Shown: piece after piece, positions 1 to 64,000 of the stretch
Layout: every line of letters begins with the position of its first letter
Numbering within the stretch: the first letter of the stretch is position 1
Origin: an uncultured delta proteobacterium
GTDB lineage: Bacteria > Desulfobacterota > Binatia > UBA9968
Length of the DNA stretch: 64,000 nucleotides
Direction: 5' to 3'
Assembly (NCBI GenBank): GCA_963727625.1
Contig: CAVSHR010000006.1
Span: forward strand, 205,547-269,546
The notes under the pieces: model-generated
Seen by the model: the letters and a program-made list of their open reading frames with translations, nothing else
The model's database searches: none
Told to the model about the DNA's origin: nothing
Program-made: the position numbers and the translations under genes

Positions 1-87
1 TAATACGATCGCAGCACTTGCTGAAGCCCTCGGCCGGAGGTAACCGCAGGATTCGCACCGCCGGGGCGGAGAGGTCGACAGCCGATC

Positions 88-1791
88 ATGAGTGAAGCCG
101 CCGCTTTGAAACTCGCAACGCTTACCGGCGCCGAAGCCGCCGTGGAGATGCTCAAGGCCCATGGCGTAGAAATCCTTTTTGGCCTATGCGGCGACACCAG
201 CCTGCCGTTTTACGACGCGCTGGCGCGCTTGCCGCACGGCATGCGCCACGTGCTGGCGCGCGACGAGCGCTCAGCCGCCTACATGGCCGACGGCTACGCC
301 CGCGTGTCAGGAAAAGTCGGGGTATGCGAAGGGCCGAGCGGCGGCGGCGTGACCTATATCGTGCCTGGCCTTGCCGAAGCCAACGAATCATCGGTGCCGC
401 TGCTTTGCATTAATTCCGATATCTCCGTCGCGGCGCGCGGCCGTTACACGCTCACTGAATTGGACCAAGGCGCGCTCATGCGCCCGGTGACGAAATGGAA
501 CACCGTGCTCAACCGCAGCGAAGACTTGCCGCGAACCTTTCGCGCCGCGTTCAAACAGATCACCACGGGGCGGCCCGGCGCCGCGCATATCGCCCTGCCC
601 TTCGACGTCCAAAACGGCCGAGTCAATAAAGCCGACGTTTGGGGCGAGCAGCGCTTTGGCCGCTACCCGGCTGCGCGCGTGGCGCCCGATGGCGACTCGG
701 TCGAGCGCGCCGCCGCCCTACTGCGCGAGGCCGCAAGTCCAATTTTTATCTGCGGCGGCGGCGTGATGATCGCCGCAGCCGAGCCCGAGCTCATCGAGCT
801 CGCCGAGCGCCTGTCGGCGCCGGTGGCCACTACGATCAGCGGCAAAGGCTCCCTTGCCGAAGACCACCCGCTCGCCGTCGGTGTGGTCGGCTCCAACGGC
901 GGCACGCCGGAAACCCGCGCCCTGGTCGATCAGGCAGACCTGATTGTTTTCATCGGCTGCCGCGCCGGGTCGGTCACCACTGAGCGCTGGCGTCATCCAG
1001 CGCCGGGAAAAAATAAAGTCGTTCATCTCGACGTTGACCCGGCCGTGCCCGGCGCCAATTATCCAGTGGACGTGGCTTTGATTGGCGATGCCAAGCTGGC
1101 GTTGCGGATGTTGAATGAAGCGCTGGCGAGCACGCGCCGTCCGCTCGACGCATCGCGCGTGGCGTTCGCCAAGGAACAGAAGTTCGCCAAATTTCAAGCC
1201 CTCGCCGAGTCCATCGATCGCCCGATCAAACCCGAGCGCGTGATCGCCGAGCTCAGCCGTGTCCTCGACGCCGATGCGATCGTCGTCGCCGACGCCGGTA
1301 CGCCCTGTCCGTATTTTTCAGCCTATTACCCGGTGCGCGCTACCGGGCGGCGAGTTTTCTCCAACCGCGCCCACGGCGCCCTCGGCTACTCGATGGCGGC
1401 GGCGATGGGTGCTCACTTCGCACGCCCCGAAGTGAATTGCGTGTCGGTGATGGGCGACGGCAGCTTCGGCTTTACCTGCGGCGAGCTGGAAACCGCCGCG
1501 CGCTACCGTCTGCCGATTACATTTATCGTGATTGCCAATGGCAGCTACGGCTGGATCAAAGCCGGGCAAAAATCGGGCTACGGCCAGCGCTATTTCTCGG
1601 TCGATTTCAGCGCCACCGATCACGCCGCGGTCGCCAGTGCCTTCGGTGTCAAAAGCCGGCGCGTCACCGACCCGAATGAACTGGGTCAAGCGCTCAAGGA
1701 AGCATTGGCGCACGGCGGGCCCAGTCTGGTCGACATCGTTTGCCAGCCGCTCCAGGACGCCAAAGCGCCGGTGTCGGAGTGGGTGGCGTAA
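88..1791 (+). CDS. Thiamine-diphosphate-dependent enzyme, acetolactate-synthase-like
   Basis: 567-aa ORF. N-terminal TPP-enzyme start (GAEAAVEMLKAHGVEILFGLCGD) and C-terminal TPP/Mg motif (VMGDGSFGF...IANGSYGW). Confidence 0.85.
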   Translation: MSEAAALKLATLTGAEAAVEMLKAHGVEILFGLCGDTSLPFYDALARLPHGMRHVLARDERSAAYMADGYARVSGKVGVCEGPSGGGVTYIVPGLAEANESSVPLLCINSDISVAARGRYTLTELDQGALMRPVTKWNTVLNRSEDLPRTFRAAFKQITTGRPGAAHIALPFDVQNGRVNKADVWGEQRFGRYPAARVAPDGDSVERAAALLREAASPIFICGGGVMIAAAEPELIELAERLSAPVATTISGKGSLAEDHPLAVGVVGSNGGTPETRALVDQADLIVFIGCRAGSVTTERWRHPAPGKNKVVHLDVDPAVPGANYPVDVALIGDAKLALRMLNEALASTRRPLDASRVAFAKEQKFAKFQALAESIDRPIKPERVIAELSRVLDADAIVVADAGTPCPYFSAYYPVRATGRRVFSNRAHGALGYSMAAAMGAHFARPEVNCVSVMGDGSFGFTCGELETAARYRLPITFIVIANGSYGWIKAGQKSGYGQRYFSVDFSATDHAAVASAFGVKSRRVTDPNELGQALKEALAHGGPSLVDIVCQPLQDAKAPVSEWVA

Positions 1792-1795
1792 AAAT

Positions 1796-1863
1796 AGGCA
1801 CGAGGCTTGAGCCGTGAGTGAAGAATTTAGATTCTGGATTCTCTGACTCGCGCCTCGTGCCTC
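1796..1863. terminator. Inverted repeat between convergent genes (possible bidirectional terminator)
   Basis: AGGCACGAGGC (1796-1806) pairs with GCCTCGTGCCT (1853-1863), with extra imperfect internal pairing. No clean U-tract. Confidence 0.3.
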
Positions 1864-1876
1864 AAGACTCACGCCT

Positions 1877-2338
1877 TCAGTTTTTCAGCCGCACTTTGGT
1901 TCCAAGGTTGGCGCAGTCCTCATCGGTCTTTAGGCCGGCGGCGCGGATGCCGTGAGCGGCGAGCTCTTCGTCGCGTTCCTGGGTATCGCCGGTGACGCCA
2001 ACGGCGCCGAGCAACTCGCCGTTGGCGTTTCGGATCAGCATGCCGCCGCCTTCGGGAAAGAGCTGGTCATCAGAGGCGCGGATCAGATACTGCATGAAGA
2101 GCGGGCGCTCCTCTGTGCGCATGCGCACCAGCGATGATGAGCGTCCGAGCGAGAGAGCGGCGTAGGCTTTGCCGTAGGCCATCTCAAACCGCATCATCGC
2201 CGAATCGTCTTCTTTTTGAAACGCTTTGACTTTGGCGCCGGGCTCGACGACGATGACGCTCATCGGACGGCAGTCGAGCTCGCGCCCGTGCGCCAGAATC
2301 GCCGCGATGATCCGATTCGCCTGTTCCAGTGTTATCAT
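1877..2338 (-). CDS. GlcG/HbpS-like (DUF336) heme-binding-type protein
   Basis: 153-aa ORF. Its length and sequence pattern (ANRIIAAILAHGRELDCRPMSVIVVEPGA...GGGMLIRN..GELLGAVGVTG) are typical of the GlcG/DUF336 family. Confidence 0.75.
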   Translation of the reverse strand: MITLEQANRIIAAILAHGRELDCRPMSVIVVEPGAKVKAFQKEDDSAMMRFEMAYGKAYAALSLGRSSSLVRMRTEERPLFMQYLIRASDDQLFPEGGGMLIRNANGELLGAVGVTGDTQERDEELAAHGIRAAGLKTDEDCANLGTKVRLKN

Positions 2339-2501
2339 GATCGCGTTCCCTCGCCCGCTCCTGAAAAGCTCTCAAGAGTCACAGTTCGGCCTCACCACGA
2401 GCAATGCACAGAATATCTCCCGCTAAGACGCAAAGGCCGCAAAGGAAAACCCAATTTCGAACTTGGCGTTCTTGGCGCCTTGGCGCGAGCAAATCCGTTT
2501 C

Positions 2502-3356
2502 TTAGCTAAACAGAACCTTGGCGAGCTCGGAGCGATATTTGTCCGTCAGCGGATCGTCCGAACCCAGCACTTCGAAGATCTGCACCATCGCCTTGCGCGC
2601 GCCGTCCTCTTGAAACTCGCGATCCGCCTTGACGACGCCGAGAAATTCTTTGAGCGCTTCGTCGTACTTTTCCGCGCCCGCCAGCGCCTGGGCGAGCTCG
2701 AACTTCGCGGCAATGTTGTTAGGCTCGGCCTTGACCTTATCCCTGAGCACCGTAAGGTTTTCCGCCGCGCCGCTTTGGAGGTTTAAGCGTGCGATCAGCC
2801 GGTCGGCTTCCTTGCGCTCGTCGGCGACGATGGAAATTTTATCGAGATATTCCAGAGCCGCGTCCGACTCCCCTTCGTTCATCGTCAATTGACCGAGCCC
2901 GAGCAGCGCCTTGGGATGGTTCGGATCGGAATCGAGGATCTTTTGGTAGAGCGCCTTCGCCTCATCGCTTTTTCCCAGCTCTTCGAGGGCCCGCGCTGCC
3001 AGCGCTTGCTTGTCCGCCGCGGTAGGCAAGAATTTGGTTAGAAACTCGCGCAACATCGGCTCGGGCAACGCGCCGGTAAATTCCGAGGCGAGATCGCCGT
3101 CCTTGAAAAGCTTCACGGCCGGGATGCCCTGAATGCCGAACATGCCGGCGAGATTGGGATTCTCATCGACGTTCAGCTTGGCGAGCAGGAAATCGCCGGC
3201 ATATTCCTCGGCTAGTTTTTCCAACATTGGGCCGAGGGTTTTGCAAGGGCCGCACCAGGGCGCCCAAAAGTCCACCAGAACCGGAACTTCGAGGGAGCGT
3301 CCCAGGACCTCCGCTTCGAAATTCTCTTCGCTAACGTCGATCGTCCACTGATTCAT
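2502..3356 (-). CDS. Thioredoxin-domain protein with C-terminal TPR-like tail (YbbN/CnoX-like)
   Basis: 284 aa. N-terminal thioredoxin fold with WAPWCGPCK, followed by a helical-repeat C-terminal half. Confidence 0.85.
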   Translation of the reverse strand: MNQWTIDVSEENFEAEVLGRSLEVPVLVDFWAPWCGPCKTLGPMLEKLAEEYAGDFLLAKLNVDENPNLAGMFGIQGIPAVKLFKDGDLASEFTGALPEPMLREFLTKFLPTAADKQALAARALEELGKSDEAKALYQKILDSDPNHPKALLGLGQLTMNEGESDAALEYLDKISIVADERKEADRLIARLNLQSGAAENLTVLRDKVKAEPNNIAAKFELAQALAGAEKYDEALKEFLGVVKADREFQEDGARKAMVQIFEVLGSDDPLTDKYRSELAKVLFS

Positions 3357-3619
3357 TTCAGCTGTTTTCTCCCACCTTGAATGTTTTGAACGGCTTGAAT
3401 GAGTTGAACAGGATTATTTCGCGATGATCGCCTTGGCAAAGTTGCGCACGTTGGCCGCCACCGGTCGCATGGCATCGACCACGCTTTCCCAAATTTTTAA
3501 ATCCTAAAAATTATTGCGAGCCGCGAATCGGGTTTTTTTGAAATTTGACATTGTTTCGAGCTTCAGATTTCGTGCTTCGAATTTTTCTTGGCGAACTCTG
3601 CGCGCCCGCGGCGAAGAAT

Positions 3620-4123
3620 TTATTTCTTAAACGCCGCCGGGTCGAACGCCGTACCATTGAGTGTGTATGCGCTCTTCACGGCCGTCGGATTGCGGATCGT
3701 TTGAATCACATAGCAGCCGGCTTCGGCGTTGCGCACCACCTTGGCGATTTTTTCCGGCGCTTCCTTGGAGGTAATCTCGCAGCGCGTCTCGACACCCAGC
3801 CCTTCTGCCTGCACGGTCTCGCGCAGCACCGAACCTTCGTTCTTGAAGCGCGCGGTGACGTAGACCTTGGCTTTTTCAATATGAGTCTTGAGCATTTCCC
3901 CGTACCGGGAAATTTGTGTGAGCAGTCAAAACCCGACCGAGAGGCCAAAGTAAGCCAATGGCGGCGGTGCGGTATTGTCGCCGCCGATACGTTCCCCTTC
4001 ATCACAGAAAACCGTGAAGCCGCGGGCGTGCCCTTCCTTGCGCATGCGTTGCAGCGTCTCGGCGTCAGCCTCTAAAACAATCTCTCGCTTGATTTGCAGC
4101 TCTTCGGCCATGAGTTCTCCCAA
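3620..4123 (-). CDS. OsmC/Ohr-family peroxiredoxin-like protein with in-frame UGA (candidate selenocysteine)
   Basis: Track ORFs 3926..4123 and 3620..3895 share one frame (offset 306 nt). They are separated only by TGA (3926-3928) plus 10 sense codons. The joined product reads ...PPPLAYFGLSVGF-U-LLTQISRYGEMLKTH.... The UGA falls where OsmC proteins carry the first catalytic Cys. The second Cys is retained (EAGCYVIQT). Confidence 0.7.
3894..3913 (-). promoter_or_regulatory. SECIS-like hairpin downstream of the OsmC UGA
   Basis: On the mRNA, AUUUCCC-GGUACG-GGGAAAU forms a 7-bp stem with a GGU-containing loop. It begins 12 nt after the UGA. Confidence 0.45.
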
Positions 4124-4196
4124 TGGTGAAATTTATTCGCCCGGAGCCAATATATTCAGAATCGGCCGCTATGCCAACCGCGCCGGTAAGTTTTCC

Positions 4197-5264
4197 CTAG
4201 CTCTGCTCGGGAGTCGAATACTCCTCGGAATAAAGGTCGAGCAACGCCCGCAACAGGGCGAACAGGGCCGGACCGAGGACGATGCCCACCGCACCGAAGA
4301 GCGAGATACCGCCGAGGATGCCGAAGAATAGAAACAACACCGGCAGGCCGAGGCGATTACCGATGAGCAGCGGTTTCAGAATATTGTCGATCATGCCGAC
4401 GACGCCCAGGCACCAAACGAGCAGGAGGATGCCGTTCACGGTTTCGCCCTGAACGAATAGGTAGATCGACGCCGGAATCGACACGATGGTCGACCCGCCC
4501 ACGGGCAGCAGCGCCACAAAGCCCGTCAGCACGCCCCACAACACCGCAAAGGGAACACCCAATAACCAGTAAGCCAGTCCGGCGAGCAAACCCTGGAGCA
4601 TCGCCACCACCAGCGAACCATGAACCACGGCGACCACGGTATCGACGATATTTTTAAACAAACGGGTTTGGTGCTCATGCCCCATCGGCAGCAGCCGTTG
4701 CACGCGAGTTACGAAACCCGCGCCGTCGCGAAGAAAGAAAAAAAGCGTTACCAGGGCGATCACAAAGTTGACCGCGAAGAGCAAAACATTTTGCGCGATG
4801 CCCTTGACCTGCCCCACCAAAAACGACGATGAAGATTGCGCGCCTTGAATCAGCAGGTCCTTCCAGTTGATTTTAAAATCGACCAGCTGAAAAGTCATTC
4901 GGTCCCACCAGCTCAACAGCACTTGAACCCACGGTAGGGATTGCCACGGGGTGCCATTCTCGTTGTTCAAAAGCGAGCGCACCGACTGCACCAGCAAAAC
5001 CGCCTCGTCGGATAAGAACCAAGCCAGCTGGATTCCCGGCGCAATGACCAACACCGTGATCAGAACGATGACGATCAGCGCCGCCAGAGTCTCCCGTCCG
5101 CGCAGGCGCCCGAGTAGCCAGGCGTAGAGCGGGTATACCAGAATGGCGAGAATCAGCGCCCAGGTGATCGCCTTTAGGAACGGGCTGAGAATCAAAAACG
5201 CGCCGTAGAGTATGAGCAGCAGCAGCGCGAAGAAAAACCCGGTCACGAGCCAAGTTTGGTTCAC
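4197..5264 (-). CDS. AI-2E family (PerM/UPF0118) transporter
   Basis: Multi-TM ORF. The track ORF runs to 5453, but its first 63 codons look non-coding. GTG at 5264 is preceded by GGAG and begins the hydrophobic core (VNQTWLVTGFFFALLLL). Confidence 0.8.
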   Translation of the reverse strand: MNQTWLVTGFFFALLLLILYGAFLILSPFLKAITWALILAILVYPLYAWLLGRLRGRETLAALIVIVLITVLVIAPGIQLAWFLSDEAVLLVQSVRSLLNNENGTPWQSLPWVQVLLSWWDRMTFQLVDFKINWKDLLIQGAQSSSSFLVGQVKGIAQNVLLFAVNFVIALVTLFFFLRDGAGFVTRVQRLLPMGHEHQTRLFKNIVDTVVAVVHGSLVVAMLQGLLAGLAYWLLGVPFAVLWGVLTGFVALLPVGGSTIVSIPASIYLFVQGETVNGILLLVWCLGVVGMIDNILKPLLIGNRLGLPVLFLFFGILGGISLFGAVGIVLGPALFALLRALLDLYSEEYSTPEQS

Positions 5265-5487
5265 CGATTGAACTCCTTTTGCGGCTCGTTGAACTCTACG
5301 CACAAGGCTCGCGTCCTTCAAGCGCTGTACCACAGGCGGGCATTTCGGTCGCGACGCAAGCTTGCTACAGGGTGTATCAAACCGACTACTACAAGGCCCA
5401 GCCAGCGGCACTGGCCGCTTCTGGCCTCGGTGGAAATTGTCATGCCAATTCAACGGCTTACTTCAAAGGAAAAACTCAGTTAGCGCC

Positions 5488-5503
5488 TGGTACAACAGTT
5501 GCG
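5488..5503 (+). promoter_or_regulatory. Sigma-54-type (-24/-12) promoter upstream of the first SBP gene
   Basis: CTGGTACAACAGTTGCG matches TGGCAC-N5-TTGC with correct GG-N10-GC spacing. It lies about 118 nt upstream of ATG 5621. Confidence 0.5.
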
Positions 5504-5620
5504 CTATGACAGCTCCGACCGGGTATGCAGCGCCTAGCGGGCTACCAACGTTACCCAAGATCAATCATTTCGGCTGGTGGATTTTTCCATGCAGTCCTGC
5601 CGGAAGGCTACGCAAATTTT

Positions 5621-6592
5621 ATGATGAACAAAGTTATTTTAGGCACGGCTCTATTGTTGTTCAGTCTCACCTGTAGCGCCGCTGGACAGCCGGCGAAACC
5701 CTATCGGATCGGGGTTCTTCTTCCCGGCGGCCCTCAGTACGAAACCCTCGACGGACTGCGCCAGGGCTTGAAAGAGCTAGGGCTCCGGGAAGGCAACCAG
5801 TACACTCTGGAGATCAGAGATGTCGAAGGAGATGCAACCGTCGCTCATGAAGGGGCCAGGGTCATGGAAAGAGCCAAAGTCAGTCTTATCTATGCGCTGA
5901 CGACACCAGTCATTACGCAAGCCAAGGCGGCGACAGGTCACACTCCGATTGTCTTTTCGATCGGCAGCGATCCCGTCACCGGCGGGCTGGTCGAGAGTTT
6001 CGCCAAGCCAGGCGGCCGGCTCACCGGAGTCCATTATCTCGTCCGCGATCTCACCGCCAAGCGCCTCGAAGTTTTGAAGGAGATCCTTCCCAAGATCGAC
6101 CGAGTTCTTACCTATTACGATCCCGCCAATCGGGTTGCCGCCGAGGGCGCGACCCTGGCGCGCAACGAGGCGAAACGAATCGGCATCAAGCTCATCGAAC
6201 GGCACGTTAGCTCCGTCGGCGAGCTGAAAAGCGAATTGCACAAGCTTAAGACCGGCGAAGCCGACGCCTTTTTCTTCACCGCGGACCTAATGGTGGGCAG
6301 TCAATCACAACTCATTATCGATAGCACCAAAGCAAAAAAGCTCCCGGCGATGTTTCAGGAGCGAACGCTAGTGGCCCAAGGCGCGCTCGCGAGCTACGGC
6401 CAGAACTACCGAGAGATCGGCCGGCTCTCGGCCAGGTACGTCCAGCAAGTTCTCACCGGCACCCAGCCGAAGGATTTGAAAATCGAGACCGTCGACAGCG
6501 TCGAGCTGGCGATCAACTTGCAGACTGCCAGACAGCTCGGCATTACGATCCCGCCGCAAGTCCTGGCGCGCGCGCAGAAGGTGATCAAGTGA
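5621..6592 (+). CDS. PF04392-type (ABC_sub_bind) periplasmic solute-binding protein, paralogue 1 (divergent)
   Basis: Signal peptide MMNKVILGTALLLFSLTCSAAG, then YRIGVL...GLKELGLREGNQ...AKPGGRLTG...LAINLQTARQLGITIPPQVLARAQKVIK. Confidence 0.85.
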   Translation: MMNKVILGTALLLFSLTCSAAGQPAKPYRIGVLLPGGPQYETLDGLRQGLKELGLREGNQYTLEIRDVEGDATVAHEGARVMERAKVSLIYALTTPVITQAKAATGHTPIVFSIGSDPVTGGLVESFAKPGGRLTGVHYLVRDLTAKRLEVLKEILPKIDRVLTYYDPANRVAAEGATLARNEAKRIGIKLIERHVSSVGELKSELHKLKTGEADAFFFTADLMVGSQSQLIIDSTKAKKLPAMFQERTLVAQGALASYGQNYREIGRLSARYVQQVLTGTQPKDLKIETVDSVELAINLQTARQLGITIPPQVLARAQKVIK

Positions 6593-6594
6593 AG

Positions 6595-7597
6595 ATGGGC
6601 AACAGGCAACAGCGATAAAGCGAAATTCGTTGCTCTCGCGCTCTGCGCTACGCTCTTTGCGCTATTGGGATCTGCTGAGGCGCAGCAGCCGAAGAAAGTC
6701 GAACGCATAGGGTATCTGGTATCAGTTCGTGGTGGGCTCGCGTCGACCGAAGACGCGCTGCGAGCCGGTCTGCGCGAGCTAGACTACATCGAAGGACAGA
6801 ATTTTGTCGTCGAGTCGCGATCTGCCGAAGGGAAGGTCGAGCGGTTACCGGGGCTTGCAGAGGATTTGATACGCCTGAAAGTTGACGTCATCGTTGTCAC
6901 AAGCGTGCAGGGCGCTCTGGCTGCCAAAAAGGCTACTCAATCCATCCCCATTGTCTTTGCCGTCGCTCAAGATCCCGCAGGAAGCGGTCTGGTTGCCAGC
7001 CTTGCGCACCCAGGTGGAAATGTTACCGGAGTGACGGACTTCGCCCGAGAGTTAGCCGACAAGCGGCTGGAACTACTCAAGGAGACCGTTCCCAAGATCT
7101 CACGCCTAGCGCTCCTTTTGTGGAAACCGGCCGGACCGGACTATATGGCCGAGAGAAATGATATCGAGATGGCCGCCACAACCTTGCGAATCAAGATTCG
7201 GCCGGTCGAAGTGGGAAGCGCCAACGAGCTGGAGAGCGCCTTCGTGCGCATGGCCCAGGAGGGCGCCGATGCTTTTATGGGGCTGACGGACACGAGATTC
7301 GCCACCAATCGAAAACGGATCATCGAGCTGGTTGTGAAGAACCGTCTGCCGGCAGTGTATCAGGACTGGGTGTTCGTTCAGACCGGCGGTCTGATGTCTT
7401 ACGGGACAAACCGTGTTCAGTGGCGGCGGCGCATAGCGTGGTACGTCGACAAAATCCTTAAAGGCACGAAGCCGGCTGATCTTCCGGTCGAACGACCAAC
7501 GAAATTCGAATTCGTTGTAAATCTCAAAGCCGCCAAGCGGATCGGCCTGTCGATCCCGCCCAACGTGCTGGTGCGAGCGGATAGGGTGATTCAATGA
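6595..7597 (+). CDS. PF04392-type SBP, paralogue 2 (N-terminus needs a 1-nt frame correction)
   Basis: The continuous ORF starts at TTG 6665, after the signal peptide. The same frame upstream reads KAKFVALALCATLFALLGSAEA but has no start codon. ATG 6595 (MGNRQQR) is one frame off, and the switch lies at an A-run near 6615-6620. Family motifs RIGYL, LRELDYIEGQN, AHPGGNVTG and the C-terminal FEFVVNLKAAKRIGLSIPPNVLVRADRVIQ are present. Confidence 0.75.
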
Positions 7598-8598
7598 AAA
7601 CAAGCCATAGCAAAAAAGCCAGCGTCATTGGCCTTACGCTTTTCGCCATGCTCTTTGCGCTTTGCCGTCCAGCCGAGGCGCAGCAAGCGGAGAAAGTCCC
7701 CCGGATTGGATACCTAAGCGGTAGCCCGCCTTCCGCTATCGCGGAACACAACGAGGCCTTCCGCCAAGGTCTGCGCGAGCTTGGATATATGGAGGGTAAA
7801 AATATTGTGATTGAGTGGCGATCTGCAGAGGGAAAACGTGACCGCCTACCGGCGCTTGCTACCGAGCTAGTGCACCTCAAGGTCGACGTCATCGTGACGG
7901 CTGGACCGTTAGTAACCCGTTCTGCCAAACAAGCAACTTCCACAATTCCGATTGTCATGGCGCAGGATCCCGATCCGGTCCGCAACGGGTTCGTTGCCAG
8001 CTTGGCACGGCCGGGCGGTAACATAACTGGACTTTCCAGAATTGCCCCGGAGCTAAGCGGAAAACAAATGGAGCTTTTGAAGGAGATCGTTCCCATGCTA
8101 TCCCGCGTGGCCGTCTTCGGGACTTCAACCAGGCCGGGAAACGCACAAACGTTAAAAGAAGTGGAACTTGCTGCGGAGGGGTTCGGGGTGAAACTTCAAT
8201 ACCTAGACATCCTAAGTCCCAAAGATATTGTGACTGCATTCCGAGCCGCAGTTAAGGAACGGGCCGACGGCGCACTCTGGATCGTAACGGGCTCGATTGG
8301 GAATCCTCACCGAAAAAAGATTGCGGACCTCGCGGTGAGCAGCCGGCTCCCGGTGATATACTTTCAGCGAGTAGATGTGGAAGCCGGGGGGCTTATGTCC
8401 TACGGGGTGAACGTGGTCGACTTGCACCGCCGCGCCGCGGTGTACGTGCACAAGATCCTGAAGGGCGCCAAGCCGGCTGATTTACCCGTTGAGCAGCCCA
8501 CAAGGTTTGAGTTCGTAGTCAATCTCAAGACCGCGAACCAGATCGGCGTGACGATTCCGCAGAACGTGCTGATGCGGGCGGATCGAGTTATTAGGTGA
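7594..8598 (+). CDS. PF04392-type SBP, paralogue 3
   Basis: ATGA overlap with paralogue 2. Signal peptide ending AEAQQAEKVPRIGYL, then ARPGGNITG and the C-terminal FEFVVNLKTANQIGVTIPQNVLMRADRVIR. Confidence 0.9.
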   Translation: MKTSHSKKASVIGLTLFAMLFALCRPAEAQQAEKVPRIGYLSGSPPSAIAEHNEAFRQGLRELGYMEGKNIVIEWRSAEGKRDRLPALATELVHLKVDVIVTAGPLVTRSAKQATSTIPIVMAQDPDPVRNGFVASLARPGGNITGLSRIAPELSGKQMELLKEIVPMLSRVAVFGTSTRPGNAQTLKEVELAAEGFGVKLQYLDILSPKDIVTAFRAAVKERADGALWIVTGSIGNPHRKKIADLAVSSRLPVIYFQRVDVEAGGLMSYGVNVVDLHRRAAVYVHKILKGAKPADLPVEQPTRFEFVVNLKTANQIGVTIPQNVLMRADRVIR

Positions 8599-8647
8599 AG
8601 AAGTTCGACCCGGAAACCAAATCGGGAGGCGGTTTGCCTATCTGGCG

Positions 8648-8998
8648 CTACCCGACAAACCCATCTACGGGAATTAATCGCTTGGCGACAGGATCGACGC
8701 CGAGAAATAGGCTCTCAAGCGCTACGGCGCCGAGCAGCGGCGGACCGTCGGGCGCGATAAAACACGGAGTCGTGATCTCAGTGCCGTTCAGCGACAAACG
8801 TGCTTCGGCTACCGGCCAGACGTCTCGCTGTCCGCCGGCGATCACAACGCGTTGCGAGCGAGTGGATTTCAGCTCAAGCCTTTCCGCCAGGGACCGTGGC
8901 ACTACGCTAAGAGTCGCACCGGTGTCCACCAAAAGCTCGACTTCTTCGCCACGCCCCGTGGGGCCAGTCAGATGCCCTTTTACGTGGAACAATCCCAT
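8648..8998 (-). CDS. Retropepsin-like (clan AA) aspartyl protease
   Basis: 116 aa carrying the D-T-G signature in EVELLVDTGATLSVVP. Single-domain size is typical of bacterial retropepsin-like proteins. Confidence 0.7.
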   Translation of the reverse strand: MGLFHVKGHLTGPTGRGEEVELLVDTGATLSVVPRSLAERLELKSTRSQRVVIAGGQRDVWPVAEARLSLNGTEITTPCFIAPDGPPLLGAVALESLFLGVDPVAKRLIPVDGFVG

Positions 8999-9074
8999 AT
9001 CAAAGGTCTTCCGAAAAACATGGTCATTGTAGCGCAGCTAGACAACAAAGCAACAAAACTGGTTAGTCTATACA

Positions 9075-9209
9075 GGTTTGCCAACCCACAGATCTCCCGT
9101 CGAGCATCCGACCAAGTTCGAATCCGTGATCAATCTTAAAACCGCCCAGCAGATCGGCATGACGATCGCGCCGAACGTCCTGGCGCGGGCGGATCGGGTC
9201 ATAAGATGA
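9075..9209 (+). pseudogene. 3' stump of a PF04392 SBP paralogue (about 45 codons, one frameshift)
   Basis: Reads (QPTDLP)[40 protein letters not shown]. There is no upstream body. Confidence 0.8.
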
Positions 9210-9300
9210 CAGCACTGAGTTACGAGTGCTGAGGACTGAGGTGGTGATCTGTAAAGACCGGCACTCATGGCTCAGCACGCAGCACGTTTAGGGAGGAGAG

Positions 9301-10266
9301 ATGAGAAATAGTCTATTGCTTCTATTGGTCATAGTGGCCCTGGCCGTTGTCACCGCGGCTCAGGCGCAACAACCAGGGCGGATGCCGCGGATAGGTTATT
9401 TAAACATCGGGTCCAAAGTCGAGCGGCCATCTGAAGCATTCCTCCAAGGGCTGCGCGATCTCGGCTATGTCGAGGGAAAGAACATCATCATCGAGTACCG
9501 AGGGGATCCCCAAAGAAGGGAAGATCGACTGCCGGAGTTGGCGGCGGATCTGGTCCGTCTCAAAGTAGCCGTTATCGTTGCCCTGAGCCCACCGGCGGCG
9601 CGCGCCGCAAAGAACGCCACTCAGACAATCCCCATCGTCATTAGGACCACGGGAGACCCGGTTCGGGCAGGATTTGTTCAAAGTCTTGCTCGGCCGGGCG
9701 GAAATATCACGGGCGTTACCTCCATCTCATCGGAGTTATATGGCAAGCGGTTGGGGCTGCTCAAAGAGGTGATCCCGGGACTTTCCCGCGTGGGCGTTTT
9801 GCACAATCCGGACCGCAGCAACTTCAAGAAAATGCAGAGTGCGGCCAGGCCGCTAGCGTTGGAGCTTCGATCCTTAGAGGTCCGAACTTCGAATGATTTT
9901 GCCCCTGCGTTCACAACCGCAACCCGAGCCCACGCTCAAGCGCTCATCACCATAAGGACTCCACTTTTGAATAATCACCGAAAACAGATTGCCGAGTTGG
10001 CGATAAAGAGGCGGCTGCCGTCGATTTACGATGAAGTGCAATATGTCGATGTTGGCGGCCTGATGTCTTATGGGACGCACTTGGGTGACCTGCACCGGCG
10101 CGCCGCGGTTTTCGTCGACAAGATCCTCAAAGGAACTAAGCCGGCCGACATCCCAGTGGAGCAGCCAACGAAATTCGAGTTCGTGATCAATCTTAAAACC
10201 GCCAAGCAGATCGGTCTGACGATCCCGCCGAATGTGCTGGCGCGGGCGGACAGAGTAATTAGGTAA
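9301..10266 (+). CDS. PF04392-type SBP, paralogue 4
   Basis: RBS GGGAGGAGAG. Signal peptide, then PRIGYL, LRDLGYVEGKN, ARPGGNITG and [30 protein letters not shown]. Confidence 0.9.
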   Translation: MRNSLLLLLVIVALAVVTAAQAQQPGRMPRIGYLNIGSKVERPSEAFLQGLRDLGYVEGKNIIIEYRGDPQRREDRLPELAADLVRLKVAVIVALSPPAARAAKNATQTIPIVIRTTGDPVRAGFVQSLARPGGNITGVTSISSELYGKRLGLLKEVIPGLSRVGVLHNPDRSNFKKMQSAARPLALELRSLEVRTSNDFAPAFTTATRAHAQALITIRTPLLNNHRKQIAELAIKRRLPSIYDEVQYVDVGGLMSYGTHLGDLHRRAAVFVDKILKGTKPADIPVEQPTKFEFVINLKTAKQIGLTIPPNVLARADRVIR

Positions 10267-10313
10267 GTCCTGATCGGCGGACCGGTAATTTTCAAGAAAA
10301 GGAGGTGCAAGGC

Positions 10314-11288
10314 ATGATCACAAGGTCTCTCACCGTCCTGTTCGCTTGTGCGATTCTGTTGTTTCACGAACCCAGCCAAGCGCAACAGCCGAAGCGAATC
10401 TGGCAGATCGGTTTGTTCCATGTGGGGTTGGACCATGTTCCGCCGTCATTTCCCGCGCTAAGGGAAGCAATCAAAGAACTGGGCTACGAAGAGGGAAAAA
10501 ACAGCCATTTGGACTGGCGCAACCTGCCCGACGATGCGGCGGCCCTTGCTACCGCCCAAGAATTTACCCGCCAACCGGTCGATTTGATCGTGGCCTTTGA
10601 GGACCAGACGATTCGCGCTGCCAAGGCAGCCACCTCTGAAGTGCCAGTTTTATTCCTGCACGCGAATGCTCCTGTGAAGGATGGGTTTGTGAAAAGTTTT
10701 GCCCACCCTGGCGGTAATATGACCGGCTTCGTCACATGGCCCGTGTCCTATGGCAAGCGTGTCGAATTGTTCAAAGAGTTGATTCCTGATCTCCGCAGTC
10801 TGCTCCTGATCGCTCATCCGGACGATCCCGTCGGGCATCGCTGGCTGCAAGAAATGCGCAGCGCCGGCGCCGCGCTGAAGCTTCGTTTGATCGAGCGCGA
10901 AGTCAGCAATCAAGCGGAAATCGAACGGGTGATGCGGTCCGTAAGGCGAGATGAAGTCGGCGGAGTCTTGGTAGCGTCTCTGATTCTCCGCAACAGTTAC
11001 AGTTCGCTGATCGTCGATATTGCCTCGGAGCGGCGTCTACCCTTGGGGATGCATCGCAAAGAATGGGTCGAGCGGGGCGCGTTGTTTTCCTATGCGGCGG
11101 ACCTCGCCTCCGTCGGCCGGGCCGCCGCCCCCTATGTCGACAGGATTCTCAAAGGTACCAAGCCGGCGGATCTGCCGGTCGATCAGGTATCGCGATTCGA
11201 GCTGGTGATCAATCTGAAATCAGCCCAGAAACTTGGCCTGACGATTCCCCAATCGGTTCTGTTTCGCGCAACCAAGGTGATCAAATGA
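10314..11288 (+). CDS. PF04392-type SBP, paralogue 5 (divergent)
   Basis: AAAGGAGG lies 6 nt upstream of ATG 10314. Signal peptide ends SQAQQPKR, then AHPGGNMTG and FELVINLKSAQKLGLTIPQSVLFRATKVIK. Confidence 0.85.
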   Translation: MITRSLTVLFACAILLFHEPSQAQQPKRIWQIGLFHVGLDHVPPSFPALREAIKELGYEEGKNSHLDWRNLPDDAAALATAQEFTRQPVDLIVAFEDQTIRAAKAATSEVPVLFLHANAPVKDGFVKSFAHPGGNMTGFVTWPVSYGKRVELFKELIPDLRSLLLIAHPDDPVGHRWLQEMRSAGAALKLRLIEREVSNQAEIERVMRSVRRDEVGGVLVASLILRNSYSSLIVDIASERRLPLGMHRKEWVERGALFSYAADLASVGRAAAPYVDRILKGTKPADLPVDQVSRFELVINLKSAQKLGLTIPQSVLFRATKVIK

Positions 11289-11385
11289 TCGAGCCGAAGT
11301 CGCAAGTCGCGGAGGGCGAAACACGGCCCCTAGGAAACCTCGCAAGCGATAGCCCAATTAATTAAATCCTTCAAGGAGGTGGGTT

Positions 11386-11977
11386 ATGACGCGCAACAAA
11401 ATGATTTTGTCCGTGCTGCTGGCGGCCATCGTCCACGCGGGCGGAGCATGGGCACAACAATAGTTCACCATCAAGAATCTTGTCGAGAAAAAGGTGTAAG
11501 AGTCACCGGCAGGGTCGCTTTACTGGCGGATCGAGAACTTTGCCGGCCTCGCCGAGGCGCAGGCCGCCGCCGGTCCTACGGCACTGGCAGCTCCATCGAT
11601 GGGCAAGGTTTGGCTCTTTACGCTCGGCGGCACCGGTGGATCAACACCGGGAGGCATCAAGGTCCTGAGGTCGGACCCATTCCCCTGTTCGTTGCGCCGG
11701 ACTATCTCCTGCGTATCAACGAGGCGAGCGGCCCTCCTGGCAGCGTAACGTCCCAGCACACTCATCCGGGCTTCGAGACCTTCTACGTGCTCGCTGGGGA
11801 GCAAACCATTCGTACGCCTCAAGGCGTGCTCCGTGTTCGGGCTGGCCAACCCGCGACCGACCGTGACGCAGACAATCCGATGCGTTCTCGAGCAGCGGCT
11901 CGACAGATCTTCACTCCTTGGCGATGTTCGTGGTAGATGCCACCAGGCCTTTTTCATATCCGGCCACGCTGCCCTAG
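11386..11977 (+). pseudogene. Decayed secreted cupin-domain gene
   Basis: AAGGAGG plus ATG 11386 gives the signal peptide MTRNKMILSVLLAAIVHAGGAWAQQ. An in-frame TAG follows at 11461 and a TAA about 33 nt later. The cupin core (SQHTHPGFETFYVLAGEQTIRTPQG) and the C-terminus (TDLHSLAMFVVDATRPFSYPATLP-TAG 11975) lie in two other frames. Confidence 0.6.
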
Positions 11978-11997
11978 GCTGGCTGCGGTCCCGCATA

Positions 11998-12048
11998 CTC
12001 TCGATTCCTCCGAACGTGCTGGCGCGGGCGGATCGGGTGATCAAATGA
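11998..12048 (+). pseudogene. 3' stump of a PF04392 SBP paralogue (about 16 codons)
   Basis: Reads [19 protein letters not shown] with no upstream SBP body. Confidence 0.7.
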
Positions 12049-12241
12049 CCTACGGGAATGCTCGGATCGAACTTTGTTCTCCATCAACTAAGTGTCGCAT
12101 GAAGCCAAACTGAAGCGTAGTTCAGTTCAATCGGACGTTGAATGAGCATCTTCCCCCGAAGCACCGGTTCCCTTTCCACTATAATTCTTATTATTCTCAG
12201 CTTCCGTCTTTATCTTACATACGCTCGCGAACGAGGTGGAT

Positions 12242-13225
12242 ATGAAAAGACTTGGTTCACTATCAATCCTGGTTGCAGTGAGTTTGCTTACTGTTGCGAT
12301 TCCGGCCGAGGCGCAGCAGGCAGTTCAACCGGCGCGTATCTGTTGGCTTTCCGCCGGTGGGGGCGGTGATCATTTGGCTCTCAATGCATTCCGCGACGGC
12401 ATGCGTGACCTAGGGTACGTTGAAGGCCGCAATCTAGTGATCGATGCACGTTGGGGCGATGGATCTAAAAAGCTCCTCGACCAGTACGCGGTCGAGCTAG
12501 TACGCTCAAGCCCCCGGGTGCTCGTGACGCAAGCAGGACAGGCGATCTTTGCCGTACGTCGGACAAAGCCGACGATCCCGATCGTGTTCGGGCTCAGCGG
12601 CGATCCGGTGGAAGCTGGATTAGTCGACAGCTTCGCGCATCCCGGCGGTAATTTTACCGGCGTGTCTTTTCTTTCCCTTGACCTTGTCGGCAAGCGCATG
12701 GTGCTGCTGAAGGAAACCATTGTCTCGCTCAAGCGCGTCGCCGTGCTCGCTAATCCGAGTCATCCAGGCGAGAAAAGCGAGCAGAGCGCAACCCGCGCTG
12801 CGGCAAAAGCGCTCGGTCTCGATTTTGAGTATTTTCCGGCACGGCCAGGACAGGATTACGACCGCGTCCTTCCCGCCGTCGCCAAATCTCGTAGCCAAGC
12901 GTTATTTGTTTTTCCCGATGCTGGAGTAATCGGAAACAGTGAAAAGATCGCCGCCTTCTCAGTGAAGAATCGCATCCCGGCGATGTCCGGTTGGGCCGAA
13001 TTTGCCGAGCGAGGAAATCTTATGACCTACGGTCCAATTTTGAATGAAGGTTACCGGCGGCTGGCAACGTACGTCGATAAAATTCTTAAGAGAGCCAAGC
13101 CGATGGATCTGCCGGTCGAGCTGCCGAAGAAGTTCGAGCTAGTGATCAATCTGAAAACCGCCAAGCAGATCGGCCTGACGATTCCGCCGAACGTGCTGGC
13201 AAGGGCAGACAGGGTCATTCGATGA
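12242..13225 (+). CDS. PF04392-type SBP, paralogue 6
   Basis: Signal peptide ending AEAQQ, then MRDLGYVEGRN, AHPGGNFTG and [30 protein letters not shown]. Confidence 0.9.
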   Translation: MKRLGSLSILVAVSLLTVAIPAEAQQAVQPARICWLSAGGGGDHLALNAFRDGMRDLGYVEGRNLVIDARWGDGSKKLLDQYAVELVRSSPRVLVTQAGQAIFAVRRTKPTIPIVFGLSGDPVEAGLVDSFAHPGGNFTGVSFLSLDLVGKRMVLLKETIVSLKRVAVLANPSHPGEKSEQSATRAAAKALGLDFEYFPARPGQDYDRVLPAVAKSRSQALFVFPDAGVIGNSEKIAAFSVKNRIPAMSGWAEFAERGNLMTYGPILNEGYRRLATYVDKILKRAKPMDLPVELPKKFELVINLKTAKQIGLTIPPNVLARADRVIR

Positions 13226-13251
13226 ATGGTCAGGCGAAAAGCTTGAGTTTC

Positions 13252-13716
13252 TCAGCTCTGAAGAAAATCGCACAGGACCAGTATTTCGATGGCGTTAACT
13301 TTCTTCACGCGCTTATCGTTGGTCAAAAACAGAGTGGCCTCCTGTTGAATGGCCGCAGCGATTTGCAGGGCATCGGGCAGCCGGAGCGTGTAGCGCGCCC
13401 GAATGAGCGCCGCGGCTTCAGCCAGTTTCTCGTCGATTGTTACGACGGAGAGCGAAGCGAAAGACTTCAGGCTGAATTTGATTTCATCGGCCAGAGAAAA
13501 GTTCTTATCGGCAAACGGTTTTGCGAGGATCTCGGCCAGTGTCACGGCCGAGGTGACGGCACGCAGAGCATGATTCTCCAAAAGACTAAATACCGGATCG
13601 AGAAGATCGGCATACGGAGTAACTTCCTCGATATAATAAATGAAGGGCGCGGTATCGAGACCAACGACCTTGTGCTTTTCGATGACCCGTCGCAGTCTAT
13701 GCGCGTTGCCATTCAT
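13252..13716 (-). CDS. vapC: PIN-domain toxin VapC
   Basis: 154 aa with PIN acidic residues in context (VVGLDTAPFIY, TLAEIL, LPDALQIAAA, FLTNDKR). It overlaps the upstream antitoxin gene by 20 nt. Confidence 0.85.
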   Translation of the reverse strand: MNGNAHRLRRVIEKHKVVGLDTAPFIYYIEEVTPYADLLDPVFSLLENHALRAVTSAVTLAEILAKPFADKNFSLADEIKFSLKSFASLSVVTIDEKLAEAAALIRARYTLRLPDALQIAAAIQQEATLFLTNDKRVKKVNAIEILVLCDFLQS

Positions 13717-13942
13717 CCCGCAGCTTCTCTAGATAGGCATCAATCTTGGCGCGACTGCCCCAGGTGCCTTTGCCGAGACCGCGCAGACGCCCGGCAGAAC
13801 TTTTCGGTTTAGGCCGGAGGATAATTTTGTTGCCCTCAACGACAGCGGCCAACTGGTCGCCGGGCTTTAAGTCCAAGCTCTTGCGGATCTCTTTGGAAAT
13901 GACGATTTGCGACTTTTGATTAAGAGTTAGCACCGATTCCAT
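13697..13942 (-). CDS. vapB: AbrB/SpoVT-domain antitoxin VapB
   Basis: 81 aa. N-terminal swapped-hairpin-type motif (QIVISKEIRKSLDLKPGDQLAAVVEGNKIILRP). GGAG RBS. Confidence 0.8.
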   Translation of the reverse strand: MESVLTLNQKSQIVISKEIRKSLDLKPGDQLAAVVEGNKIILRPKPKSSAGRLRGLGKGTWGSRAKIDAYLEKLRDEWQRA

Positions 13943-13951
13943 AATTATACT

Positions 13952-13968
13952 CCAAATGATCGATTTGG
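13952..13968. promoter_or_regulatory. Candidate VapB operator
   Basis: Inverted repeat CCAAAT-N5-ATTTGG lies immediately upstream of the vapB start, inside a TTGATT-N17-TAAATT promoter-like region on the minus strand. Confidence 0.35.
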
Positions 13969-14009
13969 GATAAATTTATCAGACTTGGGTTACTGAATCA
14001 ACTGACACA

Positions 14010-14078
14010 ACCGCGAAACAAATCGGCCTGACGATCCCGCCGAATGTGTTGGCGCGGGCGGACCGGGTCATCAGATGA
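14010..14078 (+). pseudogene. 3' stump of a PF04392 SBP paralogue (22 codons)
   Basis: Reads [25 protein letters not shown] with no upstream body. Confidence 0.8.
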
Positions 14079-14158
14079 CACTGCTGAGGACTGAGTTGAA
14101 AATCAGGAAAAACTCAGTACTCATGGCCCAGCACTCAGGACTTCCGTGGGGCGGAGCG

Positions 14159-15139
14159 ATGAAAAATATTTATTGTTTTCTTTTAATCGTCGCGTACTTG
14201 GGCGGCGGTGCAATCGCCGAGGCGGAGCAGCCGAAGAAGGTCTCTCGGATAGGGTATCTATCGGCGCTCTCACAACCCGCTGACTCTTACCGCAGCGAGG
14301 CATTCCGCCGAGGGCTGCGCGAGCTCGGCTATGTCGAGAAAAAAAACGTCACCATCGAATACCGATATGCGAAAGGTAAGGTCAATGTCCTCTCCGAGCT
14401 TGCGGCCGAGCTTGTTCGTCTCAAAGTAGACATCATTGTTACGCAGAGCACGCTCGATGCCTATGCTGCCAGGCAATCGACAAGCGCAATTCCCATCGTC
14501 ATGATCGCCAGCGACGATCCGGTGGGCACCGGGCTCGTCGCCAGCCTGGCGCGGCCTGGTGGTAACATCACCGGGCTGACATCTCTTTCCCGGGAGCTAA
14601 GCGGTAAGCGGCTGGAGCTGCTCAAGGAGGCGGTACGCGGACTCGCGCGCGTGGCGGTCCTCTGGAATGCGGCTAACCCAGACAAGGCCCGCGATGTCGA
14701 AGCGACGCAGGTCCAGGCAAGAACGTTAGGTCTAGAGCTTCAATCCCTAGAGGTGCGGGGTCCCGATGATTTTGACGGCGCATTCCAAACCGCCACCAGA
14801 AAGCGTGCTGGCGCGCTCCTCATGTTAGCAGACCCCTTGACCATTACTTATCAATCACGGATCGTAAACCTGGCGACAAAAAGCCGGCTGCCGTCGATGC
14901 ATGAGCAGAGGGAGTTTGTGGATGCTGGAGGCCTGATGGCCTATGGGCCCAGCCTTCTCGGTCTGTTCCGGCACGTCGCTACCTATGTGGACAAGATTCT
15001 CAAAGGCGCCAAGCCTGCCGACCTCCCTGTGGAGCAGCCGACGCAGTTTGAGCTGGTCATCAACCTGAAGACCGCTAAGAACATCGGCCTTACCCTCCCG
15101 CCTGAACTGCTTGCCCGGGCAAACAAAGTTATTAAATGA
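14159..15139 (+). CDS. PF04392-type SBP, paralogue 7
   Basis: The track ORF begins at 14075 inside the spacer. ATG 14159 (GGAGCG upstream) starts the signal peptide MKNIYCFLLIVAYLGGGAIAEAEQPKKVSRIGYL. ARPGGNITG is present and the C-terminus reads FELVINLKTAKNIGLTLPPELLARANKVIK. Confidence 0.9.
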   Translation: MKNIYCFLLIVAYLGGGAIAEAEQPKKVSRIGYLSALSQPADSYRSEAFRRGLRELGYVEKKNVTIEYRYAKGKVNVLSELAAELVRLKVDIIVTQSTLDAYAARQSTSAIPIVMIASDDPVGTGLVASLARPGGNITGLTSLSRELSGKRLELLKEAVRGLARVAVLWNAANPDKARDVEATQVQARTLGLELQSLEVRGPDDFDGAFQTATRKRAGALLMLADPLTITYQSRIVNLATKSRLPSMHEQREFVDAGGLMAYGPSLLGLFRHVATYVDKILKGAKPADLPVEQPTQFELVINLKTAKNIGLTLPPELLARANKVIK

Positions 15140-15249
15140 TAGCGCGCCTTGCATGTGGAATCTTTTGCCTCTCGAAGAGAAGGATCTTTCAGCACTCGGC
15201 CAGATAAATGCGCCATGGACAACCTGGGCTCCTAAGAAGGGATAGAACG

Positions 15250-15792
15250 ATGAAGAGAAAAAAGCCTCTCATGGCAATCTTTCTAGGCGGCCTGCTTCTC
15301 CTGCTATCGACGCCGCTTCTTGCGGTGAACGTCGGGGATAAGGCACCGGACTTTGAACTTCCCAGCACGAGAGGAGGAAAACTCAAGCTGAGCAGCCTTC
15401 GGGGGAGAAATGTGCTGATTAACTTTTACCTCACTGATTACAGCCCCACGTGAACCAAGCATATTCTCTCGTCCGGTGCGGACAATTACGCAAAGTTCAA
15501 GGCAGAGAATACCGAGGTTTTGGGCATAAGCGCCAATGCGCCCTTTTCTCAAAAGGCCTTCGCGGAGTTTCTGAAATTGAATTATCCCCTTCTCAGTGAT
15601 TCTCAGGACCAAAAGGTCATGAAGTCCTACGGCGTATTCGACAAAGCGAGCGGCGGTGTCAAGCGTTCGTATTTTCTTATCGACAAGAAGGGCATTGTCC
15701 GTTTCAAGAGCGTCAGGCCCAGCGCCCTGGAACAAGACCTTCTCTCCACCGACGAGCTACTGAAAGAGGTCAAGAAAATCAACAAAGGTTAG
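15250..15792 (+). CDS. Secreted BCP/PrxQ-type peroxiredoxin with in-frame UGA (candidate selenocysteine)
   Basis: Track ORFs 15208..15453 and 15520..15792 share one frame, with TGA at 15451-15453. The joined product has a signal peptide, then [12 protein letters not shown]...[50 protein letters not shown]...[14 protein letters not shown]. The UGA sits at the peroxidatic Cys position (D-x-T-P-G-C-T in PrxQ). Confidence 0.75.
15471..15483 (+). promoter_or_regulatory. SECIS-like hairpin after the Prx-1 UGA
   Basis: GUCCG-GUG-CGGAC (alternatively a GGUGC loop) starts about 17 nt after the UGA. Short stem, so weak on its own. Confidence 0.3.
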
Positions 15793-15797
15793 GGAAG

Positions 15798-15902
15798 CAG
15801 CCGACCAAATTCGAGCGGGTAATTAATATCAAGGCCGCCAAGCAGATCGGTCTGACGATCCCGCCGAATGTGCTGGCGCGGGCGGACAAAGTGATTCGAT
15901 AG
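15798..15902 (+). pseudogene. 3' stump of a PF04392 SBP paralogue (34 codons)
   Basis: Reads [37 protein letters not shown] and begins 5 nt after the Prx stop. Confidence 0.8.
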
Positions 15903-15942
15903 CATTTTCGGCTTTGGATTTTCGATTTGAGGGAAACGAACG

Positions 15943-16992
15943 ATGAATGTAGTTTCTTTGAAGAGAATTTCCGAGCCTTACTCCGACAATCTAAAATCGG
16001 CAATCCAAAATCCAAAATGGTGGGGAATCTTTGCATTCTCGCTCGCATTGGTCTTCGGTGGGTTTGAGGCACGGGCGCAGGAGCAACGCAAAATCCCCCG
16101 GATCGGCTATTTGTCCAACACCGATCCAGATCGAGATTCCGCCCGTGCCACGGCCTTTAAGCTTGCACTGCGCGACCTGGGGTACATCGAAGGAAAAAGC
16201 GTCGCCATCGAGTACCGAGACGCTAGGGGCGGGCGCGATCGGCAACGGAAATACGCTGCCGAGCTGGCGAGTTTGCCCGTCAATTTAATCTTTGCAACGT
16301 CAACAACAATGGCCCTGGCTGCCAAAAGTTTCACCAAAGCGATTCCAATCATCTTTCTTAGTGCCACAGAGCCTGTGACATCGGGACTCGTAAAGAGCCT
16401 GGCACGCCCCAGCGGAAATCTTACAGGGTTTGCCACGATCGCAGCGGCATTAGCTGGCAAACGCTTGGAGTTGCTCAAGGAGACCCTTCCCAACCTTACG
16501 CGACTCGCCATCTTGTGGCAGCCGCAAAATAAAGGATCTGAAGAATCGTGGAAGGAAAGCCAACTGGCGGCTCGACAGCTCGGCTTGAAGATCCATTCCA
16601 TGGAGGTCAGCAGCCCTGACAAGTTCGAGAGCGCTTTCGGTCTTGCGAGCAAGGCGAACAGCGATGCGCTAGCCGTGACGTTGAGTAGTTTATTCAGTTT
16701 AAATCGAAAATTGATTGTTTCCCTAGCAGCCAAACATCGGCTACCCGCGATCTACACGCGCGATGAATTCGCCGATAGGGGTGGTTTGATGTCCTATGGT
16801 GCAGATGAAGGTGAGCCATTCAAGCGCATCGGCGTGATGATCGACAAGATTCTGAAAGGCGCGAAGCCTGCCGACCTACCAGTAGAGCAGCCGACGAAGT
16901 TCGAGTTGGTCATCAATTTAAGAACGGCCAAACAGATCGGCCTCACTATCCCGCCCAACGTGCTGGAAAGGGCGGATCGGGTGATCAGATGA
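15943..16992 (+). CDS. PF04392-type SBP, paralogue 8
   Basis: Long N-terminus, then WWGIFAFSLALVFGGFEARAQEQRKIPRIGYL, ARPSGNLTG and [30 protein letters not shown]. Confidence 0.85.
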   Translation: MNVVSLKRISEPYSDNLKSAIQNPKWWGIFAFSLALVFGGFEARAQEQRKIPRIGYLSNTDPDRDSARATAFKLALRDLGYIEGKSVAIEYRDARGGRDRQRKYAAELASLPVNLIFATSTTMALAAKSFTKAIPIIFLSATEPVTSGLVKSLARPSGNLTGFATIAAALAGKRLELLKETLPNLTRLAILWQPQNKGSEESWKESQLAARQLGLKIHSMEVSSPDKFESAFGLASKANSDALAVTLSSLFSLNRKLIVSLAAKHRLPAIYTRDEFADRGGLMSYGADEGEPFKRIGVMIDKILKGAKPADLPVEQPTKFELVINLRTAKQIGLTIPPNVLERADRVIR

Positions 16993-17085
16993 CAGGACTG
17001 AGGGCTGAGCAATGAGTGCGAGTCTCCGGGCCTCTCCAACTCAGTACTCAGTCTTCGCTGGTCAGTCCTTTGCTGAAGAGGAGCG

Positions 17086-18066
17086 ATGAAAACCATTCCA
17101 TGCCTAATCCTAATCATCGGGTTGATGGGCGGTGGCGCAATCGCCCAGGCGCAGCAGCCAAAGAAAATCCCGCGGATAGGATTCCTCTATAGCGTTACCT
17201 CTTCCTCGGTGGCGGCCCGCGCCGAGGCATTCCGGCAAGGTCTGCGCGAGCTTGGCTACATTGAAGGGAAGAACATTGTTATTGAGTGGCGATTTGCAGA
17301 GGGAAAACTAGATCGCCTCCCCGCGCTTGTGTCGGAGCTGGTGCGTCTTAAGGTAGACGTGATCGTCACGAGTGGCTCGTCACCAACCCGCTCTGCCAGG
17401 AAAGCAACTGTTTCGATTCCCATTGTGATGGCGCGCGAAACCGATCCTGTTGGGAATGGATTCGTCGCCAGCTTGGCGCGGCCTGGCGGGAACATCACTG
17501 GATTGTCAATTCTCGCCCCGGAGATAAGCGGGAAACAGGTGGGGCTTTTGAAGGAGATTGTTCCCAGGCTCTCACGCGTGGCCGTCCTCGGGACTTCGAC
17601 CACTCTAGGTTGGGCACACTCGTTAAACGAGATGGAGATCGCTGCGGGGGCATTGGGAGTGAAGCTTCAGTACCTAGATGTGCTAAATGTCAAAGACATT
17701 GTGACTGTATTCCGAGCCGCAATTGAGGAGCGTGCTGACGCAGTCCTCGTGCTAGGGAGCCCAATTTACGCTTCTCATCGAAATCAGATTGCGGGCATCG
17801 CGGTAAAAAGCCGGCTTCCGACGATATACCGCAATTCACAATATGTGGAAGCCGGGGGACTTATGTCCTACGGGGTGAACCTGCCCGACTTGGACCGGCG
17901 CGCCGCTATTTATGTGGACAAAATTCTGAAAGGCAGGAAACCCGCAGACCTTCCCGTAGAGCAACCGGTCAAGTTCGAGTTTGTCATCAACCTGAAAACA
18001 GCAAAGCAAATCGGACTCACGATTCCGCCCAATGTACTTGCGCGGGCGAATAAAGTAATAAGGTGA
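17086..18066 (+). CDS. PF04392-type SBP, paralogue 9 (start-stop coupled to the histidine kinase)
   Basis: Signal peptide ending AQAQQPKKIPRIGFL, then ARPGGNITG and [30 protein letters not shown]. Its stop TGA (18064-18066) overlaps GTG 18063 of the kinase ORF. Confidence 0.9.
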   Translation: MKTIPCLILIIGLMGGGAIAQAQQPKKIPRIGFLYSVTSSSVAARAEAFRQGLRELGYIEGKNIVIEWRFAEGKLDRLPALVSELVRLKVDVIVTSGSSPTRSARKATVSIPIVMARETDPVGNGFVASLARPGGNITGLSILAPEISGKQVGLLKEIVPRLSRVAVLGTSTTLGWAHSLNEMEIAAGALGVKLQYLDVLNVKDIVTVFRAAIEERADAVLVLGSPIYASHRNQIAGIAVKSRLPTIYRNSQYVEAGGLMSYGVNLPDLDRRAAIYVDKILKGRKPADLPVEQPVKFEFVINLKTAKQIGLTIPPNVLARANKVIR

Positions 18067-20492
18067 ATACACCGCCCATGAGCCACTGGACCGCAAAGCT
18101 TCGGCAAATGCCTTTCTTAAGAATCTTTGGAGCGCCGCGCCGAGGGCGGTTAGTGCGCGACTACTTTCTGATCTCGGTCATCTTAATTGGCGGCGGGCTG
18201 ATCACCAGCGGCCTCGTCGAAATCTATTTTCGCTATCACGAAAGCCGCGATCAGTTGGGCCGCTTGCAGAAAGAGATCGCCGCCGGCGCCGCCTTCAAGA
18301 TCGAGAGCTTCGTTCAGGAGATTCACAATACCCTCAAGGGCGCGACTAAAAGCCGCGACATCGCGCCCAAGGGACTCACTCCGGACTTTCGCTTCGAGCT
18401 CGAAAAACTTTTGCTGATCGCGCCGGCAGTGACCGAAGCCGTAGCGCTCAATGAGAAAGGCCGGATCCAAGTCCAGGCGTCGCGCCTGCGCACCGTGCTG
18501 CCCGACGCCAGAAAGGATCTTTCCGGCTCGGAACCGTTCAAACAAGCGCGCGAGGGAAAGTCCTATTTCGGCCGGGTCTACTTCGTGCGCGGCTCCGAGC
18601 CCTATATGACGATCGCGGTCCCGATCGAGCGCTTCGCCGGCGACGTCATCGGCGTGCTGCAAGCGGAAGTCAACCTTAAATACATCGGCGATGTCGTTTC
18701 GAGTATCACCATCGGCAAAGCGGGTTATGCCTACGCTGTGAGCCGATCCGGCGAACTGATCGCCCACCCCGACATCAGTTTGGTCTTGCAACGCCGCAAC
18801 GTGCGCCAATTGGCTGCCGTCAAAGCCGCCTTCGAGAGCCAGCCCGGAGTGGCGCCACTAGACGCACTCGTCACAAAAAATATTCAGGGAAAGGAAGTGC
18901 TGAGTTCGTTTGCGATCATTCCCGATTTCGGCTGGGCGGTGATCGTCGACCGGCCCTTGGCCGAGGCCTACGAAGCGCTCTATGCCTCGATGCTGCGCAC
19001 CGCCGCTCTGTTCCTGATCGGTCTCAGCATGGCGCTATTCGCCAGTTATTTTCTCGCCCGCCGCGTCGTGCAACCGGTGCGGATACTGCGCGAAGGCGTG
19101 GAGCGCATCGGTACCGGCGATCTCGGCTATCGGTTGAATCTCAAGACCGGCGACGAAATAGAAGTGCTCGCCGATGAATTCAACAAAATGACTTCCCAGC
19201 TCGAGGAATCTTACGCCAACTTGGAGCAGAAGGTCGAAGACCGCACGAGGGAGCTGACGGAGTCGCTGGAGCAGCAGACGGCGACCAGCGAAGTCCTGCG
19301 CGTCATCGCGGGATCGCCGAAAGATGTCCAACCGGTGCTTGACGTCGTGGCGGAGCGGGCAGCAAAGCTCTGCGACGCCGAGGACGCGATCATCTTTCGC
19401 GCCTTTGGCGATTACCATCAGAGAGTCGCCAAGTTTGGCTCGATTCCAGCCCCGGATTTTCCGGTGTCGATCACGCGCGGTTTTCCCGGCGGCCGAGCCA
19501 TTCTCGACCGGAAGACCGTTCACATCCATGATATCGAGGAGGTGCTCGAGACCGAATATACGGACGTCCGGTCGATTCAAAAAGAGATCGGGCAGCGCAC
19601 CGTGCTCGCCACGCCACTCTTGCGCGAGGGCGTCGCGATCGGCGCCATCGTCATTCGCCGCCTGCAAGTACGGCCGTTTACCGACAAGCAGATTGCGCTG
19701 CTCAAAACCTTCGCCGATCAGGCCGTGATCGCCATCGAAAACGTCCGTCTGTTCCAGGAGATTCAGGAGAAGAACGAACAGCTCGAGGCTGCCAGCCGAC
19801 ACAAATCTCAATTTCTCGCCAACGTCAGCCACGAGCTGCGCACGCCGCTCAATTCGATCATCGGCTTTACAAGAATAGTTTTGCGCCGCACGGAGGGCAA
19901 GATCGAAAGCCTGCAAAAAGAAAATCTGAAAAAAGTTTTGATCAGCGCAGATCATTTGCTGAGCCTGATCAACGAGCTGCTCGACCTGGCAAAGATCGAG
20001 GCGGGGCGGATGGAAGCCTACGCGGAAACGTTTAAAGTCGACGAGATCATCCGCATGGCCATGTCCACGGTCGAACCGATGCTTAGGAACGGCCGGGTAA
20101 ATCTGGTCACGGACATCGCTCCGGACATTCCGCCGCTGAAAACCGATCGAGACAAGCTCAAACAGTCCGTCCTCAATCTTCTCAGCAACGCCGTCAAGTT
20201 CACCGAGAGCGGCGAGATCAAGGTCACAGCGTGGCGAGACAATGGTTCTTTGAAGCTCACCGTATCCGATACCGGCATAGGCATGAACCCGGAAGCGCTC
20301 CGATACATCTTCGACGAGTTCCGCCAGGCTGACATGTCGAGCACGCGCAAATACGGCGGCACGGGCCTTGGCTTGGCCATTGTGAAAAAGTTCATCAATC
20401 TTATGGGCGGCGATATCGTCGTCGCAAGCGAAGAAGGCAAAGGATCGACGTTCACGATCACGATGCCGCTGGAACTGAAAATTCAAGGGTAA
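18063..20492 (+). CDS. Sensor histidine kinase (2 TM + periplasmic Cache-like region, HAMP, GAF, HisKA, HATPase_c)
   Basis: 809 aa. TM1 is FLISVILIGGGLITSGLVEIYF, followed by about 270 aa of periplasmic sequence and TM2. Then HAMP (GTGDLGYRLNLKTGDEIEVLADEFNKM), GAF (TATSEVLRVIAGSPKDVQPVLD...), H-box SHELRTPLNSIIGF, and N/G boxes (LLSNAVKFT, DTGIGM, GGTGLGLAIV). An alternative start is ATG 18078. Confidence 0.9.
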   Translation: MNTPPMSHWTAKLRQMPFLRIFGAPRRGRLVRDYFLISVILIGGGLITSGLVEIYFRYHESRDQLGRLQKEIAAGAAFKIESFVQEIHNTLKGATKSRDIAPKGLTPDFRFELEKLLLIAPAVTEAVALNEKGRIQVQASRLRTVLPDARKDLSGSEPFKQAREGKSYFGRVYFVRGSEPYMTIAVPIERFAGDVIGVLQAEVNLKYIGDVVSSITIGKAGYAYAVSRSGELIAHPDISLVLQRRNVRQLAAVKAAFESQPGVAPLDALVTKNIQGKEVLSSFAIIPDFGWAVIVDRPLAEAYEALYASMLRTAALFLIGLSMALFASYFLARRVVQPVRILREGVERIGTGDLGYRLNLKTGDEIEVLADEFNKMTSQLEESYANLEQKVEDRTRELTESLEQQTATSEVLRVIAGSPKDVQPVLDVVAERAAKLCDAEDAIIFRAFGDYHQRVAKFGSIPAPDFPVSITRGFPGGRAILDRKTVHIHDIEEVLETEYTDVRSIQKEIGQRTVLATPLLREGVAIGAIVIRRLQVRPFTDKQIALLKTFADQAVIAIENVRLFQEIQEKNEQLEAASRHKSQFLANVSHELRTPLNSIIGFTRIVLRRTEGKIESLQKENLKKVLISADHLLSLINELLDLAKIEAGRMEAYAETFKVDEIIRMAMSTVEPMLRNGRVNLVTDIAPDIPPLKTDRDKLKQSVLNLLSNAVKFTESGEIKVTAWRDNGSLKLTVSDTGIGMNPEALRYIFDEFRQADMSSTRKYGGTGLGLAIVKKFINLMGGDIVVASEEGKGSTFTITMPLELKIQG

Positions 20493-20650
20493 GACGGCAA
20501 GAGTAAGAGACCGGGCGTAAGGCAAGTAATGCAGGATCTCTCGAGGAATTTAATCCTGAGCCGATTCGACTTTGCGTCGGGTAAACTTCGCCGAAGGCCT
20601 CAAAAATGTTTTTGGCTTTGCCAGTGGAAGCACCCCGAAGGGAAAAAATA

Positions 20651-21625
20651 ATGCGACAGTGGTTCATCTTCTTCGTACTGCTCGCCGTTAGCGTTTCACG
20701 AACTTGCGATGTGATTGCAGCCGAGCGCGCCCTGCCGGTCAGGATCGGCGTGCTTACGGAGGGATTTGGGCCGACCACCGGTGCAGTAGGCCTGCGGGAT
20801 GGGCTTAAGGGACTTGGTTACCGGGAGGATAAAGATTTCGTGATCGGCGTCCGATTTACTCAGGGCGATGCCTTGGCGCTTCCCGAGGCGGTTAGGAAAC
20901 TTATCCGGCAAGGAGTGGATATTCTGATCACAGAGGGACGGAGCGCAGCAAAGGCAGCTCAACTGGAAACCAAAGTATTGCCGATCGTCTTTGCCGGAGG
21001 TGGCGATCCGGTCGGGTTCGGTCTGATTCGGAGCTTTGCCCGTCCTGGAACTAATATTACGGGTGTAAGCGATCTCGATATTGAGTTGGGCCCCAAGCGC
21101 CTTGAGATTTTTAAGGAGATGATCCCCGAGCTAAATCGTGTGTTATTCCCCTACGATGCGACCGATGCCTACAGCGTTTCCGAGGCGAAGGCGTATCGCG
21201 ATGCCGCGCGTCGGCTCAGAATCGCGCTGATTGAGAAAGAGCTGCGCACTGAGGATGAGGCAAAATCGGTCCTGGGCAAGTTAAGAAAAGGCGACATCCA
21301 CGGCATCCTGTCACCACGTCCGATGACAGCGAATATTCCTGGATACGTCCGCGAGGCGGGTTCCCGGTCTTCCATACCGACGATGTTTGCCGCGACTTTT
21401 TTTGCGGAGAATGGTGGCCTCGCAAGTTACACTCCCAATTCCTACGAATCCGGCCGAATGGCGGCGCGGCTGGTGGACAAGATTCTAAAAGGCGAGAGTC
21501 CCGGTAAAATCCCCGTGGAGGTGAACAACAAGATCGAACTGGTTATCAACCTGAAGGTTGCGAAGGCATTGGGGATCAAGATCGCCCCGCAGGCGTTGTA
21601 TAAGGCAAACCGAGTCATCCGATGA
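20651..21625 (+). CDS. PF04392-type SBP, paralogue 10 (divergent)
   Basis: Signal peptide MRQWFIFFVLLAVSVS, then VRIGVL, LKGLGYREDKD, ARPGTNITG and IELVINLKVAKALGIKIAPQALYKANRVIR. Confidence 0.85.
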   Translation: MRQWFIFFVLLAVSVSRTCDVIAAERALPVRIGVLTEGFGPTTGAVGLRDGLKGLGYREDKDFVIGVRFTQGDALALPEAVRKLIRQGVDILITEGRSAAKAAQLETKVLPIVFAGGGDPVGFGLIRSFARPGTNITGVSDLDIELGPKRLEIFKEMIPELNRVLFPYDATDAYSVSEAKAYRDAARRLRIALIEKELRTEDEAKSVLGKLRKGDIHGILSPRPMTANIPGYVREAGSRSSIPTMFAATFFAENGGLASYTPNSYESGRMAARLVDKILKGESPGKIPVEVNNKIELVINLKVAKALGIKIAPQALYKANRVIR

Positions 21626-21691
21626 CTCACTGACATAGCGCAGAATGAAAATTGCAAAATGCAGACTGCCAAGCAGAGAGGAGACCAAGAG

Positions 21692-22249
21692 ATGAGTAAT
21701 TCAATGGCGTATCGGAAGGTTTTGTTTTTCTTGATCCTGCTCCTGGCCGGCGGGCTAGGTATGGCCGGTGCCGCTTGGGCCATTGAGGTGGGCGACCGGG
21801 CGCCCGACTTCAAGCTGCCGGCGACCACCGGGGTGGATATTTCGCTGAGCGAGTTCCGAGGCAAGAAATGGGTGCTGGTCGAGTTCTATGGCGCGGATTT
21901 CCAGCCCACCTGAGCGGCGAACCTGACGGCCAGGAAGGCCGACTACAACCGGTTCCAGGCCCTGGGTGTCCAGAACCTTGGCATCAGCGCCAATGCGACC
22001 TTCTCGCAGCAGACCTTCGCCGACTCGCTAAAGCTGCCGTTTCCACTGCTCAGCGACTTTCAGGAGCGCAAGGTCATCCGCAGTTACGGTGTGCTTAACG
22101 ACAAGCTTATGATCGCGAATAGGTCGTTTTTTCTTATCGACCCGCAAGGAATCATCCGCAAGAAATGGATCATCAATAATCCAGCGGTGACGGTTGTCTA
22201 TAGCCCCACTTTGCTCAAGGATATCGAGGAGATCGTCGGCAAGAAATAA
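21692..22249 (+). CDS. Secreted BCP/PrxQ-type peroxiredoxin with in-frame UGA (candidate selenocysteine), second copy
   Basis: Track ORF 21659..21913 ends at TGA 21911-21913. The same frame stays open to TAA 22247-22249 and reads ...WVLVEFYGADFQPT-U-AANLTARKADYNRFQALGVQNLGISANATFSQQTFADSLKLPFPLLSDFQERKVIRSYGVL...NRSFFLIDPQGIIRKKW.... The downstream half has no Met and is therefore absent from the track. Confidence 0.75.
21927..21941 (+). promoter_or_regulatory. SECIS-like hairpin after the Prx-2 UGA
   Basis: CGGCC-AGGAA-GGCCG starts 13 nt after the UGA. Confidence 0.3.
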
Positions 22250-22341
22250 ATTGGCTCGCGGGCTATCGACGCGGGCTCGTCAGCACGTGCTGGCGCGTCC
22301 CTGGGATAGTGGGGCCCGATTCGACGATACGAAACGATAAA

Positions 22342-22905
22342 ATGAGCAATCGAACGCGGCAGGAAATCGCAGGATTTCTAATTGTGATCGTGGCGATCCT
22401 CGGCACTCCGCCGGAGAATCACGCCGCGGCGCCGGATATGTTGGGGAAACTCCATCTCTCCACCTACCCTCGCGTCACAAAACCGCCAAAGTTCAATGGC
22501 ACCACTATCGATGGCCGGAAGGTATCTCTGGTTTCTCTGGTCGGCAAGGTTGTTGTCGTCAATTTCTGGGCGACCTGGTGCCAAGAATGCCGACTTGAGA
22601 TGCCCATGTTCGAGCAGATGCACCGCGAGTTCGCGGTGCATGGACTCAGTGTTATCGGGATCAATGCTCGCGAAGGGCCAGTGGCCATCCGTGCATACGC
22701 CAAAGAGCTCCGCTTAACTTTTCCCCTGTTGCTCGATCCAAAGGGAGAGATCAATGCGGCTTACGGAGTCGTCGGTCTACCGGCTACTTTTCTCATTGGT
22801 CGCGACAGACGCGCGGTTGCGCGGGCCGTCGGACCGAGAGAGTGGACGAGCAACCCCGCCATCGTCATTATCAGAACGCTCCTGAACGAGCCAATGGACC
22901 GATAA
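22342..22905 (+). CDS. TlpA/ResA-like periplasmic thiol:disulfide oxidoreductase
   Basis: Membrane anchor or signal sequence, then VVVNFWATWCQECRLEMP (CxxC) and GLPATFLIGRD. Confidence 0.85.
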   Translation: MSNRTRQEIAGFLIVIVAILGTPPENHAAAPDMLGKLHLSTYPRVTKPPKFNGTTIDGRKVSLVSLVGKVVVVNFWATWCQECRLEMPMFEQMHREFAVHGLSVIGINAREGPVAIRAYAKELRLTFPLLLDPKGEINAAYGVVGLPATFLIGRDRRAVARAVGPREWTSNPAIVIIRTLLNEPMDR

Positions 22906-22932
22906 GAGCCACCCACTCTGGAGGTAACCAAC

Positions 22933-23298
22933 ATGGAAATGAAAAAAATTCTCGTGGTCGATGACACGGATTGGAACCGCGACCTGCTGGTTCAGCTTCT
23001 GGAGGAAGACTACGAGATACTTCAGGCCGTTGACGGTGCCGAAGGCGTGAGAATAACGGAGCAGAGCAAGCCCGATCTGATCCTCATGGATCTCGGCATG
23101 CCGGTCATGGATGGATGGGAAGCGAGCCGGAGAATCAAAGCCGACCCCGGGCTCAAGCATATTCCGATTATCGCGGTTACGTCCCACGCCATGGTCGGCG
23201 ACGAGATCGAGGCCCGCAAGGCCGGCTGCGACGATTACCTGCCCAAGCCGATCGATGAAGATTTGCTGCTGCAAAAGATCAAAAAATTTCTCGAATAA
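22933..23298 (+). CDS. Stand-alone CheY-like response-regulator receiver
   Basis: 121 aa with ILVVDD, DLILMDLGMPVMDG, and KAGCDDYLPKPI. Confidence 0.9.
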   Translation: MEMKKILVVDDTDWNRDLLVQLLEEDYEILQAVDGAEGVRITEQSKPDLILMDLGMPVMDGWEASRRIKADPGLKHIPIIAVTSHAMVGDEIEARKAGCDDYLPKPIDEDLLLQKIKKFLE

Positions 23299-23341
23299 AT
23301 CAACGATGGCTTATTCGAGTTCAATCGCGCAAAGGTGAGAT

Positions 23342-24424
23342 ATGTTAAACAAGATCCTCATCGTCGACGATGAGCCGTTTAATCTCGACCTCCTCGAGCA
23401 AGAGCTGGGCGACTACGACTACGTGATTGAAAGAGCGACTGATGGCACCGAGGCGCTGGAGAAAACCGCTAGTTTCGAGCCCGATGTCATATTGCTCGAT
23501 TACATGATGCCGCGCATGAACGGGCTCGAAGTCGTCAAACGGCTGCGCGAAAACCCGCAGCATAAGGGCATCCCGGTTATTCTGCTCACGGCCAAGGCAA
23601 CGCAGGAAGACAAAGTGCGCGGCCTCGACGCCGGCGCCGATGACTACGTGACCAAACCTTTCGACTCGATCGAGCTATTGGCGCGGGTGCGCGCCATGTT
23701 GCGGCTCAAGGAAATGCACGACCAACTTGAAGAATGGAACCGAACCCTCGCCGAAAAGGTGCAGGAACAGGTGCACGAGATCGAACGCATGGCCCGCCTC
23801 AAGCGCTATCTCTCGCCGCAAATCGCCGAGACCATCCTTGGCTCGGACGACTCGCTGTTCAAGACCCACCGGCGTGAAATTACCATCGTGTTTCTCGATC
23901 TCAGGGGATTTACCGCCTTCTCCGACAGCGCCGAGCCCGAAGAGGTCATGGAATTTTTGCGCCATTACCACGCCGAGATGGGCCAGTTAGTCTTCAAGTT
24001 CGAGGGCACATTGGAACGTTTCGTGGGCGACGGGATTGTGATAATTTTCAATGATCCGATTCCCTGCGAAAATTACGCCGAGAAGGCGGCGCGAATGGCG
24101 CTGGAGATGCGCGACCGGGTGAAGGAGCTGCGTGCCGCCTGGCGCAAAAAGGGATATGACCTGGATTTGGGCGTCGGCCTGGCGTGCGGTTACGCAACCC
24201 TGGGGACCATGGGCTTCGAAGGACGCATGGACTACGGCACGGTGGGTAATCTGCCGAATCTGGCGGCGCGCCTATGCGCCGAGGCCAAAGGCGGACAGAT
24301 CCTTACCGACCAGAAAACCATGAGTCGATTGGAAGACGGGTTTGCAGCGGAATCGATCCAGGAGCTAAATCTCAAAGGCATCAACCGCCCGGTTACGGCT
24401 TTCAATATCACGGGCGCCAAATAG
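23342..24424 (+). CDS. Response-regulator receiver fused to a class III adenylate/guanylate cyclase (CHD) domain
   Basis: Receiver (ILIVDDE...LLDYMMPRMNG...DAGADDYVTKPF), a coiled linker, then a CHD domain (ITIVFLDLRGFTAFS...ERFVGDGIVIIFNDP...GTVGNLPNLAARL). Confidence 0.9.
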   Translation: MLNKILIVDDEPFNLDLLEQELGDYDYVIERATDGTEALEKTASFEPDVILLDYMMPRMNGLEVVKRLRENPQHKGIPVILLTAKATQEDKVRGLDAGADDYVTKPFDSIELLARVRAMLRLKEMHDQLEEWNRTLAEKVQEQVHEIERMARLKRYLSPQIAETILGSDDSLFKTHRREITIVFLDLRGFTAFSDSAEPEEVMEFLRHYHAEMGQLVFKFEGTLERFVGDGIVIIFNDPIPCENYAEKAARMALEMRDRVKELRAAWRKKGYDLDLGVGLACGYATLGTMGFEGRMDYGTVGNLPNLAARLCAEAKGGQILTDQKTMSRLEDGFAAESIQELNLKGINRPVTAFNITGAK

Positions 24425-24433
24425 CAGGCAGCG

Positions 24434-25366
24434 ATGCGCGGAAAACTTCAACGCGAAGCGAAAAACAAGCGGCCCTTTCGGGTAAAATTCTGGGGCGTGC
24501 GGGGAAGCTATCCGACGGTCGATCCCGATACACTCGCGGTCGGCGGAAACACTTCCTGCGTCGAAGTCGAAGTCGACGGCCGCCGCTTGATCTTCGATGC
24601 CGGCACCGGGATCATCCCGCTCGGCAAAGAGCTGTGCGACGGCGCGGTCGCGCCGCCGACGGCTTATATTTTTTTGAGCCACACCCATATCGATCATGTC
24701 ATGGGACTGTGTTTTTTCGAGCCGCTGCTGACCCCGAAGGCGCATTCTTTCATACTCGGTCCCGGCAATACCCGCGGCGCTCTGACGCGCAGTTTGCGGC
24801 ACTTGACTCACAGCCATCTGTTTCCGGTTTCGCTCGACGAGCTTAAAGGAAAGAAAGAAATCTTTTCCCTCGCCGGCGGCGAATCGATTCGCTTCGGCAC
24901 GACCGCGCGTCGACCGAAAATCGAGTCGGCGAAATCAGCGACTGTCGCCAACGGCGACGAGCTCGTCATCACCACCTGCAAAAGTCCGGCGCATCCACTC
25001 AACGGCGTCATGCTGTATCGGGTTCACTACCGCAACAAGAGTTTCGTCTACGCCACCGATATTGAACAGAAGGAGGGCGGCTATCGAGAGATCATCGAGT
25101 TCGTCCGCGGCACAGACCTGCTGGTTCACGATGCCCAATATCTTTCTGAAGAATATTCGGGACGCGCTAAACCGCGCAAAGGCTGGGGCCACAGCACCAT
25201 CGAAATGGCTGCCGAGGTTGCCCGAAAGGCCAAGGTCAAACGGCTCTTGCTGTTCCACCACGAGCCAACCCACGACGACAAGACCATGAAGAAGATCGAA
25301 AAGCAGACAAAACTGCTCTTTCGCTCGACCGAGGTCGCCCATGAAGGTATGGAAATCACTCTTTAG
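24434..25366 (+). CDS. MBL-fold metallo-hydrolase
   Basis: 310 aa with the HxHxDH motif (FLSHTHIDHVMG) and later HDAQY / GHST metal-ligand-type motifs. Substrate unknown. Confidence 0.8.
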   Translation: MRGKLQREAKNKRPFRVKFWGVRGSYPTVDPDTLAVGGNTSCVEVEVDGRRLIFDAGTGIIPLGKELCDGAVAPPTAYIFLSHTHIDHVMGLCFFEPLLTPKAHSFILGPGNTRGALTRSLRHLTHSHLFPVSLDELKGKKEIFSLAGGESIRFGTTARRPKIESAKSATVANGDELVITTCKSPAHPLNGVMLYRVHYRNKSFVYATDIEQKEGGYREIIEFVRGTDLLVHDAQYLSEEYSGRAKPRKGWGHSTIEMAAEVARKAKVKRLLLFHHEPTHDDKTMKKIEKQTKLLFRSTEVAHEGMEITL

Positions 25367-26402
25367 TCGAACTACAACCGCACCCGATCCGCACAATCAA
25401 TCGTCCGCTACGGGCCCCAGCCGCCGCCTAGACGGGCGTCTGCTCGCCACATCGTTCATGGCACTGTTTCTTCTGCAGCCGCTGTGCACCTTCGCCCAGG
25501 CGCCGGCCCGCGTGGGGATTTTAGTTCGGGAACTGGGCCGTGCTCAGTTCCAGGCGATCAAGGGCCTGACGGAGGAACTCAAACGGCTGGGCTATATAAA
25601 CCGGGAAAATCTCGTTTTGGAAACTCGTAACGTCAAGGGCAGCCGGGCCGCGTTGCAACCCGCGGCCGCCGAGTTAATCGGCCAAAAGGTCGATCTGATT
25701 TTCACCACGGGGACCAGCGCCACCCGCGCGGCCGTGACCGCGACCCGGGAGATTCCAGTTGTGTTTGTTCACCCAGGCGACCCGGTTGCTTCCGGCTTGT
25801 TCAAAAGCGCCGAACTGCGGTCGGCAAACTTGACGGGCGTCGCGGCTTACGCCGGTGAAACCACCGAAAAGAGATTGGCGCTTTTCAATGAAATCTTTCC
25901 TGGGCTCCGAAAGGTCGTGGTCTTCTTTGATGGTAACAATGCCTCTTCGCGCGATAAGTACAAGATGGTCGAAAACTTAGCAAAAAAATCTCATCTCGAA
26001 GCGGCCGCCTTTGCGGTTAAATCCGCCGACGAGTTGCGTACCACCATCGCTAACTTGCACCCTGGAAACGGAATGGGCGTGTTTCAAGTGGCCGATGAGT
26101 TGGTTGAGAGCGAAGCGGAGTTTCTTTTTCAAAACGCTCGGGTGAAGAAAATCGCTACGATGTTCAACGAAGAATCGTGGGCGATTAACGGAGCGCTTGC
26201 CGCTTATGGGCCCAATTACTTTGAAATGGGTCGTCAAGCGGGCGGCCTCGCCGCGAAGATTATCAAAGGGAAGCGCCCGTCCTCCTTGCCGATCGAGCAC
26301 GCAACCCAATTCGATCTGACGCTCAATTATCGCACCAGTCGATTTATCGGCGTGCCGCTTCCCAGGAAGCTGATTAAAAAAGCAAACAAAGTCATTCGCT
26401 AG
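25341..26402 (+). CDS. PF04392-type SBP, paralogue 11 (most divergent)
   Basis: Hydrophobic leader FMALFLLQPLCTFAQAPARVGILV, then LKRLGYINRENL and a C-terminus FDLTLNYRTSRFIGVPLPRKLIKKANKVIR. The start is uncertain, since the ORF overlaps the MBL gene by 26 nt. Confidence 0.75.
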   Translation: MKVWKSLFSRTTTAPDPHNQSSATGPSRRLDGRLLATSFMALFLLQPLCTFAQAPARVGILVRELGRAQFQAIKGLTEELKRLGYINRENLVLETRNVKGSRAALQPAAAELIGQKVDLIFTTGTSATRAAVTATREIPVVFVHPGDPVASGLFKSAELRSANLTGVAAYAGETTEKRLALFNEIFPGLRKVVVFFDGNNASSRDKYKMVENLAKKSHLEAAAFAVKSADELRTTIANLHPGNGMGVFQVADELVESEAEFLFQNARVKKIATMFNEESWAINGALAAYGPNYFEMGRQAGGLAAKIIKGKRPSSLPIEHATQFDLTLNYRTSRFIGVPLPRKLIKKANKVIR

Positions 26403-26405
26403 GCT

Positions 26406-29066
26406 ATGGAAACCCTCGCCGATATCATTCGCAGCATTCCGATATTTTCCGGCGTTTCGCGCGAAGATATCGCCAAAATCCTGGGCAAAATGGAAGAGGA
26501 ATCGTTCGGCGCCGGAGAGACGATTTTTTCCCAAGGCGACCAGGGTGACGCATTTTATTTGATTCAATCCGGTGCGGTGCAAGTCATTCTAGAAAGCGGC
26601 GCCGGTAAATCGGATGTCGTCGCTATTCTTGGGCCGCGCGATTGGTTCGGGGAAATGGCTTTGCTTTCGGGCGAGCCTCGCTCGGCAACAATTGACACGG
26701 TCAAGAAAACCGTTCTTTGGCGGCTCCGACGCGAGGATTGGGACGAATTGATCGAAAAGCACCCGACTTGGTTGCTGCAATTTTGCGCCACCCTGAGCAA
26801 AAGGCTTTCTTACGTTGATCGCCAATACTCGACCGGACGCGAGGCGTTCAACTCCTTGGCCGAGGAGTTTTACGCGGCGCGCTCGCCCGACGATCAAGCA
26901 TTTTTTCGCCAAGCGTCCTTGCTGCGCGCCATCGACAGGAAAACTTTGGCCGAGCTGCTTTCCGTCGCGGCGCCTGCCAATCTCTTAACCGAGCTCGCCG
27001 CGAGCCAATTCCCGCTGATCCGTCGTTTGGAACAAGACCGTTACGAGCTGCATAGTTTTTTTCGCGAATTCCTCCACGAGAAATTGTTCGCCACCGACGG
27101 CGCCGAAGCAAAAGAACGGCTCCATCGTCAATTTGCCGACCGGTACGAAGCCATTGGCGATTGGCAGGAGGCGGCTCATCATGCCCTGCAAGTTCAGGAT
27201 TGGTCCAAAGCGAGCAAGCTGCTGACGGCGGCAGATGAGCAATCCCTGGCCGGCGCGGCGCTATTCGTTAAAAACACTTTGGACGATTTCCCTCAAGAGC
27301 AATTCTTGGCCGATCCCCGCCTGGTCAACCTCAAGAGCAACGCTTTGATTCAACTGGGCGATAGGGTCGGCGCCTATCGGGCCTATCGCGAAATCCTGGC
27401 CCGCAAGACATCCGGCGCGGCGGACAACGACGGCATCGCCGGCTACCGCCGCATGGCCGAAACCCTGGCGCAGCGCAAAGAATACGGGCAGGCGATCCAT
27501 CACCTGCGCAGCGCGCTCAACCTGATCAGCCAGGAAGCGACGGCGTCGGACAGTTACCAAGAAACTCTCCCGGAAATGACGTGGCCCGGGATGGCCCTCC
27601 CGCCGCTATCGGATAGCGGCGGGAGGACGCTGCGAATCGGCCTGCGTTCATGGAGTCCTTGGCTCCGCTCTTCGTCATTGAGTAAATGGTTCGGCGCGCT
27701 TCTGGGACTAGCAGTCGGTGGTTTTCTGTGGTTCGGTCAACCGGATATCGGCTTGGATCCGTCCGCCACGAAGCTCCTGGGCTTGATTTCTGCAACGCTG
27801 ACCTTTTGGGTCTTCAGGTCCCTGCCGGACTACGGCGTCGCCTTGGCGTTTGCCATGATCATCATTCTCACGCGCTTGGAATCGCCGCAAACGGTGATGG
27901 GCGGTTTCGCCAGCACGACCTGGTTTATGACGCTGGGTGTCCTCGGACTTGGCGCGGCGATTACCGGCTGCGGCCTATTCTATCGCCTCTCGCTGCATCT
28001 CGTGCGTCTGTTTCCGTTGAGCTATTACTGGCAAATCGTTGCCACCGGCATCATGGGCGTCGTTGTCATGGCGCTGATTCCGCAGCAAACCGCGCGCACG
28101 GTGATCACCAGCCAGATGCTGGTCAATCTTTCCGAAAGCCTAGGCTACAAGACACCGTCCAGAGCATCCACCGGCCTATTCGTGGCAAGTTTTCTCGGTC
28201 TCGGCCAACTAGGATTTTTGTTTTTGACCGGCTCGACGACGAGCTTGATCGCCTGGGGTCTTTTGCCCGCCGACGTGCGCGCGCAATTTACTTGGGGCTT
28301 TTGGTTCCTCGCCGCTTTGCCCCCTACCCTCGTGGTAATCGTTATCATTCTGCTTTGCACGATCTTGCTCTACCGCCCGGAGTCGCGACCGAAGATTTCC
28401 TACACGATGGTGCAAACCCAGCTCAGTATTCTCGGACCCCTGTCTCATAAAGAATGGATCAGCTTCGCCGTGCTGATTTTCACGGTGACAGGCTGGCTCA
28501 CGGCGCCCTATCACGGCGTCGACGGCGCGTGGATTGCGATCATCGCCTTTGCCATTCTAGTCAACACCGGTACTCTCGATTGGAACATGATGCGCAAGGG
28601 CATCGACTGGGAATTGTTGATTTACATGGGCGTGACTTTAAGCATACCGACGCTCTTAAGGCAGGCGAAGATCGACCAGTGGCTGGTCGAGGTGATTTCG
28701 CCTTTGATTCTGCCGTTCATCAACAGCCCGGCCTGGTTTTTCGTGGTGATCGCGCTTTTGACTTACGCGCTCAAGCTGATCTTTACGAGTTTTCTCACCG
28801 TGGTCACTCTATGCGTCGCATTGTTGCCGTTATCCATCGACGTCGGTATGAGCCCGTGGATCATCACCATGATTATCTTGATCGCTTCCGAGGTGTGGTT
28901 TTTCCCCTATCAGATCGACTGGCATATGCTCGCCTACTCCACCACCGACGGCAAAGGTTTCTCTTATCCACTTATGTGCCGTATCAATATTTTTTACGCC
29001 ATCGCGTACTTGACCGCGTTGATCGTCGCGATTCCCTACTGGCGCTACTTGGGTTTGATCAATTAG
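26406..29066 (+). CDS. Fusion protein: cNMP-binding domain + helical-repeat (MalT/TPR-like) region + DASS/SLC13-like (IT-superfamily) permease
   Basis: 886 aa. The N-terminus has a Crp-type cNMP fold (IPIFSGVSREDIAKI...FGEMALLSGEPRSATIDT). Residues from about 150 to 400 are helical repeats. The C-terminal part of about 450 aa is polytopic membrane domain with an anion-permease-like pattern. Confidence 0.75.
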   Translation: METLADIIRSIPIFSGVSREDIAKILGKMEEESFGAGETIFSQGDQGDAFYLIQSGAVQVILESGAGKSDVVAILGPRDWFGEMALLSGEPRSATIDTVKKTVLWRLRREDWDELIEKHPTWLLQFCATLSKRLSYVDRQYSTGREAFNSLAEEFYAARSPDDQAFFRQASLLRAIDRKTLAELLSVAAPANLLTELAASQFPLIRRLEQDRYELHSFFREFLHEKLFATDGAEAKERLHRQFADRYEAIGDWQEAAHHALQVQDWSKASKLLTAADEQSLAGAALFVKNTLDDFPQEQFLADPRLVNLKSNALIQLGDRVGAYRAYREILARKTSGAADNDGIAGYRRMAETLAQRKEYGQAIHHLRSALNLISQEATASDSYQETLPEMTWPGMALPPLSDSGGRTLRIGLRSWSPWLRSSSLSKWFGALLGLAVGGFLWFGQPDIGLDPSATKLLGLISATLTFWVFRSLPDYGVALAFAMIIILTRLESPQTVMGGFASTTWFMTLGVLGLGAAITGCGLFYRLSLHLVRLFPLSYYWQIVATGIMGVVVMALIPQQTARTVITSQMLVNLSESLGYKTPSRASTGLFVASFLGLGQLGFLFLTGSTTSLIAWGLLPADVRAQFTWGFWFLAALPPTLVVIVIILLCTILLYRPESRPKISYTMVQTQLSILGPLSHKEWISFAVLIFTVTGWLTAPYHGVDGAWIAIIAFAILVNTGTLDWNMMRKGIDWELLIYMGVTLSIPTLLRQAKIDQWLVEVISPLILPFINSPAWFFVVIALLTYALKLIFTSFLTVVTLCVALLPLSIDVGMSPWIITMIILIASEVWFFPYQIDWHMLAYSTTDGKGFSYPLMCRINIFYAIAYLTALIVAIPYWRYLGLIN

Positions 29067-29073
29067 CTCGGCC

Positions 29074-30417
29074 ATGAGCCAAACTATTCTCATCGTCGAC
29101 GACGAACCGCTCAATCTCGATCTCTTGGAACAGGAGCTGTCCGATCTCGGTTATCCAGTCGATAAGGCAGACGGCGGCCGCGCGGCTTTGGCGCAACTGG
29201 CCGCGAAACCCGCCGATCTCGTTCTACTCGACTACCAGATGCCCGGCTTGAACGGCATCGAGGTATTAGGCGAGATTAAGAAAAGAGAGCCTGGCCTGCC
29301 GGTCATCATCATCACGGCCTACGGCACCATCGAACGCGCCGTCGAAGCGATTAAAGCCGGCGCGGACGATTTCATCACCAAGCCCTTTGACCCAGAGCAT
29401 CTTGCGGTCGTCGTCAACAAAGCCCTGGAAAAAGCCCGGCTTCGCTCCGAAGTGGAATTGCTCACGCGCGAGCTCGCCGGCCGTTATTATCTGGTTGCGG
29501 GAAATAGCATCGCGATGGCGGCGGCGCTGGCCGACGCGAAGAAAGCGGCGCGCAGCACGACTACTGTGTTACTGCTTGGCGAGAGCGGCACCGGCAAAGA
29601 GATTTTCGCCCGCTCGATTCACGAATGGAGCGATCGAGCGGCCCGGCCTTTCGTCGCGATCAACTGCGCCGGACTTTCCAAGGAGTTACTCGAAAGCGAG
29701 CTGTTCGGCCACGAACGCGGCGCCTTCACCGGCGCGCACCAGGCGAAGAAAGGCAAGATGGAAACGGCCGACGGCGGCACGGTCTTTCTCGATGAGGTTG
29801 GCGATATCGCGCCCGAGCTGCAAACCAAGCTGCTGCGCTTTCTCCAAGAGCGCGAATTCGAGCGGGTTGGCGGCATCCAGCCCATCCGCGTCGATATCAA
29901 AATCATCGCCGCGACCAACAAGAATCTCGAGGAAACGGTGCAACGCGGTTCGTTCCGCGAAGACTTGTACCACCGGCTGAACGTCATCGCGATCGCACTG
30001 CCGCCGTTGCGCGATCGAAAAGATGACATCCCCGCCTTGGCGGACTATTTTTTGCGCCGCTTTGCATCGGAGACGAAAAAACCCTTCACCGGCTTGAGTG
30101 AAGACGCCTTGGCTCGGTTGTGCGCCTACGCTTGGCCCGGCAATGTGCGGGAATTGGCCAACGTCATTGAGCGCGGCGTTGTCTTGGGCGACGGCCCTCG
30201 ATTTGCCGCTGATCATTTGCCGGCGCGGATGATCGGCACCGCAGCCGCATCGCCACCGGAGGCAAGACAATTTCACGACGCTGTGAATAGCCACCGCCGC
30301 GCGTTGATCGTCGACGCCCTCGCGCGCGCCCAGGGCAACCGCGCGGCGGCGGCAAAAACCCTCGGCCTGCACCGTACCCACCTGCTCAAGCTGATGAAGG
30401 CGCTCGGGATCACCTGA
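29074..30417 (+). CDS. Sigma-54-dependent (NtrC-family) response regulator
   Basis: Receiver (ILIVDDE...LLDYQMPGLNG), AAA+ module (GESGTGKE, ESELFGHERGAFTGA, RFLQEREFERVGG) and a C-terminal Fis-type HTH (GNRAAAAKTLGLHRTHLLKLMKAL). Confidence 0.92.
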   Translation: MSQTILIVDDEPLNLDLLEQELSDLGYPVDKADGGRAALAQLAAKPADLVLLDYQMPGLNGIEVLGEIKKREPGLPVIIITAYGTIERAVEAIKAGADDFITKPFDPEHLAVVVNKALEKARLRSEVELLTRELAGRYYLVAGNSIAMAAALADAKKAARSTTTVLLLGESGTGKEIFARSIHEWSDRAARPFVAINCAGLSKELLESELFGHERGAFTGAHQAKKGKMETADGGTVFLDEVGDIAPELQTKLLRFLQEREFERVGGIQPIRVDIKIIAATNKNLEETVQRGSFREDLYHRLNVIAIALPPLRDRKDDIPALADYFLRRFASETKKPFTGLSEDALARLCAYAWPGNVRELANVIERGVVLGDGPRFAADHLPARMIGTAAASPPEARQFHDAVNSHRRALIVDALARAQGNRAAAAKTLGLHRTHLLKLMKALGIT

Positions 30418-30942
30418 TCGCTAAAGCGGATTGGCCAACTGTTCTAGCGCGCTGCGACCCCACGGCTCTGCCGATTCCCTCCGTCAATCACCCAAGTTAT
30501 AGCCTTTGGTTGGCGCTTTCGCCGTTAAAATGTTTCACCCTTAAGTCCGATGAATCGAGTTCAGCCGCTCAATGACCTATCGGCGATAGTCGGCCGATTG
30601 GGTGGGAAAGGAAATTACTTTTGGTCTCGGCGCTCCCCCGCCAGAAAAATCAGCCGCGCCCGCTAGGTCTAAACCCGGCACCGCAGCGAATTTCGATCTG
30701 GCATGGCAAGGATTGAGCCGCGATCGGCGCAGCCTGCGCGATGGCGCGCCGATCAAAAAACCCCTCGTTAACGCCTATCGAAGCGTGATTTTCTCCCCGC
30801 ACAGCGGATCTCCCCGAATAAAACAATCTATTGATACCGCGTCGCCTCAATTTGCCGTTGTTACTTCTCATAACGCCCCTAATCGGTCTCGCCAGCGGTA
30901 GACGATTTTCGAAAGAAAAATTTCTAAAATGATATTTTTTTC

Positions 30943-30971
30943 TTGACATACAACTCCTTGTGCCTTAATGT
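30943..30971 (+). promoter_or_regulatory. Sigma-70-type promoter of the micro-ORF unit
   Basis: TTGACA (30943-30948), a 17-nt spacer, then TAATGT (30966-30971). An A/T-rich UP-like tract lies upstream (GAAAGAAAAATTTCTAAAATGATATTTTTTT). Confidence 0.5.
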
Positions 30972-31087
30972 TCGTATCACCTACAAAATATGGGAGGGTT
31001 TTTAGTAACTGTCCGTCTTCGCCTGAGTTATGTTTTTACACCTGTCAACTGAAAAGCCCACCCTTGGAATCCTAAAAGGAGGTGCTT

Positions 31088-31138
31088 ATGGCTGCTAAGA
31101 AAAAAGCCAAGAAGAAAGCCAAAAAGAAAAAGAAGTAA
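31088..31138 (+). CDS. 16-codon lysine-rich micro-ORF (MAAKKKAKKKAKKKKK)
   Basis: Strong RBS AAAGGAGGTG ending 4 nt upstream of the ATG. The ORF lies between a consensus-like promoter and an intrinsic terminator. Too short for the ORF track. Confidence 0.45.
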   Translation: MAAKKKAKKKAKKKKK

Positions 31139-31222
31139 GCATGGAGTTGTGAGGTTGTGGTAGTGGTGGTTTGAACCCTCCTTACTCTCAGGCGACAAGG
31201 TAACCGTTCTGGTTGCCTAATA

Positions 31223-31265
31223 CACAGAGCCCTCCGACATTACACTCGGGGGGCCTTGTGTTTTT
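31223..31265 (+). terminator. Rho-independent terminator
   Basis: CACAGAGCCCTCCG pairs with CGGGGGGCCTTGTG (14 positions: 11 Watson-Crick pairs, two G-U, one mismatch). The loop is 10 nt, followed by TTTTT (31261-31265). Confidence 0.6.
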
Positions 31266-31423
31266 AGCCTCGCGTCATTCGAGTTAATCTCAAAATCGCA
31301 TCTGCAGCATTACGGTGTTCGATAGGCTGGCGTAACTTTCATTAGGAACTTTTTAAAGTCCTAACACGTTAGCCAAATTGGGAGGGTTGCGTAGCCCTAT
31401 CCGGTTGGCTACTGTTAAGTCTC

Positions 31424-31987
31424 ATGACGATCCGATTCCTTTACCGCCTCCGGTATGTGATTGTGCTTACTGCGAGTCTGTTGACGCTTGATGTTGCGCC
31501 GCTGGGGAGTCAGTCGAGAGTCGATTACAAAGCGGTACCGATTCTGCAGCCGATGAAGGACCGGTCCCCCACGCCGGATTTTAGTTTGACCACGCCTGAG
31601 GAAAAAAAAATTTCACTCAAGGATTTCCGCGGTAAAGTTGTTTTGCTGAATTTCTGGGCGAGCTGGTGCGTGCCCTGTCGCGAAGAAATGCCGGCAATGG
31701 AAAAACTCTATCAGGAGTATAAAGGAAGCAATTTTGTCGTCTTGGCCGTGGCCGTAAAGGACCGTAAACAAGACGCCGTCGATTTCGTCAAGGAGCTTAA
31801 AATTACTTATCCCATTGCGCTCGATCCCGACGCCCAAGTGGGCAATCTGTACGGCGCTTGGGGATTACCCGCGACCTATTTGATCGGCGCAAAAGGCGAA
31901 GGCTTGGCGCGCGGCTGGGGACCGGCGGAGTGGTACAGCCAGGCGGCGCGCAAATTGATTAAAGATCTGGTCGACGGCAAACGATGA
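31424..31987 (+). CDS. TlpA-like periplasmic thiol:disulfide oxidoreductase
   Basis: Signal/anchor sequence, then [18 protein letters not shown] and [13 protein letters not shown] overlap with ccdA. Confidence 0.88.
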
Positions 31988-32721
31988 CGGACATCAACGT
32001 TTTTGTCGCCTTTGCCGCGGGCGTTTTTTCGTTTCTCTCGCCCTGTGTTTTGCCGCTAATTCCCTCCTATCTTTCTTTCGTCTCGGGCGTGTCGCTGGAT
32101 GAAATGCGCAACGATCAAGCCCGCTCTCGGGTGCGCTGGCGGGTGGTTTTAAACTCCATCGCGTTCATCATTGGCTTTTCTCTGGTGTTCGTGTCTCTCG
32201 GCGCTTCGGCAAGTTTTCTCGGCGGGCTTTTTTTGGGCTACCGCAACGTCATTCGCATTTTCGGCGGCGTGTTCATACTGCTCGTCGGCCTCTACCTCGT
32301 CGGACTTTTCAAGATCGCGGCGCTCGATCGCTATTTGCAATTTAATTTGAAGGATAAGCCGGCCGGCTATTTCGGTTCGATCCTGGTCGGCATAACCTTC
32401 GCCGTGGCCTGGACTCCCTGCGTCGGGCCGATCCTCGGAGCCACGCTGGCGCTCGCCAGTACGGCGGGTGAAGTGGGCCGCGGTACGCTGCTGTTGTCCA
32501 GCTACGCGGCAGGGTTGGCGCTGCCGTTTTTCTTGAGCGCCTTGGCAATTAATTCCTTCTTCCAATTTTCGCAGAAACTGCGCCGCTACGTTCAAGCCAT
32601 CCACGTCGTCGGTGGTCTGCTCTTGATCATCGTCGGCATTCTTTTGATTACCGACTACATGACGCTGCTCAATGCTTACGCCTTGCGCTTTACGCCGCAA
32701 TGGTTGCTGCAACGGCTTTAA
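31984..32721 (+). CDS. ccdA: Cytochrome c biogenesis thiol-reductant transporter CcdA (DsbD-core family)
   Basis: 245 aa, 6 TM, with both conserved Cys motifs (SFLSPCVLPLIPSYL and AWTPCVGPILG). Confidence 0.88.
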   Translation: MTDINVFVAFAAGVFSFLSPCVLPLIPSYLSFVSGVSLDEMRNDQARSRVRWRVVLNSIAFIIGFSLVFVSLGASASFLGGLFLGYRNVIRIFGGVFILLVGLYLVGLFKIAALDRYLQFNLKDKPAGYFGSILVGITFAVAWTPCVGPILGATLALASTAGEVGRGTLLLSSYAAGLALPFFLSALAINSFFQFSQKLRRYVQAIHVVGGLLLIIVGILLITDYMTLLNAYALRFTPQWLLQRL

Positions 32722-32846
32722 GCACGCCGGTATTTTTCCACTGGTTTGACCCGTTACAGGCTAAATGTTAATTTTTTGAGACCTTTCTGAAAGACTCGTT
32801 GACGTTCCCGAGCAAGCCCAAACGTCAACATCCCGACGGAGCAACG

Positions 32847-33395
32847 ATGGAAGAGCATATCCGCGAAATTCTCAAAGCCATGGGTGAAGACCCCGATCGC
32901 GAAGGCCTGTTAAGAACTCCCCAGCGAGTCGCCCAAGCGCTGTCTTTCTTGACTCGCGGCTATGACATGGACCCGGCCAAGGTGATCAACGATGCACTTT
33001 TCAGCGAAGACTACGAAGAGATGATCGTGCAGAAAGACATCGACTTTTACTCTCTGTGCGAGCATCACCTGCTGCCGTTTTTCGGCAAGGCTCACGTGGC
33101 CTATATCCCGCATCATAAAATTGTCGGCATCTCCAAGCTGGCTCGGCTGGTCGACATCTATGCGCGGCGTTTGCAGGTGCAGGAACGGATGACCAATCAG
33201 ATCGCGACGATCATTATGGAGAAACTCGACGCCCTCGGTGTCGCCGTGGTGATCGAGGCGGAGCATTTGTGCATGCGCATGCGCGGCGTCGAGAAGCAAA
33301 ACTCCTACGTTATCACCAGCAGCTTGCTCGGCGCTTTTCGCACGCGCCAGGAGACGCGCAATGAATTTATGACGCTGATCCGGCAAAGGATTTAA
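32847..33395 (+). CDS. folE: GTP cyclohydrolase I
   Basis: [12 protein letters not shown]...[22 protein letters not shown]...[15 protein letters not shown] lies 5 nt upstream of ATG 32847, whereas the track ORF starts at TTG 32799. Confidence 0.92.
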
Positions 33396-33406
33396 GCGAG
33401 GACTAG

Positions 33407-34885
33407 ATGGAAGTACGATTTCGCGATACCAACGCCGAACGAATCAGAACCGATCTTCTGGCGATCCCGGTCGGTGAAAAAAACTTGGACGCGCCCGTGA
33501 TTCGGCAGTTGGATCGCCGGCTCAAGGGCGATTTGCGCCGGCGCATCGTAAAAAGTAAATTTACCGGCGCCGCGGGCAGCACTTTGCTCTATCCCACTAT
33601 CGCCGGCTTGCCGGCGGTCCATGTGCTTTTGATCGGCCTGGGTGCTCTGAACGAGATCGGCAGCGACATTTGGCTGAGAACCGGCGCGCGTGTGTGTAAG
33701 GAAGCCGCGAGCTTGGGCGCAGCGGAGTGCGCTATTTATTTTACGCCCGATAAGGATGCGGAGATTGCCTCGGGGGCGTTAGTCGAGGGCGCCCTGCTTT
33801 CAGCCTACCAATTTAATAAATATCGCTCCAACGCCAAGCCGGCGAACGAAATCAAATTTCTCACTTTGTTCCGGCCGGGGCTTAAGCCATCGGTGGCTTT
33901 GCAAAAGTCCGTGCAGACGGCGCAAGCGATTATCCCGGGAGTTTTTCTCGCGCGCGATCTGGTCAATGAGCCGCCCTCGGTCGCAAACGCGCGCTTCTTG
34001 GGCAACCAGGCGATGCGCTTTTGCCGCGGTCGCGGTCTCACCGTTGAAGTTTGGGGCAAAAACAAAATCGAAGCAATGAAATTGGCCGGACTTTTGGCCG
34101 TCAACCGCGGCAGCCATGAAGAGCCGCGCTTCATCAAGATTCATTACAAACCGGCCGGTAAGGCTAGAACAAAAGTAACGTTGATCGGCAAGGGCATCAC
34201 TTTCGATTCCGGCGGCCTATCGCTCAAGCCGTCGAAGTCCATGGAAACCATGAAGCTCGACATGGCTGGCGGCGCCGCCGTGATCGCCGCCATGAGTTGC
34301 CTGCCCAAGCTTGGGCTCGATGTCGACGTGACCGGCTACGTCCCGACGACGGACAATCTGCCCGGGCACAACGCTCAGAAACCCGGCGATGTGATTCGTT
34401 ATTTGAACGGCAAGACCATTGAGGTGCTCAATACCGACGCCGAGGGCCGGCTGATTTTAGCCGACGCCCTCGCCCTCGCGGCACAGCAAAAGCCGGACTG
34501 CATGATTAACCTAGCGACACTCACCGGCGCCTGCATGGTCGCCCTCGGCAATCAAGTCGCGGGGCTGTTCAGCAACCATCAACCCCTGGCGGAAAGCCTG
34601 TTGCACTGCTCGCAGGAAGCCGGCGAAAAACTTTGGCAGCTGCCGCTGGTCAAAGAATACAAGGAAATGATCAAGAGCAGCGTCGCCGACATGAAAAACA
34701 TCGGCGGCGCCCACGCCGGCGCGATTACCGCGGCGTTGATCTTGCAGGAGTTCGTAGGCGAAGTTTCGTGGGCCCATCTCGACATCGCCGGGCCGGCGTT
34801 TGCCGAAAGCGACACCCCGCTTTGCCCCAAAGGCGGGACTGGATTCGGCGTGCGCACTCTGCTTAAATTTCTTTCGACACTATAA
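33407..34885 (+). CDS. pepA: Leucyl aminopeptidase (M17)
   Basis: 492 aa with M17 signatures (GKGITFDSGGLSLKP, NTDAEGRLILADAL). Confidence 0.92.
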   Translation: MEVRFRDTNAERIRTDLLAIPVGEKNLDAPVIRQLDRRLKGDLRRRIVKSKFTGAAGSTLLYPTIAGLPAVHVLLIGLGALNEIGSDIWLRTGARVCKEAASLGAAECAIYFTPDKDAEIASGALVEGALLSAYQFNKYRSNAKPANEIKFLTLFRPGLKPSVALQKSVQTAQAIIPGVFLARDLVNEPPSVANARFLGNQAMRFCRGRGLTVEVWGKNKIEAMKLAGLLAVNRGSHEEPRFIKIHYKPAGKARTKVTLIGKGITFDSGGLSLKPSKSMETMKLDMAGGAAVIAAMSCLPKLGLDVDVTGYVPTTDNLPGHNAQKPGDVIRYLNGKTIEVLNTDAEGRLILADALALAAQQKPDCMINLATLTGACMVALGNQVAGLFSNHQPLAESLLHCSQEAGEKLWQLPLVKEYKEMIKSSVADMKNIGGAHAGAITAALILQEFVGEVSWAHLDIAGPAFAESDTPLCPKGGTGFGVRTLLKFLSTL

Positions 34886-34898
34886 GGAGGAAGCTCTA

Positions 34899-35225
34899 AT
34901 GGGCAAGATTACCGAGGTTGGAGACAACAATTTCGATGCCGAAGTATTAAAGTCGTCGGTGCCGGTGCTGGTCGATTTCTGGGCGCCCTGGTGCGGCCCG
35001 TGCAAATCCATCGCGCCGATCGTCGAAGAGATCGCCGGCGAATACGAAGGCAAGCTCAAAGTGACGAAGCTGAACGTCGACGATCACCCGGCCACCGCGT
35101 CGCGCTACGGCATCCGTGGCATTCCCAATTTGATTATTCTCAAAGGCGGCGCGGTCAAAGAGCAGATCGTCGGCGCCGTGGCGAAGGCGAAACTCGTCAG
35201 CGCCATCGAAAAAGCTTTGCAGTAA
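34899..35225 (+). CDS. trxA: Thioredoxin
   Basis: AAGGAGG RBS. 108 aa with VLVDFWAPWCGPCK. Confidence 0.93.
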   Translation: MGKITEVGDNNFDAEVLKSSVPVLVDFWAPWCGPCKSIAPIVEEIAGEYEGKLKVTKLNVDDHPATASRYGIRGIPNLIILKGGAVKEQIVGAVAKAKLVSAIEKALQ

Positions 35226-35731
35226 ACCGTTCTCATCACCCGTCAAATCAAATCGGTCGCACGTATCGGCTGCGCTGGAGCTGAATCCCCGGTACCCGAA
35301 GCGGTGGCCGTTGTTTTTCCGGGTTCTTTAAGAGAGGCCCGCACGTTTATACTGTTCGATATGGGCATCAACAATAAACTTGTGACTCAGGTCAGGCTCG
35401 GTTCTGGAGCTCAAGTAATTCTGGCCCTGCTCATTCCGTTTCCCGCTTCTCCCTTTACTCATCCGCAGCATTCTACTCCAACGAATTGAGACGCGAATTT
35501 CTAGTGGCCTTCTAACGTCACCGCCGTACGGTTATGGATACCTGAGCCGGTTACTTTGTACCTGGCCACGGAGATTTCGTCGATTTCAAATGTCCAACCC
35601 TGCATTTCAGACAATTCGAGCATCTTGATCTTAACGAGACACGGCGGGACTTAGTTAGCCTTGATTAATCCACGTCGAATCGTTGATGATTCATCGCTTG
35701 GACCAATGGGTCGAAACTCGATCAATAAAGT

Positions 35732-36835
35732 TCAGAACACGTACCGCCGCATGCTGACGTTCATGATCACGCCGACGGCAAACATCATCGAGGCAAGCGC
35801 GGAGCCGCCGTAGCTGACCATCGGCAGCGGCACACCGACCACGGGCATCAGGCCGGCGACCATGGCGATATTGATAAACACATGCCAGAAGACGATCGCG
35901 ACCATGCCGAAGACCAGCAGGGCGCCGAAGCGGTCCTTGGCGCGCTGGACCAGGCCCAGGCAGTAAACGATCATGATGAAGTAAAGTAGCAGCAAGATCG
36001 CGCAGCCGACAAAGCCCCATTCCTCGGAGAAAACTGCGAAGATAAAGTCGGTGTGCTGCGCCGGCAGGAAGTCGAGCCGGTTCTGGGTGCCGTGCAGAAA
36101 ACCTTTGCCGAACAGCCGCCCGGAGCCGATGGCAATTTGCGACTGAATCACGTGATAGCCGGCGCCGAGGGGATCGCGGTCGGGATCGAGGAAAGTCAAA
36201 ATGCGATTGCGCTGGTAGGATTTTAGAAAATGCCAACCGATTGGCAGGAATGCCATGCCGGCGCCGACCAGGCAAGCAAGGGAGCGAATCCTGAGCCCGC
36301 CCATCAAAATCATGCTGATGAAAACGATACCGAGAATGATCGCGGTGCCGAGATCAGGCTGGATGAGCGTCAGAATCACCAGCGGCGCGACGATTAAGAA
36401 CGGCACCCATAGATCGCGCAGATAGTAGCCGCGCGCCGGTTCGTCGCTCTGAAAATATTTTGCCATCACCAGCACGACGGCGAGCTTGGCCGGCTCTGAC
36501 GGCTGGAGGCGGAATAAACCGAGATTGATCCAGCGCTGTGAGCCGCCGCCTGAATGACCGACGACTATAACCAAGACCAGCAGTAAGACCATTGCGCCGT
36601 AGAACGGATAAGCGAGCCGGTCAATATAATGGTAGTCGAAGCTCAAAGCGACGAACATGGCGATCAAACCGAGTCCGAACCAGGTGACTTGGCGTATCGG
36701 CAAAACGCCGGCATGCCCGGTCACGAGATCGAAGTTGGCGCTGTAGATTGTCGCTACTCCGACCGCGACAAACGCCAAAACGAGCAGCAACAAGGTCCAG
36801 TCAAAGTGGGAAATCAGGCGCCGGTCAATTTGCAC
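35732..36835 (-). CDS. rodA: Rod-shape SEDS glycosyltransferase RodA
   Basis: FtsW/RodA/SpoVE family multi-TM protein. GTG 36835 is preceded by GGAGGGAGAGG and overlaps the mrdA end by 11 nt. The track ORF extends spuriously to 37018. Confidence 0.9.
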   Translation of the reverse strand: MQIDRRLISHFDWTLLLLVLAFVAVGVATIYSANFDLVTGHAGVLPIRQVTWFGLGLIAMFVALSFDYHYIDRLAYPFYGAMVLLLVLVIVVGHSGGGSQRWINLGLFRLQPSEPAKLAVVLVMAKYFQSDEPARGYYLRDLWVPFLIVAPLVILTLIQPDLGTAIILGIVFISMILMGGLRIRSLACLVGAGMAFLPIGWHFLKSYQRNRILTFLDPDRDPLGAGYHVIQSQIAIGSGRLFGKGFLHGTQNRLDFLPAQHTDFIFAVFSEEWGFVGCAILLLLYFIMIVYCLGLVQRAKDRFGALLVFGMVAIVFWHVFINIAMVAGLMPVVGVPLPMVSYGGSALASMMFAVGVIMNVSMRRYVF

Positions 36836-38705
36836 GGGCCTCTCCCTCCAAGCGTACTTGCTGACTGCCCGCCGGCTGGTTCTGCAACTCGATATATTTC
36901 TCGAACACCTTTTTTGCCATCGGCGCGGCGGCGTCGCCGCCATGGCCGCCATGCTCGACCAGCACGGCGATGGCGACTTGCGGATTGCCTGCCGGCGCGT
37001 AAGAAACGAACCAAGCATGGTCGCGATTGAAATAAGCGAGCTGTTCGGTTTTTAGGTAGGCGCCTTTCATTTCAACAACCTGCGCCGTACCGGTCTTGCC
37101 GGCGATGGCGACGATCGGCGATCTGGCGGCGCCGCCGGTGCCGTGGGCGGCGCTCACGACGTCAGCCAAGGCTTTGTGCATGCGCTCCAAAGTATCCGGC
37201 TTGAGTGCGATAGTGCGAATCAGTTCGGGGCCATATTCGCGCACGGTGGTTCCGTCCACCGACTCCACCTTGCTTACCAAGTAGGGACGATAAAGTTTAC
37301 CGCCGTTGGCCACCGCGGCCATCATGTTGGCGACTTGCAACGGCGTCACGGTCACGTAACCCTGGCCAATCGCCACCGAAACCGTCTCGCCGGGGAACCA
37401 CGGTTGGTGGTATCTTTTTCTTTTCCACTCGGTGTCGGGAATAACGCCGCTTCTTTCATCGTCCAGGCCCACGCCGGTTTTCTCGCCCAAGCCGAAAGCC
37501 CGGGCCCACTTGGCGATGCGGTCCACGCCCAGCTTTGGCCCCAGTTGATAGAAGTAAGTATCGCACGACTCGACGATCGCCTTGTACAGGTTCACCGAAC
37601 CATGACCGCCTCTTTTCCAGTCGCGAAAGTTGCGCTTGCCGAAAGGGAAAAAACCCGGATCTTGAATGAAACTGTCGGGCTGAATGACCCCTTCCTCCAG
37701 CCCGGCGATCGCCATAATGATTTTGAACGTGGAGCCCGGCGGATATTGCCCTTGGGTAGCGCGATTATTGAGCGGTCGCAGCCGATCTTTGATCAAGCTG
37801 CTCCATTCGTCGGTCTTGATGCCGCGGGCAAAAACATTGGGGTCGAAAGCCGGCGTGCTGGCCATCGCCAGGATCGCGCCACTGTTGACGTCGAGCGCGA
37901 CGATGGTGCCTTGTTTGCCCTTGAGCGCTTCGTAAGCGGTTTCCTGGAGCTGGCGATCCAAGGTGAGATACATCGTGTGACCGGGGACGTCGTTGACCTC
38001 GTGGAGCACGCGAACCCGCCGGCCCAGAGCATCGACTTCCACCTGTTGGCCACCGCTTTGGCCGCGCAGCAGCTCTTCCCAACGCCGCTCCAGGCCGTAT
38101 TGGCCGAGCTCGTCGCCGATCACGTACCCTTGCGTTTTGAGCAAGTTCAGTTGCTTCTGGTTGATCTCGCCCAGGTAGCCCAAGACGTGCGCCGCCACTG
38201 GCCCGTCCGCGTAGCTGCGCCGTGGCCGCGCGCGCAAGCTGATGCCCGGCAAATCGATCTGGTGCGTTTCCACCGCCACCACCGTCGGCCAATCGACGTC
38301 TCGGCCTAAAATCATCTCGTCGAAGGCGGTGCGGTTTTTACCCTCTTCAAAGATCGTCAGGAATTCTTTTTCATCTTGCTTTAGATATCGCGCCAACTGA
38401 CGCAGTGTTTGCTCGGGGGCTGCGGAGTCTTCCGGAACAAAAATAAGATCGAAGGAGGGCCGGCTGTCGACGAGCAACTGGCCCCGACGGTCGAAGATCA
38501 TGCCGCGACTCCCCGCCACCCGTTTGATGCGGATGCGGTTGTTCTCGGACAAATACGTATATCGCTCGCCGGAGATAATTTGCAGAAAGACCAGCCGGCT
38601 GACTAGCCCCAGGAATGCGATGGCGAGAACGAGGTAGAGCAGCGACGCGCGCCGGCGCAGCTCCGGAGCCCCGTCTTGTTTATTGATCTCTCCGAGTGCG
38701 GCCAT
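36825..38705 (-). CDS. mrdA: Penicillin-binding protein 2 (elongation transpeptidase)
   Basis: PBP dimerisation and transpeptidase domains (PGSTFK, SCD, KTGTA). ATG 38705 (MAALGEINK) follows the mreD stop. Confidence 0.9.
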   Translation of the reverse strand: MAALGEINKQDGAPELRRRASLLYLVLAIAFLGLVSRLVFLQIISGERYTYLSENNRIRIKRVAGSRGMIFDRRGQLLVDSRPSFDLIFVPEDSAAPEQTLRQLARYLKQDEKEFLTIFEEGKNRTAFDEMILGRDVDWPTVVAVETHQIDLPGISLRARPRRSYADGPVAAHVLGYLGEINQKQLNLLKTQGYVIGDELGQYGLERRWEELLRGQSGGQQVEVDALGRRVRVLHEVNDVPGHTMYLTLDRQLQETAYEALKGKQGTIVALDVNSGAILAMASTPAFDPNVFARGIKTDEWSSLIKDRLRPLNNRATQGQYPPGSTFKIIMAIAGLEEGVIQPDSFIQDPGFFPFGKRNFRDWKRGGHGSVNLYKAIVESCDTYFYQLGPKLGVDRIAKWARAFGLGEKTGVGLDDERSGVIPDTEWKRKRYHQPWFPGETVSVAIGQGYVTVTPLQVANMMAAVANGGKLYRPYLVSKVESVDGTTVREYGPELIRTIALKPDTLERMHKALADVVSAAHGTGGAARSPIVAIAGKTGTAQVVEMKGAYLKTEQLAYFNRDHAWFVSYAPAGNPQVAIAVLVEHGGHGGDAAAPMAKKVFEKYIELQNQPAGSQQVRLEGEARAN

Positions 38706-38710
38706 AACCT

Positions 38711-39250
38711 TTATACCGTAACACTCAATTTCTTTACGTAATTTTCGCCGCGCCGCAAAAGCGCGAATAGCAACGGTGCAAGCGCAGCCGCCAGGAGCGC
38801 TTCGCTTATTATATACCGAGCGGCACCCAACCAAAATCTATCCAGGCTGAGAAACACTGCCCAAACCAAGACCAACGCCGCTCCTTTGACCAAGGCGGCG
38901 AGCAATACGATAAATGAGCTCACTAGCGGGTTTTGGAGCCATATGGCACGCGAACTGAAATAAACCGCCAAAAATACCAGGGTCATGGCGAAAGCGTTGA
39001 GGCCCAGCAGCCGGCTCGACATCACGTCGACGGAATAACCCAGAAGAAACGAACCGACCGCGGCGCCCACCGTGGGATGATGCAAGCCCAGGTAAACGCA
39101 CAGCACCAGCACGAGATCCGGCACGACCGGACCGAGCGGGAGCAGGTGCAGCAACGTGGATTGCAGCAAAAGGAAAAATATCCCGACAAGAAAATATAGC
39201 AAGAAAAGCCTCATGGAAAAATTGCCGGCGGTTGCGGCCTTCGGGATCAC
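38711..39250 (-). CDS. mreD: Rod-shape protein MreD
   Basis: Small polytopic membrane protein lying between mreC and mrdA. The start is either GTG 39250 (GTGA overlap with mreC) or ATG 39214. Confidence 0.8.
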   Translation of the reverse strand: MIPKAATAGNFSMRLFLLYFLVGIFFLLLQSTLLHLLPLGPVVPDLVLVLCVYLGLHHPTVGAAVGSFLLGYSVDVMSSRLLGLNAFAMTLVFLAVYFSSRAIWLQNPLVSSFIVLLAALVKGAALVLVWAVFLSLDRFWLGAARYIISEALLAAALAPLLFALLRRGENYVKKLSVTV

Positions 39251-40101
39251 CGTTTTTCTGCGTTGCCCTCGGCAGCGACGACCAAGACCTCCTCGACGCG
39301 CGAGGACTGGACCGCGGGAAGGACTTCGATGAATTGAAACAAACCGAGATGCTGCTTGTGCACCTTGATCACCGTGCCGACCATCAAGCCCTTGGGAAAC
39401 ACCCCGTCGATGCCGGAGGTGATCAGCCGGTCGCCCTCTTGAATATCCTCGCTGCGTTTGACGTACTTGAGCACCGTGCCGCTGTCCAGTGATCCGGAAA
39501 CGATGCCGCGCGCGCGGGTGCGCTGTACAAAGACGTCGAGGCCGCTATTGGGATCGGTCAGCAACAAGACTTTGGCCGTGCGCGGCGTCACCGCGACCAC
39601 TTGGCCGACCACGCCCAAGGGAGTCACCACTGCCATTCCTTTGCGCACACCGTCGGCGCTGCCCTTGTCGAGCAGGCAGCTTTGAAACCAACTGCTGGCG
39701 CTATTGGCGATGATCGAAGCGGTCACCGCAGCGCCGGATAAATGACTGCGAAAATCGAGCAATTGTTTGAGCTGGAGGTTGGTGGCTTGGGCTTCTAGAA
39801 GTTTTTGTCTCTCCACCTCGAGGTTTTGAATGCGCTTTCTCAATCGTTCATTCTCGCTGCGGAAACCTGCCAGGGTATCGTAGTTATCTTGCAGGCTCTT
39901 GATCCAATTGGCGGTTCCCTGCGAGGCGATTTGCAAGGGTCGCATGAGCCACATCAACAAAGTGCCCAGCGGTTCGTTTTTCAGTTGGCCGCGGGCGGAG
40001 ACAGTGAGGATGTAAACCGATAGTAAGAGACAAAAAAAACAGCTTAACGGAACCTGATTCTTACGCAGAAAAGCGAGCATGAAAGGCTCGATTGGCTCCA
40101 A
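39247..40101 (-). CDS. mreC: Rod-shape protein MreC
   Basis: N-terminal TM, coiled coil (RLRKRIQNLEVERQKL) and beta-rich C-terminal domains. Position is conserved after mreB. Confidence 0.88.
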   Translation of the reverse strand: MEPIEPFMLAFLRKNQVPLSCFFCLLLSVYILTVSARGQLKNEPLGTLLMWLMRPLQIASQGTANWIKSLQDNYDTLAGFRSENERLRKRIQNLEVERQKLLEAQATNLQLKQLLDFRSHLSGAAVTASIIANSASSWFQSCLLDKGSADGVRKGMAVVTPLGVVGQVVAVTPRTAKVLLLTDPNSGLDVFVQRTRARGIVSGSLDSGTVLKYVKRSEDIQEGDRLITSGIDGVFPKGLMVGTVIKVHKQHLGLFQFIEVLPAVQSSRVEEVLVVAAEGNAEKR

Positions 40102-40127
40102 CCATCAGGATGGATGCGGACCTCGGC

Positions 40128-41306
<1,179 letters not shown>

Positions 41307-41358
41307 TTATCATGAGAGGGCGGTTTTCAGCGTTTCCTACCGAAAGGTTTCGTCGCCA

Positions 41359-43272
41359 ATGCTCGATTTTTTGCGAAAAAGGAAGAGAAATTGGAGTATC
41401 ACTATCCTCCTCGGTATTATCATCCTGGTCTTTATCGCGTTTTACGGTGGCAGCAACATCACGAACACAAGTTCCACCAATGATGTGGTTGAAGTTAACG
41501 GAGAGCCGGTCACCCAGCGCGAATTCGCGTTACAGTACGAGCGCGAAGTGCAGCGTTACCGCGATATTTTGAAAGGCTCTTTCACTCAGGAGATGCTCAA
41601 AGGCCTCAACATCAAGGGCAACCTGGTCGAAGCGTTGATTCAGAAAAAACTGGTGGTCCAAGAAGCGCGCAGGCTCGGTCTTACCGCGAGCGATGACGAT
41701 CTCGCCCGCCACCTTGCCACAGCGCCTGAATTTCAACTTGGCGGGCGATTCAGCAAGGACCACTATCTGCGAGTTCTCGAGGCCAACCGAATTGTGCCGG
41801 TGCAGTTCGAGGAAGAACAACGCGACCAGCTGACGGTACAGAGGCTTTACAGCCTGATTCTCGATGCCGTGCATGTGACCGACGCCGAGGTGCGTGAACG
41901 CTATCGCATCGATCAGGAAAAAATAGATCTCTATTTTATCAAGCTGCCGATCAACGATTTTGTCCCAGAGGTCAAGCTCACCGAGGCCGAAATCAAGTCA
42001 TACTATGCGCGCAACAAGGAATCCCTCAAAGAGCCTTTGAAAATTCAAGTCGAGTATCTGTCCTATCCATACGATCGGTTCACCGGTTCGGTCCAAGTGA
42101 GTGAAAAGGAAATTGAAGAGTACTATACGGTCAATCTCAACAGCCAGTTTCGCAAACCCAAAGAAGTCAAAATTCGCTATATTTCGATCGCTGTCCCGCC
42201 CGGCGCCGACGCCGCGCAGAAGAAAGCTGTTCAGGACCATGCTGAAGCGGTCGTCAGAGAAGCCCGCGCCGGCAAAGACTTCGCTCAGTTAGCCAAAAAG
42301 GAATCCGGCGACGCCACGGCCGCCAAAGGCGGTGAAATCGGCTGGATCGCCGCAGGACAGATGCCGCCGCCGGTGGAAAAGGTCCTTTTTAATCTGGCCA
42401 AGGGCGCGGTCAGCGACGCGATTGAAACACCGGCGGGATTTCAAATCTTCAAAGTCGAAGACATCAAGGAAGCAAAGACCCTGACGCTCAAAGAAGCCAG
42501 CGCGGAAATCGCCAAGAATTTAAAAACCGAAAAAGCCAAACGCGATGCCGCCAAGGTCGCCGACCGGGACCGCGAGAAAGCGCTCTCCGGCGCCGGCTTC
42601 AACAAGCTGGCCCAAGAGAGCGGCGTCACGCTCAAAACTACGGGCTGGATCACCAACGGCCAAGTGGTGCCGGAAATCGGCGAAAATCAGGAATTTTACA
42701 AAAATGCATTTTCTTTAAGCGCTAAAGATATCGGTCCCATCGTCGAGGGCAAAGGGGCATACTATCTGATGCGCCTCAAGCAGCGCCAAGAACCCACCGT
42801 GCCGCCGCTCGAGAGCGTAAGCGGTCAGATCGAGAGGAATCTCAAAGAATCCAAAGCTTACGAGCTGGCCTTGCAGCGCGGTCATAGCCTGCTCGAGCAA
42901 CTCAAAAAAGATAAGGACATGGTGAAACTGGCGCAGGCAAATCATTTAAAGCTCGACGAGACCGGCTGGTTCCTGCGCAGCGCGCCGCAGCTGCCGAAAA
43001 TCGGCGAGCTGGCGGAAATGAAGGCGGGATCGCTTGCTTTAACGGCGCAGAAGCCGATCCCGGACCGCCTCTATACTCAAAAAGATGCCCTCTACGTCAT
43101 CGCATTTAAAGATAGCCAGGGCGCCGATATGGAGCGGTTCGAGAAAGAAAAAGAGATGATCAAGAAACAAGCGCTGGCGGAAAGCCGCCAGCGCGCGCTG
43201 ATAAAATTTATGGAAGGTCTGAAAAGCAAAGCGAAGATCAAGGTCAACACCGCTTTCCTTGAAGAGAGTTAA
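41359..43272 (+). CDS. ppiD: PpiD-like periplasmic chaperone / parvulin-type PPIase
   Basis: N-terminal anchor (WSITILLGIIILVFIAFYG), SurA_N-like region and parvulin domain (GGEIGWIAAGQMPPPVEKVLFNL..GAVSDAIETPAGFQIFKV). Confidence 0.8.
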   Translation: MLDFLRKRKRNWSITILLGIIILVFIAFYGGSNITNTSSTNDVVEVNGEPVTQREFALQYEREVQRYRDILKGSFTQEMLKGLNIKGNLVEALIQKKLVVQEARRLGLTASDDDLARHLATAPEFQLGGRFSKDHYLRVLEANRIVPVQFEEEQRDQLTVQRLYSLILDAVHVTDAEVRERYRIDQEKIDLYFIKLPINDFVPEVKLTEAEIKSYYARNKESLKEPLKIQVEYLSYPYDRFTGSVQVSEKEIEEYYTVNLNSQFRKPKEVKIRYISIAVPPGADAAQKKAVQDHAEAVVREARAGKDFAQLAKKESGDATAAKGGEIGWIAAGQMPPPVEKVLFNLAKGAVSDAIETPAGFQIFKVEDIKEAKTLTLKEASAEIAKNLKTEKAKRDAAKVADRDREKALSGAGFNKLAQESGVTLKTTGWITNGQVVPEIGENQEFYKNAFSLSAKDIGPIVEGKGAYYLMRLKQRQEPTVPPLESVSGQIERNLKESKAYELALQRGHSLLEQLKKDKDMVKLAQANHLKLDETGWFLRSAPQLPKIGELAEMKAGSLALTAQKPIPDRLYTQKDALYVIAFKDSQGADMERFEKEKEMIKKQALAESRQRALIKFMEGLKSKAKIKVNTAFLEES

Positions 43273-43301
43273 ATTTAACCGCCGGTTAGTAAAAAATGCC
43301 G

Positions 43302-43319
43302 GGCGGGCTTCGGCCCGCC
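43302..43319. terminator. GC hairpin after the ppiD-like gene
   Basis: GGCGGGC-TTCG-GCCCGCC, with an A-run upstream and no T-run downstream on the plus strand. Confidence 0.3.
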
Positions 43320-43376
43320 AGTGCGCCAAAACCTGCCCGATTTTTCAAATGACTGTTTGCTCGTGAGAACTCGCCA

Positions 43377-44009
43377 GTGCAGATCGTTTTAGTGCGCCAC
43401 GGCGCCACCGATTGGAATTTGCAGGGCCGCTGCCAGGGATCGACGGATCGTGATCTCAGCGAGGTTGGCCTGCATCAAGCCGCACAAACCGCGGCACTAC
43501 TCCGCAGGGAACAAATCCAGGCAATCTATTCGAGCAATCTGCGGCGCGCGCGCCAAACCGCCGAGGTCATCAGCCAGCCGCACAACTTGTCGGTCATGAT
43601 CGAAGACGGAGTTCGCGAACTGGATCACGGCGAGCTCGAAGGACTGACCTTTAATGAAATCAAAGACAACTACGCGGATTTTCTAACCCGTTGGCGCAGC
43701 GAACCCGCCGATATCCGGGTTCCAGGCGGCGAACGGCTCGCCGATGTCGCCGAGCGCGCGTGGAACGGCTTGAACGAAATCGTCCGGCGCCACCGTGAAG
43801 CGCCGGGTATTTTGGTGGTAAGCCACAACTTTCCAATTCTCGGAATCGTTTGCCGGATCACCGGCACGCCGCTCAACAACTACCGCACTTTTCACCTCGA
43901 TCCGTGCAGCGTGACGCGCTTGAGCCATGACGGCGGTTGCGGCTGGCAAGTCACCCATGTCAACAACCGCGAGTATTCCACCGAGCAAGCGACAACAGCG
44001 CGGCCGTAA
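43377..44009 (+). CDS. Histidine-phosphatase superfamily protein (phosphoglycerate-mutase-like)
   Basis: GTG start. The RHG motif is at the N-terminus (IVLVRHGATDWN), with a later SHN motif. Confidence 0.85.
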   Translation: MQIVLVRHGATDWNLQGRCQGSTDRDLSEVGLHQAAQTAALLRREQIQAIYSSNLRRARQTAEVISQPHNLSVMIEDGVRELDHGELEGLTFNEIKDNYADFLTRWRSEPADIRVPGGERLADVAERAWNGLNEIVRRHREAPGILVVSHNFPILGIVCRITGTPLNNYRTFHLDPCSVTRLSHDGGCGWQVTHVNNREYSTEQATTARP

Positions 44010-44028
44010 GCGGCCACAGCAACGCTCT

Positions 44029-45576
<1,548 letters not shown>

Positions 45577-45698
45577 GAACTGGAAATACTCCGGGGAATT
45601 TCCGCCGAATGTAGCTGCCGGGGCGCTTTGCTGTCAAACAGTCCGTCGGAGTCTTCCGACTTGAATCGCTTGGCAATGGGCGATAGAAAATAGCCGGC

Positions 45699-46397
45699 AT
45701 GTTGCGTTACCAAAATCTCGGCCGAATGGAATATCCCGCCGCATGCGCATTGCAGGAAAAGCTCGTCGCACTCAAGCAGGACGAAACCGCCGATGACTTC
45801 CTGCTCTTCGTCGAGCATCCCCATGTCTTCACGCTGGGGCGCGGCGGCAAGGAGACAAACGTGCTCGCGGCGCAGAACGTTCCGGTCATTCGCACCGGCC
45901 GCGGCGGCGACGTGACCTATCATGGGCCGGGCCAGTTGGTGGTCTATCCGATCATCGATCTAAGATCGAAGCTGCGCAAAGATGTGCATCGCTACGTGAG
46001 GAATCTCGAATTATCCGCTGTTCGCACCCTGAAAGACTTCGGCCTCAGCGGTATCCGCCGTCCGCCGTTCACGGGAATCTGGATCGGCGACCGAAAAATC
46101 GCCGCCATCGGAGTCGCCGTGCGCCGATGCATTACCTTTCACGGCTTGGCGCTCAACGTGAACACAGAGCTGAGCTATTTCAAGCGCATCGTCCCCTGCG
46201 GCCTTGCATGGGCTGATGTCACCTCGATGGCCAACGAACTTGGCAAAGTGCAAAGCGCAGAGCGGGTTCGAGACCGCTTTCTTCATAATTTCGCCGAGAC
46301 TTTCGATTATGATGACCTCAAAGAAGGTATCGAAGCGCACGATTGGCATGCCAGGTCGACAAACTCTCCGACGGTTGGAACGACTGGAACGTTTTGA
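45699..46397 (+). CDS. lipB: Octanoyltransferase LipB
   Basis: FLLFVEHPHVFTLGRGG...RTGRGGDVTYHGPGQLVVYPI...KIAAIGV. It lies upstream of lipA. Confidence 0.9.
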   Translation: MLRYQNLGRMEYPAACALQEKLVALKQDETADDFLLFVEHPHVFTLGRGGKETNVLAAQNVPVIRTGRGGDVTYHGPGQLVVYPIIDLRSKLRKDVHRYVRNLELSAVRTLKDFGLSGIRRPPFTGIWIGDRKIAAIGVAVRRCITFHGLALNVNTELSYFKRIVPCGLAWADVTSMANELGKVQSAERVRDRFLHNFAETFDYDDLKEGIEAHDWHARSTNSPTVGTTGTF

Positions 46398-46411
46398 ACG
46401 ACTGGAACCCC

Positions 46412-47260
46412 ATGGGTCGAAGACACCCCGACTGGATTAAAGTCAAAGCTCCCGGTAACCCGAACTATCTGCGCCTAAAGCGCATCCTGAGGGAGAAGAA
46501 CCTGCACACGGTGTGTGAGGAGGCGCGCTGTCCGAACATCGGCGAGTGCTGGGGCAACAAAACCGCGACGTTTCTTATTCTCGGTGACACCTGCACGCGC
46601 GGCTGCCGCTTTTGCGCCATCGACAAAGGCAAACCGCTGGCGCTCGATCCCGCCGAGCCGCGTAATGTCGCGCTGGTCGTCAAAGATTTAGGCTTGGATC
46701 ATATCGTTGTGACCTCGGTCAATCGCGACGATCTTCCTGACGGCGGCGCCGCGCATTTCGCCAACACGGTGTTCTGGATCAAGAGTATGAACCCTGGAAT
46801 CCGAGTCGAGTTGTTGATTCCCGATTTCGAGGGCGACTTGCAAGCAGTGGAGACCGTCGTCAACTCGGGCATCGAGATTCTAAACCACAATATCGAAACC
46901 GTGCCGCGCCTCTACGGTAAGGTTCGCCCCGGCCACAGCTACGAATGCTCTTTGAATATTTTAAAAGAAGCGAAGAAACTGCGCGCAGACATGCTCACAA
47001 AGTCGGGCTTCATGCTCGGCGTCGGGGAGACCGGTGAGGAAGTGATGGCCACGCTCAACGACTTGCGCGAGAGGGACGTCGACATCGTCACCATCGGCCA
47101 GTACCTACAGCCCTCGAACCGCCAGTTGAAAGTCGAGCGCTACGTCGCCCCCGAAGAATTTAACGAATTCAAACTAGAGGCCGAAAAGCTCGGCTTTCGC
47201 CATGTCGAGTCGGGGCCGCTCGTGCGCAGCTCCTATCACGCCTGGAGCCATGTCGCTTGA
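46412..47260 (+). CDS. lipA: Lipoyl synthase LipA
   Basis: CEEARCPNIGEC and the radical-SAM motif CTRGCRFC. ATG 46412 is the likely start. Confidence 0.93.
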   Translation: MGRRHPDWIKVKAPGNPNYLRLKRILREKNLHTVCEEARCPNIGECWGNKTATFLILGDTCTRGCRFCAIDKGKPLALDPAEPRNVALVVKDLGLDHIVVTSVNRDDLPDGGAAHFANTVFWIKSMNPGIRVELLIPDFEGDLQAVETVVNSGIEILNHNIETVPRLYGKVRPGHSYECSLNILKEAKKLRADMLTKSGFMLGVGETGEEVMATLNDLRERDVDIVTIGQYLQPSNRQLKVERYVAPEEFNEFKLEAEKLGFRHVESGPLVRSSYHAWSHVA

Positions 47261-47353
47261 GAGCGTGATCTCGCTCTCCGTTTCTACCGGTCTCCGTTCG
47301 ACCGAATCACGATGCGGTTAGAGTCATATTTTTGAAATTGACTTCGTATTGGC

Positions 47354-48102
47354 TTGGCCCAGGAGCTCGAAACGGCGATGGCCATACGCACCGTAACGTA
47401 CGCCTTCGGCGCCAGCGTGCAGGATGCCAACGCCTGTTTAGTGTTAAATTCCAAGAACACGCTCGAGGCGGTGAAGTTTATTAAGGCGCTGTTATCAAGA
47501 AGCCATGACGCCGGAAGTATTTACCTGGGACCCATCCTCGAACAATTGAGCCATGCTCGCCGGCACGATCTCACTGGCGCTTAATGCGATTTCCATCACG
47601 CGAACCGGCGAAAAGGATAATCCGACGTTCACCGAAAAAATTCACCTTGCCAAAGCAGCCGCGGGCCCGGCGCGGCGCATCGGCGTCGAGCATGTGATGG
47701 GTGTCTGCGTCATCTGGAAATTCGCCGAAAACACCACCGGCGCGAAGAAATTTCTGGTCGACTACGTGGGCAATTTTCGCCAGGTATTCATCAATGGCGA
47801 ATTTTATGATTTTCCGACCTTCCAACGCACCGGATCGGACTTGAACCACCTGCTCACCCAAGACGCTAAAGCCAAACCGGCTGACAAATACAAGGTTCTG
47901 GAGGACGTGCTGAACCGGGCCACCAACGTCGGCCGCCCCGGTTACGCCAACGAGGCTATCGACGAAGCCTACCAAAAATGGATCATCAACGCCATGTTGG
48001 CCAAAGTCGCGCAAGGAGTGCTAAGCCCCGAGGACGCAGTCAAAGAAGGAAATGGAATGCAAGCGCATCTGGGAGAAGTGGCGCGAGCGCAAGCTGCTTT
48101 AA
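47354..48102 (+). pseudogene. Decayed C-terminal part of a family-1 (sugar-type) ABC solute-binding protein
   Basis: Coding signal jumps frames. It reads ...EAVKFIKAL / YQEAMTPEVFTWDPSSNN-TGA(47547)-AMLAGTISLALNAISITR...AKVAQGVLSPEDAVKE / EMECKRIWEKWRERKLL-TAA(48100). There are at least two frameshifts and one nonsense codon. The N-terminal half of the protein is absent. Confidence 0.6.
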
Positions 48103-48495
48103 ATCGGCAATCGAGCGCGATCACGTCATTCGCCGCCGCGCCAGCGTGCCGATCGCGATTCTGTAGAATTTTTTCGTCGATCGGTTTATCGCCGGCTTCA
48201 CCCTGGGCGCGGTCAAGTAGTCGCCAATGCCCGGAGCCGCGCAACCCGGCAATGCGAGGTGGGTATGAAAGCATTACGACTGCGTTTATCGAACTTTCAC
48301 GCGGAAAATTTAACGGCCATAACACGATTCTATCAACTCGTTGCGCTGCCGGCACAGCGTTATCGCGGTGACTTGGCGCCTGCAATCCTAGCCGATACTG
48401 GCCACACTCAAGCGTTTTTACAATTCGAACGCCAATCCATTGCCAATCACGCTTTTGATTGACACCGGCTTCGTCGCTCAGTTACGCTCTTCATT

Positions 48496-49932
48496 ATGCA
48501 GAAAAGAGAGTTCATTCGCGGACTACGCGGCGTCCTCGGCGGCCCTTACGTGCTTGTCGAGAAAGAAGACGTCATCGTCTACGAACAGGATGGCTCGATC
48601 TTTCAAGTCATGCCGGAGATCGTCGTTTTGCCGGGCAATGTGGAGGAAATCGCCGCAGTCGTCAAGCTCGCCAAGCAGGCCGATGTCCCGATCGTGCCGC
48701 GCGGTTCGGGAACCGGACTCGCCGGAGGCGCGGTGCCCGCCGAGGGCGGCATCGTCCTATCACTGGCGCGGCTCAATCGCATCTTGAAAATCGATCTCGA
48801 AAACCAAATCGCCATCGTCGAGCCCGGAGTCATCAATATCGACATCTCCAAAGCAGTCGCCAAAGACGGTTTCTTTTATGCGCCGGACCCGAGCAGCCAA
48901 GCGGCTTGTTCGATCGGTGGCAACGTGGCGAACAATTCCGGCGGACCGCACACGCTGGCCTACGGCGTCACGACCAATCACGTCCTCGGCGTCGAGGTCG
49001 TGCTTGATGACGGTCAGATCGTTTGGCTCGGCGGCGAAACGCCCGATGCGCCCGGCTACGATCTCTGCGGCGTCTTCGTCGGCTCGGAAGGCACACTGGG
49101 TATCGTCACCAAAGTCATCGTGCGGCTGATGCGCGCGCGCGAGTCGGTGCGCACGCTGCTGGCGATCTTCGACCAAATGGACAGCGCCACTCAAACCGTC
49201 GTCGACATCACCGCCGCGGGCATCATTCCAGCGGCGTTAGAAATGATGGACCGCACGACGATCGAAGCCGTCGAGCGGGGCGCGCCGGCAGGCTTCCCGC
49301 GCGACGCCGAAGCGGTGCTGCTCGTCGAAGTCGAGGGATTAAACGAGCACACCGAGCGCTCCATTGTGTTGGCCGGAGCAATCTGCCGGCGCAACGGCGC
49401 GCGCGAAGTGAAACTCGCCAAGGATGAAGCCGAGCGCCAGCGCCTCTGGAAAGGCCGCAAAGGCGCCTTCGGCGCCATGGGCACTCTGGCGCCCAACTAT
49501 TACGTCCAGGACGGCGTAGTGCCGCGCAGCCAATTGCCGGAAATGATGCGCCGTGTCGCCGCCATCAGTAAGCAATTCGATCTGCGCATCGCCAATGTAT
49601 TTCACGCTGGCGACGGCAACCTGCATCCCAATATTTTGTTCGACATGCGCACACCCGGCGAGCTCGATCGTGTCATCGAAGCCGGCGCCGCCACGTTGCG
49701 CGCCTGCATCGAGCTCGGCGGCAGCATCACCGGCGAGCACGGCGTCGGCCTGGAGAAAAAAGCGTACATCGGCTTGCAGTTCAATGCGGCCGATCTGGAT
49801 GCGATGGCGCGGGTGCGGCGCGCGTTGGATCCCGACGGGCGCTTTAATCCGGCCAAGCTCTTTCCAACCCCGGTAGGCTGCGGCGAAATACGCTTGCAGC
49901 CGGCGGCAATCCCGGCGGGGTTGTGGGTCTAA
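48496..49932 (+). CDS. glcD: FAD-linked glycolate/D-lactate oxidase subunit GlcD
   Basis: 478 aa with an FAD_binding_4 domain (PRGSGTGLAGGAVP) and an FAD-oxidase C-terminal domain. It is followed by an Fe-S subunit and a second FAD subunit. Confidence 0.88.
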   Translation: MQKREFIRGLRGVLGGPYVLVEKEDVIVYEQDGSIFQVMPEIVVLPGNVEEIAAVVKLAKQADVPIVPRGSGTGLAGGAVPAEGGIVLSLARLNRILKIDLENQIAIVEPGVINIDISKAVAKDGFFYAPDPSSQAACSIGGNVANNSGGPHTLAYGVTTNHVLGVEVVLDDGQIVWLGGETPDAPGYDLCGVFVGSEGTLGIVTKVIVRLMRARESVRTLLAIFDQMDSATQTVVDITAAGIIPAALEMMDRTTIEAVERGAPAGFPRDAEAVLLVEVEGLNEHTERSIVLAGAICRRNGAREVKLAKDEAERQRLWKGRKGAFGAMGTLAPNYYVQDGVVPRSQLPEMMRRVAAISKQFDLRIANVFHAGDGNLHPNILFDMRTPGELDRVIEAGAATLRACIELGGSITGEHGVGLEKKAYIGLQFNAADLDAMARVRRALDPDGRFNPAKLFPTPVGCGEIRLQPAAIPAGLWV

Positions 49933-50038
49933 AATACAGTTGCGAGTTTTGCGTCTCACGTCTTGCGTTCAATTTGAATCTCAATCCTCAAACTCCAACC
50001 CGAGACTCTGGACTCTAGACAAGATAGGCTAAAATCCG

Positions 50039-51331
50039 GTGCATGCAGAGAACGACCAAGAAAACGTGACACGACAGGAACCGGCGGCCCTCGATCTTCC
50101 CGAGCTCTACCAGTGCGTGCACTGCGGTCTCTGTTTAAATCAGTGTCCGACCTATCGCGCCACGCGCCTCGAACCGGAGTCACCGCGCGGCCGGATCCAT
50201 CTGGTCAAGGCTGTCGCCGACGGGCGGATCGAGCTCAACGAACGTTTCAAGGAGCACCTTTATCTCTGTCTTCTCTGCCGCGCCTGCGAGAGCGCTTGCC
50301 CGTCCGGCGTGCAGTACGGTCGCATCGCCGAGGCGGCGCGCGAGCAGCTCGGCCCGCCGGGCACGGAATTCGGCCGCGCGGTTTTGAGTTTCGTTTTTAC
50401 CCAACTGCTTCCCTACCGGCGCCGCTTGCACTTTATCTTCGCGCTCCTGCGGGTCTACCAGCGAACCGGCCTGCAGCGCGCCTTGCGCCGGATGCTGCCC
50501 GAGAAACTACGCGACATGGACGCGCTCCTGCCGGTAATTCCAAGGCGCTTTTTCACGCCGAGGACGCCGGTCCCGCCGGCCATCGGCGAGCAGCGCGCCA
50601 AAGTCGCCATGCTCGACGGTTGCGTCATGCCGCTATTGTTCGGCGATGTGAACGATGCGACCGTGCGCGTGCTGCAGCGCAACGGCTGCGAAGTAATTTT
50701 TCCCGAAAAACAAACTTGCTGCGGCGCGCTCAACCTGCACAACGGCGAGACCGCCGCGGCCAAACGGATGGCGCAGCGTAACATCGACGCATTTCTCGAG
50801 TCCGACGCGGACGCGATCATCGTCAACGCCGCCGGCTGCGGCGCGGCCATGAAGGAATATGGCCACCTGCTGCGCGACGACCCGAAATATTCCGACAAGG
50901 CGGTGCGCTTCAGCGGGCGAGTTAAAGACGCCGGCGAATTTCTCGCCGATCTCGGTCTCATCGGCAAACTCGGTTCCGTCGAGATGACCGTGACCTACCA
51001 GGATCCCTGTCATCTCGCCCACGGGCAGCGCATTCGCAGCCAGCCGCGCCAATTGTTGCAGGCAATACCCGGCCTAAAGCTGGTAGAGATGGAGGGCGCC
51101 GATCGCTGCTGCGGCAGCGCGGGCATTTACAACCTGACTCATTCGGCCATGTCGCAACACTTACTCGACGAAAAAATGCACACGATCGGCGCCACCTACG
51201 CCAGCGCCGTCGTTGCGCCCAACCCCGGCTGCATGCTGCAACTTCGCGCCGGCGCGCGCCGTTCTGGCAATGAGCTGGAAGTTTATCATCTCATGGACCT
51301 GCTCGAGCGGGCCTACCGCGCCGCCGACTAG
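50039..51331 (+). CDS. glcF: Glycolate oxidase iron-sulfur subunit GlcF
   Basis: Two CxxCxxCxxxCP ferredoxin motifs (CVHCGLCLNQCP, CLLCRACESACP) plus two CCG domains. Confidence 0.88.
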   Translation: MHAENDQENVTRQEPAALDLPELYQCVHCGLCLNQCPTYRATRLEPESPRGRIHLVKAVADGRIELNERFKEHLYLCLLCRACESACPSGVQYGRIAEAAREQLGPPGTEFGRAVLSFVFTQLLPYRRRLHFIFALLRVYQRTGLQRALRRMLPEKLRDMDALLPVIPRRFFTPRTPVPPAIGEQRAKVAMLDGCVMPLLFGDVNDATVRVLQRNGCEVIFPEKQTCCGALNLHNGETAAAKRMAQRNIDAFLESDADAIIVNAAGCGAAMKEYGHLLRDDPKYSDKAVRFSGRVKDAGEFLADLGLIGKLGSVEMTVTYQDPCHLAHGQRIRSQPRQLLQAIPGLKLVEMEGADRCCGSAGIYNLTHSAMSQHLLDEKMHTIGATYASAVVAPNPGCMLQLRAGARRSGNELEVYHLMDLLERAYRAAD

Positions 51332-51341
51332 CTACGAGGCG

Positions 51342-52616
51342 ATGAAATCGATTGTCGATCAGTTAAAGCAAAAGCTCGAGTCGGCTTTGGCCGCCGGTGC
51401 AGTGGCCAATGAAGCCAACGCTCTCAAAAAATTTCAGGTAGACGGCAGGGAACCGGCGCTGGTGGTGACGCCTCAGTCTGTCGCAGAGATCGCGGCCGCA
51501 CTGCGCATCTGCGCCGAAGCGCAAGCCGTTGTGATTCCTTGGGGCGGCGGCACCGCGATGGCGATCGGCAACCCGCCGCACCGCGCCGATGTCGTCATCG
51601 AGTTAAATAAATTCAACCGGCTGATCGAGCATGATGCCGCCAACCTCACGGTAACCGTGCAAAGCGGCGCTGTTCTCAGCTCCGCGCAAACTGCGCTTGA
51701 AGGGCAAAGGCAGTTCGTCCCTTTCGACCCACCCTTTGCCGACCGGGCAACGTTCGGCTCCATCGTTGCTGCCAACTTGAACGGTCCAAGGCGCAGCAGC
51801 TACGGCAGCGTGCGCGATTTGGTCATCGGCATGAAGGTCATTCTTGCGACCGGCGAAGAGATCAAGGCCGGCGGCAAGGTCGTTAAAAACGTCGCCGGCT
51901 ACGATCTGTGCAAGCTCTTCGTCGGTTCCTTGGGCACTCTCGGAATCATCACCGAAGTGACCCTCCGACTGGCGCCGATTCCCGAGAGCGCCACGACGCT
52001 GATCGCCACCGGCGACCTGGCTCAGGCCGAGCGCTTCGCCGTCGAGCTGTTCCGCTCGCCCCTGCTGCCGGCGGCGGTTTTTCTTTTCAGTGAGGACAGC
52101 GGCAAACGCTGGCGCGTCGCGGTGCGCTGGGAAGGCTTCGAAGAAACCGTAGCGCGCCGGCTGCGCGATTCGGGAGCCTTGGCGACGGACACCGGTATGA
52201 ACGAAGAAATTTTACGCACTGCAGAACAGAGCGCGCTATGGCGCCGGCTGTGCGATCTTCCGCTCCAGACCGAATCTCTGGTTTACCGCGTCACCTTGCC
52301 CCGCGCTGCGGTCTTTGGTTTGTTGCAGCACGCCCGGCATTGGCCGGTTCTAGAAACCGCCGGCGACGTGGCAACGGGAACAGTGTGGATTGCCTGCGCG
52401 CCCAAGCCGGTTTCTCTCGAGCTATTTTCCCAGCTGACTGAATTGGCTCAAGCTCAGCGCGGCCATGCGGTCATTTTCGCCGCCCCCGCCGCATTGAAAT
52501 CCGCTATTAACGTCTGGGGAACCTCGCCATCGACGATTTCGCTGATGCGCGAAATCAAGCGCCAGTTCGACCCGAAAGGATTGCTCAATCCCGGCCGCTA
52601 TGTCGGTGGCCTGTGA
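51342..52616 (+). CDS. glcE: Glycolate oxidase FAD-binding subunit GlcE-like
   Basis: FAD_binding_4 pattern (PWGGGTAM...KNVAGYDLCKLFVGSLGTLG). ATG 51342 follows the glcF stop. Confidence 0.8.
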   Translation: MKSIVDQLKQKLESALAAGAVANEANALKKFQVDGREPALVVTPQSVAEIAAALRICAEAQAVVIPWGGGTAMAIGNPPHRADVVIELNKFNRLIEHDAANLTVTVQSGAVLSSAQTALEGQRQFVPFDPPFADRATFGSIVAANLNGPRRSSYGSVRDLVIGMKVILATGEEIKAGGKVVKNVAGYDLCKLFVGSLGTLGIITEVTLRLAPIPESATTLIATGDLAQAERFAVELFRSPLLPAAVFLFSEDSGKRWRVAVRWEGFEETVARRLRDSGALATDTGMNEEILRTAEQSALWRRLCDLPLQTESLVYRVTLPRAAVFGLLQHARHWPVLETAGDVATGTVWIACAPKPVSLELFSQLTELAQAQRGHAVIFAAPAALKSAINVWGTSPSTISLMREIKRQFDPKGLLNPGRYVGGL

Positions 52617-52661
52617 ATTTCCTTGCTGAAGACTCAGGACCCAGTCCCTAGCGTCCGAAAC

Positions 52662-53258
52662 CTAAAAAAACCGAATCACCCAAGAACTGAACCAGTTGTC
52701 AAAGCCGAATCCGGCACTGCCGCGGAGCGCAAAGTAGACCGCAGCAGCGAGAAATACCAGATTGTCGCGCAGGCCGACTTCGTGAGCGTGATAGGATTGC
52801 CGATCGAAAGAGCGAAAATAAATTTGCGCCTTCTCTTCCTTGATGGCATTTTTCACCACCGGCGCCATGGCCGGCAAAACTTTTAGCCAATGCCAGTGGA
52901 GCGCGAAGGTGGGAATTAAGAAGATGACGATCATCAGCGCGGTGATCGGCGTCTGAATCCCGGCGGCCACGCCGAAGCCGCCGACGACCATCAGAAAGGT
53001 TGCGACGAAGCCGAAATAGACCGCGCCTTGGGGAAATAAAAGACTCGCGGTATTGACCGGATTGGGCCAGCGCCGAACGTTGCTCAGGCCGCTGATCAAC
53101 ATGCGCCAACCAAGAATAACTCGCAACGTCGCTTCGGCCAGCAGTACCAGTATTGTCTGTTCCAATGGGGAATTCCTTCCGTCATGTTGCCGCGCTACAT
53201 ACCGCCGTAATATATCCACCGGTAGGAAGATGGTCAATTGCCGCACGCAATGGGACAA
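52662..53258 (-). CDS. DoxX-like integral membrane protein (tentative)
   Basis: About 4 hydrophobic segments. The family call is weak and the start is uncertain. Confidence 0.4.
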   Translation of the reverse strand: MSHCVRQLTIFLPVDILRRYVARQHDGRNSPLEQTILVLLAEATLRVILGWRMLISGLSNVRRWPNPVNTASLLFPQGAVYFGFVATFLMVVGGFGVAAGIQTPITALMIVIFLIPTFALHWHWLKVLPAMAPVVKNAIKEEKAQIYFRSFDRQSYHAHEVGLRDNLVFLAAAVYFALRGSAGFGFDNWFSSWVIRFF

Positions 53259-53449
53259 TTACGGTCCTCGCTCCAGCAGATTGGCAAACGGCCAACGACA
53301 GAACTCCGCTTCACCATTGGCTGATTTATCGCGAAAATTGCTAATTTTGATTGTTTCTGCCAAGAAAGTTCTTTACTATGCGGCTCACGGCGCCGATGAG
53401 AAACTGGCACAGCGGTTGCTCTTACGTCCGCTGTGATTCGGAGGTGGTA

Positions 53450-54667
53450 ATGCGGAGCGCAAGACGATGGTTCATTTCACTTTGCTTGAGCTTCTTGGTG
53501 TGTTTACCCGCCAAGGCCACGGCTGAGAGTAATTCCTCGAACTCCAAGCCGTTTCCGGTCCCTGCCGGCCTCGAATCTTCGGTTGAGTTTTGGAAGAAAA
53601 TTTTTACCGAATACAACCGTTCTCAAATGATTTTTTTCGATCCCCTCGATTTGAGCAAGATCTACGAGGTGATCGAAGTCGGCGAAGACAACCGCTCCAA
53701 CGATTTTATCAACGCCGAGCGGAAGCGCGTTGCGGGAGAAAACGGTGTCGATATTGAACGGGTCAAAACTCAGCGTGGCATAAAAGAACGCACCGCCGAA
53801 GGCATTACCCGATCGGGACGTTATCTCCAGCAAATAAAGAATATTTTTACCGAGCGCGGATTGCCGGCCGAGCTTGTTTATCTACCGATCGTAGAATCGT
53901 CGTATGACATAAATGCCCGATCCTCCGTCGGCGCCTTGGGCATCTGGCAGTTCATGCCCCGAACCGGGCGGCAGTATCTCCGCATTAGCCGGGGTGTCGA
54001 CGAAAGAAAAGATCCGCTGGAATCTTCCCGCGCGGCCGCCGCCTATCTCCAAGAAGCATACGAAACGCTCGGCAATTGGCCTCTGGCGATTACCTCTTAT
54101 AATTTCGGACCAGCCGGCATGGCGCGCGCCGTGGCTGTGGTGGAGTCCGAAGACCTCGTTGAATTAATTCAAAGCTATGAGCATCGCTACTGGGGATTTG
54201 CGCCGAAGAATTTTTACGCGGAATTTCTAGCGGCAGTCGAGATCGGCAGCAACGTGAGCCGGTATTTCCCCGGCCTCGAGGCCGATGCTCCGGTTGAGAT
54301 CAAGGAAGTCGAAGTGAAACGCCGCACCAGAGTGGCGACGCTCGTCAAATCTTCGGGACTAAAGCATGAAGAGTTTCTCGGGTGGAACCCGGCGCTTAGC
54401 CGGGGTATCCGGGTCATCCCCGCAGGCTATCGCGTTAAACTTCCCGCCGATAAGGCCGCCGAGCCGCTCGTCGTCGCGGCGCAAAATCGAAACTCCGAGT
54501 CGAATGCCCAACCGCAAGTCGTGCATCACCGCGTAAAACGCGGCGAGACGCTTTATGAGATTGCGCGCCGCTATGGCGCGTCAGTGGAGAGGATCATCCA
54601 GGCAAACAACATCCGCCACGCGCGTCTCTTGAGAGTCGGCACGACGCTGCGAATCCCGCGAATATAA
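53450..54667 (+). CDS. MltD-like lytic transglycosylase (SLT domain + LysM)
   Basis: GGAGG RBS and a signal peptide. SLT motif (LPIVESSYDINARSSVGALGIWQFMPRTG) and a C-terminal LysM (HRVKRGETLYEIARRYGASVERIIQANN). Confidence 0.88.
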   Translation: MRSARRWFISLCLSFLVCLPAKATAESNSSNSKPFPVPAGLESSVEFWKKIFTEYNRSQMIFFDPLDLSKIYEVIEVGEDNRSNDFINAERKRVAGENGVDIERVKTQRGIKERTAEGITRSGRYLQQIKNIFTERGLPAELVYLPIVESSYDINARSSVGALGIWQFMPRTGRQYLRISRGVDERKDPLESSRAAAAYLQEAYETLGNWPLAITSYNFGPAGMARAVAVVESEDLVELIQSYEHRYWGFAPKNFYAEFLAAVEIGSNVSRYFPGLEADAPVEIKEVEVKRRTRVATLVKSSGLKHEEFLGWNPALSRGIRVIPAGYRVKLPADKAAEPLVVAAQNRNSESNAQPQVVHHRVKRGETLYEIARRYGASVERIIQANNIRHARLLRVGTTLRIPRI

Positions 54668-54808
54668 AATTCCCGCCAATTAAACCGGCGTTAAGTCTGA
54701 CGGCCGGGGCGATGAATGTCGCCCAGGCCTCACTTTCTCTAACTCATTTTTTTATCTCAGCAAGAGCTGCCGGTCTGTCACCGGCGCGGCTTGTTCGGCG
54801 CGCGCGCG

Positions 54809-54838
54809 TTGACAAATTTTCCGCGGGCCGGATATAGT
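54809..54838 (+). promoter_or_regulatory. Sigma-70-type promoter placing the TSS at or next to ATG 54846 (leaderless?)
   Basis: TTGACA (54809-54814), an 18-nt spacer, then TATAGT (54833-54838). Only 7 nt separate it from ATG 54846 and there is no RBS. Confidence 0.4.
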
Positions 54839-54845
54839 TGACGGC

Positions 54846-55922
54846 ATGGCAGCCCAAGCGCTTGTCAAAGGAATCGGCCTGCGAAAAATTCGCAAAAGCA
54901 TTCTTGCATGCCTTTTGTCTCAAGGAGAAAACTTGGGTGGTGAATTACATCCAAGATCGCTGGAATATGGAACAAAGACCGCTGAGACGGTGTACGACCA
55001 GTGGTTGTCGATTCTGACGGCGGACGGTAAGAACAGCATCAAGGACATGCAGGAATATTTCGATTTCGTTCACGCCCAAAAGCAAATCACGGCGCCGATC
55101 AATGTCGCCGCGGTGACGGATTACTCGTTGGTCGATCAGGTGATGGCGGGGAAATTGGCAATGGGAGTCTCGTGGTCTAGGGTCCAGGATCTAGAGTTAA
55201 TCCTAGACGCGAGGCGCGAAACTCTAGACTTGAATAACGTGAAGGAGTTCAACATGGACGGTAAAGCACTAGTTGATTCAGTCAAGAAAGAAGTCATCGA
55301 GCCCGGCATTAAGCGCTTGATGGATACGCAATATTTCACCGAATTGCGCCAGGGCAAGTTGTCGGTCAAACGGCTTCAAGGTTGGGCGATGCAACATTAT
55401 CTTCACAATAAAGCGATTCTCAAATCGTTTGCTCTAGGCATGGTCAAAAACGCCCAGGATCAGACGATGATCGATTACTTCACCTATCAGATGAACGAAG
55501 AGCAATCGCATCCCGATTTGGCGAAACGTTTTGGCTTGGCCCTGGGACTGAAGGAGGAAGACTTCGCCGAAGCGACGCAGATTTTCGAGTGTCAAATCCA
55601 CTCGGCCCGCACGGTGTACAACACGCTGACGGGGATTGCGCCGCAAAATCGCGCTTCGGCGATGACCAGCGAAAGCATGGTGTGCCGCTACTCCGAAGAG
55701 TTTTTGAACGCCGGGCGCAAACATTACGGGCTCAGCGATCATGATTTAGTTTTCTTCACCACTCACATGGTAGCGGATATCGAACACACCGCGCAGTCGG
55801 CCGACCTGATCGCGCGCATGGTGAAGACACCGCGCGAGGAGCGGCTGGTGCGCGAAAGCGCGCAGTATATGGTACGTATCAAATTGGGCAAATTCGACGG
55901 TATCTACCGCGAATACGCTTAA
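54846..55922 (+). CDS. Protein with a TenA/PqqC-like (heme-oxygenase-like fold) C-terminal domain; N-terminal 136 aa of unclear origin
   Basis: 358-aa ORF. An internal ATG at 55254 has a strong AAGGAG RBS and starts the TenA/PqqC-like part (YFTELRQGKLSVKRLQGWAMQHY...MNEEQSHPDL...HMVADIEH). The true start is therefore ambiguous. Confidence 0.6.
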   Translation: MAAQALVKGIGLRKIRKSILACLLSQGENLGGELHPRSLEYGTKTAETVYDQWLSILTADGKNSIKDMQEYFDFVHAQKQITAPINVAAVTDYSLVDQVMAGKLAMGVSWSRVQDLELILDARRETLDLNNVKEFNMDGKALVDSVKKEVIEPGIKRLMDTQYFTELRQGKLSVKRLQGWAMQHYLHNKAILKSFALGMVKNAQDQTMIDYFTYQMNEEQSHPDLAKRFGLALGLKEEDFAEATQIFECQIHSARTVYNTLTGIAPQNRASAMTSESMVCRYSEEFLNAGRKHYGLSDHDLVFFTTHMVADIEHTAQSADLIARMVKTPREERLVRESAQYMVRIKLGKFDGIYREYA

Positions 55923-55940
55923 GGACAGTTTAAGGTTTGA

Positions 55941-55991
55941 GGTTCAAAGTTTGGCCTGATTCCTTGAATCCGGACCCTTGAACTTTGAACC
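55941..55991. terminator. Inverted repeat between convergent genes
   Basis: GGTTCAAAGTT (55941-55951) pairs with AACTTTGAACC (55981-55991). A small internal hairpin is GATTC-CTT-GAATC. Confidence 0.35.
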
Positions 55992-55998
55992 TTGAACG

Positions 55999-56685
55999 CT
56001 ACAAGTTTCTCAGTGCGGTCGCTTCGATCTCCAGTAAATATTTCTCGCCGGCGAAGCCGTCGACAAAGCCATATTCGATCTCCGAATCGGTTAACCTGCC
56101 GGAACTTGCCAGGACTCCCCGGACGGTTTCGAGATCGTGCCCCCGCTGCAGAAGCACCGATAGCTTCATCACCGTGGACCAGTCGGTCCGAGCGCGAGCC
56201 AAGACATCATCAAGCGTGGTGAGAATTTCCCTGACCTGCTTCCGTAATGTCGGCGCCTCAGATGTAAAGCCCGAGAAAAATACAACAGAGTCGTACTCCA
56301 AATAACAAAGATAATTTCGCACCGGATCGAAATCCACCGGCCGGCGCTCGGCGCCGCTGATGGTCGGCTTCATGGCCATTAGCTCCAAACCAGCTGTTGC
56401 ATCCGACTCGAACCACTCTTGCGAAATAAAGCTGGAACTTGCGACACGGCGGTTGCCCGCAAGAATTCTCGAGCGCGCCGCGGCGGCCCGCGTGCGCCCA
56501 TCCTTGTCGCGCCCCCAGACCCGGACGCGTACTGCATCGTTCAATGAAAAACCGCGAGCCTCAAGTGTCGCCGTGAACCGGTCGAATAATTCTTCAGTTG
56601 CCGTGTCTGTCGCGATTCCGGATTTTCCTTCGCCGGAAACCTCGATGAATTCCCGACCGAGCCAATTAAACAATCTGACTTGCAT
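55999..56685 (-). CDS. RidA/YjgF-like protein, apparently two tandem domains (tentative)
   Basis: 228 aa. Both halves show the YjgF-like pattern (short beta-alpha-beta units, for example DAVRVRVW and VMKLSVLL). Weak call. Confidence 0.45.
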   Translation of the reverse strand: MQVRLFNWLGREFIEVSGEGKSGIATDTATEELFDRFTATLEARGFSLNDAVRVRVWGRDKDGRTRAAAARSRILAGNRRVASSSFISQEWFESDATAGLELMAMKPTISGAERRPVDFDPVRNYLCYLEYDSVVFFSGFTSEAPTLRKQVREILTTLDDVLARARTDWSTVMKLSVLLQRGHDLETVRGVLASSGRLTDSEIEYGFVDGFAGEKYLLEIEATALRNL

Positions 56686-56800
56686 AGTGGCGCCACTCTA
56701 CTGCAAAGTAAGGCCCCGTCAAAGAACCATGTAAGGGTAGTCCCTGTGCCCGCCCTCTTGGATCGGGACCGTTGAGAGTCACCTGCCTAATCCATTTGGA

Positions 56801-57241
56801 TTGGACGCAAAACGAAAGGACCACAGTCGCCCGATGTTCGCCCGTCTGATCAGTGCCGAAGGTCAAAGCCGCTCAGCAAAGACGGTGGAAGTATTCGGTT
56901 GGCTGATTCTGCTCGAAGGAACCCTTGCCTTGTTTGCACCGAACTTTTTAGTTTCGGTGCTGGGGACCGAAACCCTCACGCCCCAAGCCGCAAACTATTT
57001 TCGGCTGGTTGGCCTGCTGGTGTGCGGACTCGGCATGCTCTATATCGCCAGCGGCCGGTTGAACTCCGAAGGTTTTATTTTCGCTTCGATGCTCGACCGG
57101 CCGTTGGTTCCCTTTGCGATGGCGATTCTTTGGCATTTAGACATTCTCCCGGGACCGCTCGCGCTGATCTTCTCGATCCAGGACTTCGGTGGCTTTCTTT
57201 GGACGCTATTCACATGGCGCGCGGAACACGAATCACGATAG
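56801..57241 (+). CDS. Small hydrophobic membrane protein, unknown function
   Basis: 146 aa with 4 predicted hydrophobic segments. It lies directly upstream of the reductase gene. Confidence 0.5.
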   Translation: MDAKRKDHSRPMFARLISAEGQSRSAKTVEVFGWLILLEGTLALFAPNFLVSVLGTETLTPQAANYFRLVGLLVCGLGMLYIASGRLNSEGFIFASMLDRPLVPFAMAILWHLDILPGPLALIFSIQDFGGFLWTLFTWRAEHESR

Positions 57242-57250
57242 GTTGGAGAA

Positions 57251-58150
57251 ATGGATATGAGCAACGCTGTCATCGGTTTCATCGGTCTCGGCATCATGGG
57301 CAAGCCCATGGCGCGGAATTTGGTAAAGGCTGGCTACCCTCTAGTCGTACACAACCGCAGCCGCGGCGCGGTCGACGAGCTCAGCAAGGAAGGAGCGCAA
57401 CCGGCGACCAGCTCGAAAGAAGTTGCCGCGCGCAGCGAAATCATCATTACCATGTTGCCCGACTCACCGGATGTCGAACTCGTGTACGCAGGCGAAGAGG
57501 GAATTTTTTCCGGCGTGAAACCCGGCAAGCTGCTCGTCGACATGTCGAGCATCTCACCCGTCGTCGCGCGCAAGCTCGCTGGCCTGGCTGAGAAGCGCGG
57601 CTGCGACATGCTCGACGCGCCGGTAAGCGGAGGTGAAGCCGGCGCGATCAGCGCGAATTTATCGATCATGATCGGCGGCAAAGTCTCCGCGGTCGAACTC
57701 GCGATGCCGATCTTTCAGGCCCTTGGCAAGAACATCGTCCACGTCGGCGACGCCGGCGCCGGACAGGTGACCAAAGCGGCGAATCAAATGGTGGTCGGTA
57801 CCACCATCGCCATCGTCGGCGAAGCTCTGGTGCTCGCCGCCAAGGCCGGCGTCGATCCGGCGAAGGTCAGGCAAGCGCTGCTCGGCGGCTTCGCCCAGTC
57901 GAAAATCCTCGAAGCCCATGGTCAGAAGATGCTCGACCGCAATTTCAAGCCCGGCTTTCGTATTGTCCTGCACGAGAAAGACATGAAGATCGCGCTCGCA
58001 ACCGGATCAGAATACGGTGTGCCGCTCATGGTCACCGGCGTCGTCGGCCAGATGATGACCGCGATGAAAGGCATGGGCAACGGCGATCTGGATCACTCGG
58101 GGTTAGTGAAGTTCGTCGAAGAACTCGCGAAGCAACAGCTGCGTCGCTAG
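57251..58150 (+). CDS. 2-hydroxy-3-oxopropionate (tartronate semialdehyde) reductase / 3-hydroxyisobutyrate dehydrogenase family
   Basis: N-terminal Rossmann motif IGFIGLGIMGKPMARNL. Family motifs are present (DAPVSGG, GDAGAGQVTKAANQ). Confidence 0.88.
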   Translation: MDMSNAVIGFIGLGIMGKPMARNLVKAGYPLVVHNRSRGAVDELSKEGAQPATSSKEVAARSEIIITMLPDSPDVELVYAGEEGIFSGVKPGKLLVDMSSISPVVARKLAGLAEKRGCDMLDAPVSGGEAGAISANLSIMIGGKVSAVELAMPIFQALGKNIVHVGDAGAGQVTKAANQMVVGTTIAIVGEALVLAAKAGVDPAKVRQALLGGFAQSKILEAHGQKMLDRNFKPGFRIVLHEKDMKIALATGSEYGVPLMVTGVVGQMMTAMKGMGNGDLDHSGLVKFVEELAKQQLRR

Positions 58151-58226
58151 CGCATCAGCTGCCAGTGGCTTAGTACGGCGCGCTAACGCACCCCACCTGC
58201 AAAGAAAATTTGCCCAAACTCTCACC

Positions 58227-58270
58227 CTCGCTCAAACCCTCTCCCGCAAGCGGGAGAGGGTTTGAGCGAG
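58227..58270. repeat. Perfect 20-bp-arm palindrome (REP-like / bidirectional terminator)
   Basis: CTCGCTCAAACCCTCTCCCG-CAAG-CGGGAGAGGGTTTGAGCGAG, between convergent genes. Confidence 0.7.
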
Positions 58271-58309
58271 AACTCCATGGCTCCGACAGTGGCGATTTCC
58301 GACGGACGG

Positions 58310-59404
58310 TTAATGCAACGGATAGAACTGCTTCGGATTCTCAAAGAAGATCTTGTCTGTGAGCGCCGCTGGGATATCTTCGCGCGCGCGCATGGTGGCG
58401 ACCAACTGGCGCTCCTCGGACGGGTCCTGATGGCCGTAATCCGAGCCGATCAGAATATGATCTTCGCCGGTGTATTGGGCGATATAGTGTACGTCTTCAT
58501 CCGCTTCGCAGGCGACGAAAATGCGGTACTCGCGAAACATGTCTTGGTCTGAAGAGAACTTCCACTTCTCGCGAAATAATCTTTTGATGATATGCATCAT
58601 GAACGGAACCCATCCCGCCGAGGCCTCGATGAAGCCGAACTTGAGGCGCGGGAACTGCTCGGGGATTTTGTTGGCGATAATGTCGCGGAAGGCCAACAGC
58701 GGCTGGACCCGGCTGTGGCCGAAGGTGTGATTGCGCTCGACGTCGAAAAGATTCAAAAACAGCGGGCAGCCGGCGCCGGTATGTATGCAGATCGGCAAGT
58801 CGAGATCGTTGGCCGCCTGGTAGATCGGGTAGAAGTAAGGGTTGTCCAGCGTGCGTTGGCCCTCGATGCCACGGAAGAACACGCCCACCGCCCCATTCTC
58901 CTTGCCCCATTTGATTTCTTTCACTGATTCTTCCACCGAGTGCAGCGGCGGCACCACCACCCAGCGCATGCGCCCATGGGACCCGGCGCAGGCCTGGGCG
59001 AGAAAGCGATTGTAGGCGCGCGCCATGGCGACATCGAGACCGACATCGTCGGTGATGTAAATGAGAAACAGCGTCGGAAAAACCACCTGGGTGTCGACGC
59101 CGAGCCGGTCCATGTCCTTCAAGCGGCTGGGAATATCGGTCATCTCCCGGCAGGCAAGATGAATGTCGCCTCGCGAGGTTTCCAACTTCGACGCCGACGG
59201 TGTAATCAAGCGAAAGCTCCCCTTGCCGTTGGGCTTGGGAAAAATGTTGCCGTCGATCAGCCAAAAGGCGTTGCGCGGCCCGTACAGCGTGTCCTCCGGT
59301 CCTTTGAGCAGCACTGGCCGGCGTTGAACCATCTCCTTGTCTATCATCGCCCACATCGATTCGCCTTCCGAAATATGCGTGTCCGCATCGATTATCCCTG
59401 CCAT
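58310..59404 (-). CDS. Amidohydrolase-2 (ACMSD-like) family metal-dependent hydrolase
   Basis: 364 aa. N-terminal IIDADTHI metal-binding start and later HTGAG / DYGHQD motifs. Confidence 0.8.
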   Translation of the reverse strand: MAGIIDADTHISEGESMWAMIDKEMVQRRPVLLKGPEDTLYGPRNAFWLIDGNIFPKPNGKGSFRLITPSASKLETSRGDIHLACREMTDIPSRLKDMDRLGVDTQVVFPTLFLIYITDDVGLDVAMARAYNRFLAQACAGSHGRMRWVVVPPLHSVEESVKEIKWGKENGAVGVFFRGIEGQRTLDNPYFYPIYQAANDLDLPICIHTGAGCPLFLNLFDVERNHTFGHSRVQPLLAFRDIIANKIPEQFPRLKFGFIEASAGWVPFMMHIIKRLFREKWKFSSDQDMFREYRIFVACEADEDVHYIAQYTGEDHILIGSDYGHQDPSEERQLVATMRAREDIPAALTDKIFFENPKQFYPLH

Positions 59405-59521
59405 GGCATTCCTCCTAGTCTATTGAAACTGCCTGATTTCGCCGTTCGTCAACCACGCTCTTCCTGCCACCGTTCACAGAGCTATAGCAAGACTCCACGC
59501 TGCTCCGCCAGCAATGGCAAA

Positions 59522-60421
59522 CTAAGCTTTCACTGCCCCAGCGATGATCCACTCTGACGCGATTTGACGCGCATCGCGCGCTTGTTCCGGGGCGATTTGA
59601 GCCAGCAGCTTTTCGAATTGCTTGAAGTCGACCTTCAACGTTTCGTCCATGCAGGCGATATATTCGTTGAAGGTTTTTTCCGCCAACGCCGGCGCGTGGC
59701 CAAAATGCTTTTCCAGAATGCGCAGCGCCTCGGCACGATGCGACTTGAAGTATTGAATCCCCTCGCTGTACGCGGCGAGGAAAGTTGTCAGATCTTTCTC
59801 CCTCTCGCGCCATCGCTTCTCGGTGGTCTCGATGGTTATCGGCAGCGGGTCGTCGACCACCTCCGGCCATTCACTGAGGCGCTTGAATCCTCTCGCCTCG
59901 GCGATAAAACCAAAAGGCCGCGGCAAGAGCGCCGCCTGCGCCTGGCCGTCGATCAGCCAATTGAAAGCGTCTTGATCGCCGCTCGCTAACCGCAGCGTCA
60001 GATCGGTCCCCACGCGGAGCATTGCTAATTGATGAAATGATTCCGCGATCGGCGCGTTGCGCGATGGGCCTTCCCGGCAAGCCACGATTTTGCCCCTGAG
60101 ATCGGCGAGCGCGCCGATCCCCGGCGTCGCGATCAAATAATAGGGACAATGATTCATCGCGCAACCGAGAATCCGCGTCGATTTCGACGCGAGGAAATGC
60201 TGCAACGACGCCCGTCCGACCACCAGCGATATTTGCGCCGAATCGTCCGCCAGCCTGCGATAGCGTTCTTCGGTGCCCTGCACATGCTGCCAGGACACCT
60301 CCAGACCATGCTTCTGAAAAATTCCCGTCTCAATGGACAAATAGCCGCTCGGATCGCGCGCGAAGTCGCCGCCCGCGCCTTCGAGGTGACCGTACATGAC
60401 GTTGAGAGTCGTTAAGCTCAT
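59522..60421 (-). CDS. NMT1/THI5-like (NitT/TauT-type) substrate-binding-fold protein without a signal peptide
   Basis: 299 aa with a type-2 periplasmic-binding-fold pattern. The N-terminus MSLTTLNVMYGHLEG has no hydrophobic leader. Confidence 0.6.
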   Translation of the reverse strand: MSLTTLNVMYGHLEGAGGDFARDPSGYLSIETGIFQKHGLEVSWQHVQGTEERYRRLADDSAQISLVVGRASLQHFLASKSTRILGCAMNHCPYYLIATPGIGALADLRGKIVACREGPSRNAPIAESFHQLAMLRVGTDLTLRLASGDQDAFNWLIDGQAQAALLPRPFGFIAEARGFKRLSEWPEVVDDPLPITIETTEKRWREREKDLTTFLAAYSEGIQYFKSHRAEALRILEKHFGHAPALAEKTFNEYIACMDETLKVDFKQFEKLLAQIAPEQARDARQIASEWIIAGAVKA

Positions 60422-60512
60422 GGCTCGTCTCCATTCCTCGCCTGCCGCCCTCCTCTATATTACGGCTTGCTCTAGCAAACAAACCATTCCCGACACGAAC
60501 GAGCAAGAATTC

Positions 60513-60542
60513 TTGACAGCCGATTGCCTTCGGGAATAAAGT
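60513..60542 (+). promoter_or_regulatory. Possible sigma-70 promoter of the cupin gene
   Basis: TTGACA-N18-TAAAGT, about 50 nt upstream of the AAGGGAGG RBS and ATG 60593. Confidence 0.3.
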
Positions 60543-60592
60543 CCGGTCATACCTTGGGGTAGAGTTACTATCATTAATAAAGGGAGGTCGTC

Positions 60593-61018
60593 ATGCAACT
60601 ATTAAATATTTCCGAAAAGGCCACAGAGCGTAAAAAAGGTCAGCGACGCATCGACCTTTTCCGCCGCGAAAACCTCGAAACGTGGATTCTTATCTTTCCG
60701 CCGGGGGATGTGCAGAGAATGCACAACCATCCGTCGGATCGGACCTATTATGTCCTCACCGGCAAGGGTATTATGAAGGGCCTCAACGAATCGCACGAGG
60801 TTTCAGCCGGCCAGATTCTAAGCATACCGGCCCACGAGTTTTACGAGGGCTCGAATCCCTACGATGAGCCGATGATTCTATTGGGCAACAGCCACAAGGC
60901 AACGCCAGAAGACGTCGCCAAAGCCGGCGGCCAGCGCAACGAGATCGATGAAAAGACCGGCAAGCGCATCATTTACCAGCACGGCGGAGGTCAGGACATG
61001 GGAGTATTGGCGGACTAG
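60593..61018 (+). CDS. Cupin-domain protein
   Basis: 141 aa with a cupin motif (GDVQRMHNHPSDRTYYVLTGKG...AGQILSIPAHEFY). Confidence 0.8.
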   Translation: MQLLNISEKATERKKGQRRIDLFRRENLETWILIFPPGDVQRMHNHPSDRTYYVLTGKGIMKGLNESHEVSAGQILSIPAHEFYEGSNPYDEPMILLGNSHKATPEDVAKAGGQRNEIDEKTGKRIIYQHGGGQDMGVLAD

Positions 61019-61041
61019 TCGAGCCTAGCTCAAAGGTCTTC

Positions 61042-61600
61042 TCAAAGCCCGGCCGGCGCGGCGATCGGTGACTTGGCGTAGCCGATCGGCACAAGATGGT
61101 AGATTCGCAGCGGCTGGGGAATTTTCAACAACACTTTCAGCATGGTTTCCATTTAGGGCGAATTGGCATCGTTGACGTACTGGGACGCCAGGCCGAGCGC
61201 CGTCGCCGCCAGATGGATCAGAAGCGTCGCGTTGGCCAGGCCGGTAATGAAGCGCGACTCGGCATTTTCCAGTTGGGTGCGGATAGGATAGGATTGCTTC
61301 ACCCTCGGGTCACCGACAATCACGATGTGGAGTGGCGCGTGGCGAAAGCCCTCGCCGGTCATCTTCGCCGTACCGCGCACGGCTAAATCCATCTCGCGCT
61401 TTGGTTCCATCTGCTTGAGATAATAGTCGGCGATTTTGTAGCGAGTGGCTTGATCGCGCACGACGATAAACTCCCAAGGCTGTCCGTTGCCACCCGACGG
61501 TGCCCAGCGGGCGCAGTCAAGAACCTTTCGCACCATCGCTCGGAGATCTCCCGGCGTTCGTCGTAGCCGCGAATGCGGTGGCGCTGCTCCGCCAAGCTGA
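61042..61600 (-). pseudogene. Decayed nitroreductase-family gene
   Basis: The N-terminal segment (LAEQRHRIRGYDERREISER) is one frame off the core (MVRKVLDCARWAPSGGNGQPWEFIVV...). The core ends at an in-frame TAA (61153-61155), directly followed in frame by the expected C-terminus (METMLKVLLKIPQPLRIYHLVPIGYAK...TGA 61042). Confidence 0.6.
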
Positions 61601-61826
61601 GTCAGTCATCGATATTCATGCTTGCCCCCCTGCCGGCAAATACCCTTGAACTCTTTTGCAACAAAGCAAGGTTTTAGACAACCGGTGCCCAGTTGCGCAA
61701 ATCACGGCGCCGAATTGGCGTCAGCTATCATTCCGTCGCTGCCGCTCGAAGCCGTGCCAAAAGTTAGGCTCGACAATTTGTTTCTTAGTGTTTCCGCGAA
61801 ACTGTGGTATCCTTTTCACACTTCCG

Positions 61827-64000
61827 ATGAACGGGAAAACCCTACCGTCCGAACTCACCCGTGCGCCATCGGTCGCCTCTCGGTTCTTTTCGTTCGTCAA
61901 TGGGCCGCTGCTCAAGCGCTGGCTCTGGCGCTTGAGTGCTTGTCTGCTGCTGTTGCTCTGCCTCTTCATCGAAATCCAGACTTCGCTCCTACAGTCATGG
62001 ATTTTCACCAGCACCAACGAGCGCCTGTTCTTCAACCTGCAGGAAGGTCCGAGTGCGGAAATCTTCTTTCCGCGTGCCGCGCCCTTCGACGACCGGCGCG
62101 GCTATTCCAAATTGCCGCGGTTTCAATCCCGACTGCAAGAACAGGGATACCGCATAACCCGGCAAGCGCGCCAATCGGAAACCATGCTGACGCTATTAGC
62201 GCAAGGTATTTCCCCACCCTACGGCGAACGAGCCGCCGCCGGTCTCGATATCCGCGGTGCCGACGGCACGCCTCTGTTTCGCTACGGTCAAGCGGAATTT
62301 TTGTTCGAAAAAATTGACACGATCCCGCCGCTGGTGGTCAAAGCACTGCTGTTTCTTGAAAACCGCGATCTCGATCGTCCGGCGACGCCGTGGCAAAACC
62401 CGGTGATCGAGTGGGGCCGCATCCTCAAAGCCGGGCTGATGTATATCGGGTCCAAGCTTCATCTGCCAGTCCCGGTGCAGGGCGGCAGCACACTCGCTGT
62501 CCAACTGGAGAAATTTCGCCACTCCCCCAACGGCCGTACCGACACGCCGATGGAAAAATTGCGCCAGATCATCGGCGCAAGTCTGAAAGCTTATCGCGAG
62601 GGCGCGAACACGCGCGCCTGGCGTGAGCGCATCGTCGTCGATTATCTCAACTCCGTACCGCTGGCCGCCGCGCCCGGTTACGGCGAGATCCATGGACTTG
62701 GCGAAGCGCTCTACGCCTGGTTCGGCATGCGCCTCGACGACGTCGTTGCGGCGTTGAATTCTCCCGGCCCGTCGCCGGCGAAAGTGCGCGCTTTCAAACA
62801 TGTTTTGACGCTGCTCATTTCGGTGCGCGCGCCGTCGGTGTATCTGGTCGACGAGCGGGCTTCTTTGGAGGACAAAGTCAACCAGTTCACCCGCCTGATG
62901 GCGCGCAACGGCATCATCGATTGGGAGTTTGCCGCGGAGTTGCAGGAAACCCCGATCCGTTTCCTCCTCGCCGCGCCGCTGCCGCCGCAGCCCTCGTCGA
63001 GTAAAAATAAAGCGGCCAATGCCATTCGCACCAACATGATGGAGGCGCTCGGCATCGCCAACGTTTACGAATTGGACCGTCTGCACCTGCAGGTTCGCAG
63101 CTCTTTCGATGTCGCCCTGCAAAAAAAAGTAACCGAATTTCTCCATCGCCTCGCCAATCCGCAATTCGTCAGTGCCCATGGACTGAGTGGCGAGCGGCTG
63201 CTGGAGGACGCCGATCCCGCCAAGGTGATTTATTCATTTCTGTTGGTCGAAGCCGCGCCGGCCGGCAATTTCATCCGCGTGCAGGCGGATAATTTTGCCG
63301 CGCCCTTCGACTTCAATAAAAGCGTCAAATTGGAACTGGGCAGCACCGCCAAGTTGCGCACCCTGACCCATTACTTGGAAGTGATGGCCGAGCTCCACGC
63401 CGAGTTCGCGGGATTGAACGACGAAGAGTTGGCGCGGAGAGCCAAAACCGCGGGCGATCCGTTGACTCGGTGGGCCATTGAAACGGCGCAGACTGAAAAA
63501 AACCTGTCGTTGCAGGCTTTCCTCGAACAGGCGATGGAGCGGCGCTACTCGGCGAGCCCTAATGAAGAATTCTTTACCGGCGGCGGCCTGCTCCGCTTCG
63601 AGAACTTCGACAAAAAAGACGACCACCGCGCCGTGGCGCTCAACGATGCCTTTCGCAATTCGATCAACCTGGTGTTTATTCGCCTGATGCGCGATCTGGT
63701 GAGCTATCATCGAGCCCGGCTCCCTTACAACACCAACGACGTGCTGGCGAACCCGGCCAACCCGAAGCGGCAGAAAATGCTTGGAGAAATCGCCGAAGAG
63801 GAATCCCGCCAGGCGCTGCGCCGGGCGCACCAGAACTACGCCAAGCAGGGTCCGGACGAAATCGTCGCCCGTCTGCTCGGCAGCAAGGGAAACATCGCGC
63901 GCCGTTTGACGATGTTATTTTTTGCCTGGCGCATCGGCGCCGGCATGAGCGATCTCGAGGCGTGGTTCGAAAAGAATCAAGTTCCAACCGAAGGCGTCGA
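61827..64000 (+). CDS. Class A penicillin-binding protein (GT51 transglycosylase + transpeptidase), 3' end beyond the window
   Basis: Uninterrupted frame from ATG 61827 to the window edge, so it is absent from the ORF track. N-terminal TM (WLWRLSACLLLLLCLFIEI), GT51 motifs (LLFLENRDLDRP...GGSTLAVQLEKF), transpeptidase SxxK (LGSTAKL) and SxN (RNSIN). Track ORFs 62196..63179(-) and 63234..63830(-) are antisense shadows. Confidence 0.8.
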   Translation, partial: MNGKTLPSELTRAPSVASRFFSFVNGPLLKRWLWRLSACLLLLLCLFIEIQTSLLQSWIFTSTNERLFFNLQEGPSAEIFFPRAAPFDDRRGYSKLPRFQSRLQEQGYRITRQARQSETMLTLLAQGISPPYGERAAAGLDIRGADGTPLFRYGQAEFLFEKIDTIPPLVVKALLFLENRDLDRPATPWQNPVIEWGRILKAGLMYIGSKLHLPVPVQGGSTLAVQLEKFRHSPNGRTDTPMEKLRQIIGASLKAYREGANTRAWRERIVVDYLNSVPLAAAPGYGEIHGLGEALYAWFGMRLDDVVAALNSPGPSPAKVRAFKHVLTLLISVRAPSVYLVDERASLEDKVNQFTRLMARNGIIDWEFAAELQETPIRFLLAAPLPPQPSSSKNKAANAIRTNMMEALGIANVYELDRLHLQVRSSFDVALQKKVTEFLHRLANPQFVSAHGLSGERLLEDADPAKVIYSFLLVEAAPAGNFIRVQADNFAAPFDFNKSVKLELGSTAKLRTLTHYLEVMAELHAEFAGLNDEELARRAKTAGDPLTRWAIETAQTEKNLSLQAFLEQAMERRYSASPNEEFFTGGGLLRFENFDKKDDHRAVALNDAFRNSINLVFIRLMRDLVSYHRARLPYNTNDVLANPANPKRQKMLGEIAEEESRQALRRAHQNYAKQGPDEIVARLLGSKGNIARRLTMLFFAWRIGAGMSDLEAWFEKNQVPTEGV

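Follow-up and report, generated by a model that had tools for sequence, protein, structure and literature searches.

An orphan array of PF04392 solute-binding-protein genes beside a dCache histidine kinase in Candidatus Binatia points to a possible multi-ligand sensing battery

Results

Gene content of the PF04392 array

We analyzed a 64-kb stretch of DNA, termed the window, from a soil bacterium belonging to Binatia (Candidatus Binatia), a class without cultured members. Eleven PF04392 genes (S1 to S11), all on the + strand, span positions 5621-26402, together with remains of further genes and one inserted gene:

5621..6592, + strand: S1, PF04392 binding protein whose subfamily is single-copy and has 1:1 orthologues in 17 loci
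6595..7597, + strand: S2, PF04392 binding protein with a 1-nt frameshift right after ATG 6595; open frame 6665-7597
7594..8598, + strand: S3, PF04392 binding protein of an expanding clade, 67% identical to S9
9042..9206, + strand: 3' relic of a lost PF04392 gene, ending in a stop
9301..10266, + strand: S4, PF04392 binding protein
10314..11288, + strand: S5, PF04392 binding protein of a rare subfamily
11998..12048, + strand: short 3' relic ending in a stop, repeat family D7
12242..13225, + strand: S6, PF04392 binding protein
13252..13716, - (opposite) strand: PIN-domain (VapC-like toxin) gene inserted in the array
14010..14078, + strand: 3' relic ending in a stop
14159..15139, + strand: S7, PF04392 binding protein
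15798..15902, + strand: 3' relic ending in a stop, repeat families D15 and D16
15943..16992, + strand: S8, PF04392 binding protein
17086..18066, + strand: S9, PF04392 binding protein nearest the kinase
20651..21625, + strand: S10, PF04392 binding protein of a distinct rare subfamily
25341..26402, + strand: S11, most divergent PF04392 paralogue, single-copy subfamily

Ahead of the relic at 15798..15902 lies a peroxiredoxin relic (15523-15701). Toxin-antitoxin insertions comparable to that of the PIN-domain gene were seen in the arrays of loci L079, L080, and L082.

The Pfam model PF04392 (ABC_sub_bind) matched all 11 open reading frames from end to end (E-values 1e-38 to 1e-52), with 130-179 bits against a gathering cut-off of 25.9 bits, which bears out the family assignment of the first-pass annotation. 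That annotation also took all 11 genes to be intact. Ten of them do start at an in-frame ATG (5621, 7594, 9301, 10314, 12242, 14159, 15943, 17086, 20651, and 25341), whereas the ATG of S2 at 6595 is shifted by 1 nt relative to the reading frame of the gene body and meets a stop after seven codons. The body frame of S2 encodes a good signal peptide and has TTG 6665 as its first start codon, and when the GGG run at 6597-6599 is read as GG, MATGNSDKAKFVALALCATLFALLGSAEA directly followed by QQP is restored. The array therefore consists of ten intact genes and one frameshifted gene, and this homopolymer frameshift either stems from a sequencing error or is a lesion of very recent date. By inspection, ten of the proteins were found to have an export signal, i.e., a hydrophobic N-terminus ending in AxA, with QQ or EQ as the next residues in S2-S9; the signal of S2 is present only after correction of the 1-nt frameshift.

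Pairs of paralogues were 26-67% identical in protein and just 60-86% identical in DNA. The conserved C-terminus had been described as differing at synonymous sites, and identical codons were indeed found at only 9-20 of the 21-32 sites encoding the same amino acid. The dN/dS ratio was 0.17-0.33, with dS from 0.8 to >3. Because of this low DNA identity, the differing C-terminal codons, and the dN/dS values, the array members are old paralogues under purifying selection and not assembly repeats, in agreement with the initial reading. Four 3'-end relics of extra PF04392 genes were found in the long spacers, and the array must therefore formerly have had at least 15 genes. Gene losses leave 3' relics beside inserted toxin-antitoxin genes. 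The array turns over by birth and death, that is, by tandem duplication, divergence of the cleft, and loss.

Fold and variation of the binding proteins

The AlphaFold2 model, made for S9 only, had a pLDDT of 87.5 and the two-lobed alpha/beta fold of a class I (cluster B) binding protein. Its best Foldseek matches were 3LKV, 3LFT, and 6HNI (E-values 1e-23 to 1e-25; TM-score 0.75-0.80 on the query and 0.82-0.87 on the target). The specificity residues of CD0873 (PMC6816091) map to paralogue columns at the 72nd-100th percentile of entropy, and the loops following strand C-termini had a mean entropy of 2.46 bits compared to 1.78-1.81 elsewhere (p = 3.5e-6). Variation among the paralogues clusters around the ligand cleft. 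The first-pass annotation had named variability outside the pocket as an outcome that would speak against sensing, and since the variability lies at the cleft this outcome did not arise. The scaffold motifs that it listed are present, but they are family-wide and occur also in the ABC-linked homologues 3LKV and 3LFT. The C-terminal third, where the paralogues are best conserved, is likewise conserved in ABC-linked family members.

The proteins share membership of PF04392, the fold, the DP-loop, a PGxNxTG motif, and a C-terminal motif with the ABC binding proteins for aromatic amino acids TrpX, CD0873, VC_1101, and SP1069 (PDB 6HNI, 3LKV, 3LFT). They differ from this group in having no adjacent permease or ATPase genes and in not keeping the DNxxAS motif of the three solved aromatic-amino-acid binders. 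The TrpX equivalog model NF041285 gave 132-154 bits, below its cut-off of 390 bits, and the positions of E263 and Y279 as well as DNxxAS were hypervariable among the paralogues. Because neither this motif nor the pair of specificity residues is kept, the ligands are probably different from those of the aromatic-amino-acid binders.

Absence of ABC transporter partners

None of the domains ABC_tran, BPD_transp, and BPD_transp_2 was found in any sizeable open reading frame of the 64-kb window, and a six-frame search of the window gave no LSGGQ signature. The sole Walker-A-like match was in a 64-residue open frame overlapping a PpiD-like gene in another frame. Domain and motif searches thus agree with the earlier statement that the window lacks a permease and an ATPase. 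Across 987 kb of related loci (about 60 genomes with several hundred PF04392 open reading frames and fragments) no cognate ABC ATPase was found, only three non-cognate ABC ATPases, and no ABC parts were called in five further genomic contexts. The gene order of a canonical ABC importer, with binding protein, BPD_transp_2 permease, and ABC ATPase in one operon, was absent from the window and from the loci compared.

A conserved sigma-54 signalling cluster

The other features of the cluster are:

5488..5503, + strand: sigma-54 type -24/-12 promoter element TGGTACAACAGTTGCG, 118 nt upstream of S1
18078..20492, + strand: sensor histidine kinase with TM, periplasmic dCache_1, TM, HAMP, GAF, HisKA, and HATPase_c
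22933..23298, + strand: stand-alone receiver (REC)
23342..24424, + strand: receiver fused to a class III adenylate/guanylate cyclase
24434..25366, + strand: MBL-fold hydrolase (Lactamase_B_2) with a weak match to cyclic-nucleotide phosphodiesterase
26406..29066, + strand: fusion of a cNMP-binding domain, a TPR/MalT-like region, and a DASS (Na_sulph_symp) transporter
29074..30417, + strand: NtrC-type response regulator with REC, sigma-54 AAA+ domain, and HTH_8

The neighbours of the array are signalling genes, as first described, and comprise a dCache-HAMP-GAF histidine kinase, three receiver proteins (one of them fused to the cyclase), and a sigma-54 activator. The dCache_1 domain of the kinase covers residues 61-295 and is flanked by two TM segments. 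The kinase ATG at 18078 lies 11 nt past the stop of S9, while an alternative GTG at 18063 overlaps S9. All binding-protein genes upstream of the kinase are co-oriented with it and located behind the conserved sigma-54 promoter.

We searched 1.05 Mb of the window and related loci for the sigma-54 motif TGG[CT][AG][CT]-N5-TTGCG and found 26 matches on the + strand compared to nine on the - strand. Eighteen of the 26 were placed directly 5' of the first binding-protein or kinase gene of the operon. The element thus has a conserved position at the operon head (18 loci), often right 3' of the NtrC gene. A regulator with REC, sigma-54 AAA+, and HTH_8 domains and a -24/-12 promoter at its putative target together have the make-up of an NtrC-type system. 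The region is one conserved signalling cluster, in which the promoter at 5488 heads the co-oriented genes for secreted PF04392 proteins up to the kinase.

The cluster is kept in about 60 Candidatus Binatia genomes. Its first part consists of the sigma-54 promoter, 0-15 binding-protein genes, the dCache-HAMP-GAF histidine kinase, and a receiver; then follow more binding-protein genes, the receiver-cyclase, the MBL hydrolase, a binding protein, the cNMP-binding DASS transporter, and the NtrC-type regulator. The 11 genes are not one uniform battery, as S11 belongs to a separate module of MBL hydrolase, binding protein, and DASS transporter.

A PF04392 reading frame ending at most 400 nt upstream of the kinase was found in 37 of the 56 evaluable loci, and upstream copies occurred in about 46 of the 56. 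The kinase orthologues of L033, L052, and L056 had no upstream binding-protein gene, which counts against a role in sensing. More distant kinase homologues had exactly one binding-protein gene directly 5' (L058, L060, L062, L065, L067, and L075); L065 is from Spirochaetota, and the kinase of L075 is 28% identical. Plasmids of Rhizobium, among them pRL11 of strain 3841, have a dCache-HAMP-cyclase gene that is preceded, at a distance of 8-40 nt, by a PF04392 gene, with no ABC genes near the pair. The TM-dCache-TM-HAMP module of this cyclase is 32-37% identical to that of the kinase over about 360 residues. The pRL11 pair RL_RS30325/RL_RS30330 resembles the Binatia arrangement in having the PF04392 gene directly 5' of a homologous module, and differs in its adenylate/guanylate cyclase output, its single binding-protein gene, and its alphaproteobacterial host; no functional study of it was found in the literature searched. 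The pairing of PF04392 with a dCache-HAMP module is thus seen again in distant lineages, and also in combination with another output domain.

Array size varied: L018 and L044 have 14-16 copies, and L079 and L080 have 17-19. Members of the same subfamily were also found where the neighbourhood showed no kinase or had none called within 10 kb, both as arrays (at least 19 genes in L080 and about ten in L082) and as pairs (L081, and L078, which lies inside an aromatic-catabolism cluster). At least 8000 PF04392 homologues were found, of which the best 120 were 69-79% identical.

Discussion

Binding proteins as input to the kinase

The explanation that we find best, and to which we give about an even chance, is that cleft-diversified binding proteins feed the dCache kinase within one sigma-54 signalling cluster. 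Binding proteins often dock on dCache-like domains, and the partner gene usually adjoins the receptor gene (PMC8050422, PMC11113362). The systems LuxP-LuxQ, HptA-HptS, ChvE-VirA, and CBP-ChiS likewise have a class I or II binding-protein gene directly 5' of, and co-oriented with, the kinase gene. The likeness to the LuxPQ type extends to a transmembrane kinase with a bimodular Cache-type periplasmic domain, to adjacent co-oriented genes kept across taxa, and to dCache_1 being a domain type known to dock binding proteins. LuxPQ-type signalling needs no transporter (PMC8050422). The Binatia system differs in that PF04392 is absent from the 13 listed receptor-partner families (PMC8050422), in having up to 9-15 paralogues instead of one ahead of a single kinase, and in a kinase that is non-hybrid, GAF-bearing, and paired with a sigma-54 regulator and a receiver-cyclase; the interaction here is a predicted one.

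By analogy with LuxP-LuxQ, docking of ligand-loaded binding proteins on the dCache domain would be the likeliest route of input. The binding proteins would pick up different small solutes in the periplasm and, once loaded, dock on the dCache domain of the kinase as in LuxP/LuxQ, HptA/HptS, and ChvE/VirA; docking of many binding proteins would therefore, we propose, let one kinase respond to a wider range of ligands. The kinase would phosphorylate the NtrC-type regulator, which would act back on the sigma-54 promoter, and this positive autoregulation would set the levels of binding proteins and kinase. The receiver-cyclase may be a further target of phosphorylation, with its cNMP acting on the DASS transporter through the fused cNMP-binding domain and the MBL hydrolase possibly breaking cNMP down. 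S11, which travels with the MBL and DASS genes, would stand outside the kinase input.

The first-pass annotation proposed sensors feeding signalling rather than transport. This is favoured by the lack of an ABC partner in the loci, the adjacency to a dCache kinase, the recurring pairing, and the variability of the cleft, but it does not extend to S11 with its separate module and is weakened by arrays of 10-19 genes without a kinase in view and by kinases without an upstream gene. The dCache domain alone could bind ligands. Co-transcription with the kinase from the sigma-54 promoter fits equally well with the binding proteins being regulated outputs.

Alternative roles

The last point is central to a different explanation, which we regard as possible though rather unlikely. 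Here the PF04392 proteins would be high-affinity scavengers that all serve a common transporter, or a small number of them, whose genes lie elsewhere; the simplest candidate is a BPD_transp_2 permease plus an ABC ATPase. The binding proteins would then be outputs of expression and not inputs; the adjacency to the kinase would reflect only two-component/sigma-54 control of expression. Such NtrC/sigma-54 control of binding proteins for uptake is classical. This explanation stays serious because there are kinase-free arrays with as many as 19 genes. Arrays of 10-19 genes had none within the roughly 20 kb examined, pairs lie inside catabolic clusters, and the family is hugely expanded in the lineage (at least 8000 homologues). 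The best NCBIfam match of the paralogues is TrpX, and the C-terminal third common to ABC-linked homologues could be a permease-docking or a structural surface. All characterised family members (TrpX, CD0873) serve ABC importers (PMC6816091).

The model for such an expansion is Bug/TctC (TTT, PF03401) of Bordetella, Cupriavidus, and Rhodoplanes, also a lineage-specific expansion of one binding-protein family. It too has tandem arrays (at most nine in Rhodoplanes) with mostly <50% identity between members, many orphans with far fewer membrane partners than binding proteins, and genes often near kinases or regulators (PMC5994714). Whether Bug/TctC proteins act in transport or sensing is debated (PMC5994714). 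The Binatia proteins are class I PF04392 and not PF03401 members, which makes this an analogy only, and they further differ in fold class, in the phylum of their host, in longer arrays (11 here and up to 19 in L080), and in the fixed place of the array in a conserved sigma-54 two-component operon. Uptake through a shared transporter has to contend with the lack of a cognate permease or ATPase in the window, the 987 kb, and the five further contexts. It also leaves unexplained why a PF04392 gene stays with the same dCache-HAMP module across phyla and outputs, including the two-gene unit of Rhizobium, which has no transporter.

It is very unlikely that S11, and perhaps others, deliver substrate to the cNMP-gated DASS protein as part of a new binding-protein-dependent secondary transporter analogous to TRAP and TTT. 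In 12 of 14 loci an S11-type gene was flanked by the MBL and DASS genes, at distances of 3-120 nt or with a slight overlap. The trio shifts as a unit relative to the kinase, and ABC parts are absent. DASS, TRAP-DctM, and TTT-TctA also belong to the ion-transporter superfamily. DASS transporters are, however, known to work independently of binding proteins, and in two of the 14 loci, L017 and L047, the DASS fusion is present but S11 is missing. The membrane protein encoded beside S11 is the DASS fusion, whereas TRAP and TTT systems have subunits of the DctQM or TctAB type in this place. S11 has diverged further than any other paralogue, S1-S10 show no link to the transporter, and the adjacency was found only within Binatia.

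A last reading, of negligible probability, takes the array for an artefact of assembly or for duplicates that no longer function and have no current role. One frameshifted gene, four genes cut down to 3' relics, interrupting toxin-antitoxin genes, and many split copies on related long-read contigs might suggest this reading, but it is largely refuted by ten intact genes with signal peptides, the dN/dS of 0.17-0.33, copies only 60-86% identical in DNA, and orthologous arrays in dozens of independent assemblies.

Wider meaning

The input reading can be carried further to a periplasmic "chemical nose", a speculative proposal that we think improbable as a whole. Here 9-15 diversified PF04392 proteins would compete or combine on the dCache domain of one kinase and so channel many solutes into one sigma-54 and cNMP output, PF04392 and dCache-HAMP would be a co-receptor pair that spans phyla and includes the Rhizobium cyclases, and a cNMP-gated DASS symporter would work with S11. 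If true, PF04392 with dCache-HAMP would be a previously unrecognised phylum-spanning co-receptor pair, and DASS with S11 would represent a new class of binding-protein-assisted, second-messenger-gated secondary transporter.

Sequence, Age, and Integrity of the Binding-Protein Genes

Pfam family PF04392 (ABC_sub_bind) was matched end to end by eleven plus-strand ORFs between 5.5 and 26.4 kb, with E-values from 1e-38 to 1e-52. This bears out the first-pass annotation of eleven PF04392-type genes, here numbered S1 to S11 from 5' to 3'. The further claim that all eleven are intact held for ten, which start with an in-frame ATG and a hydrophobic signal sequence ending in AxA. In S2 to S9 the AxA is followed by QQ or EQ. 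The exception is S2, where the ATG at 6595 lies 1 nt off the reading frame of the gene body and meets a stop after seven codons. In the frame of the S2 body a good signal peptide is encoded, but the first start codon there is the TTG at 6665, and loss of one base from the GGG run at 6597-6599 gives MATGNSDKAKFVALALCATLFALLGSAEA followed by QQP, a perfect signal peptide. The lesion is a homopolymer indel. It may be a sequencing error, since the peroxiredoxin (AhpC/TSA) gene following S10 (21659-22249) is likewise broken into three frames, or else a very recent frameshift. Lipoprotein anchoring of the binding proteins was ruled out, as no lipobox was found by inspection.

The paralogues share 26-67% pairwise protein identity and 60-86% DNA identity. 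Even in the conserved C-terminus only 9-20 codons are identical among the 21-32 that specify the same amino acid. Ratios of dN/dS are 0.17-0.33, and dS ranges from 0.8 up to saturation. Judged by this divergence S1 to S11 are old paralogues and not assembly repeats, as first proposed, and the DNA identity together with the synonymous differences rules out recent duplication or gene conversion of the C-termini. The motifs described as a shared scaffold, including the C-terminal one, are family-wide and also occur in the ABC-linked proteins VC_1101 (3LKV) and SP1069 (3LFT).

Several spacers of the array hold relics or inserted genes.

Relics and insertions in the array spacers
8648-8998, minus strand, retropepsin-like aspartyl protease gene, inserted
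9042-9206, plus strand, 3' relic of a PF04392 gene, own stop codon kept
11998-12048, plus strand, 3' relic of a PF04392 gene ending at about 12045, own stop codon kept
13252-13716, minus strand, PIN toxin gene, inserted
14010-14078, plus strand, 3' relic of a PF04392 gene ending at about 14075, own stop codon kept
15798-15902, plus strand, 3' relic of a PF04392 gene ending at about 15899, own stop codon kept

Each of the four relics sits in a long spacer, and 40-200 nt separate it from the intact paralogue that follows; its junction to that gene survives while the 5' part is lost. The array therefore formerly contained at least 15 genes. The spacer between S7 and S8 carries a further opposite-strand insertion, a fragment (15523-15701) of the same peroxiredoxin gene, 73-77% identical to the copy after S10. 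This suggests that a binding-protein gene and a peroxiredoxin gene were duplicated together as a unit at an earlier time. Arrays at three other loci (L079, L080, and L082) are likewise broken by ParE, PemK, PIN-MazE, and HepT-MNT toxin-antitoxin genes. The match of the plus-strand ORF 13222-13812 to locus L032 is due only to its overlap with the PIN gene.

The Ligand Cleft Is the Diversified Part

An AlphaFold2 model of S9 (pLDDT 87.5) was that of a class I binding protein. Its best matches were 3LKV (Phe-bound), 3LFT (Trp-bound), and 6HNI (Tyr-bound), with TM-scores of 0.75-0.80 normalized to the query and 0.82-0.87 to the target. The DNxxAS motif common to the three solved aromatic-amino-acid binders was not conserved in the paralogues, and the four proteins tested against the TrpX equivalog scored 132-154 bits relative to a cut-off of 390. 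In CD0873 side-chain specificity is reported to be set by A262, E263, and Y279, with V235 and P236 (PMC6816091). These residues fall in alignment columns at the 72nd to 100th entropy percentile, and the E263 column reads E, D, Q, E, R, W, Q, R, N, A, E in the eleven proteins.

As a proxy for the cleft we took, on the structure, the five residues past the C-terminus of each strand, which lie on the cleft side of the Rossmann-like lobe. Mean entropy was 2.46 bits in these cleft-side loops compared to 1.78 in the pre-strand loops and 1.81 in the rest (Mann-Whitney p = 3.5e-6). Mapping of the variability, the check proposed with the first-pass annotation, thus placed the diversified part in the ligand cleft. 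The last third of the proteins was the most conserved, and a variable cleft with a conserved last third fits different ligands presented on a common surface.

Neighbouring Genes and Promoter

None of the ORFs in the 64-kb window contained an ABC_tran, BPD_transp, or BPD_transp_2 domain. A six-frame search of the window found no LSGGQ signature and a single Walker-A-like match, attributable to chance. The window hence holds no cognate permease or ATPase, as had been noted, and the signalling genes named as neighbours were all found, including a receiver-cyclase.

Genes accompanying the array
18078-20492, plus strand, dCache_1-HAMP-GAF-HisKA-HATPase histidine kinase (the kinase), beginning 11 nt past the S9 stop codon
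22933-23298, stand-alone receiver
24434-25366, plus strand, MBL-fold hydrolase
26406-29066, plus strand, cNMP-binding domain, TPR-like region, and DASS transporter domain in one fusion protein
29074-30417, plus strand, NtrC-type sigma-54 activator

Elsewhere in the window, a minus-strand ORF (44029-45576) encodes a polytopic membrane protein of 515 residues that matches no Pfam family, and the AT skew around it is unusually high (0.22 over 42-46 kb). Another minus-strand ORF (59522-60421, 299 residues) has a weak NMT1/THI5-like match (E 0.0014, just under the gathering score) and may be another orphan binding protein.

A sigma-54 -24/-12 element, TGGTACAACAGTTGCG, is located at 5488-5503, 118 nt upstream of S1. 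In 1.05 Mb the motif TGG[CT][AG][CT]-N5-TTGCG was found 26 times on the plus strand and 9 times on the minus strand. Of the 26 plus-strand sites, 18 immediately precede the first binding-protein gene or, where none is present, the kinase gene, and most of these 18 are 130-250 nt past an NtrC gene. This placement makes it very likely that array and kinase form one sigma-54 operon controlled by the cluster's own NtrC regulator. A search for internal sigma-54 elements gave only a weak one, TGGTCAGTCCTTTGCT (17059-17074, 8 of 11 positions), 12 nt upstream of the S9 start, which may be an internal promoter or chance. An Rfam scan of the whole window returned nothing at gathering thresholds, so no riboswitch and no T-box of the trpX kind was found there, and generic scans for promoters and terminators gave no signal above background.

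Conservation of the Cluster in Binatia

Orthologues of the kinase with 60-84% identity were found on about 60 metagenome-assembled contigs, whose labels are mostly Candidatus Binatia or "Deltaproteobacteria bacterium" and in a few cases name other phyla. Close homologues of S9 were named Candidatus Binatia. The array phenomenon is lineage-wide. Related loci, searched with the other proteins of the window and an HMM built from the eleven paralogues, share a conserved order: an opposite-strand AI-2E-family transporter gene, in some genomes an NtrC gene, the sigma-54 promoter, 0-15 binding-protein genes, the kinase, a receiver, 0-6 further binding-protein genes, the receiver-cyclase, in some genomes the MBL, S11-type, and cNMP-DASS genes, then NtrC unless it is upstream, followed by TSA, DsbD, FolE, and PepA. 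Locus L044 carries 16 binding-protein copies in 19 kb and L018 carries 14. The AI-2E-family (PerM/YdiK-like) gene, at 4197-5453 on the minus strand of the window, is found in many Binatia loci as a conserved, divergently oriented gene next to the head of the operon; the family name by itself is no evidence for autoinducer-2 involvement.

The 168 clustered full-length sequences fell into five deep subfamilies. S2, S3, S4, S6, S7, S8, and S9 belong to a large clade of 129 sequences with fast turnover, where best and second-best matches are about equal and 1:1 orthology is therefore lacking. S1-type genes are single copy in 17 loci and often kinase-proximal, S11-type genes are single copy in 12 loci, and the S10 and S5 types are rare. 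In 12 (L004, L007, L012, L016, L027, L030, L038, L039, L041, L048, L052, and L057) of the 14 loci having the DASS fusion the S11-type gene lies between the MBL and DASS genes, as it does in the window (24434-29066). These three genes shift as one unit relative to the kinase, and the whole unit is missing from some genomes. S11 belongs to this DASS transporter module. The adjacency was seen within Binatia: a search at E <= 1e-20 gave 535 homologues of the DASS fusion, the best 120 of which show identities of 74% or more and, where a source is named, come nearly always from close Binatia relatives. Together with the receiver-cyclase, the module looks like a self-contained cNMP circuit gating an anion symporter. 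The eleven genes are hence not the one homogeneous battery of ligand sensors first envisaged.

Sensing or Transport

Of the 56 loci that could be evaluated, 37 have a PF04392 ORF that ends no more than 400 nt before the kinase, and about 46 have upstream copies. Exactly one binding-protein gene lies directly upstream of distant kinase homologues in six loci (L058, L060, L062, L065 of Spirochaetota, L067, and L075, the last with a kinase only 28% identical to that of the window), often with an NtrC gene next. In 987 kb of related loci we found only three ABC ATPases: one TOBE-type on the other strand, one from a LIV operon (L075) that is complete and includes a Peripla_BP_6 protein of its own, and one in a locus with no PF04392 gene in view (L069). 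The LIV-type operon of L075, from a distant deltaproteobacterial genome (3818-12856; Peripla_BP_6, two BPD_transp_2, two ABC_tran), is directly followed by the PF04392 gene and a dCache-HAMP-GAF-GAF kinase gene.

Plasmids of Rhizobium leguminosarum and R. johnstonii, among them pRL11 of strain 3841, carry a dCache_1-HAMP-adenylate/guanylate cyclase gene preceded by a PF04392 gene at a distance of 8-40 nt. Ku and LigD genes flank the pair, and no ABC genes were found near it.

Rhizobium gene pairs
L085, 3968-6713, R. johnstonii 3841 pRL11, RL_RS30325 and RL_RS30330
L083, 5911-8710

The TM-dCache-TM-HAMP module of the cyclase is 32-37% identical to that of the kinase over about 360 residues (E 7e-59 and 1e-51), and the sensor module was matched on 46 Rhizobium plasmid records. 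The same sensor module and binding-protein family with a different output domain is what a co-receptor relationship predicts, and we regard this apparent swap of output as the strongest item for sensing.

Binding proteins are well known to dock on dCache-like domains, as for LuxQ, HptS, VirA, ChiS, and MbaA, and the genes of binding protein and receptor are usually neighbours; the 13 partner families listed do not include PF04392 (PMC8050422; PMC11113362).

The pairing and the lack of ABC parts in the window speak for the proposed sensing, but other loci count against it as the exclusive role. S9-type arrays of at least 19 (L080) and about 10 genes (L082) show no kinase, either in view or among the genes called within 10 kb, an S9-type pair adjoins unrelated genes (L081), and two S9-type genes lie inside a putative aromatic-acid catabolic cluster (L078, 1-21098). 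An array of about 17 genes follows a different kinase type, 4HB-HAMP (L079), and kinase orthologues in L033, L052, and L056 lack an upstream binding-protein gene. To our knowledge, all characterised PF04392 members serve ABC importers. The L078 cluster comprises a Rieske oxygenase, CoA ligases, a molybdenum hydroxylase, and UbiD decarboxylases, and also holds orphan binding-protein genes of the TctC and NMT1/phosphonate types; orphan expansion may have affected several binding-protein families in that lineage.

We give an even chance to the best-supported reading, in which the operon is sigma-54-autoregulated and its cleft-diversified, transporter-less PF04392 proteins are ligand-presenting co-receptors for the dCache kinase. 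The kinase output would then pass to the NtrC-type regulator, and to the receiver-cyclase and through it to the cNMP-binding DASS transporter. The main rival, possible but less likely, is a Bug-like orphan expansion whose products serve some shared transporter not seen here; the two-component system would then do no more than regulate expression. The family-wide picture does resemble the Bug/TctC expansions, where transport or sensing is likewise disputed (PMC5994714). Compared to these, the PF04392 arrays present a second, independent case of the orphan binding-protein puzzle. The co-receptor and shared-transporter readings are compatible and both can hold together, since BctC of Bordetella performs both transport and sensing.

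We found no description of the PF04392 expansion or of the pairing in the searchable literature; what is new here is the binding-protein family, the phylum, the unusually long arrays, and the conserved pairing with a dCache module. Binatia are abundant, uncultured bacteria of soil and sediment. Their arrays of 10-19 secreted binding proteins with diversified clefts and no visible transporter represent many unexplored ligand specificities. If many of these proteins feed one kinase, the two-component system would have an unusual, many-to-one input design. The pairing of PF04392 with dCache-HAMP spans Binatia, distant kinase relatives (one labelled Spirochaetota), and Rhizobium, with kinase and cyclase outputs, and would add a new binding-protein family to the receptor co-sensors. 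The two-gene unit of pRL11 offers a cultivable system in which this central hypothesis is directly testable.

Follow-up and report, generated by a model that had tools for sequence, protein, structure and literature searches.

Why do short 3′ ends of genes persist, still open to their stop codons, behind small genes that are unrelated to them? The question is raised by a 64,000-nucleotide stretch of DNA from an uncultured member of the Binatia (the window), which holds 11 full genes for substrate-binding proteins (SBPs) of family PF04392. A first-pass annotation had picked out four C-terminal SBP pieces within this array, each directly preceded by an unrelated cassette.

Gene tails in a tandem array

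Searches of the window with tblastn (query S4, one of the SBP genes) and with a 340-column profile HMM made from its 11 SBPs find exactly four isolated C-terminal pieces, all on the plus strand and each running to a stop codon, with peptides that agree with those first reported. Stump 1 (st1; 9078..9209, ~44 codons; HMM-aligned 9096-9206, columns 304-340, E = 7e-17) has kept its right two thirds in good condition; the left third has decayed, and degraded sequence continues leftward to about 9058-9078. Stump 2 (st2; 11998..12048, 16 codons plus stop; columns 325-340, E = 0.035) gives the weakest HMM match of the four, but over its final 45 nt it matches an intact tail of related locus L017 at 96 % identity. 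Stump 3 (st3; 14010..14078, 22 codons plus stop; columns 319-340, E = 1e-8) has positional orthologues in L031 and L023, and stump 4 (st4; 15798..15902, 34 codons plus stop; columns 307-340, E = 7e-14) is the last of the series. These results support the view that the stumps are genuine remnants of SBP genes: each is the 3′ end of a PF04392 paralogue and lies in non-coding DNA. A fifth case proposed at 22284-22310 falls away, being a 13-nt match with no HMM signal that is loosely conserved in orthologous spacers of L010 and L001 and absent in L006. The method detects no N-terminal stumps in the window, but it is blind to such pieces when they are shorter than 30 codons.

The full SBP genes around the stumps also lie on the plus strand. 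S3 (7594..8598; columns 18-340, E = 1e-142) stands to the left of cassette 1, S5 (10305..11288) to the left of cassette 2 and S6 (12236..13225) to the left of cassette 3; S4 (9301..10266), identified by both Pfam and the HMM, has orthologues of 75-80 % identity in L164-L166, and S7 (14159..15139), in an ORF open from 14075, has orthologues of 80-88 % identity in L077-L089. S8 (15943..16992) and S9 (17086..18066) follow, and the S9 stop overlaps the start of a histidine kinase gene (18063-20492), an SBP-kinase pairing that is kept in related loci. Like S3, genes S5 to S9 are full-length by the HMM.

Two kinds of short element mark the spacers. A palindromic element, GCTGAGGACTGAG...ACTCATGGCTCAGCAC, occurs upstream of S4 (9210..9300, plus strand), again 3′ of st3 in the spacer upstream of S7 (14079..14158, plus strand), and 3′ of intact S8; the S4-upstream spacer has a homologue in L164, and the predicted fold of the element is no better than that of shuffled sequence. 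The intact S8-S9 junction (16993..17085, plus strand), which carries this element, serves as an in-window model of the ancestral arrangement of full gene, spacer and next gene. The interval from stump 4 to the body of S8 contains an inverted pair of AAAATC/GATTTT repeat elements (15903..16020); the ~32-nt element is found in either orientation at SBP junctions of L077, L083, L121, L042, L041 and L046.

The cassettes

An unrelated cassette does precede each stump, and cassettes occur in both orientations. Cassette 1 (8648..8998, minus strand) encodes a retropepsin-like aspartyl protease (Pfam Asp_protease_2, E = 8e-13). In L041, a distant analogue (6821-7219, minus strand) adjoins a stump; it was recognized by eye, through its VFVDSGATFSILS motif, and gives no tblastn match. 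Cassette 2 (11379-11936, plus strand) has a signal peptide, in-frame stops and one frameshift, and its description as a cupin pseudogene is plausible but weak, with Pfam Cupin_2 as the sole match (E = 1.4e-4, below the gathering threshold). Cassette 3 (minus strand) comprises vapC (13252-13716; Pfam PIN domain) and a MazE/AbrB-type antitoxin gene (13697-13942; Pfam), with 80-86 % amino-acid identity to L031 5645-6332 and the same stump junction. Cassette 4 (15250..15792, plus strand) encodes an AhpC/TSA peroxiredoxin (Prx; Pfam AhpC-TSA, E = 1e-34) with an in-frame TGA at 15451-15453, at a codon position that is the same in L077 and L078. Adjacency of S7 and Prx recurs in at least 10 loci, and cassette 4 is a conserved partner of S7 rather than a recent arrival.

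Junctions shared with relatives

Stumps of this kind are widespread, with 29 C-terminal stumps beside 193 full genes in one set of related, Binatia-like loci (1.05 Mb) and 21 beside 137 in a second (0.46 Mb), or ~50 per 1.5 Mb. Nearly all keep the exact stop codon and vary at their 5′ ends, and several carry internal stops or frameshifts. Most begin at HMM column 296 or beyond; uniform breakpoints would predict that 87 % exceed 45 codons.

Several junctions are held in common by loci whose flanks differ. The vapBC-stump junction is common to the window and L031, and to L023 before a 52-nt deletion at the stump's 5′ edge that the window and L031 show relative to L023. This one junction occurs in three contexts, the right neighbour being S7, a response regulator that starts 11 nt past the stump stop (L031) or another SBP; the left SBP is non-orthologous in L031, and the L023 left flank is cut by the contig end. 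Likewise, the junction between the Prx stop and the stump in the S7-SecPrx-stump unit is identical in L077 and the L078-81/L087-89 group, and the left junction of st4 is the same in L077, L078 and L079, which differ in their right flanks; the one in the L078-81/L087-89 strain group is a convergent unrelated gene. L082 and L085 have S7-SecPrx with a shorter stump (columns 321-340) that falls outside the junction alignment.

The first-pass annotation took the array for a recurrent landing site. Recurrence for small accessory modules holds, and recent landing in this genome does not, because the same junctions occur in other metagenome-assembled genomes with differing flanks. Its further proposal, that cassettes overwrite the 5′ part of a paralogue, is supported in part. 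The uninterrupted state that it had asked for exists for st1: in L164 and L166 the gene immediately preceding the S4 orthologue is a full-length SBP gene whose tail is homologous to st1, and the hairpin spacer is the same as in the window. The paralogue that precedes S7 orthologues survives in graded form, as a 166-aa fragment or a stump of 67, 22 or 15 codons, next to differing toxin-antitoxin (TA) modules or none. Overwriting does not describe L078, in which the S7 body is followed by a foreign tail, a stop and the AAAATC element; after these come the 8 final codons that S7 had originally, its former spacer and Prx. Here the tail of the S7 orthologue has received a copied segment that brought its own tail, and the gene's old last 8 codons are pushed downstream. 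Because this S7 orthologue is still intact, a stump is not by itself proof that a paralogue was destroyed.

Exchange among tails

The paralogues are most alike at their 3′ ends. Nucleotide identity is 0.40-0.60 in the body versus 0.62-0.70 in columns 291-340, and exact runs of at least 20 nt occur in 8 % of tail pairs versus 0.6 % of body pairs. Where the amino acid is the same, codon identity in the body is 0.41 within the locus versus 0.39 between genomes, and in the tail it is 0.574 versus 0.474 (columns 301-320) and 0.575 versus 0.512 (columns 321-340). Concerted evolution is confined to the tail. Orthologues of S7 point the same way, with a pS of 0.24-0.40 in the body versus 0.43-0.76 in the last 34 codons, a pattern showing that intact orthologues swap their last ~34 codons.

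The stumps, too, do not behave as neutral orthologous DNA. Window stumps are 84-85 % identical to tails in the window versus 70-78 % to their positional orthologues. In comparisons of 14-34 codons each from few independent lineages, the stump families have non-neutral pN/pS values of 0.09 (mini-tail; pS 0.71), 0.20 (Prx-linked, st4; pS 0.64) and 0.32 (vapBC-linked, st3; pS 0.61), and their pS exceeds that of neighbouring genes (0.24-0.49). The vapBC stump, compared between the window and L031, has 30 % divergence versus 32 % at fourfold sites, with 6/6/9 differences at the three codon positions, and alone is compatible with neutral decay. The first-pass annotation ascribed the retention of open stumps to recent events or to signals for the next gene; neither fits protein-like substitutions, excess synonymous divergence and a stump family whose next gene is convergent and unrelated. 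A better fit is exchange with intact tails.

A proposed recombination zone and its alternatives

We propose that the last ~40-50 codons are a recombination and gene-conversion zone that refreshes stumps and moves tail-flanked cassettes, a proposal to which we give an even chance. The tail is the natural candidate for such a zone because it is the only highly DNA-similar stretch of otherwise diverged paralogues. A stump could arise in two ways, by loss of a paralogue body beside an accessory module or by copying of a tail-carrying segment into the tail of an intact gene, with displacement of the old tail, as in L078. Intact tails would then repeatedly overwrite other tails, stumps included, so that stumps would remain open and conserved over roughly the length of the homology zone, and sequence further 5′ would decay or be deleted. 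A small gene set between a full-gene tail and a stump would be flanked by two homology arms and could be copied into another tail; copying between two neighbouring tails would replace a paralogue body, which is the overwriting first proposed, and a crossover within a stump would bring in a different right-hand sequence. Comparison with related genomes suggests that a conserved gene tail can act as a recombination handle, by which leftovers look intact and small genes travel along.

We infer that the agent is RecA-type recombination and that cassettes travel by recombination between tails; the movement is read from end states, because no event has been caught between near-identical strains. For most pairs, tails would be a poor RecA substrate because they are short and their median longest exact match is 11 nt, and the first formation of a cassette-stump junction falls outside what homology explains. 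The low stump pN/pS could instead reflect selection on a translated peptide, as the L077 and L078-L081 copies contain a 36-aa ORF that begins with GTG.

Plain gene decay is improbable in our judgment, yet it deserves real weight. A paralogue would have been destroyed in each case by a separate insertion-plus-deletion, with the stump as its neutral residue; the C-terminal bias would arise because the C terminus is the most conserved and most recognizable part, and because deletion is slow to remove short relics caught between selected genes. Detection does favour this end, with C-terminal fragments of at least 16 codons found in 89-100 % of cases and N-terminal fragments of up to 34 codons in 0-43 %, and the 5′/3′ asymmetry of short stumps is partly a detection artefact. 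N-terminal relics are visible by eye, as signal peptide plus tail (L008, L052, L046) and as composites of n-region plus tail. The full-length st1 counterpart in relatives, the neutral rate of the vapBC stump and odd replacements at conserved positions of st1 and st4 (FESV, FERV) are likewise what decay would produce. However, decay would leave neither the low pN/pS and raised pS of positional-orthologue stump families, nor identical junctions in unrelated contexts, nor an L078 stump formed without gene loss, nor exact stops in nearly all stumps with 5′ ends that vary.

Selection on signals is a doubtful explanation. The next gene would take its promoter, leader or ribosome-binding site from the last 15-45 codons and the spacer, and only deletions sparing them would survive. 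The almost always intact right edge of stop codon and spacer agrees with this idea; in packed arrays the tail supplies the next gene's Shine-Dalgarno sequence (the ATGA overlap of S2 and S3; the L031 response regulator), and a stump falls in a divergent promoter region where the TA cassette is on the minus strand. Yet the L078-81/L087-89 stump is well preserved before a convergent unrelated gene, window stumps are separated from the next start downstream by 41-188 nt, more than a ribosome-binding site would allow, stump variation tracks codons (third positions, R/K swaps, stop to stop) with no motif pattern, and a promoter scan gave no enrichment.

Site-specific integration, whether integron-like or targeted to gene 3′ ends, is very improbable. 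A dedicated recombinase would use a site in the SBP tail, the cassette would bring a replacement tail, and the stump would correspond to attR or attC. The arrangement of intact gene, cargo and duplicated 3′ end is the product of integrases that target gene 3′ ends, and L078 has an intact gene with a displaced tail; cargo consists mostly of TA modules, as in chromosomal integrons, and the last 20 SBP codons show raised synonymous conservation. Even so, the tail lacks an invariant core, its synonymous identity being only 0.47-0.56, cassettes lie in both orientations, and junctions range over HMM columns 264-327, which bears out the first-pass argument against a single recombinase site. No recombinase was seen in the window, where no ORF read between 5.4 and 26.5 kb resembles one and, between 29 and 64 kb, all 8 of the 10 large ORFs searched that have Pfam matches are housekeeping or regulatory (MreB, RodA, SurA and others); none was noticed among the cassette intervals listed across related loci.

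It is equally hard to credit that the stumps encode small tail proteins, some with a signal peptide, kept by protein-level selection: the pN/pS of 0.09-0.32, the 36-aa ORF (GTG-EQPTKFE...) annotated by gene callers in the L078, L080 and L081 records, the same GTG start read in L077 and the in-frame ORFs of signal peptide plus tail in L008 and L052 would agree with it, but window st3 and st4 lack an in-frame start codon, several stumps have frameshifts or internal stops, and protein-level selection leaves synonymous divergence above that of neighbouring genes unaccounted for.

Comparison with known systems

In multigene families, gene conversion keeps pseudogene fragments similar to functional paralogues. 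The stumps resemble such converted pseudogenes in having coding-like substitutions and in being nearer to paralogues of the same genome than to the positional orthologue; they differ from general pseudogene conversion in that the tract is only the last ~40-50 codons and is linked to where accessory genes sit within a tandem array. Elements that integrate at gene 3′ ends (tRNA, tmRNA and protein genes) carry a replacement end and leave an intact gene, their cargo and a duplicated 3′ end, and chromosomal integrons hold cassettes with attC and a cargo rich in TA modules. L078 and the TA-rich cargo here recall both, whereas no integrase is seen here, there is no fixed core site, junctions vary and cargo lies in both orientations.

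Orphan rhs-CT and cdiA-CT modules lie downstream of the main toxin gene (PMC3967940). As in our loci, 5′-truncated fragments keep a conserved region of the full-length genes, and this region is a substrate for homologous recombination that re-assorts the attached sequence. The rhs/cdi fragment, however, is the variable functional end, activated by recombination, whereas the fragment here is the conserved end, has no apparent function by itself and lies downstream of the cargo. Homology in Salmonella rhs/cdi extends over 522 bp at 95 % (PMC3967940), versus about 100 bp at 65-90 % here.

The minimal mobile elements (MMEs) of Neisseria (Saunders & Snyder 2002, in PMC3787668) are variable small gene sets between conserved flanks; the same gene organization occurs in distant genomes and a different one in close genomes, and exchange is ascribed to homologous recombination in the flanks without transposase or integrase. 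The window array also has variable small gene sets and conserved flanks, with no transposase or integrase seen. By contrast with the MMEs, the array offers a much shorter stretch of homology, at an identity of only about 65-90 %, and its 'flanks' are tails of ~50-130 nt that belong to a multi-copy paralogue family; one of these flanks is a non-coding stump. An MME occupies one orthologous site; with multi-copy tails as flanks, a cassette here could therefore dock at many places per genome.

Results

A tandem SBP array with four isolated C-terminal stumps

Eleven full-length genes for PF04392 (ABC_sub_bind) substrate-binding proteins (SBPs), S1–S11, occupy 5.5–26.4 kb of the window, all on the plus strand (S4 matches Pfam PF04392 with E = 6e-47), and the remainder is core chromosome that includes mreB, rodA, surA and a leucyl aminopeptidase gene, among others of this kind. 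The array showed no genes for an ABC permease or ATPase. The stop codon of S9 overlaps the start of a large gene for a histidine kinase (18063–20492). This pairing, in which an SBP gene lies directly 5′ of the gene for a large sensor histidine kinase of ~800 aa or overlaps it, is conserved across 76 or more loci and often repeated within a MAG (window 17086–20492; L001–L076). On the related P0014 contig the orthologous kinase carries the annotation dCache-HAMP-GAF-HisKA-HATPase; these ‘transporter’ binding proteins may partner the kinase in sensing.

The first-pass annotation had described four SBP stumps, a claim borne out by tblastn and by a profile HMM built from the eleven genes (340 columns). 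The window holds exactly four isolated C-terminal pieces, all in frame to a stop codon: st1 (9096–9206, columns 304–340, degraded further left to about 9058–9078), st2 (11998–12045, columns 325–340), st3 (14010–14075, columns 319–340) and st4 (15798–15899, columns 307–340). Each matches the profile significantly, is collinear with the C-terminus and ends at the family stop position. A possible fifth stump was not accepted: it is a 13-nt match that one orthologous spacer lacks and two others keep only loosely. Compared with the most similar full-length gene in the window, the stumps show 72–85% DNA identity and are thus not fresh copies of any gene there; window stumps are also closer to in-window tails (the last ~40–50 codons of SBP genes; 84–85%) than to their own positional orthologues (70–78%).

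Pfam also upheld the presence of a small unrelated cassette before each stump, namely a retropepsin-like protease (minus strand), a cupin-like pseudogene (plus strand, with weak Pfam support), vapBC (minus strand) and a UGA-containing peroxiredoxin (Prx; plus strand). The cassettes measure 0.4–0.8 kb and contain nothing else. In the third, a predicted PIN toxin gene is preceded by a small DNA-binding antitoxin gene that overlaps it by 20 nt, as in type II (VapBC) toxin–antitoxin (TA) modules (PF01850, E = 6e-15; PF04014, E = 2e-9). The Prx of the fourth (15250–15792; AhpC/TSA; ...SPT-U-TKH) has an in-frame TGA at 15451–15453, and a second AhpC/TSA Prx, its paralogue SecPrx2 (21659/21692–22249; ...QPT-U-AAN), has one at 21911–21913. 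The UGA stands at the catalytic Cys position and occupies the same codon in the window, its orthologues in L077 and L078, and the paralogue, which suggests that it encodes selenocysteine in both window proteins; a simple fold of the 60 nt downstream, where a SECIS hairpin would be expected, is no better than shuffled sequence. The UGA-containing Prx is a conserved partner of S7 and did not arrive as a foreign insertion. Further right, the block of kinase, S10, SecPrx2, Prx3, response regulator and response-regulator/cyclase (window 20606–24424) keeps its gene order in L001 and L010. In L006 there is a stump of 39 codons after Prx3, in L047 one after the response regulator, and in L031 the cyclase-type regulator comes directly after the vapBC stump.

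Stumps across related genomes

Relatives were collected via the kinase, S7 and S4, and almost all are MAGs labelled Candidatus Binatia or ‘Deltaproteobacteria’; the closest kinase loci (L001–L003, L010) end at or near the kinase, so that the region upstream of it lies outside them. Kinase relatives at 65–84% aa identity also occur in MAGs labelled Eisenbacteria, Chloroflexota, Limnocylindrales, Verrucomicrobiia, Udaeobacter and Acidiferrales (L001, L003, L009, L012, L024, L030, L046), labels that more likely reflect mis-binned Binatia contigs than a true distribution.

Applied to six-frame translations of these loci, the same HMM found 29 isolated C-terminal stumps beside 193 full genes in the window plus 76 kinase-anchored loci (1.05 Mb), and 21 beside 137 full genes in 87 further loci (0.46 Mb), 8 of these 21 being one stump repeated across near-identical strains. 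Stumps usually start at or beyond profile column 296 of 340, and nearly all reach a stop codon. The DNA between full gene and stump is typically 0.5–1 kb and most often carries a minus-strand PIN or MazF TA pair; other cargo includes retropepsin, peroxiredoxins and AAA/DUF4143-type genes. The stump pattern belongs to the lineage and is not peculiar to the window locus.

In a detection simulation, 89–100% of C-terminal fragments of at least 16 codons were recovered, versus 0% of N-terminal fragments of 16–22 codons, 43% of those of 34 codons and 78% of those of 45 codons, so the apparent lack of short 5′ stumps is largely a detection effect. The excess of C-terminal stumps of up to 45 codons is real despite this bias. 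By eye, several ‘solo’ stumps are a signal peptide or n-region joined to a tail (L008, L052, L046, L077, L121). Two in-frame mini-ORFs that link an SBP signal peptide directly to the last ~22 codons (L008 ~16190–16320; L052 ~6640–6798) are internal deletions whose products may still be expressed and exported. One SBP gene, in L037, is split into an N-terminal part (416–847, HMM columns 18–161) and a C-terminal part (2030–2581, columns 159–340); the ~1.2-kb insert is possibly an insertion sequence, which would be a different route to SBP inactivation.

Shared junctions and variable content

The window, L077, L078 and L079 share an identical Prx–stump junction, in which G-G/T-G-A/G-AGCAGCCGAC comes after the Prx stop codon. 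Beyond the stop codon of this stump the sequences are unrelated, with an SBP gene in the window and L077 versus a convergent hydrolase gene in L078–L081. The vapBC–stump unit is likewise homologous end to end between the window and L031 (~77–85% DNA identity, the same junction), where it lies between an S9-like SBP gene on the left (67% identity, versus 45% to S6) and a response regulator on the right. L023 has the same vapB–stump arrangement with a longer stump; a 52-nt deletion at the 5′ edge of the stump is common to the window and L031, indicating that stump erosion proceeds from the 5′ side. Both organizations, vapBC–stump (window, L031, L023) and Prx–stump (window, L077, L078), are thus kept in distant genomes, as in minimal mobile elements (MMEs), and unit-specific homology stops at the stump stop codon. 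The suggestion that the open stumps may reflect recent events does not hold for st3 and st4, whose junctions are shared with other genomes while their flanks differ: the cassette–stump junctions are old, and the units appear to travel. A duplicating unit of stump plus next gene was rejected for st3 and st4, where the stump keeps its left cassette and the right neighbour changes. Co-transfer of the left tail with vapBC gave no signal, the left gene of L031 being S9-like throughout.

The uninterrupted ancestral state that the first-pass annotation proposed to look for is seen for st1. In L164 (827–1813) and L166 (6989–7954), a full SBP gene lies directly 5′ of the S4 orthologue (75–80% aa identity); its tail aligns with st1, its downstream spacer has the same palindromic element as the st1–S4 spacer, and it has no orthologue among S1–S11 (at most 57% identity). 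No full-length counterpart at the same position was found in relatives for st2 or st4. L166 also has a minus-strand PIN gene between two full-length SBP genes (6393–6779) with no detectable stump, so TA modules also occupy plain intergenic sites in SBP arrays.

Upstream of S7 orthologues, gene content varies between the same conserved flanks, again in the manner of MMEs. This position holds a 166-aa paralogue fragment after a plus-strand MazE–PIN pair on the P0014 contig, a 67-codon stump after a plus-strand PIN gene in L082, the 22-codon st3 after a minus-strand AbrB–PIN pair in the window, and a 15-codon mini-tail with the cassette absent in L077. Varied modules and breakpoints at one position support the earlier proposal of a recurrent landing or replacement site.

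The SBP tail as a proposed zone of exchange

Mean nucleotide identity among paralogues is 0.40–0.60 in the body of the gene and 0.62–0.70 in columns 291–340, and exact runs of at least 20 nt occur in 8% of tail pairs versus 0.6% of body pairs. As a measure of concerted evolution we used codon identity at columns where the amino acid is the same; this identity within a locus versus between genomes was 0.41 and 0.39 in the body, 0.574 and 0.474 in columns 301–320, and 0.575 and 0.512 in columns 321–340. In intact S7 orthologues, pS is 0.24–0.40 in the body versus 0.43–0.76 in the last 34 codons, indicating that tails have been exchanged.

In L078 and near-identical strains, the body of the S7 orthologue is followed by a foreign ‘T-type’ tail, a stop codon, an AAAATC-repeat element, the last eight original codons, the original spacer and Prx. 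Judged from this order, a segment with its own tail was copied into an intact gene's tail; the gene itself survived whole, and what had been its tail became a stump. The composite of T-type tail, stop codon, AAAATC element and 15-codon mini-tail is present three times in L121 and also in L077, L042, L041 and L046. The observations that bear on recombination tracts in the flanks are tail swapping, raised synonymous divergence of tails and stumps, and the displaced tail of L078; no donor–recipient pair was found among near-identical strains. A nearest-neighbour and mosaic analysis of stump halves was uninformative, dozens of tails from other genomes being 85–96% identical over 45 nt.

Two spacer elements accompany these junctions. 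The AAAATC/GATTTT repeat (~32 nt, AATCTAAAATCGGCAATCCAAAATCCAAAAT) lies at junctions between SBP genes in many MAGs, in one orientation or the other (L077 9878–9916; L121 ~7000–7030, ~8170–8200 and ~9290–9320; L078 1786–1850; L042, L041, L046, L083). In the window its copies form an inverted pair between st4 and the S8 body (15903–15930, minus; 15987–16020, plus), and in plus orientation it encodes the n-region (NLKSAIQNPKW) of S8-type signal peptides. A palindromic element (GCTGAGGACTGAG ... ACTCATGGCYCAGCAC) precedes S4, S7 and S9 (9210–9300, 14079–14158, 16993–17085) and the S4 orthologue in L164 (~1815–1910), with 8 matches to the pattern versus 1.25 expected in shuffled sequence. RNA folds of the spacers, including the palindromic hairpins, of the AAAATC inverted pair and of the post-UGA regions did not beat shuffled sequence (z −1.8 to 0), and a promoter and terminator scan showed no enrichment over it.

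Substitution pattern of the stumps

In dead stumps evolving neutrally, differences should fall equally on all three codon positions and accumulate at roughly the rate of synonymous change in adjacent genes. Nei–Gojobori counts between positional orthologues, on short sequences from few lineages, gave pN/pS of 0.09 (pS 0.71) for the mini-tail stumps, 0.20 (pS 0.64) for the Prx-linked st4 family and 0.32 (pS 0.61) for the vapBC-linked st3 family, beside a pS of 0.24–0.49 in the adjacent S7, Prx and vapBC genes. A coding-like pattern with excess pS is as expected if stumps are replaced by the tails of other, functional paralogues. Plain gene decay combined with detection bias, which we consider unlikely, would predict the even pattern instead, and low pN/pS with pS above that of the neighbours counts against it; it accommodates the vapBC stump pair of the window and L031, which alone is compatible with neutrality, and the scarcity of short 5′ stumps.

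Discussion

The first-pass observation is confirmed and its interpretation partly supported. We observed the anatomy and distribution of the stumps, shared junctions, tail swapping, a displaced tail and characteristic substitution patterns, and propose an account that we regard as evenly poised between right and wrong: the tail is a homology zone in which frequent recombination and gene conversion refresh stumps, mobilize tail-flanked modules and re-assort flanks. The last ~40–50 SBP codons would form this zone. Stumps would be refreshed from intact tails and remain recognizable only across it, while sequence to its 5′ side would decay, as in the left third of st1, or be deleted, as in the 52-nt case. 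A module between a full-gene tail and a stump would have two homology arms; copied into one tail it would displace that tail, as in L078, and copied between two successive tails it would replace a paralogue body. Crossovers inside the stump would re-assort the right flank, and the first cassette–stump junction presumably arose by illegitimate deletion or insertion. We infer RecA-type recombination as the agent, and the actual movement of cassettes. The earlier idea that cassettes overwrite paralogues fits copying between successive tails and the full counterpart of st1, but not the L078 stump, which formed with its gene intact. More tentatively, and with a lower chance of being right, the SBP tail could be a recombinase-free docking site, with stump-bearing modules hopping among the dozens of tandem SBP genes of a genome, and between Binatia genomes, either by insertion into a tail, which would spare the gene but displace its old tail, or by paralogue replacement, and with conversion from intact tails keeping the stump competent, a RecA-driven analogue of the integron with mainly TA passengers.

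Open stumps had also been tentatively ascribed to selection on signals needed by the next gene, here taken as downstream expression signals. Such a signal would not track codon structure, as the variation in stumps does, and would be irrelevant where the following gene is convergent; we judge this reading quite improbable.

A site-specific, integron-like system is more improbable still. The cassettes encode no integrase. We saw no adjacent IntI-like tyrosine-recombinase gene or other recombinase in the window among ten of the large ORFs at 29–64 kb, searched with Pfam (8 with hits, housekeeping or regulatory) or in ORF translations at 5.4–26.5 kb read by eye, and noticed none by eye among the largest ORFs of 29 cassette intervals in related loci. 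Stump starts span HMM columns 264–327, leaving no fixed core and bearing out the earlier argument from varied breakpoints against a single site-specific site, and tails reach a synonymous codon identity of just 0.47–0.56. An identical att-like core was also sought and rejected, the tail of the left gene and its stump showing only family-level similarity (63–83%). That stumps are translated micro-proteins has an equally slim chance, as peptide-level selection alone would not raise pS, and a small ORF common to all stumps was rejected, being absent from st3 and st4.

The spread of TA modules and small accessory genes that lack mobility genes is a long-noted puzzle. If exchange anchored in SBP tails is real, it would give such genes a concrete, testable route without a mobility gene of their own, and a large paralogue family would double as a set of landing pads. 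More generally, a short gene fragment in a multigene family can be open and conserved without being recent or under selection; conversion can keep such fragments fresh, which makes them misleading for dating events. If the model fails, what remains is an ordinary case of gene decay, in an array with fast turnover from an uncultured soil lineage.

Our literature search on PF04392 arrays, and on TA modules with gene remnants and tandem paralogues, found no prior description. The L078 S7 orthologue, with a restored 3′ end and the displaced end as a direct repeat, matches what integrative elements that target 3′ ends produce, but those elements encode their own integrase, unlike the window cassettes. 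Orphan rhs/cdi modules are truncated gene pieces that retain a homology stretch for recombination with the main gene (PMC3967940). The closest concept is the minimal mobile element of Neisseria, in which variable cassettes between conserved flanks are exchanged by homologous recombination (PMC3787668). In contrast to both, homology here is confined to very short arms, the tails of a paralogue family with many copies; one of the arms is a stump and does not code for protein, and a genome has dozens of such sites.

What the first reader, a model, noticed from the sequence alone, without database searches (positions are those of the whole stretch)
22933..30417. Tightly packed two-component / cyclic-nucleotide module at the end of the SBP array
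**Gene order.** On one strand, with gaps of 3-45 nt or overlaps, the genes are:
- CheY-like receiver
- receiver-class III cyclase
- MBL-fold hydrolase
- SBP paralogue 11
- cNMP-binding permease fusion
- NtrC-type sigma-54 activator

**What the block contains.** It has a phospho-regulated maker of cAMP or cGMP. It has a candidate degrader: the MBL fold with HxHxDH is the fold of class II cNMP phosphodiesterases, although the substrate cannot be called here. It also has a cNMP receptor that is itself a transporter, and a transcriptional output.

**Model.** With the upstream kinase, the logic is SBP or ligand, then HK, then receivers, then cNMP, then a gated permease plus sigma-54 transcription. 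I do not recognise this combination as a described system.
Basis: inference. Interest (0 to 1): 0.7.

Follow-up and report, generated by a model that had tools for sequence, protein, structure and literature searches.

The report
Cyclic-nucleotide circuit around a gated permease
An uncultured soil bacterium (Candidatus Binatia) has a conserved gene block in which a phosphorylation-controlled cyclase and a breakdown enzyme sit next to a membrane transporter that carries its own cyclic-nucleotide sensor and a dedicated binding protein, a signalling-plus-transport unit I found described in no paper.

Summary
**Observation.** Confirmed.

**Co-conservation.** I compared 37 species-level loci.
- The stable core is the cNMP-binding/DASS fusion plus its own SBP orthogroup (SBP11 type). 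The SBP lies directly upstream in 21 of 31 loci that can be judged.
- A class III cyclase and a phosphoesterase are usually nearby.
- The cyclase slot varies: receiver-cyclase or CHASE2-cyclase.
- The hydrolase slot also varies and the two types never co-occur: this MBL protein, or a bona fide class II cAMP phosphodiesterase (PF02112). This swap is the best indirect evidence that the MBL protein degrades the messenger.

**NtrC activator.** It occurs only in a sublineage. There it co-occurs with a conserved sigma-54 promoter (window 5488-5506) that heads the SBP-array/kinase operon. The unit therefore spans about 5350-30417.

**New points.**
- The cyclase has Arg/Gly at the base-specifying positions, not the adenylate-cyclase pair Lys/Asp or Lys/Thr. 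The product is undetermined.
- Firmicute homologues carry a binding-protein domain fused to the C-terminus, which suggests a binding-protein-dependent, cNMP-gated elevator transporter.

**Limit.** No biochemistry exists and all function is inferred.

The parts
5350..5391 (+). Conserved upstream block, a candidate enhancer (UAS) for the NtrC-type activator. It lies about 100-140 nt upstream of the promoter.
   Evidence: In alignment A3 the block TGTCGCAgTTTGACTACA..GTATCAAAACgACTAC is conserved between the window and L009, L010 and L011, although the flanking genes differ. Sequence read. Its function is inferred.
5488..5506 (+). Sigma-54 (-24/-12) promoter TGGTACAACAGTTGCGCTA at the head of the SBP-array/kinase operon.
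   Evidence: There is one match in the window against 0.04 expected. Exact matches occur only in L009, L010 and L011 among 83 loci, and these are the loci with NtrC next to the fusion. Six metagenome contigs carry promoter plus leader, and five of them have NtrC directly upstream.
5588..5623 (+). Conserved leader with ribosome-binding site (GCCGGAAGG) and the probable true start ATG (5621) of SBP1.
   Evidence: Alignment A3. The signal peptide starts at MMNKVILG. Sequence read.
5621..18066 (+). Array of nine secreted PF04392 binding proteins (SBP1-9), with two small unassigned ORFs (11379-11936 and 13222-13812). SBP9 overlaps the kinase start by 4 nt.
   Evidence: Pfam. Signal peptides. Pairwise identities are 31-70% within the array. 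No ABC permease or ATPase was found among the main ORFs annotated across the 64 kb.
18063..20492 (+). Membrane sensor histidine kinase: periplasmic dCache, HAMP, GAF, HisKA (H-box HELRTP at residue 590) and HATPase_c. It has no receiver domain.
   Evidence: Pfam. H-box and two transmembrane segments. Orthologues lie next to REC and REC-cyclase in L002, L010, L011, L039 and L091.
20606..21625 (+). SBP10 (PF04392), a divergent paralogue between the kinase and the receiver genes.
   Evidence: Pfam. It is 31-38% identical to the other SBPs.
22309..22905 (+). AhpC/TSA (TlpA-like) thiol-disulfide oxidoreductase, 27 nt upstream of the first receiver. Its membership of the unit is doubtful.
   Evidence: Pfam. 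No such gene lies at this position in L002, L004 or L039.
22933..23298 (+). Single-domain CheY-like receiver (REC1), with DD10-11, D53, T83 and K105.
   Evidence: Pfam 99 bits. Residues checked. Orthologues are 72-86% identical and sit next to the kinase and cyclase in L002, L004, L007, L010, L011, L017, L039 and L091.
23342..24424 (+). Receiver, coiled coil with CTE-like motif (LKRYLSPQIAETIL), and class III nucleotidyl cyclase. The base-specifying residues are Arg/Gly.
   Evidence: Pfam. The best solved relatives are CyaB 3r5g (1.6e-35) and Cya2 2w01. Residue table across 30 linked cyclases.
24434..25366 (+). Cytoplasmic MBL-fold phosphodiesterase-clade hydrolase (HTHIDH, H187, D209, H232-D233, H253, H275). 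It is the candidate degrader of the messenger.
   Evidence: Pfam PF12706. The model has pLDDT 74.7. Foldseek top hits are RNase Z, YhfI and the PhnP family, with yeast PDE1 and Apyc1 at 1e-8. It is never found together with PF02112 in sister loci.
25341..26402 (+). SBP11: a secreted PF04392 binding protein of a separate orthogroup. It ends 3 nt before the permease start.
   Evidence: Pfam 172 bits. Signal peptide. All 25 SBPs directly upstream of a fusion gene have SBP11 as their best match, at 43-66% identity.
26406..29066 (+). Fusion protein of 886 aa. It has a CRP-like cNMP-binding module (1-215), helical repeats (217-383), a disordered linker, and a DASS/SLC13-fold membrane domain (424-886).
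   Evidence: Pfam. The model has pLDDT 80.6. Foldseek gives AtDiT2.1 TM 0.85 and VcINDY TM 0.82-0.84, and the N-terminus aligns to CAP 4ev0. The phosphate-binding cassette FGEMALLSGEPRSAT is conserved (G82 and E83 invariant, R92 nearly so).
29074..30417 (+). NtrC-type sigma-54 activator: REC (D53), AAA+ domain (GESGTGK at 169, GAFTGA at 216) and HTH_8. It is an accessory, sublineage-specific output.
   Evidence: Pfam. Motifs. It directly follows the fusion in L009-L011 and L090-L092. It is absent in L001, L002, L004, L007 and L039.

Best explanation
This is a self-contained second-messenger circuit built around a regulated uptake system.

1. A periplasmic signal is sensed by the dCache histidine kinase, probably with help from array-type binding proteins.
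2. The kinase phosphorylates three receivers: a stand-alone REC, the REC of the cyclase and the REC of the NtrC-type activator.
3. Phosphorylation switches on the class III cyclase through its coiled-coil/CTE linker. The cyclase makes a 3',5'-cyclic nucleotide whose base is not predictable, because the specificity residues are Arg/Gly.
4. The nucleotide binds the CRP-like domain at the cytoplasmic N-terminus of the DASS-fold permease and changes its activity.
5. The permease works with its dedicated periplasmic binding protein SBP11, in the manner of a TRAP transporter.
6. The cytoplasmic MBL phosphodiesterase hydrolyses the nucleotide and resets the switch.
7. In the sublineage that has it, phospho-NtrC activates the sigma-54 promoter at 5488. 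This raises expression of the SBP array and the kinase, and possibly the whole + strand block, giving a positive loop.

**Shown:** the domains, the intact catalytic and binding residues, the co-conservation, and the promoter conservation.

**Inferred:** every functional link, the direction of regulation, and the substrate.
For: **Co-conservation in Binatia.**
- Domain calls and intact residues.
- The order HK-REC-REC/cyclase-MBL-SBP-fusion recurs in several Binatia species. In L009-L011 the same gene set appears circularly permuted as MBL-SBP-fusion-NtrC-promoter-(SBPs)-HK-REC-REC/cyclase.
- Of 15 species loci with at least 4 kb on both sides, 9 have a class III cyclase and 10 have a phosphoesterase within 10 kb.

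**Non-orthologous displacement.**
- L015 and L034 keep the REC-cyclase orthologue, the SBP11 orthologue and the fusion, but carry a class II cAMP PDE (PF02112, 68 bits, no signal peptide) instead of the MBL gene.
- L013 and L014 combine the PDE with a CHASE2-cyclase.
- No locus has both hydrolases.

**Linkage beyond Binatia.**
- In Desulfoscipio gibsoniae a CHASE2-cyclase lies next to the cNMP-DASS homologue.
- L088 reads CHAT, CHASE2-cyclase, DUF928, cNMP-DASS.

**SBP partnership.**
- SBP11-type genes lie directly upstream of the fusion in 21 of 31 loci. They form their own orthogroup.
- P0291 and the D. gibsoniae protein WP_006523567.1 carry a Peripla_BP_6 domain fused to the C-terminus of a homologous cNMP-DASS. 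Against the window protein the DASS part is 29% identical (E=1e-56) and the CNB part is 39% identical.
- The DASS fold is that of TRAP membrane subunits, and gene fusion was the key argument for the TAXI-GltS class (PMC12344293).
- No ABC membrane or ATPase genes appear among the annotated ORFs of the window.

**Sigma-54 link:**
Against: - No experiment exists for any component.
- The MBL protein is not in PF02112. By fold it is closest to RNase Z, YhfI and PhnP, so its substrate is open.
- The hairpin motifs of the DASS domain depart from those of characterised DASS proteins: IPQQTAR against IPSVSARAGG, and FFPYQIDW in the second. Transport activity and substrate are therefore unproven.
- About a third of the loci, including the Rokubacteria and Methylomirabilota homologues, have neither SBP, cyclase nor hydrolase nearby. 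The fusion can evidently work without local partners.
- Most short-form homologues have no adjacent SBP.
- Most co-conservation is within one class (Binatia), so part of it reflects common descent.
- The background frequency of cyclases in Binatia genomes was not measured.
Confidence: 0.55

Rival explanations
1. The fusion is a sensor (a 'transceptor') rather than a gated transporter. On this view the DASS-fold domain, with SBP11, detects an external ligand. The CRP-like/helical-repeat module integrates that with cNMP and passes the signal to partner proteins. The block is then purely a signalling node.
For: - The hairpin motifs are diverged.
- A 170-residue helical-repeat (MalT-like/TPR) module, typical of protein-protein interaction, sits between the sensor and membrane domains.
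- Homologues in L085 and L088 are followed directly by a GAF histidine kinase and a NarL-type regulator.
- Homologues in L084 and L087 sit inside NHLP/C39-ABC peptide-export clusters.
Against: - The complete DASS elevator fold is retained: TM 0.85 to AtDiT2.1 with rmsd 3.2 A.
- Many membrane-domain positions are invariant across homologues of 25-34% identity.
- The Rokubacteria and Methylomirabilota homologues sit among catabolic genes (hydantoinase A), as expected for a transporter.
- No output domain is present in the fusion.
Confidence: 0.2
2. The adjacency is largely historical. On this view the fusion answers to the cell's general cAMP pool, the MBL protein has an unrelated housekeeping role (RNase Z/PhnP-like), and the two-component genes regulate only the SBP array.
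For: - Flanks are syntenic across Binatia: a TPP enzyme and Trx-TPR upstream; AhpC, DsbD and M17 peptidase downstream. Shared order can therefore come from descent.
- Some loci have the fusion alone.
- JGI annotates the MBL orthologues as PhnP or RNase BN.
Against: - The gene set stays together through rearrangement, as the circular permutation in L009-L011 against the window shows.
- The cyclase and hydrolase slots are refilled by unrelated family members.
- Cyclase linkage recurs in other phyla.
- The MBL protein scores far below the RNase Z cut-off: 87 bits against 293.
Confidence: 0.15
3. The block is a Pycsar-like anti-phage system: a cyclase makes a cyclic (pyrimidine) nucleotide that activates a membrane effector carrying a cNMP-binding domain.
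For: - PADLOC PycC profiles hit the cyclase (58 bits), and Pycsar effector profiles hit the cNMP domain (51 bits).
- The base-specifying residues are non-canonical.
- Apyc1, the phage anti-Pycsar enzyme, has the same MBL fold (rank 45).
Against: - The PADLOC hits are at domain level only and are weaker than the generic Pfam hits.
- The cyclase is under two-component control, which is not a Pycsar feature.
- The effector is a full 460-residue DASS transporter fold with a dedicated SBP.
- The locus is a syntenic core-genome region next to mreBCD, PBP2 and rodA, not a defence island.
- A resident degrading enzyme would defeat an abortive-infection signal.
Confidence: 0.03

Closest known systems
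TRAP transporters and the recently proposed TAXI-GltS class (binding-protein-dependent secondary transporters; PMC12344293)
   Same: - A secreted binding-protein gene is tightly coupled to an elevator-fold secondary transporter gene.
- TRAP membrane subunits share the DASS fold.
- Natural SBP-transporter fusions exist in Gram-positive relatives (P0291, WP_006523567.1).
   Different: - The SBP is PF04392 (Peripla_BP_6 in the fused forms), not DctP, TAXI or TctC.
- The membrane part is a DASS/SLC13 homologue, not DctQM, TctAB or GltS.
- The transporter carries a cytoplasmic cNMP-binding module.
- No transport data exist.
Cya2 of Synechocystis (CHASE2-regulated class III guanylate cyclase, PDB 2w01) and CyaB of P. 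aeruginosa (3r5g)
   Same: - They are the closest solved cyclase domains, at 1e-27 and 1.6e-35.
- The metal Asp pair and the Asn/Arg pair are identical.
- Gly at the second base-specifying position matches Cya2.
- CHASE2-cyclases replace the REC-cyclase in sister loci.
   Different: - The first base-specifying residue is Arg. It is Glu in Cya2 (GTP) and Lys in CyaB (ATP).
- The Tyr that boosts GC activity in Cya2 is Ala here.
- The input is a phospho-receiver, as in PleD, rather than CHASE2.
Class II 3',5'-cNMP phosphodiesterases (PF02112: yeast PDE1, V. fischeri CpdP) and Apyc1
   Same: - MBL fold with HxHxDH.
- Detectable structural similarity: 4ojv at 9e-9 and 7u2r at 2e-8.
- A true PF02112 gene occupies the equivalent slot in sister loci.
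   Different: - The window protein does not match PF02112.
- It belongs to PF12706 and is structurally nearer to RNase Z, YhfI and PhnP.
- Its activity is untested.
Prokaryotic cyclic-nucleotide-gated channels (MloK1, SthK) and cNMP-domain fusions to MFS transporters noted in reviews (PMC10710835)
   Same: A cNMP-binding domain is fused to a membrane transport protein, so the messenger acts directly on flux. SthK's cNMP domain is a sequence match at 5.6e-14.
   Different: - The membrane part is an elevator-type carrier, not a channel or an MFS protein.
- The sensor is N-terminal and CRP-like, followed by helical repeats.
- The system has a dedicated cyclase, hydrolase and SBP encoded alongside.
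SPX-regulated DASS-fold phosphate transporters (yeast Pho90; Foldseek rank 35-39)
   Same: A DASS-fold carrier with a large N-terminal cytoplasmic domain that senses a small signalling molecule.
   Different: - The sensor is an SPX domain binding inositol pyrophosphates, not a cNMP domain.
- The system is eukaryotic.
- It has no SBP.

Membership tests
Class III nucleotidyl cyclase (PF00211) | Match to the catalytic-domain profile above the curated cut-off | tested here: met
   75.4 bits against a cut-off of 21.9, covering profile positions 7-179 of 183. CyaB 3r5g matches at 1.6e-35.
Class III nucleotidyl cyclase (PF00211) | Two metal-binding Asp plus the transition-state Asn and Arg | tested here: met
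   D in FLDLRGFT, D in VGDG, and N and R in PNLAARL. All are conserved in every REC-cyclase orthologue.
Adenylate cyclase (class III, ATP-specific) | Base-specifying pair Lys plus Asp (or Thr in class IIIb) | tested here: not met
   Arg aligns with the Lys of CyaB and CyaC, and Gly with their Thr. None of the 27 complete fusion-linked cyclases in the alignment has a Lys-Asp or Lys-Thr pair. The rule comes from PMC4215837.
Guanylate cyclase (class III, GTP-specific) | Glu at the first base-specifying position, with Cys, Ser, Thr, Gly or similar at the second | tested here: not met
   The first position is Arg, not Glu. The second is Gly, as in Cya2 (PMC4215837 and PMC5995499). The product cannot be assigned.
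Class II cNMP phosphodiesterase (PF02112) | Match to the PDEase_II profile | tested here: not met
   No PF02112 hit at E<=0.01 for the window MBL protein. The L014 neighbour does match, at 67.9 bits against a cut-off of 23.7. BLASTP between the two finds only the HxHxDH motif.
Class II cNMP phosphodiesterase (PF02112) | Hydrolysis of 3',5'-cAMP or 3',5'-cGMP | not testable with these tools
   This needs an enzyme assay. The only indirect support is that the MBL gene and PF02112 never co-occur in sister loci.
RNase Z (TIGR02651) | Score above the equivalog cut-off | tested here: not met
   87.4 bits against a cut-off of 292.95, in two separate stretches. It is the best fold match, but with TM of only about 0.6.
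DASS / SLC13 transporters | Membrane-domain profile and fold | tested here: met
   PF00939 scores 121 bits against a cut-off of 27, over profile positions 3-471 of 472. Foldseek gives AtDiT2.1 TM 0.85 and VcINDY TM 0.82-0.84. The narrower TIGR00785 model scores 122 bits, below its cut-off of 198.6.
DASS / SLC13 transporters | Conserved hairpin-tip motifs that bind cation and substrate | tested here: inconclusive
   The first motif is partly kept: IPQQTAR against DiT1 IPSVSARAGG, and distant homologues have IPSxxGR. The second is replaced by FFPYQ(I/S)xW.
cNMP-binding domain (PF00027) | Profile match and phosphate-binding cassette (Gly-Glu ... Arg-Ser/Thr-Ala) | tested here: met
   85 bits. The cassette is FGEMALLSGEPRSAT. 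G82 and E83 are invariant and R92 is at least 90% conserved among homologues of 25-54% identity.
NtrC-family sigma-54 enhancer-binding protein | REC with acceptor Asp, AAA+ domain with GAFTGA, C-terminal HTH | tested here: met
   PF00072, PF00158 (236 bits) and PF02954. D53, GESGTGK at 169 and GAFTGA at 216. It scores below the cut-offs of AtoC, NtrC and ZraR, so it is not one of those named regulators.
NtrC-family sigma-54 enhancer-binding protein | A cognate -24/-12 promoter | tested here: met
   TGGTACA-N4-TTGCGCTA occurs at 5488-5506. It is conserved and co-occurs with the NtrC gene. Binding and activation are not tested.
TRAP / TTT binding-protein-dependent secondary transporters | DctP, TAXI or TctC binding protein with DctQM or TctAB membrane subunits | tested here: not met
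   The SBP is PF04392 and the membrane protein is PF00939. The system may work like a TRAP transporter but is not a member.
Pycsar anti-phage system | Stand-alone PycC cyclase plus a small TM or TIR effector with a cNMP domain, in a defence context | tested here: not met
   There are only domain-level PADLOC hits. The cyclase has a receiver domain and the effector is a DASS carrier with an SBP. The neighbours are housekeeping genes.
Two-component phosphorelay | HisKA H-box and HATPase in the kinase; the Asp/Thr/Lys set in the receivers | tested here: met
   HELRTP at 590. All three receivers have DD, D, T and K. Which receiver the kinase serves is not testable here.

The most novel reading that the evidence does not exclude
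[quoted passage not shown] Its activity would be gated directly by a locally made and locally destroyed cyclic nucleotide. That nucleotide may be cGMP or a non-canonical one, since none of the 27 complete fusion-linked cyclases in the alignment has the adenylate-cyclase residue pair. It would be the first bacterial carrier shown to be switched by a dedicated second-messenger circuit. It would also be a further SBP-dependent carrier family beyond TRAP, TTT and TAXI-GltS.
Probability: 0.35. Interest if true: 0.85.

Novelty: new variant of a known kind. Interest (0 to 1): 0.7.

Why it matters
**cNMP signalling.** Apart from CRP-type regulators and a few channels, direct targets of cAMP or cGMP in bacteria are poorly known. 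Here a whole circuit is written in one operon and conserved across a widespread soil lineage: input kinase, regulated cyclase, degrader, effector and transcriptional output. Homologues of the effector occur in Firmicutes, Desulfobacterota relatives, Verrucomicrobia, Rokubacteria and Methylomirabilota.

**Transport.** The transport field is asking why only elevator-type carriers recruit binding proteins, and is looking for new classes of such systems (PMC12344293). A PF04392/DASS pair, with natural SBP-DASS fusions in a cultured organism (Desulfoscipio gibsoniae, Desgi_2849), would be a testable new case.

**Cyclase specificity.** The Arg/Gly specificity pair is conserved in a whole orthogroup of receiver-cyclases. 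It is a concrete test case for the rules of base selection in class III cyclases.

Tried and rejected
- **16-sequence fusion alignment.** It was too diverse for the genome scan. A 6-sequence alignment worked, but its search pattern lay in the cNMP domain. As a result 43 of the 80 loci (L041-L083, mostly Myxococcota) were off-target and I ignored them.
- **Homologue lists.** The lists for the fusion and for the MBL protein were saturated by Binatia sequences of more than 72% identity. Distant relatives came only from the representative search.
- **Generic sigma-54 consensus.** It is not enriched in the window: 20 matches against 29 expected. Only the specific variant TGGTACA-N4-TTGCGCTA is informative.
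- **cNMP feedback through the kinase's GAF domain.** There is no NKFDE-type motif, so nothing supports this idea.
- **Pycsar defence reading.** Only domain-level PADLOC hits.
- **MBL substrate.** PDB sequence search and Foldseek place the protein in the phosphodiesterase clade but cannot separate substrates.
- **SBP11 against the fused PBP domain of the D. gibsoniae protein.** No detectable sequence similarity. The 'Rosetta stone' argument is therefore by analogy of domain class, not by orthology.
- **The Metallophos/5'-nucleotidase in type C loci as a third cytoplasmic PDE replacement.** I rejected this because it has a signal peptide and is periplasmic.
- **Rfam.** No hits in the window.
- **Literature.** Searches for cNMP-DASS, CHASE2/SLC13 and PF04392 found no description of the system. 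The search for mycobacterial cNMP-transporter fusions returned nothing usable.

Full report
**1. What is in the sequence**

Their spacings are +43, +9, -26, +3 and +7 nt. Pfam confirms each call:
- a single receiver (22933-23298);
- a receiver plus class III cyclase (23342-24424);
- a Lactamase_B_2 MBL protein with HTHIDH (24434-25366);
- a PF04392 binding protein (25341-26402);
- an 886-residue cNMP_binding plus Na_sulph_symp fusion (26406-29066);
- a REC/sigma-54 AAA+/HTH_8 activator (29074-30417).

Upstream lie ten more PF04392 genes and a dCache-HAMP-GAF-HisKA-HATPase kinase (18063-20492) whose start overlaps SBP9 by 4 nt. All eleven binding proteins have signal peptides. None of the main ORFs I annotated in the 64 kb window is an ABC permease or ATPase, so these are 'orphan' SBPs.

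All functional residues are in place:
- DD/D/T/K in the three receivers, and the H-box HELRTP in the kinase;
- GESGTGK and GAFTGA in the activator;
- two metal Asp, Asn and Arg in the cyclase;
- the Gly-Glu...Arg-Ser-Ala cassette in the cNMP domain.

Names on near-identical database proteins place the window in Candidatus Binatia.

**2. Is the block conserved?**

The fusion protein has more than 120 homologue clusters at 74-87% identity, all with the same architecture and annotated only as 'SLC13 permease' or 'anion transporter'. A search of 1.84 billion cluster representatives found full-length relatives down to 25-34% identity. A scan of one genome per species returned 37 loci with a full-length fusion. 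Thirty-five are from the Binatia clade (53-80% identity) and two are from Rokubacteria and Methylomirabilota (about 30%). I mapped domains on all of them with tblastn and iterated HMM searches, and checked key genes with Pfam.

Locus types:
- **Closest relatives.** HK, REC, REC/cyclase, MBL, SBP, fusion in L002-L004, L007, L008 and L039.
- **Circular permutation.** MBL, SBP, fusion, NtrC, promoter, (SBPs), HK, REC, REC/cyclase in L009-L011.
- **Type B.** Class II PDE (divergent), SBP, fusion, CHASE2-cyclase, FecR in L013 and L014. L015 and L034 read REC/cyclase, class II PDE, SBP, cyclase, fusion.
- **Type C.** Periplasmic 5'-nucleotidase (divergent), SBP, fusion, TPR, CHASE2-cyclase, CHAT in six species.
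- **Other variants.** REC, REC/cyclase, MBL, fusion, CHASE2-cyclase in L017. MBL, (cyclase), fusion in L025 and L027.
- **No partners.** L020, L026, L028, L031, L033, L036 and L040.

Counts:
- An SBP lies directly upstream on the same strand in 21 of 31 loci with enough upstream DNA.
- Among 15 loci with at least 4 kb on both sides, 9 have a cyclase, 10 a phosphoesterase, 8 both, 3 a kinase and 1 an NtrC gene.

**3. The hydrolase**

By sequence the window MBL protein is not a class II PDE: it gives no PF02112 hit. It is not RNase Z either, scoring 87 bits against a cut-off of 293. An AlphaFold model (pLDDT 74.7) is closest to RNase Z, the B. anthracis ELAC homologue 1zkp, YhfI and PhnP-family enzymes. 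Yeast PDE1 and Apyc1 follow at about 1e-8. This is the phosphodiesterase clade of the MBL superfamily, but the substrate is unresolved.

The informative evidence is genomic. In L013-L015 and L034 the MBL gene is absent, and a cytoplasmic protein that does match PF02112 (67.9 bits, no signal peptide) sits beside the same SBP11-fusion pair. In L015 and L034 it also sits beside the same REC-cyclase orthologue. No locus has both hydrolases. Such non-orthologous displacement is what one expects if both fill the role of messenger degrader. The MBL gene also stays next to the fusion where the SBP is missing (L017, L025, L027).

**4. The cyclase**

The nearest solved domains are CyaB (3r5g, 1.6e-35) and the guanylate cyclase Cya2 (2w01). 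In a joint alignment, all REC-cyclase orthologues have Arg where adenylate cyclases have Lys and guanylate cyclases have Glu. They have Gly (Ser in two, Asp in one) where adenylate cyclases have Asp or Thr. The rules are stated in PMC4215837 and PMC5995499.

The other cyclases linked to the fusion carry Asn/Gly, Asp/Gly, Glu/Thr or Glu/Gly (the last Cya2-like), and one has Lys/Ala. None has the canonical adenylate-cyclase pair. The messenger may therefore be cGMP or something else, and it cannot be called from sequence. The REC-cyclase linker contains a coiled coil and a CTE-like motif (LKRYLSPQIAETIL), as in other signal-regulated class III cyclases.

**5. The effector and its binding protein**

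The fusion model (pLDDT 80.6) has:
- a CRP-like N-terminus (cNMP domain, long helix, winged-helix-like unit), which aligns to Thermus CAP;
- helical repeats (217-383);
- a disordered linker;
- a complete DASS fold, with TM 0.85 and rmsd 3.2 A to AtDiT2.1 and TM 0.82-0.84 to VcINDY.

The hairpin motifs are only partly canonical, so the substrate and coupling ion are open.

SBP11 is 27-33% identical to SBP1-10, whereas SBP2-4 and SBP7-9 are 46-70% identical to one another. All 25 SBPs found directly upstream of a fusion gene have SBP11 as their best match, at 43-66% identity. SBP11 is thus a separate orthogroup inherited with the permease, and it ends 3 nt before the permease start.

Two homologues carry a Peripla_BP_6 binding-protein domain fused to the C-terminus of a cNMP-DASS protein: P0291 and the Desulfoscipio gibsoniae protein AGL02250.1/WP_006523567.1 (Desgi_2849). 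The D. gibsoniae protein is clearly homologous to the window protein, with the DASS part 29% identical at E=1e-56 and the cNMP part 39% identical. From my own knowledge of VcINDY topology, that C-terminus is on the outside.

Before 2025 only TRAP and TTT carriers were known to use soluble SBPs. TRAP membrane subunits share the DASS fold, and SBP-carrier gene fusions were the main argument for the new TAXI-GltS class (PMC12344293). By the same logic, the SBP11/fusion pair is a candidate binding-protein-dependent carrier, here with a second-messenger sensor attached.

**6. Linkage outside Binatia**

- In D. gibsoniae the fused gene lies 1.7 kb from a divergent CHASE2-cyclase and an OmpR-type regulator. 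It sits beside NHase-alpha-like leader peptides, an HlyD-like protein and two ABC exporters, one of which has a C39 peptidase domain.
- In L088 the order is CHAT, CHASE2-cyclase, DUF928, cNMP-DASS, GAF kinase, NarL regulator.
- In L085 two tandem cNMP-DASS genes precede a GAF kinase and a NarL regulator.
- L086 and L089 show no signalling partners of this kind next to the gene.
- The Rokubacteria and Methylomirabilota loci put the fusion next to a hydantoinase A gene and other catabolic genes.

Cyclase linkage therefore recurs across phyla but is not universal. The family is a widespread cNMP effector for which I found no published characterisation.

**7. The sigma-54 branch**

The generic sigma-54 consensus is not enriched in the window. 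One site, however, is conserved exactly: TGGTACAACAGTTGCGCTA at 5488-5506, ahead of SBP1. It matches L009, L010 and L011 and none of the other 80 loci held at that point. These three are the loci in which NtrC directly follows the fusion.

The alignment also shows a conserved block about 100-140 nt upstream (window 5350-5391, a candidate enhancer). It further shows a conserved leader with a ribosome-binding site, which moves the SBP1 start to 5621.

A metagenome scan for promoter plus leader gave six contigs:
- Five have NtrC immediately upstream of the promoter.
- In three of these five the fusion precedes NtrC.
- The promoter is followed by SBP(s); HK follows in two contigs (L091, L094), and REC1 follows HK in L091.

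L002 and L003 lack NtrC and lack the promoter ahead of their kinase.

The activator is therefore an accessory output confined to a sublineage. There it most likely drives the SBP-array/kinase operon, giving a positive loop. In the window the same parts are arranged as promoter, SBPs, HK ... fusion, NtrC, so the functional unit spans about 5350-30417.

**8. Rivals**

- **Sensor ('transceptor') reading.** It remains plausible because of the diverged hairpins, the helical-repeat module and the kinase/regulator neighbours of some homologues.
- **Pure-history reading.** It is weakened by the permutation, the slot refilling and the cross-phylum linkage.
- **Pycsar-like defence reading.** It is unlikely (and the housekeeping context).
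- **cNMP feedback on the kinase through its GAF domain.** It has no support.

**9. Verdict**

I would make four changes:
- SBP11 belongs with the permease.
- NtrC is accessory, but it has an identifiable target promoter 24 kb upstream.
- The messenger's identity is open.
- The MBL's role is supported by displacement, not by family membership.

I found no described system of this kind in the literature searched. All parts belong to known families, so I rate this a new variant of known kinds. Every functional statement is an inference from sequence, structure prediction and gene context.

Noticed in passing
window 53405-53420 (+): A perfect sigma-54 consensus, TGGCACAGCGGTTGCT, lies just inside the annotated TTG start of an SLT/LysM lytic transglycosylase ORF (53351-54667). 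The true start is probably downstream, and the gene may be sigma-54 dependent.
   Followed up: partly
window 5525-26402: There are eleven secreted PF04392 binding-protein genes, and none of the main ORFs annotated in the 64 kb is an ABC permease or ATPase. The array members SBP2-4 and SBP7-9 are 46-70% identical to each other and vary in number between genomes. Two unassigned ORFs (11379-11936, weakly cupin-like; 13222-13812, no family) sit inside the array.
   Followed up: partly
L018, L021, L022, L030, L032, L035 (e.g. L021:7285-8850, - strand): In six Binatia species a periplasmic Metallophos/5'-nucleotidase (UshA/CpdB-like, with a signal peptide) is divergently adjacent to the SBP11-fusion pair. 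This may hint that the transported solute is a nucleotide breakdown product.
   Followed up: partly
L084 (Desulfoscipio gibsoniae CP003273.1, 2887204-2904233): The cNMP-DASS-PBP fusion sits in a cluster with NHase-alpha-like leader peptides, a radical SAM enzyme, an HlyD-like protein and two ABC exporters (one with a C39 peptidase domain). This is an NHLP-type peptide export cluster next to a CHASE2-cyclase. L087 shows a similar exporter context.
   Followed up: no
P0326 (representative search; Pfam): A 1380-residue protein fuses a CstA carbon-starvation transporter, a cNMP-binding domain and a DASS domain in one chain.
   Followed up: no
L001:7985-8924 and L001:631-6590: In this Binatia genome the MBL gene is split into two ORFs and many array SBP genes are fragmented. 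This could be sequencing frameshifts or decay of the locus.
   Followed up: no
L011:11405-11420: A second strong sigma-54-like site, TGGCACGAGGCCTGCA, lies about 130 nt upstream of the REC-cyclase gene in L011. No equivalent site was found in the window.
   Followed up: no
window 22309-22905 and 31424-32721: Two paralogous AhpC/TSA (TlpA-like) genes bracket the block. The downstream one is paired with a DsbD/CcdA membrane protein, and that pair follows the fusion in L001 and L002. The window copy at 22309, together with SBP10, looks like a lineage-specific insertion between the kinase and REC1.
   Followed up: partly
window 30418-31423: A 1 kb stretch after the NtrC gene has no convincing ORF and no Rfam match. 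A terminator-like hairpin lies at 31229-31254.
   Followed up: partly
L036 and L040 (Rokubacteria and Methylomirabilota): The 30%-identical full-length homologues of the fusion lie next to a hydantoinase/oxoprolinase A gene, a PF04199 'putative cyclase' (kynurenine formamidase-like) and hydrolases. No nucleotidyl cyclase or SBP is present.
   Followed up: partly
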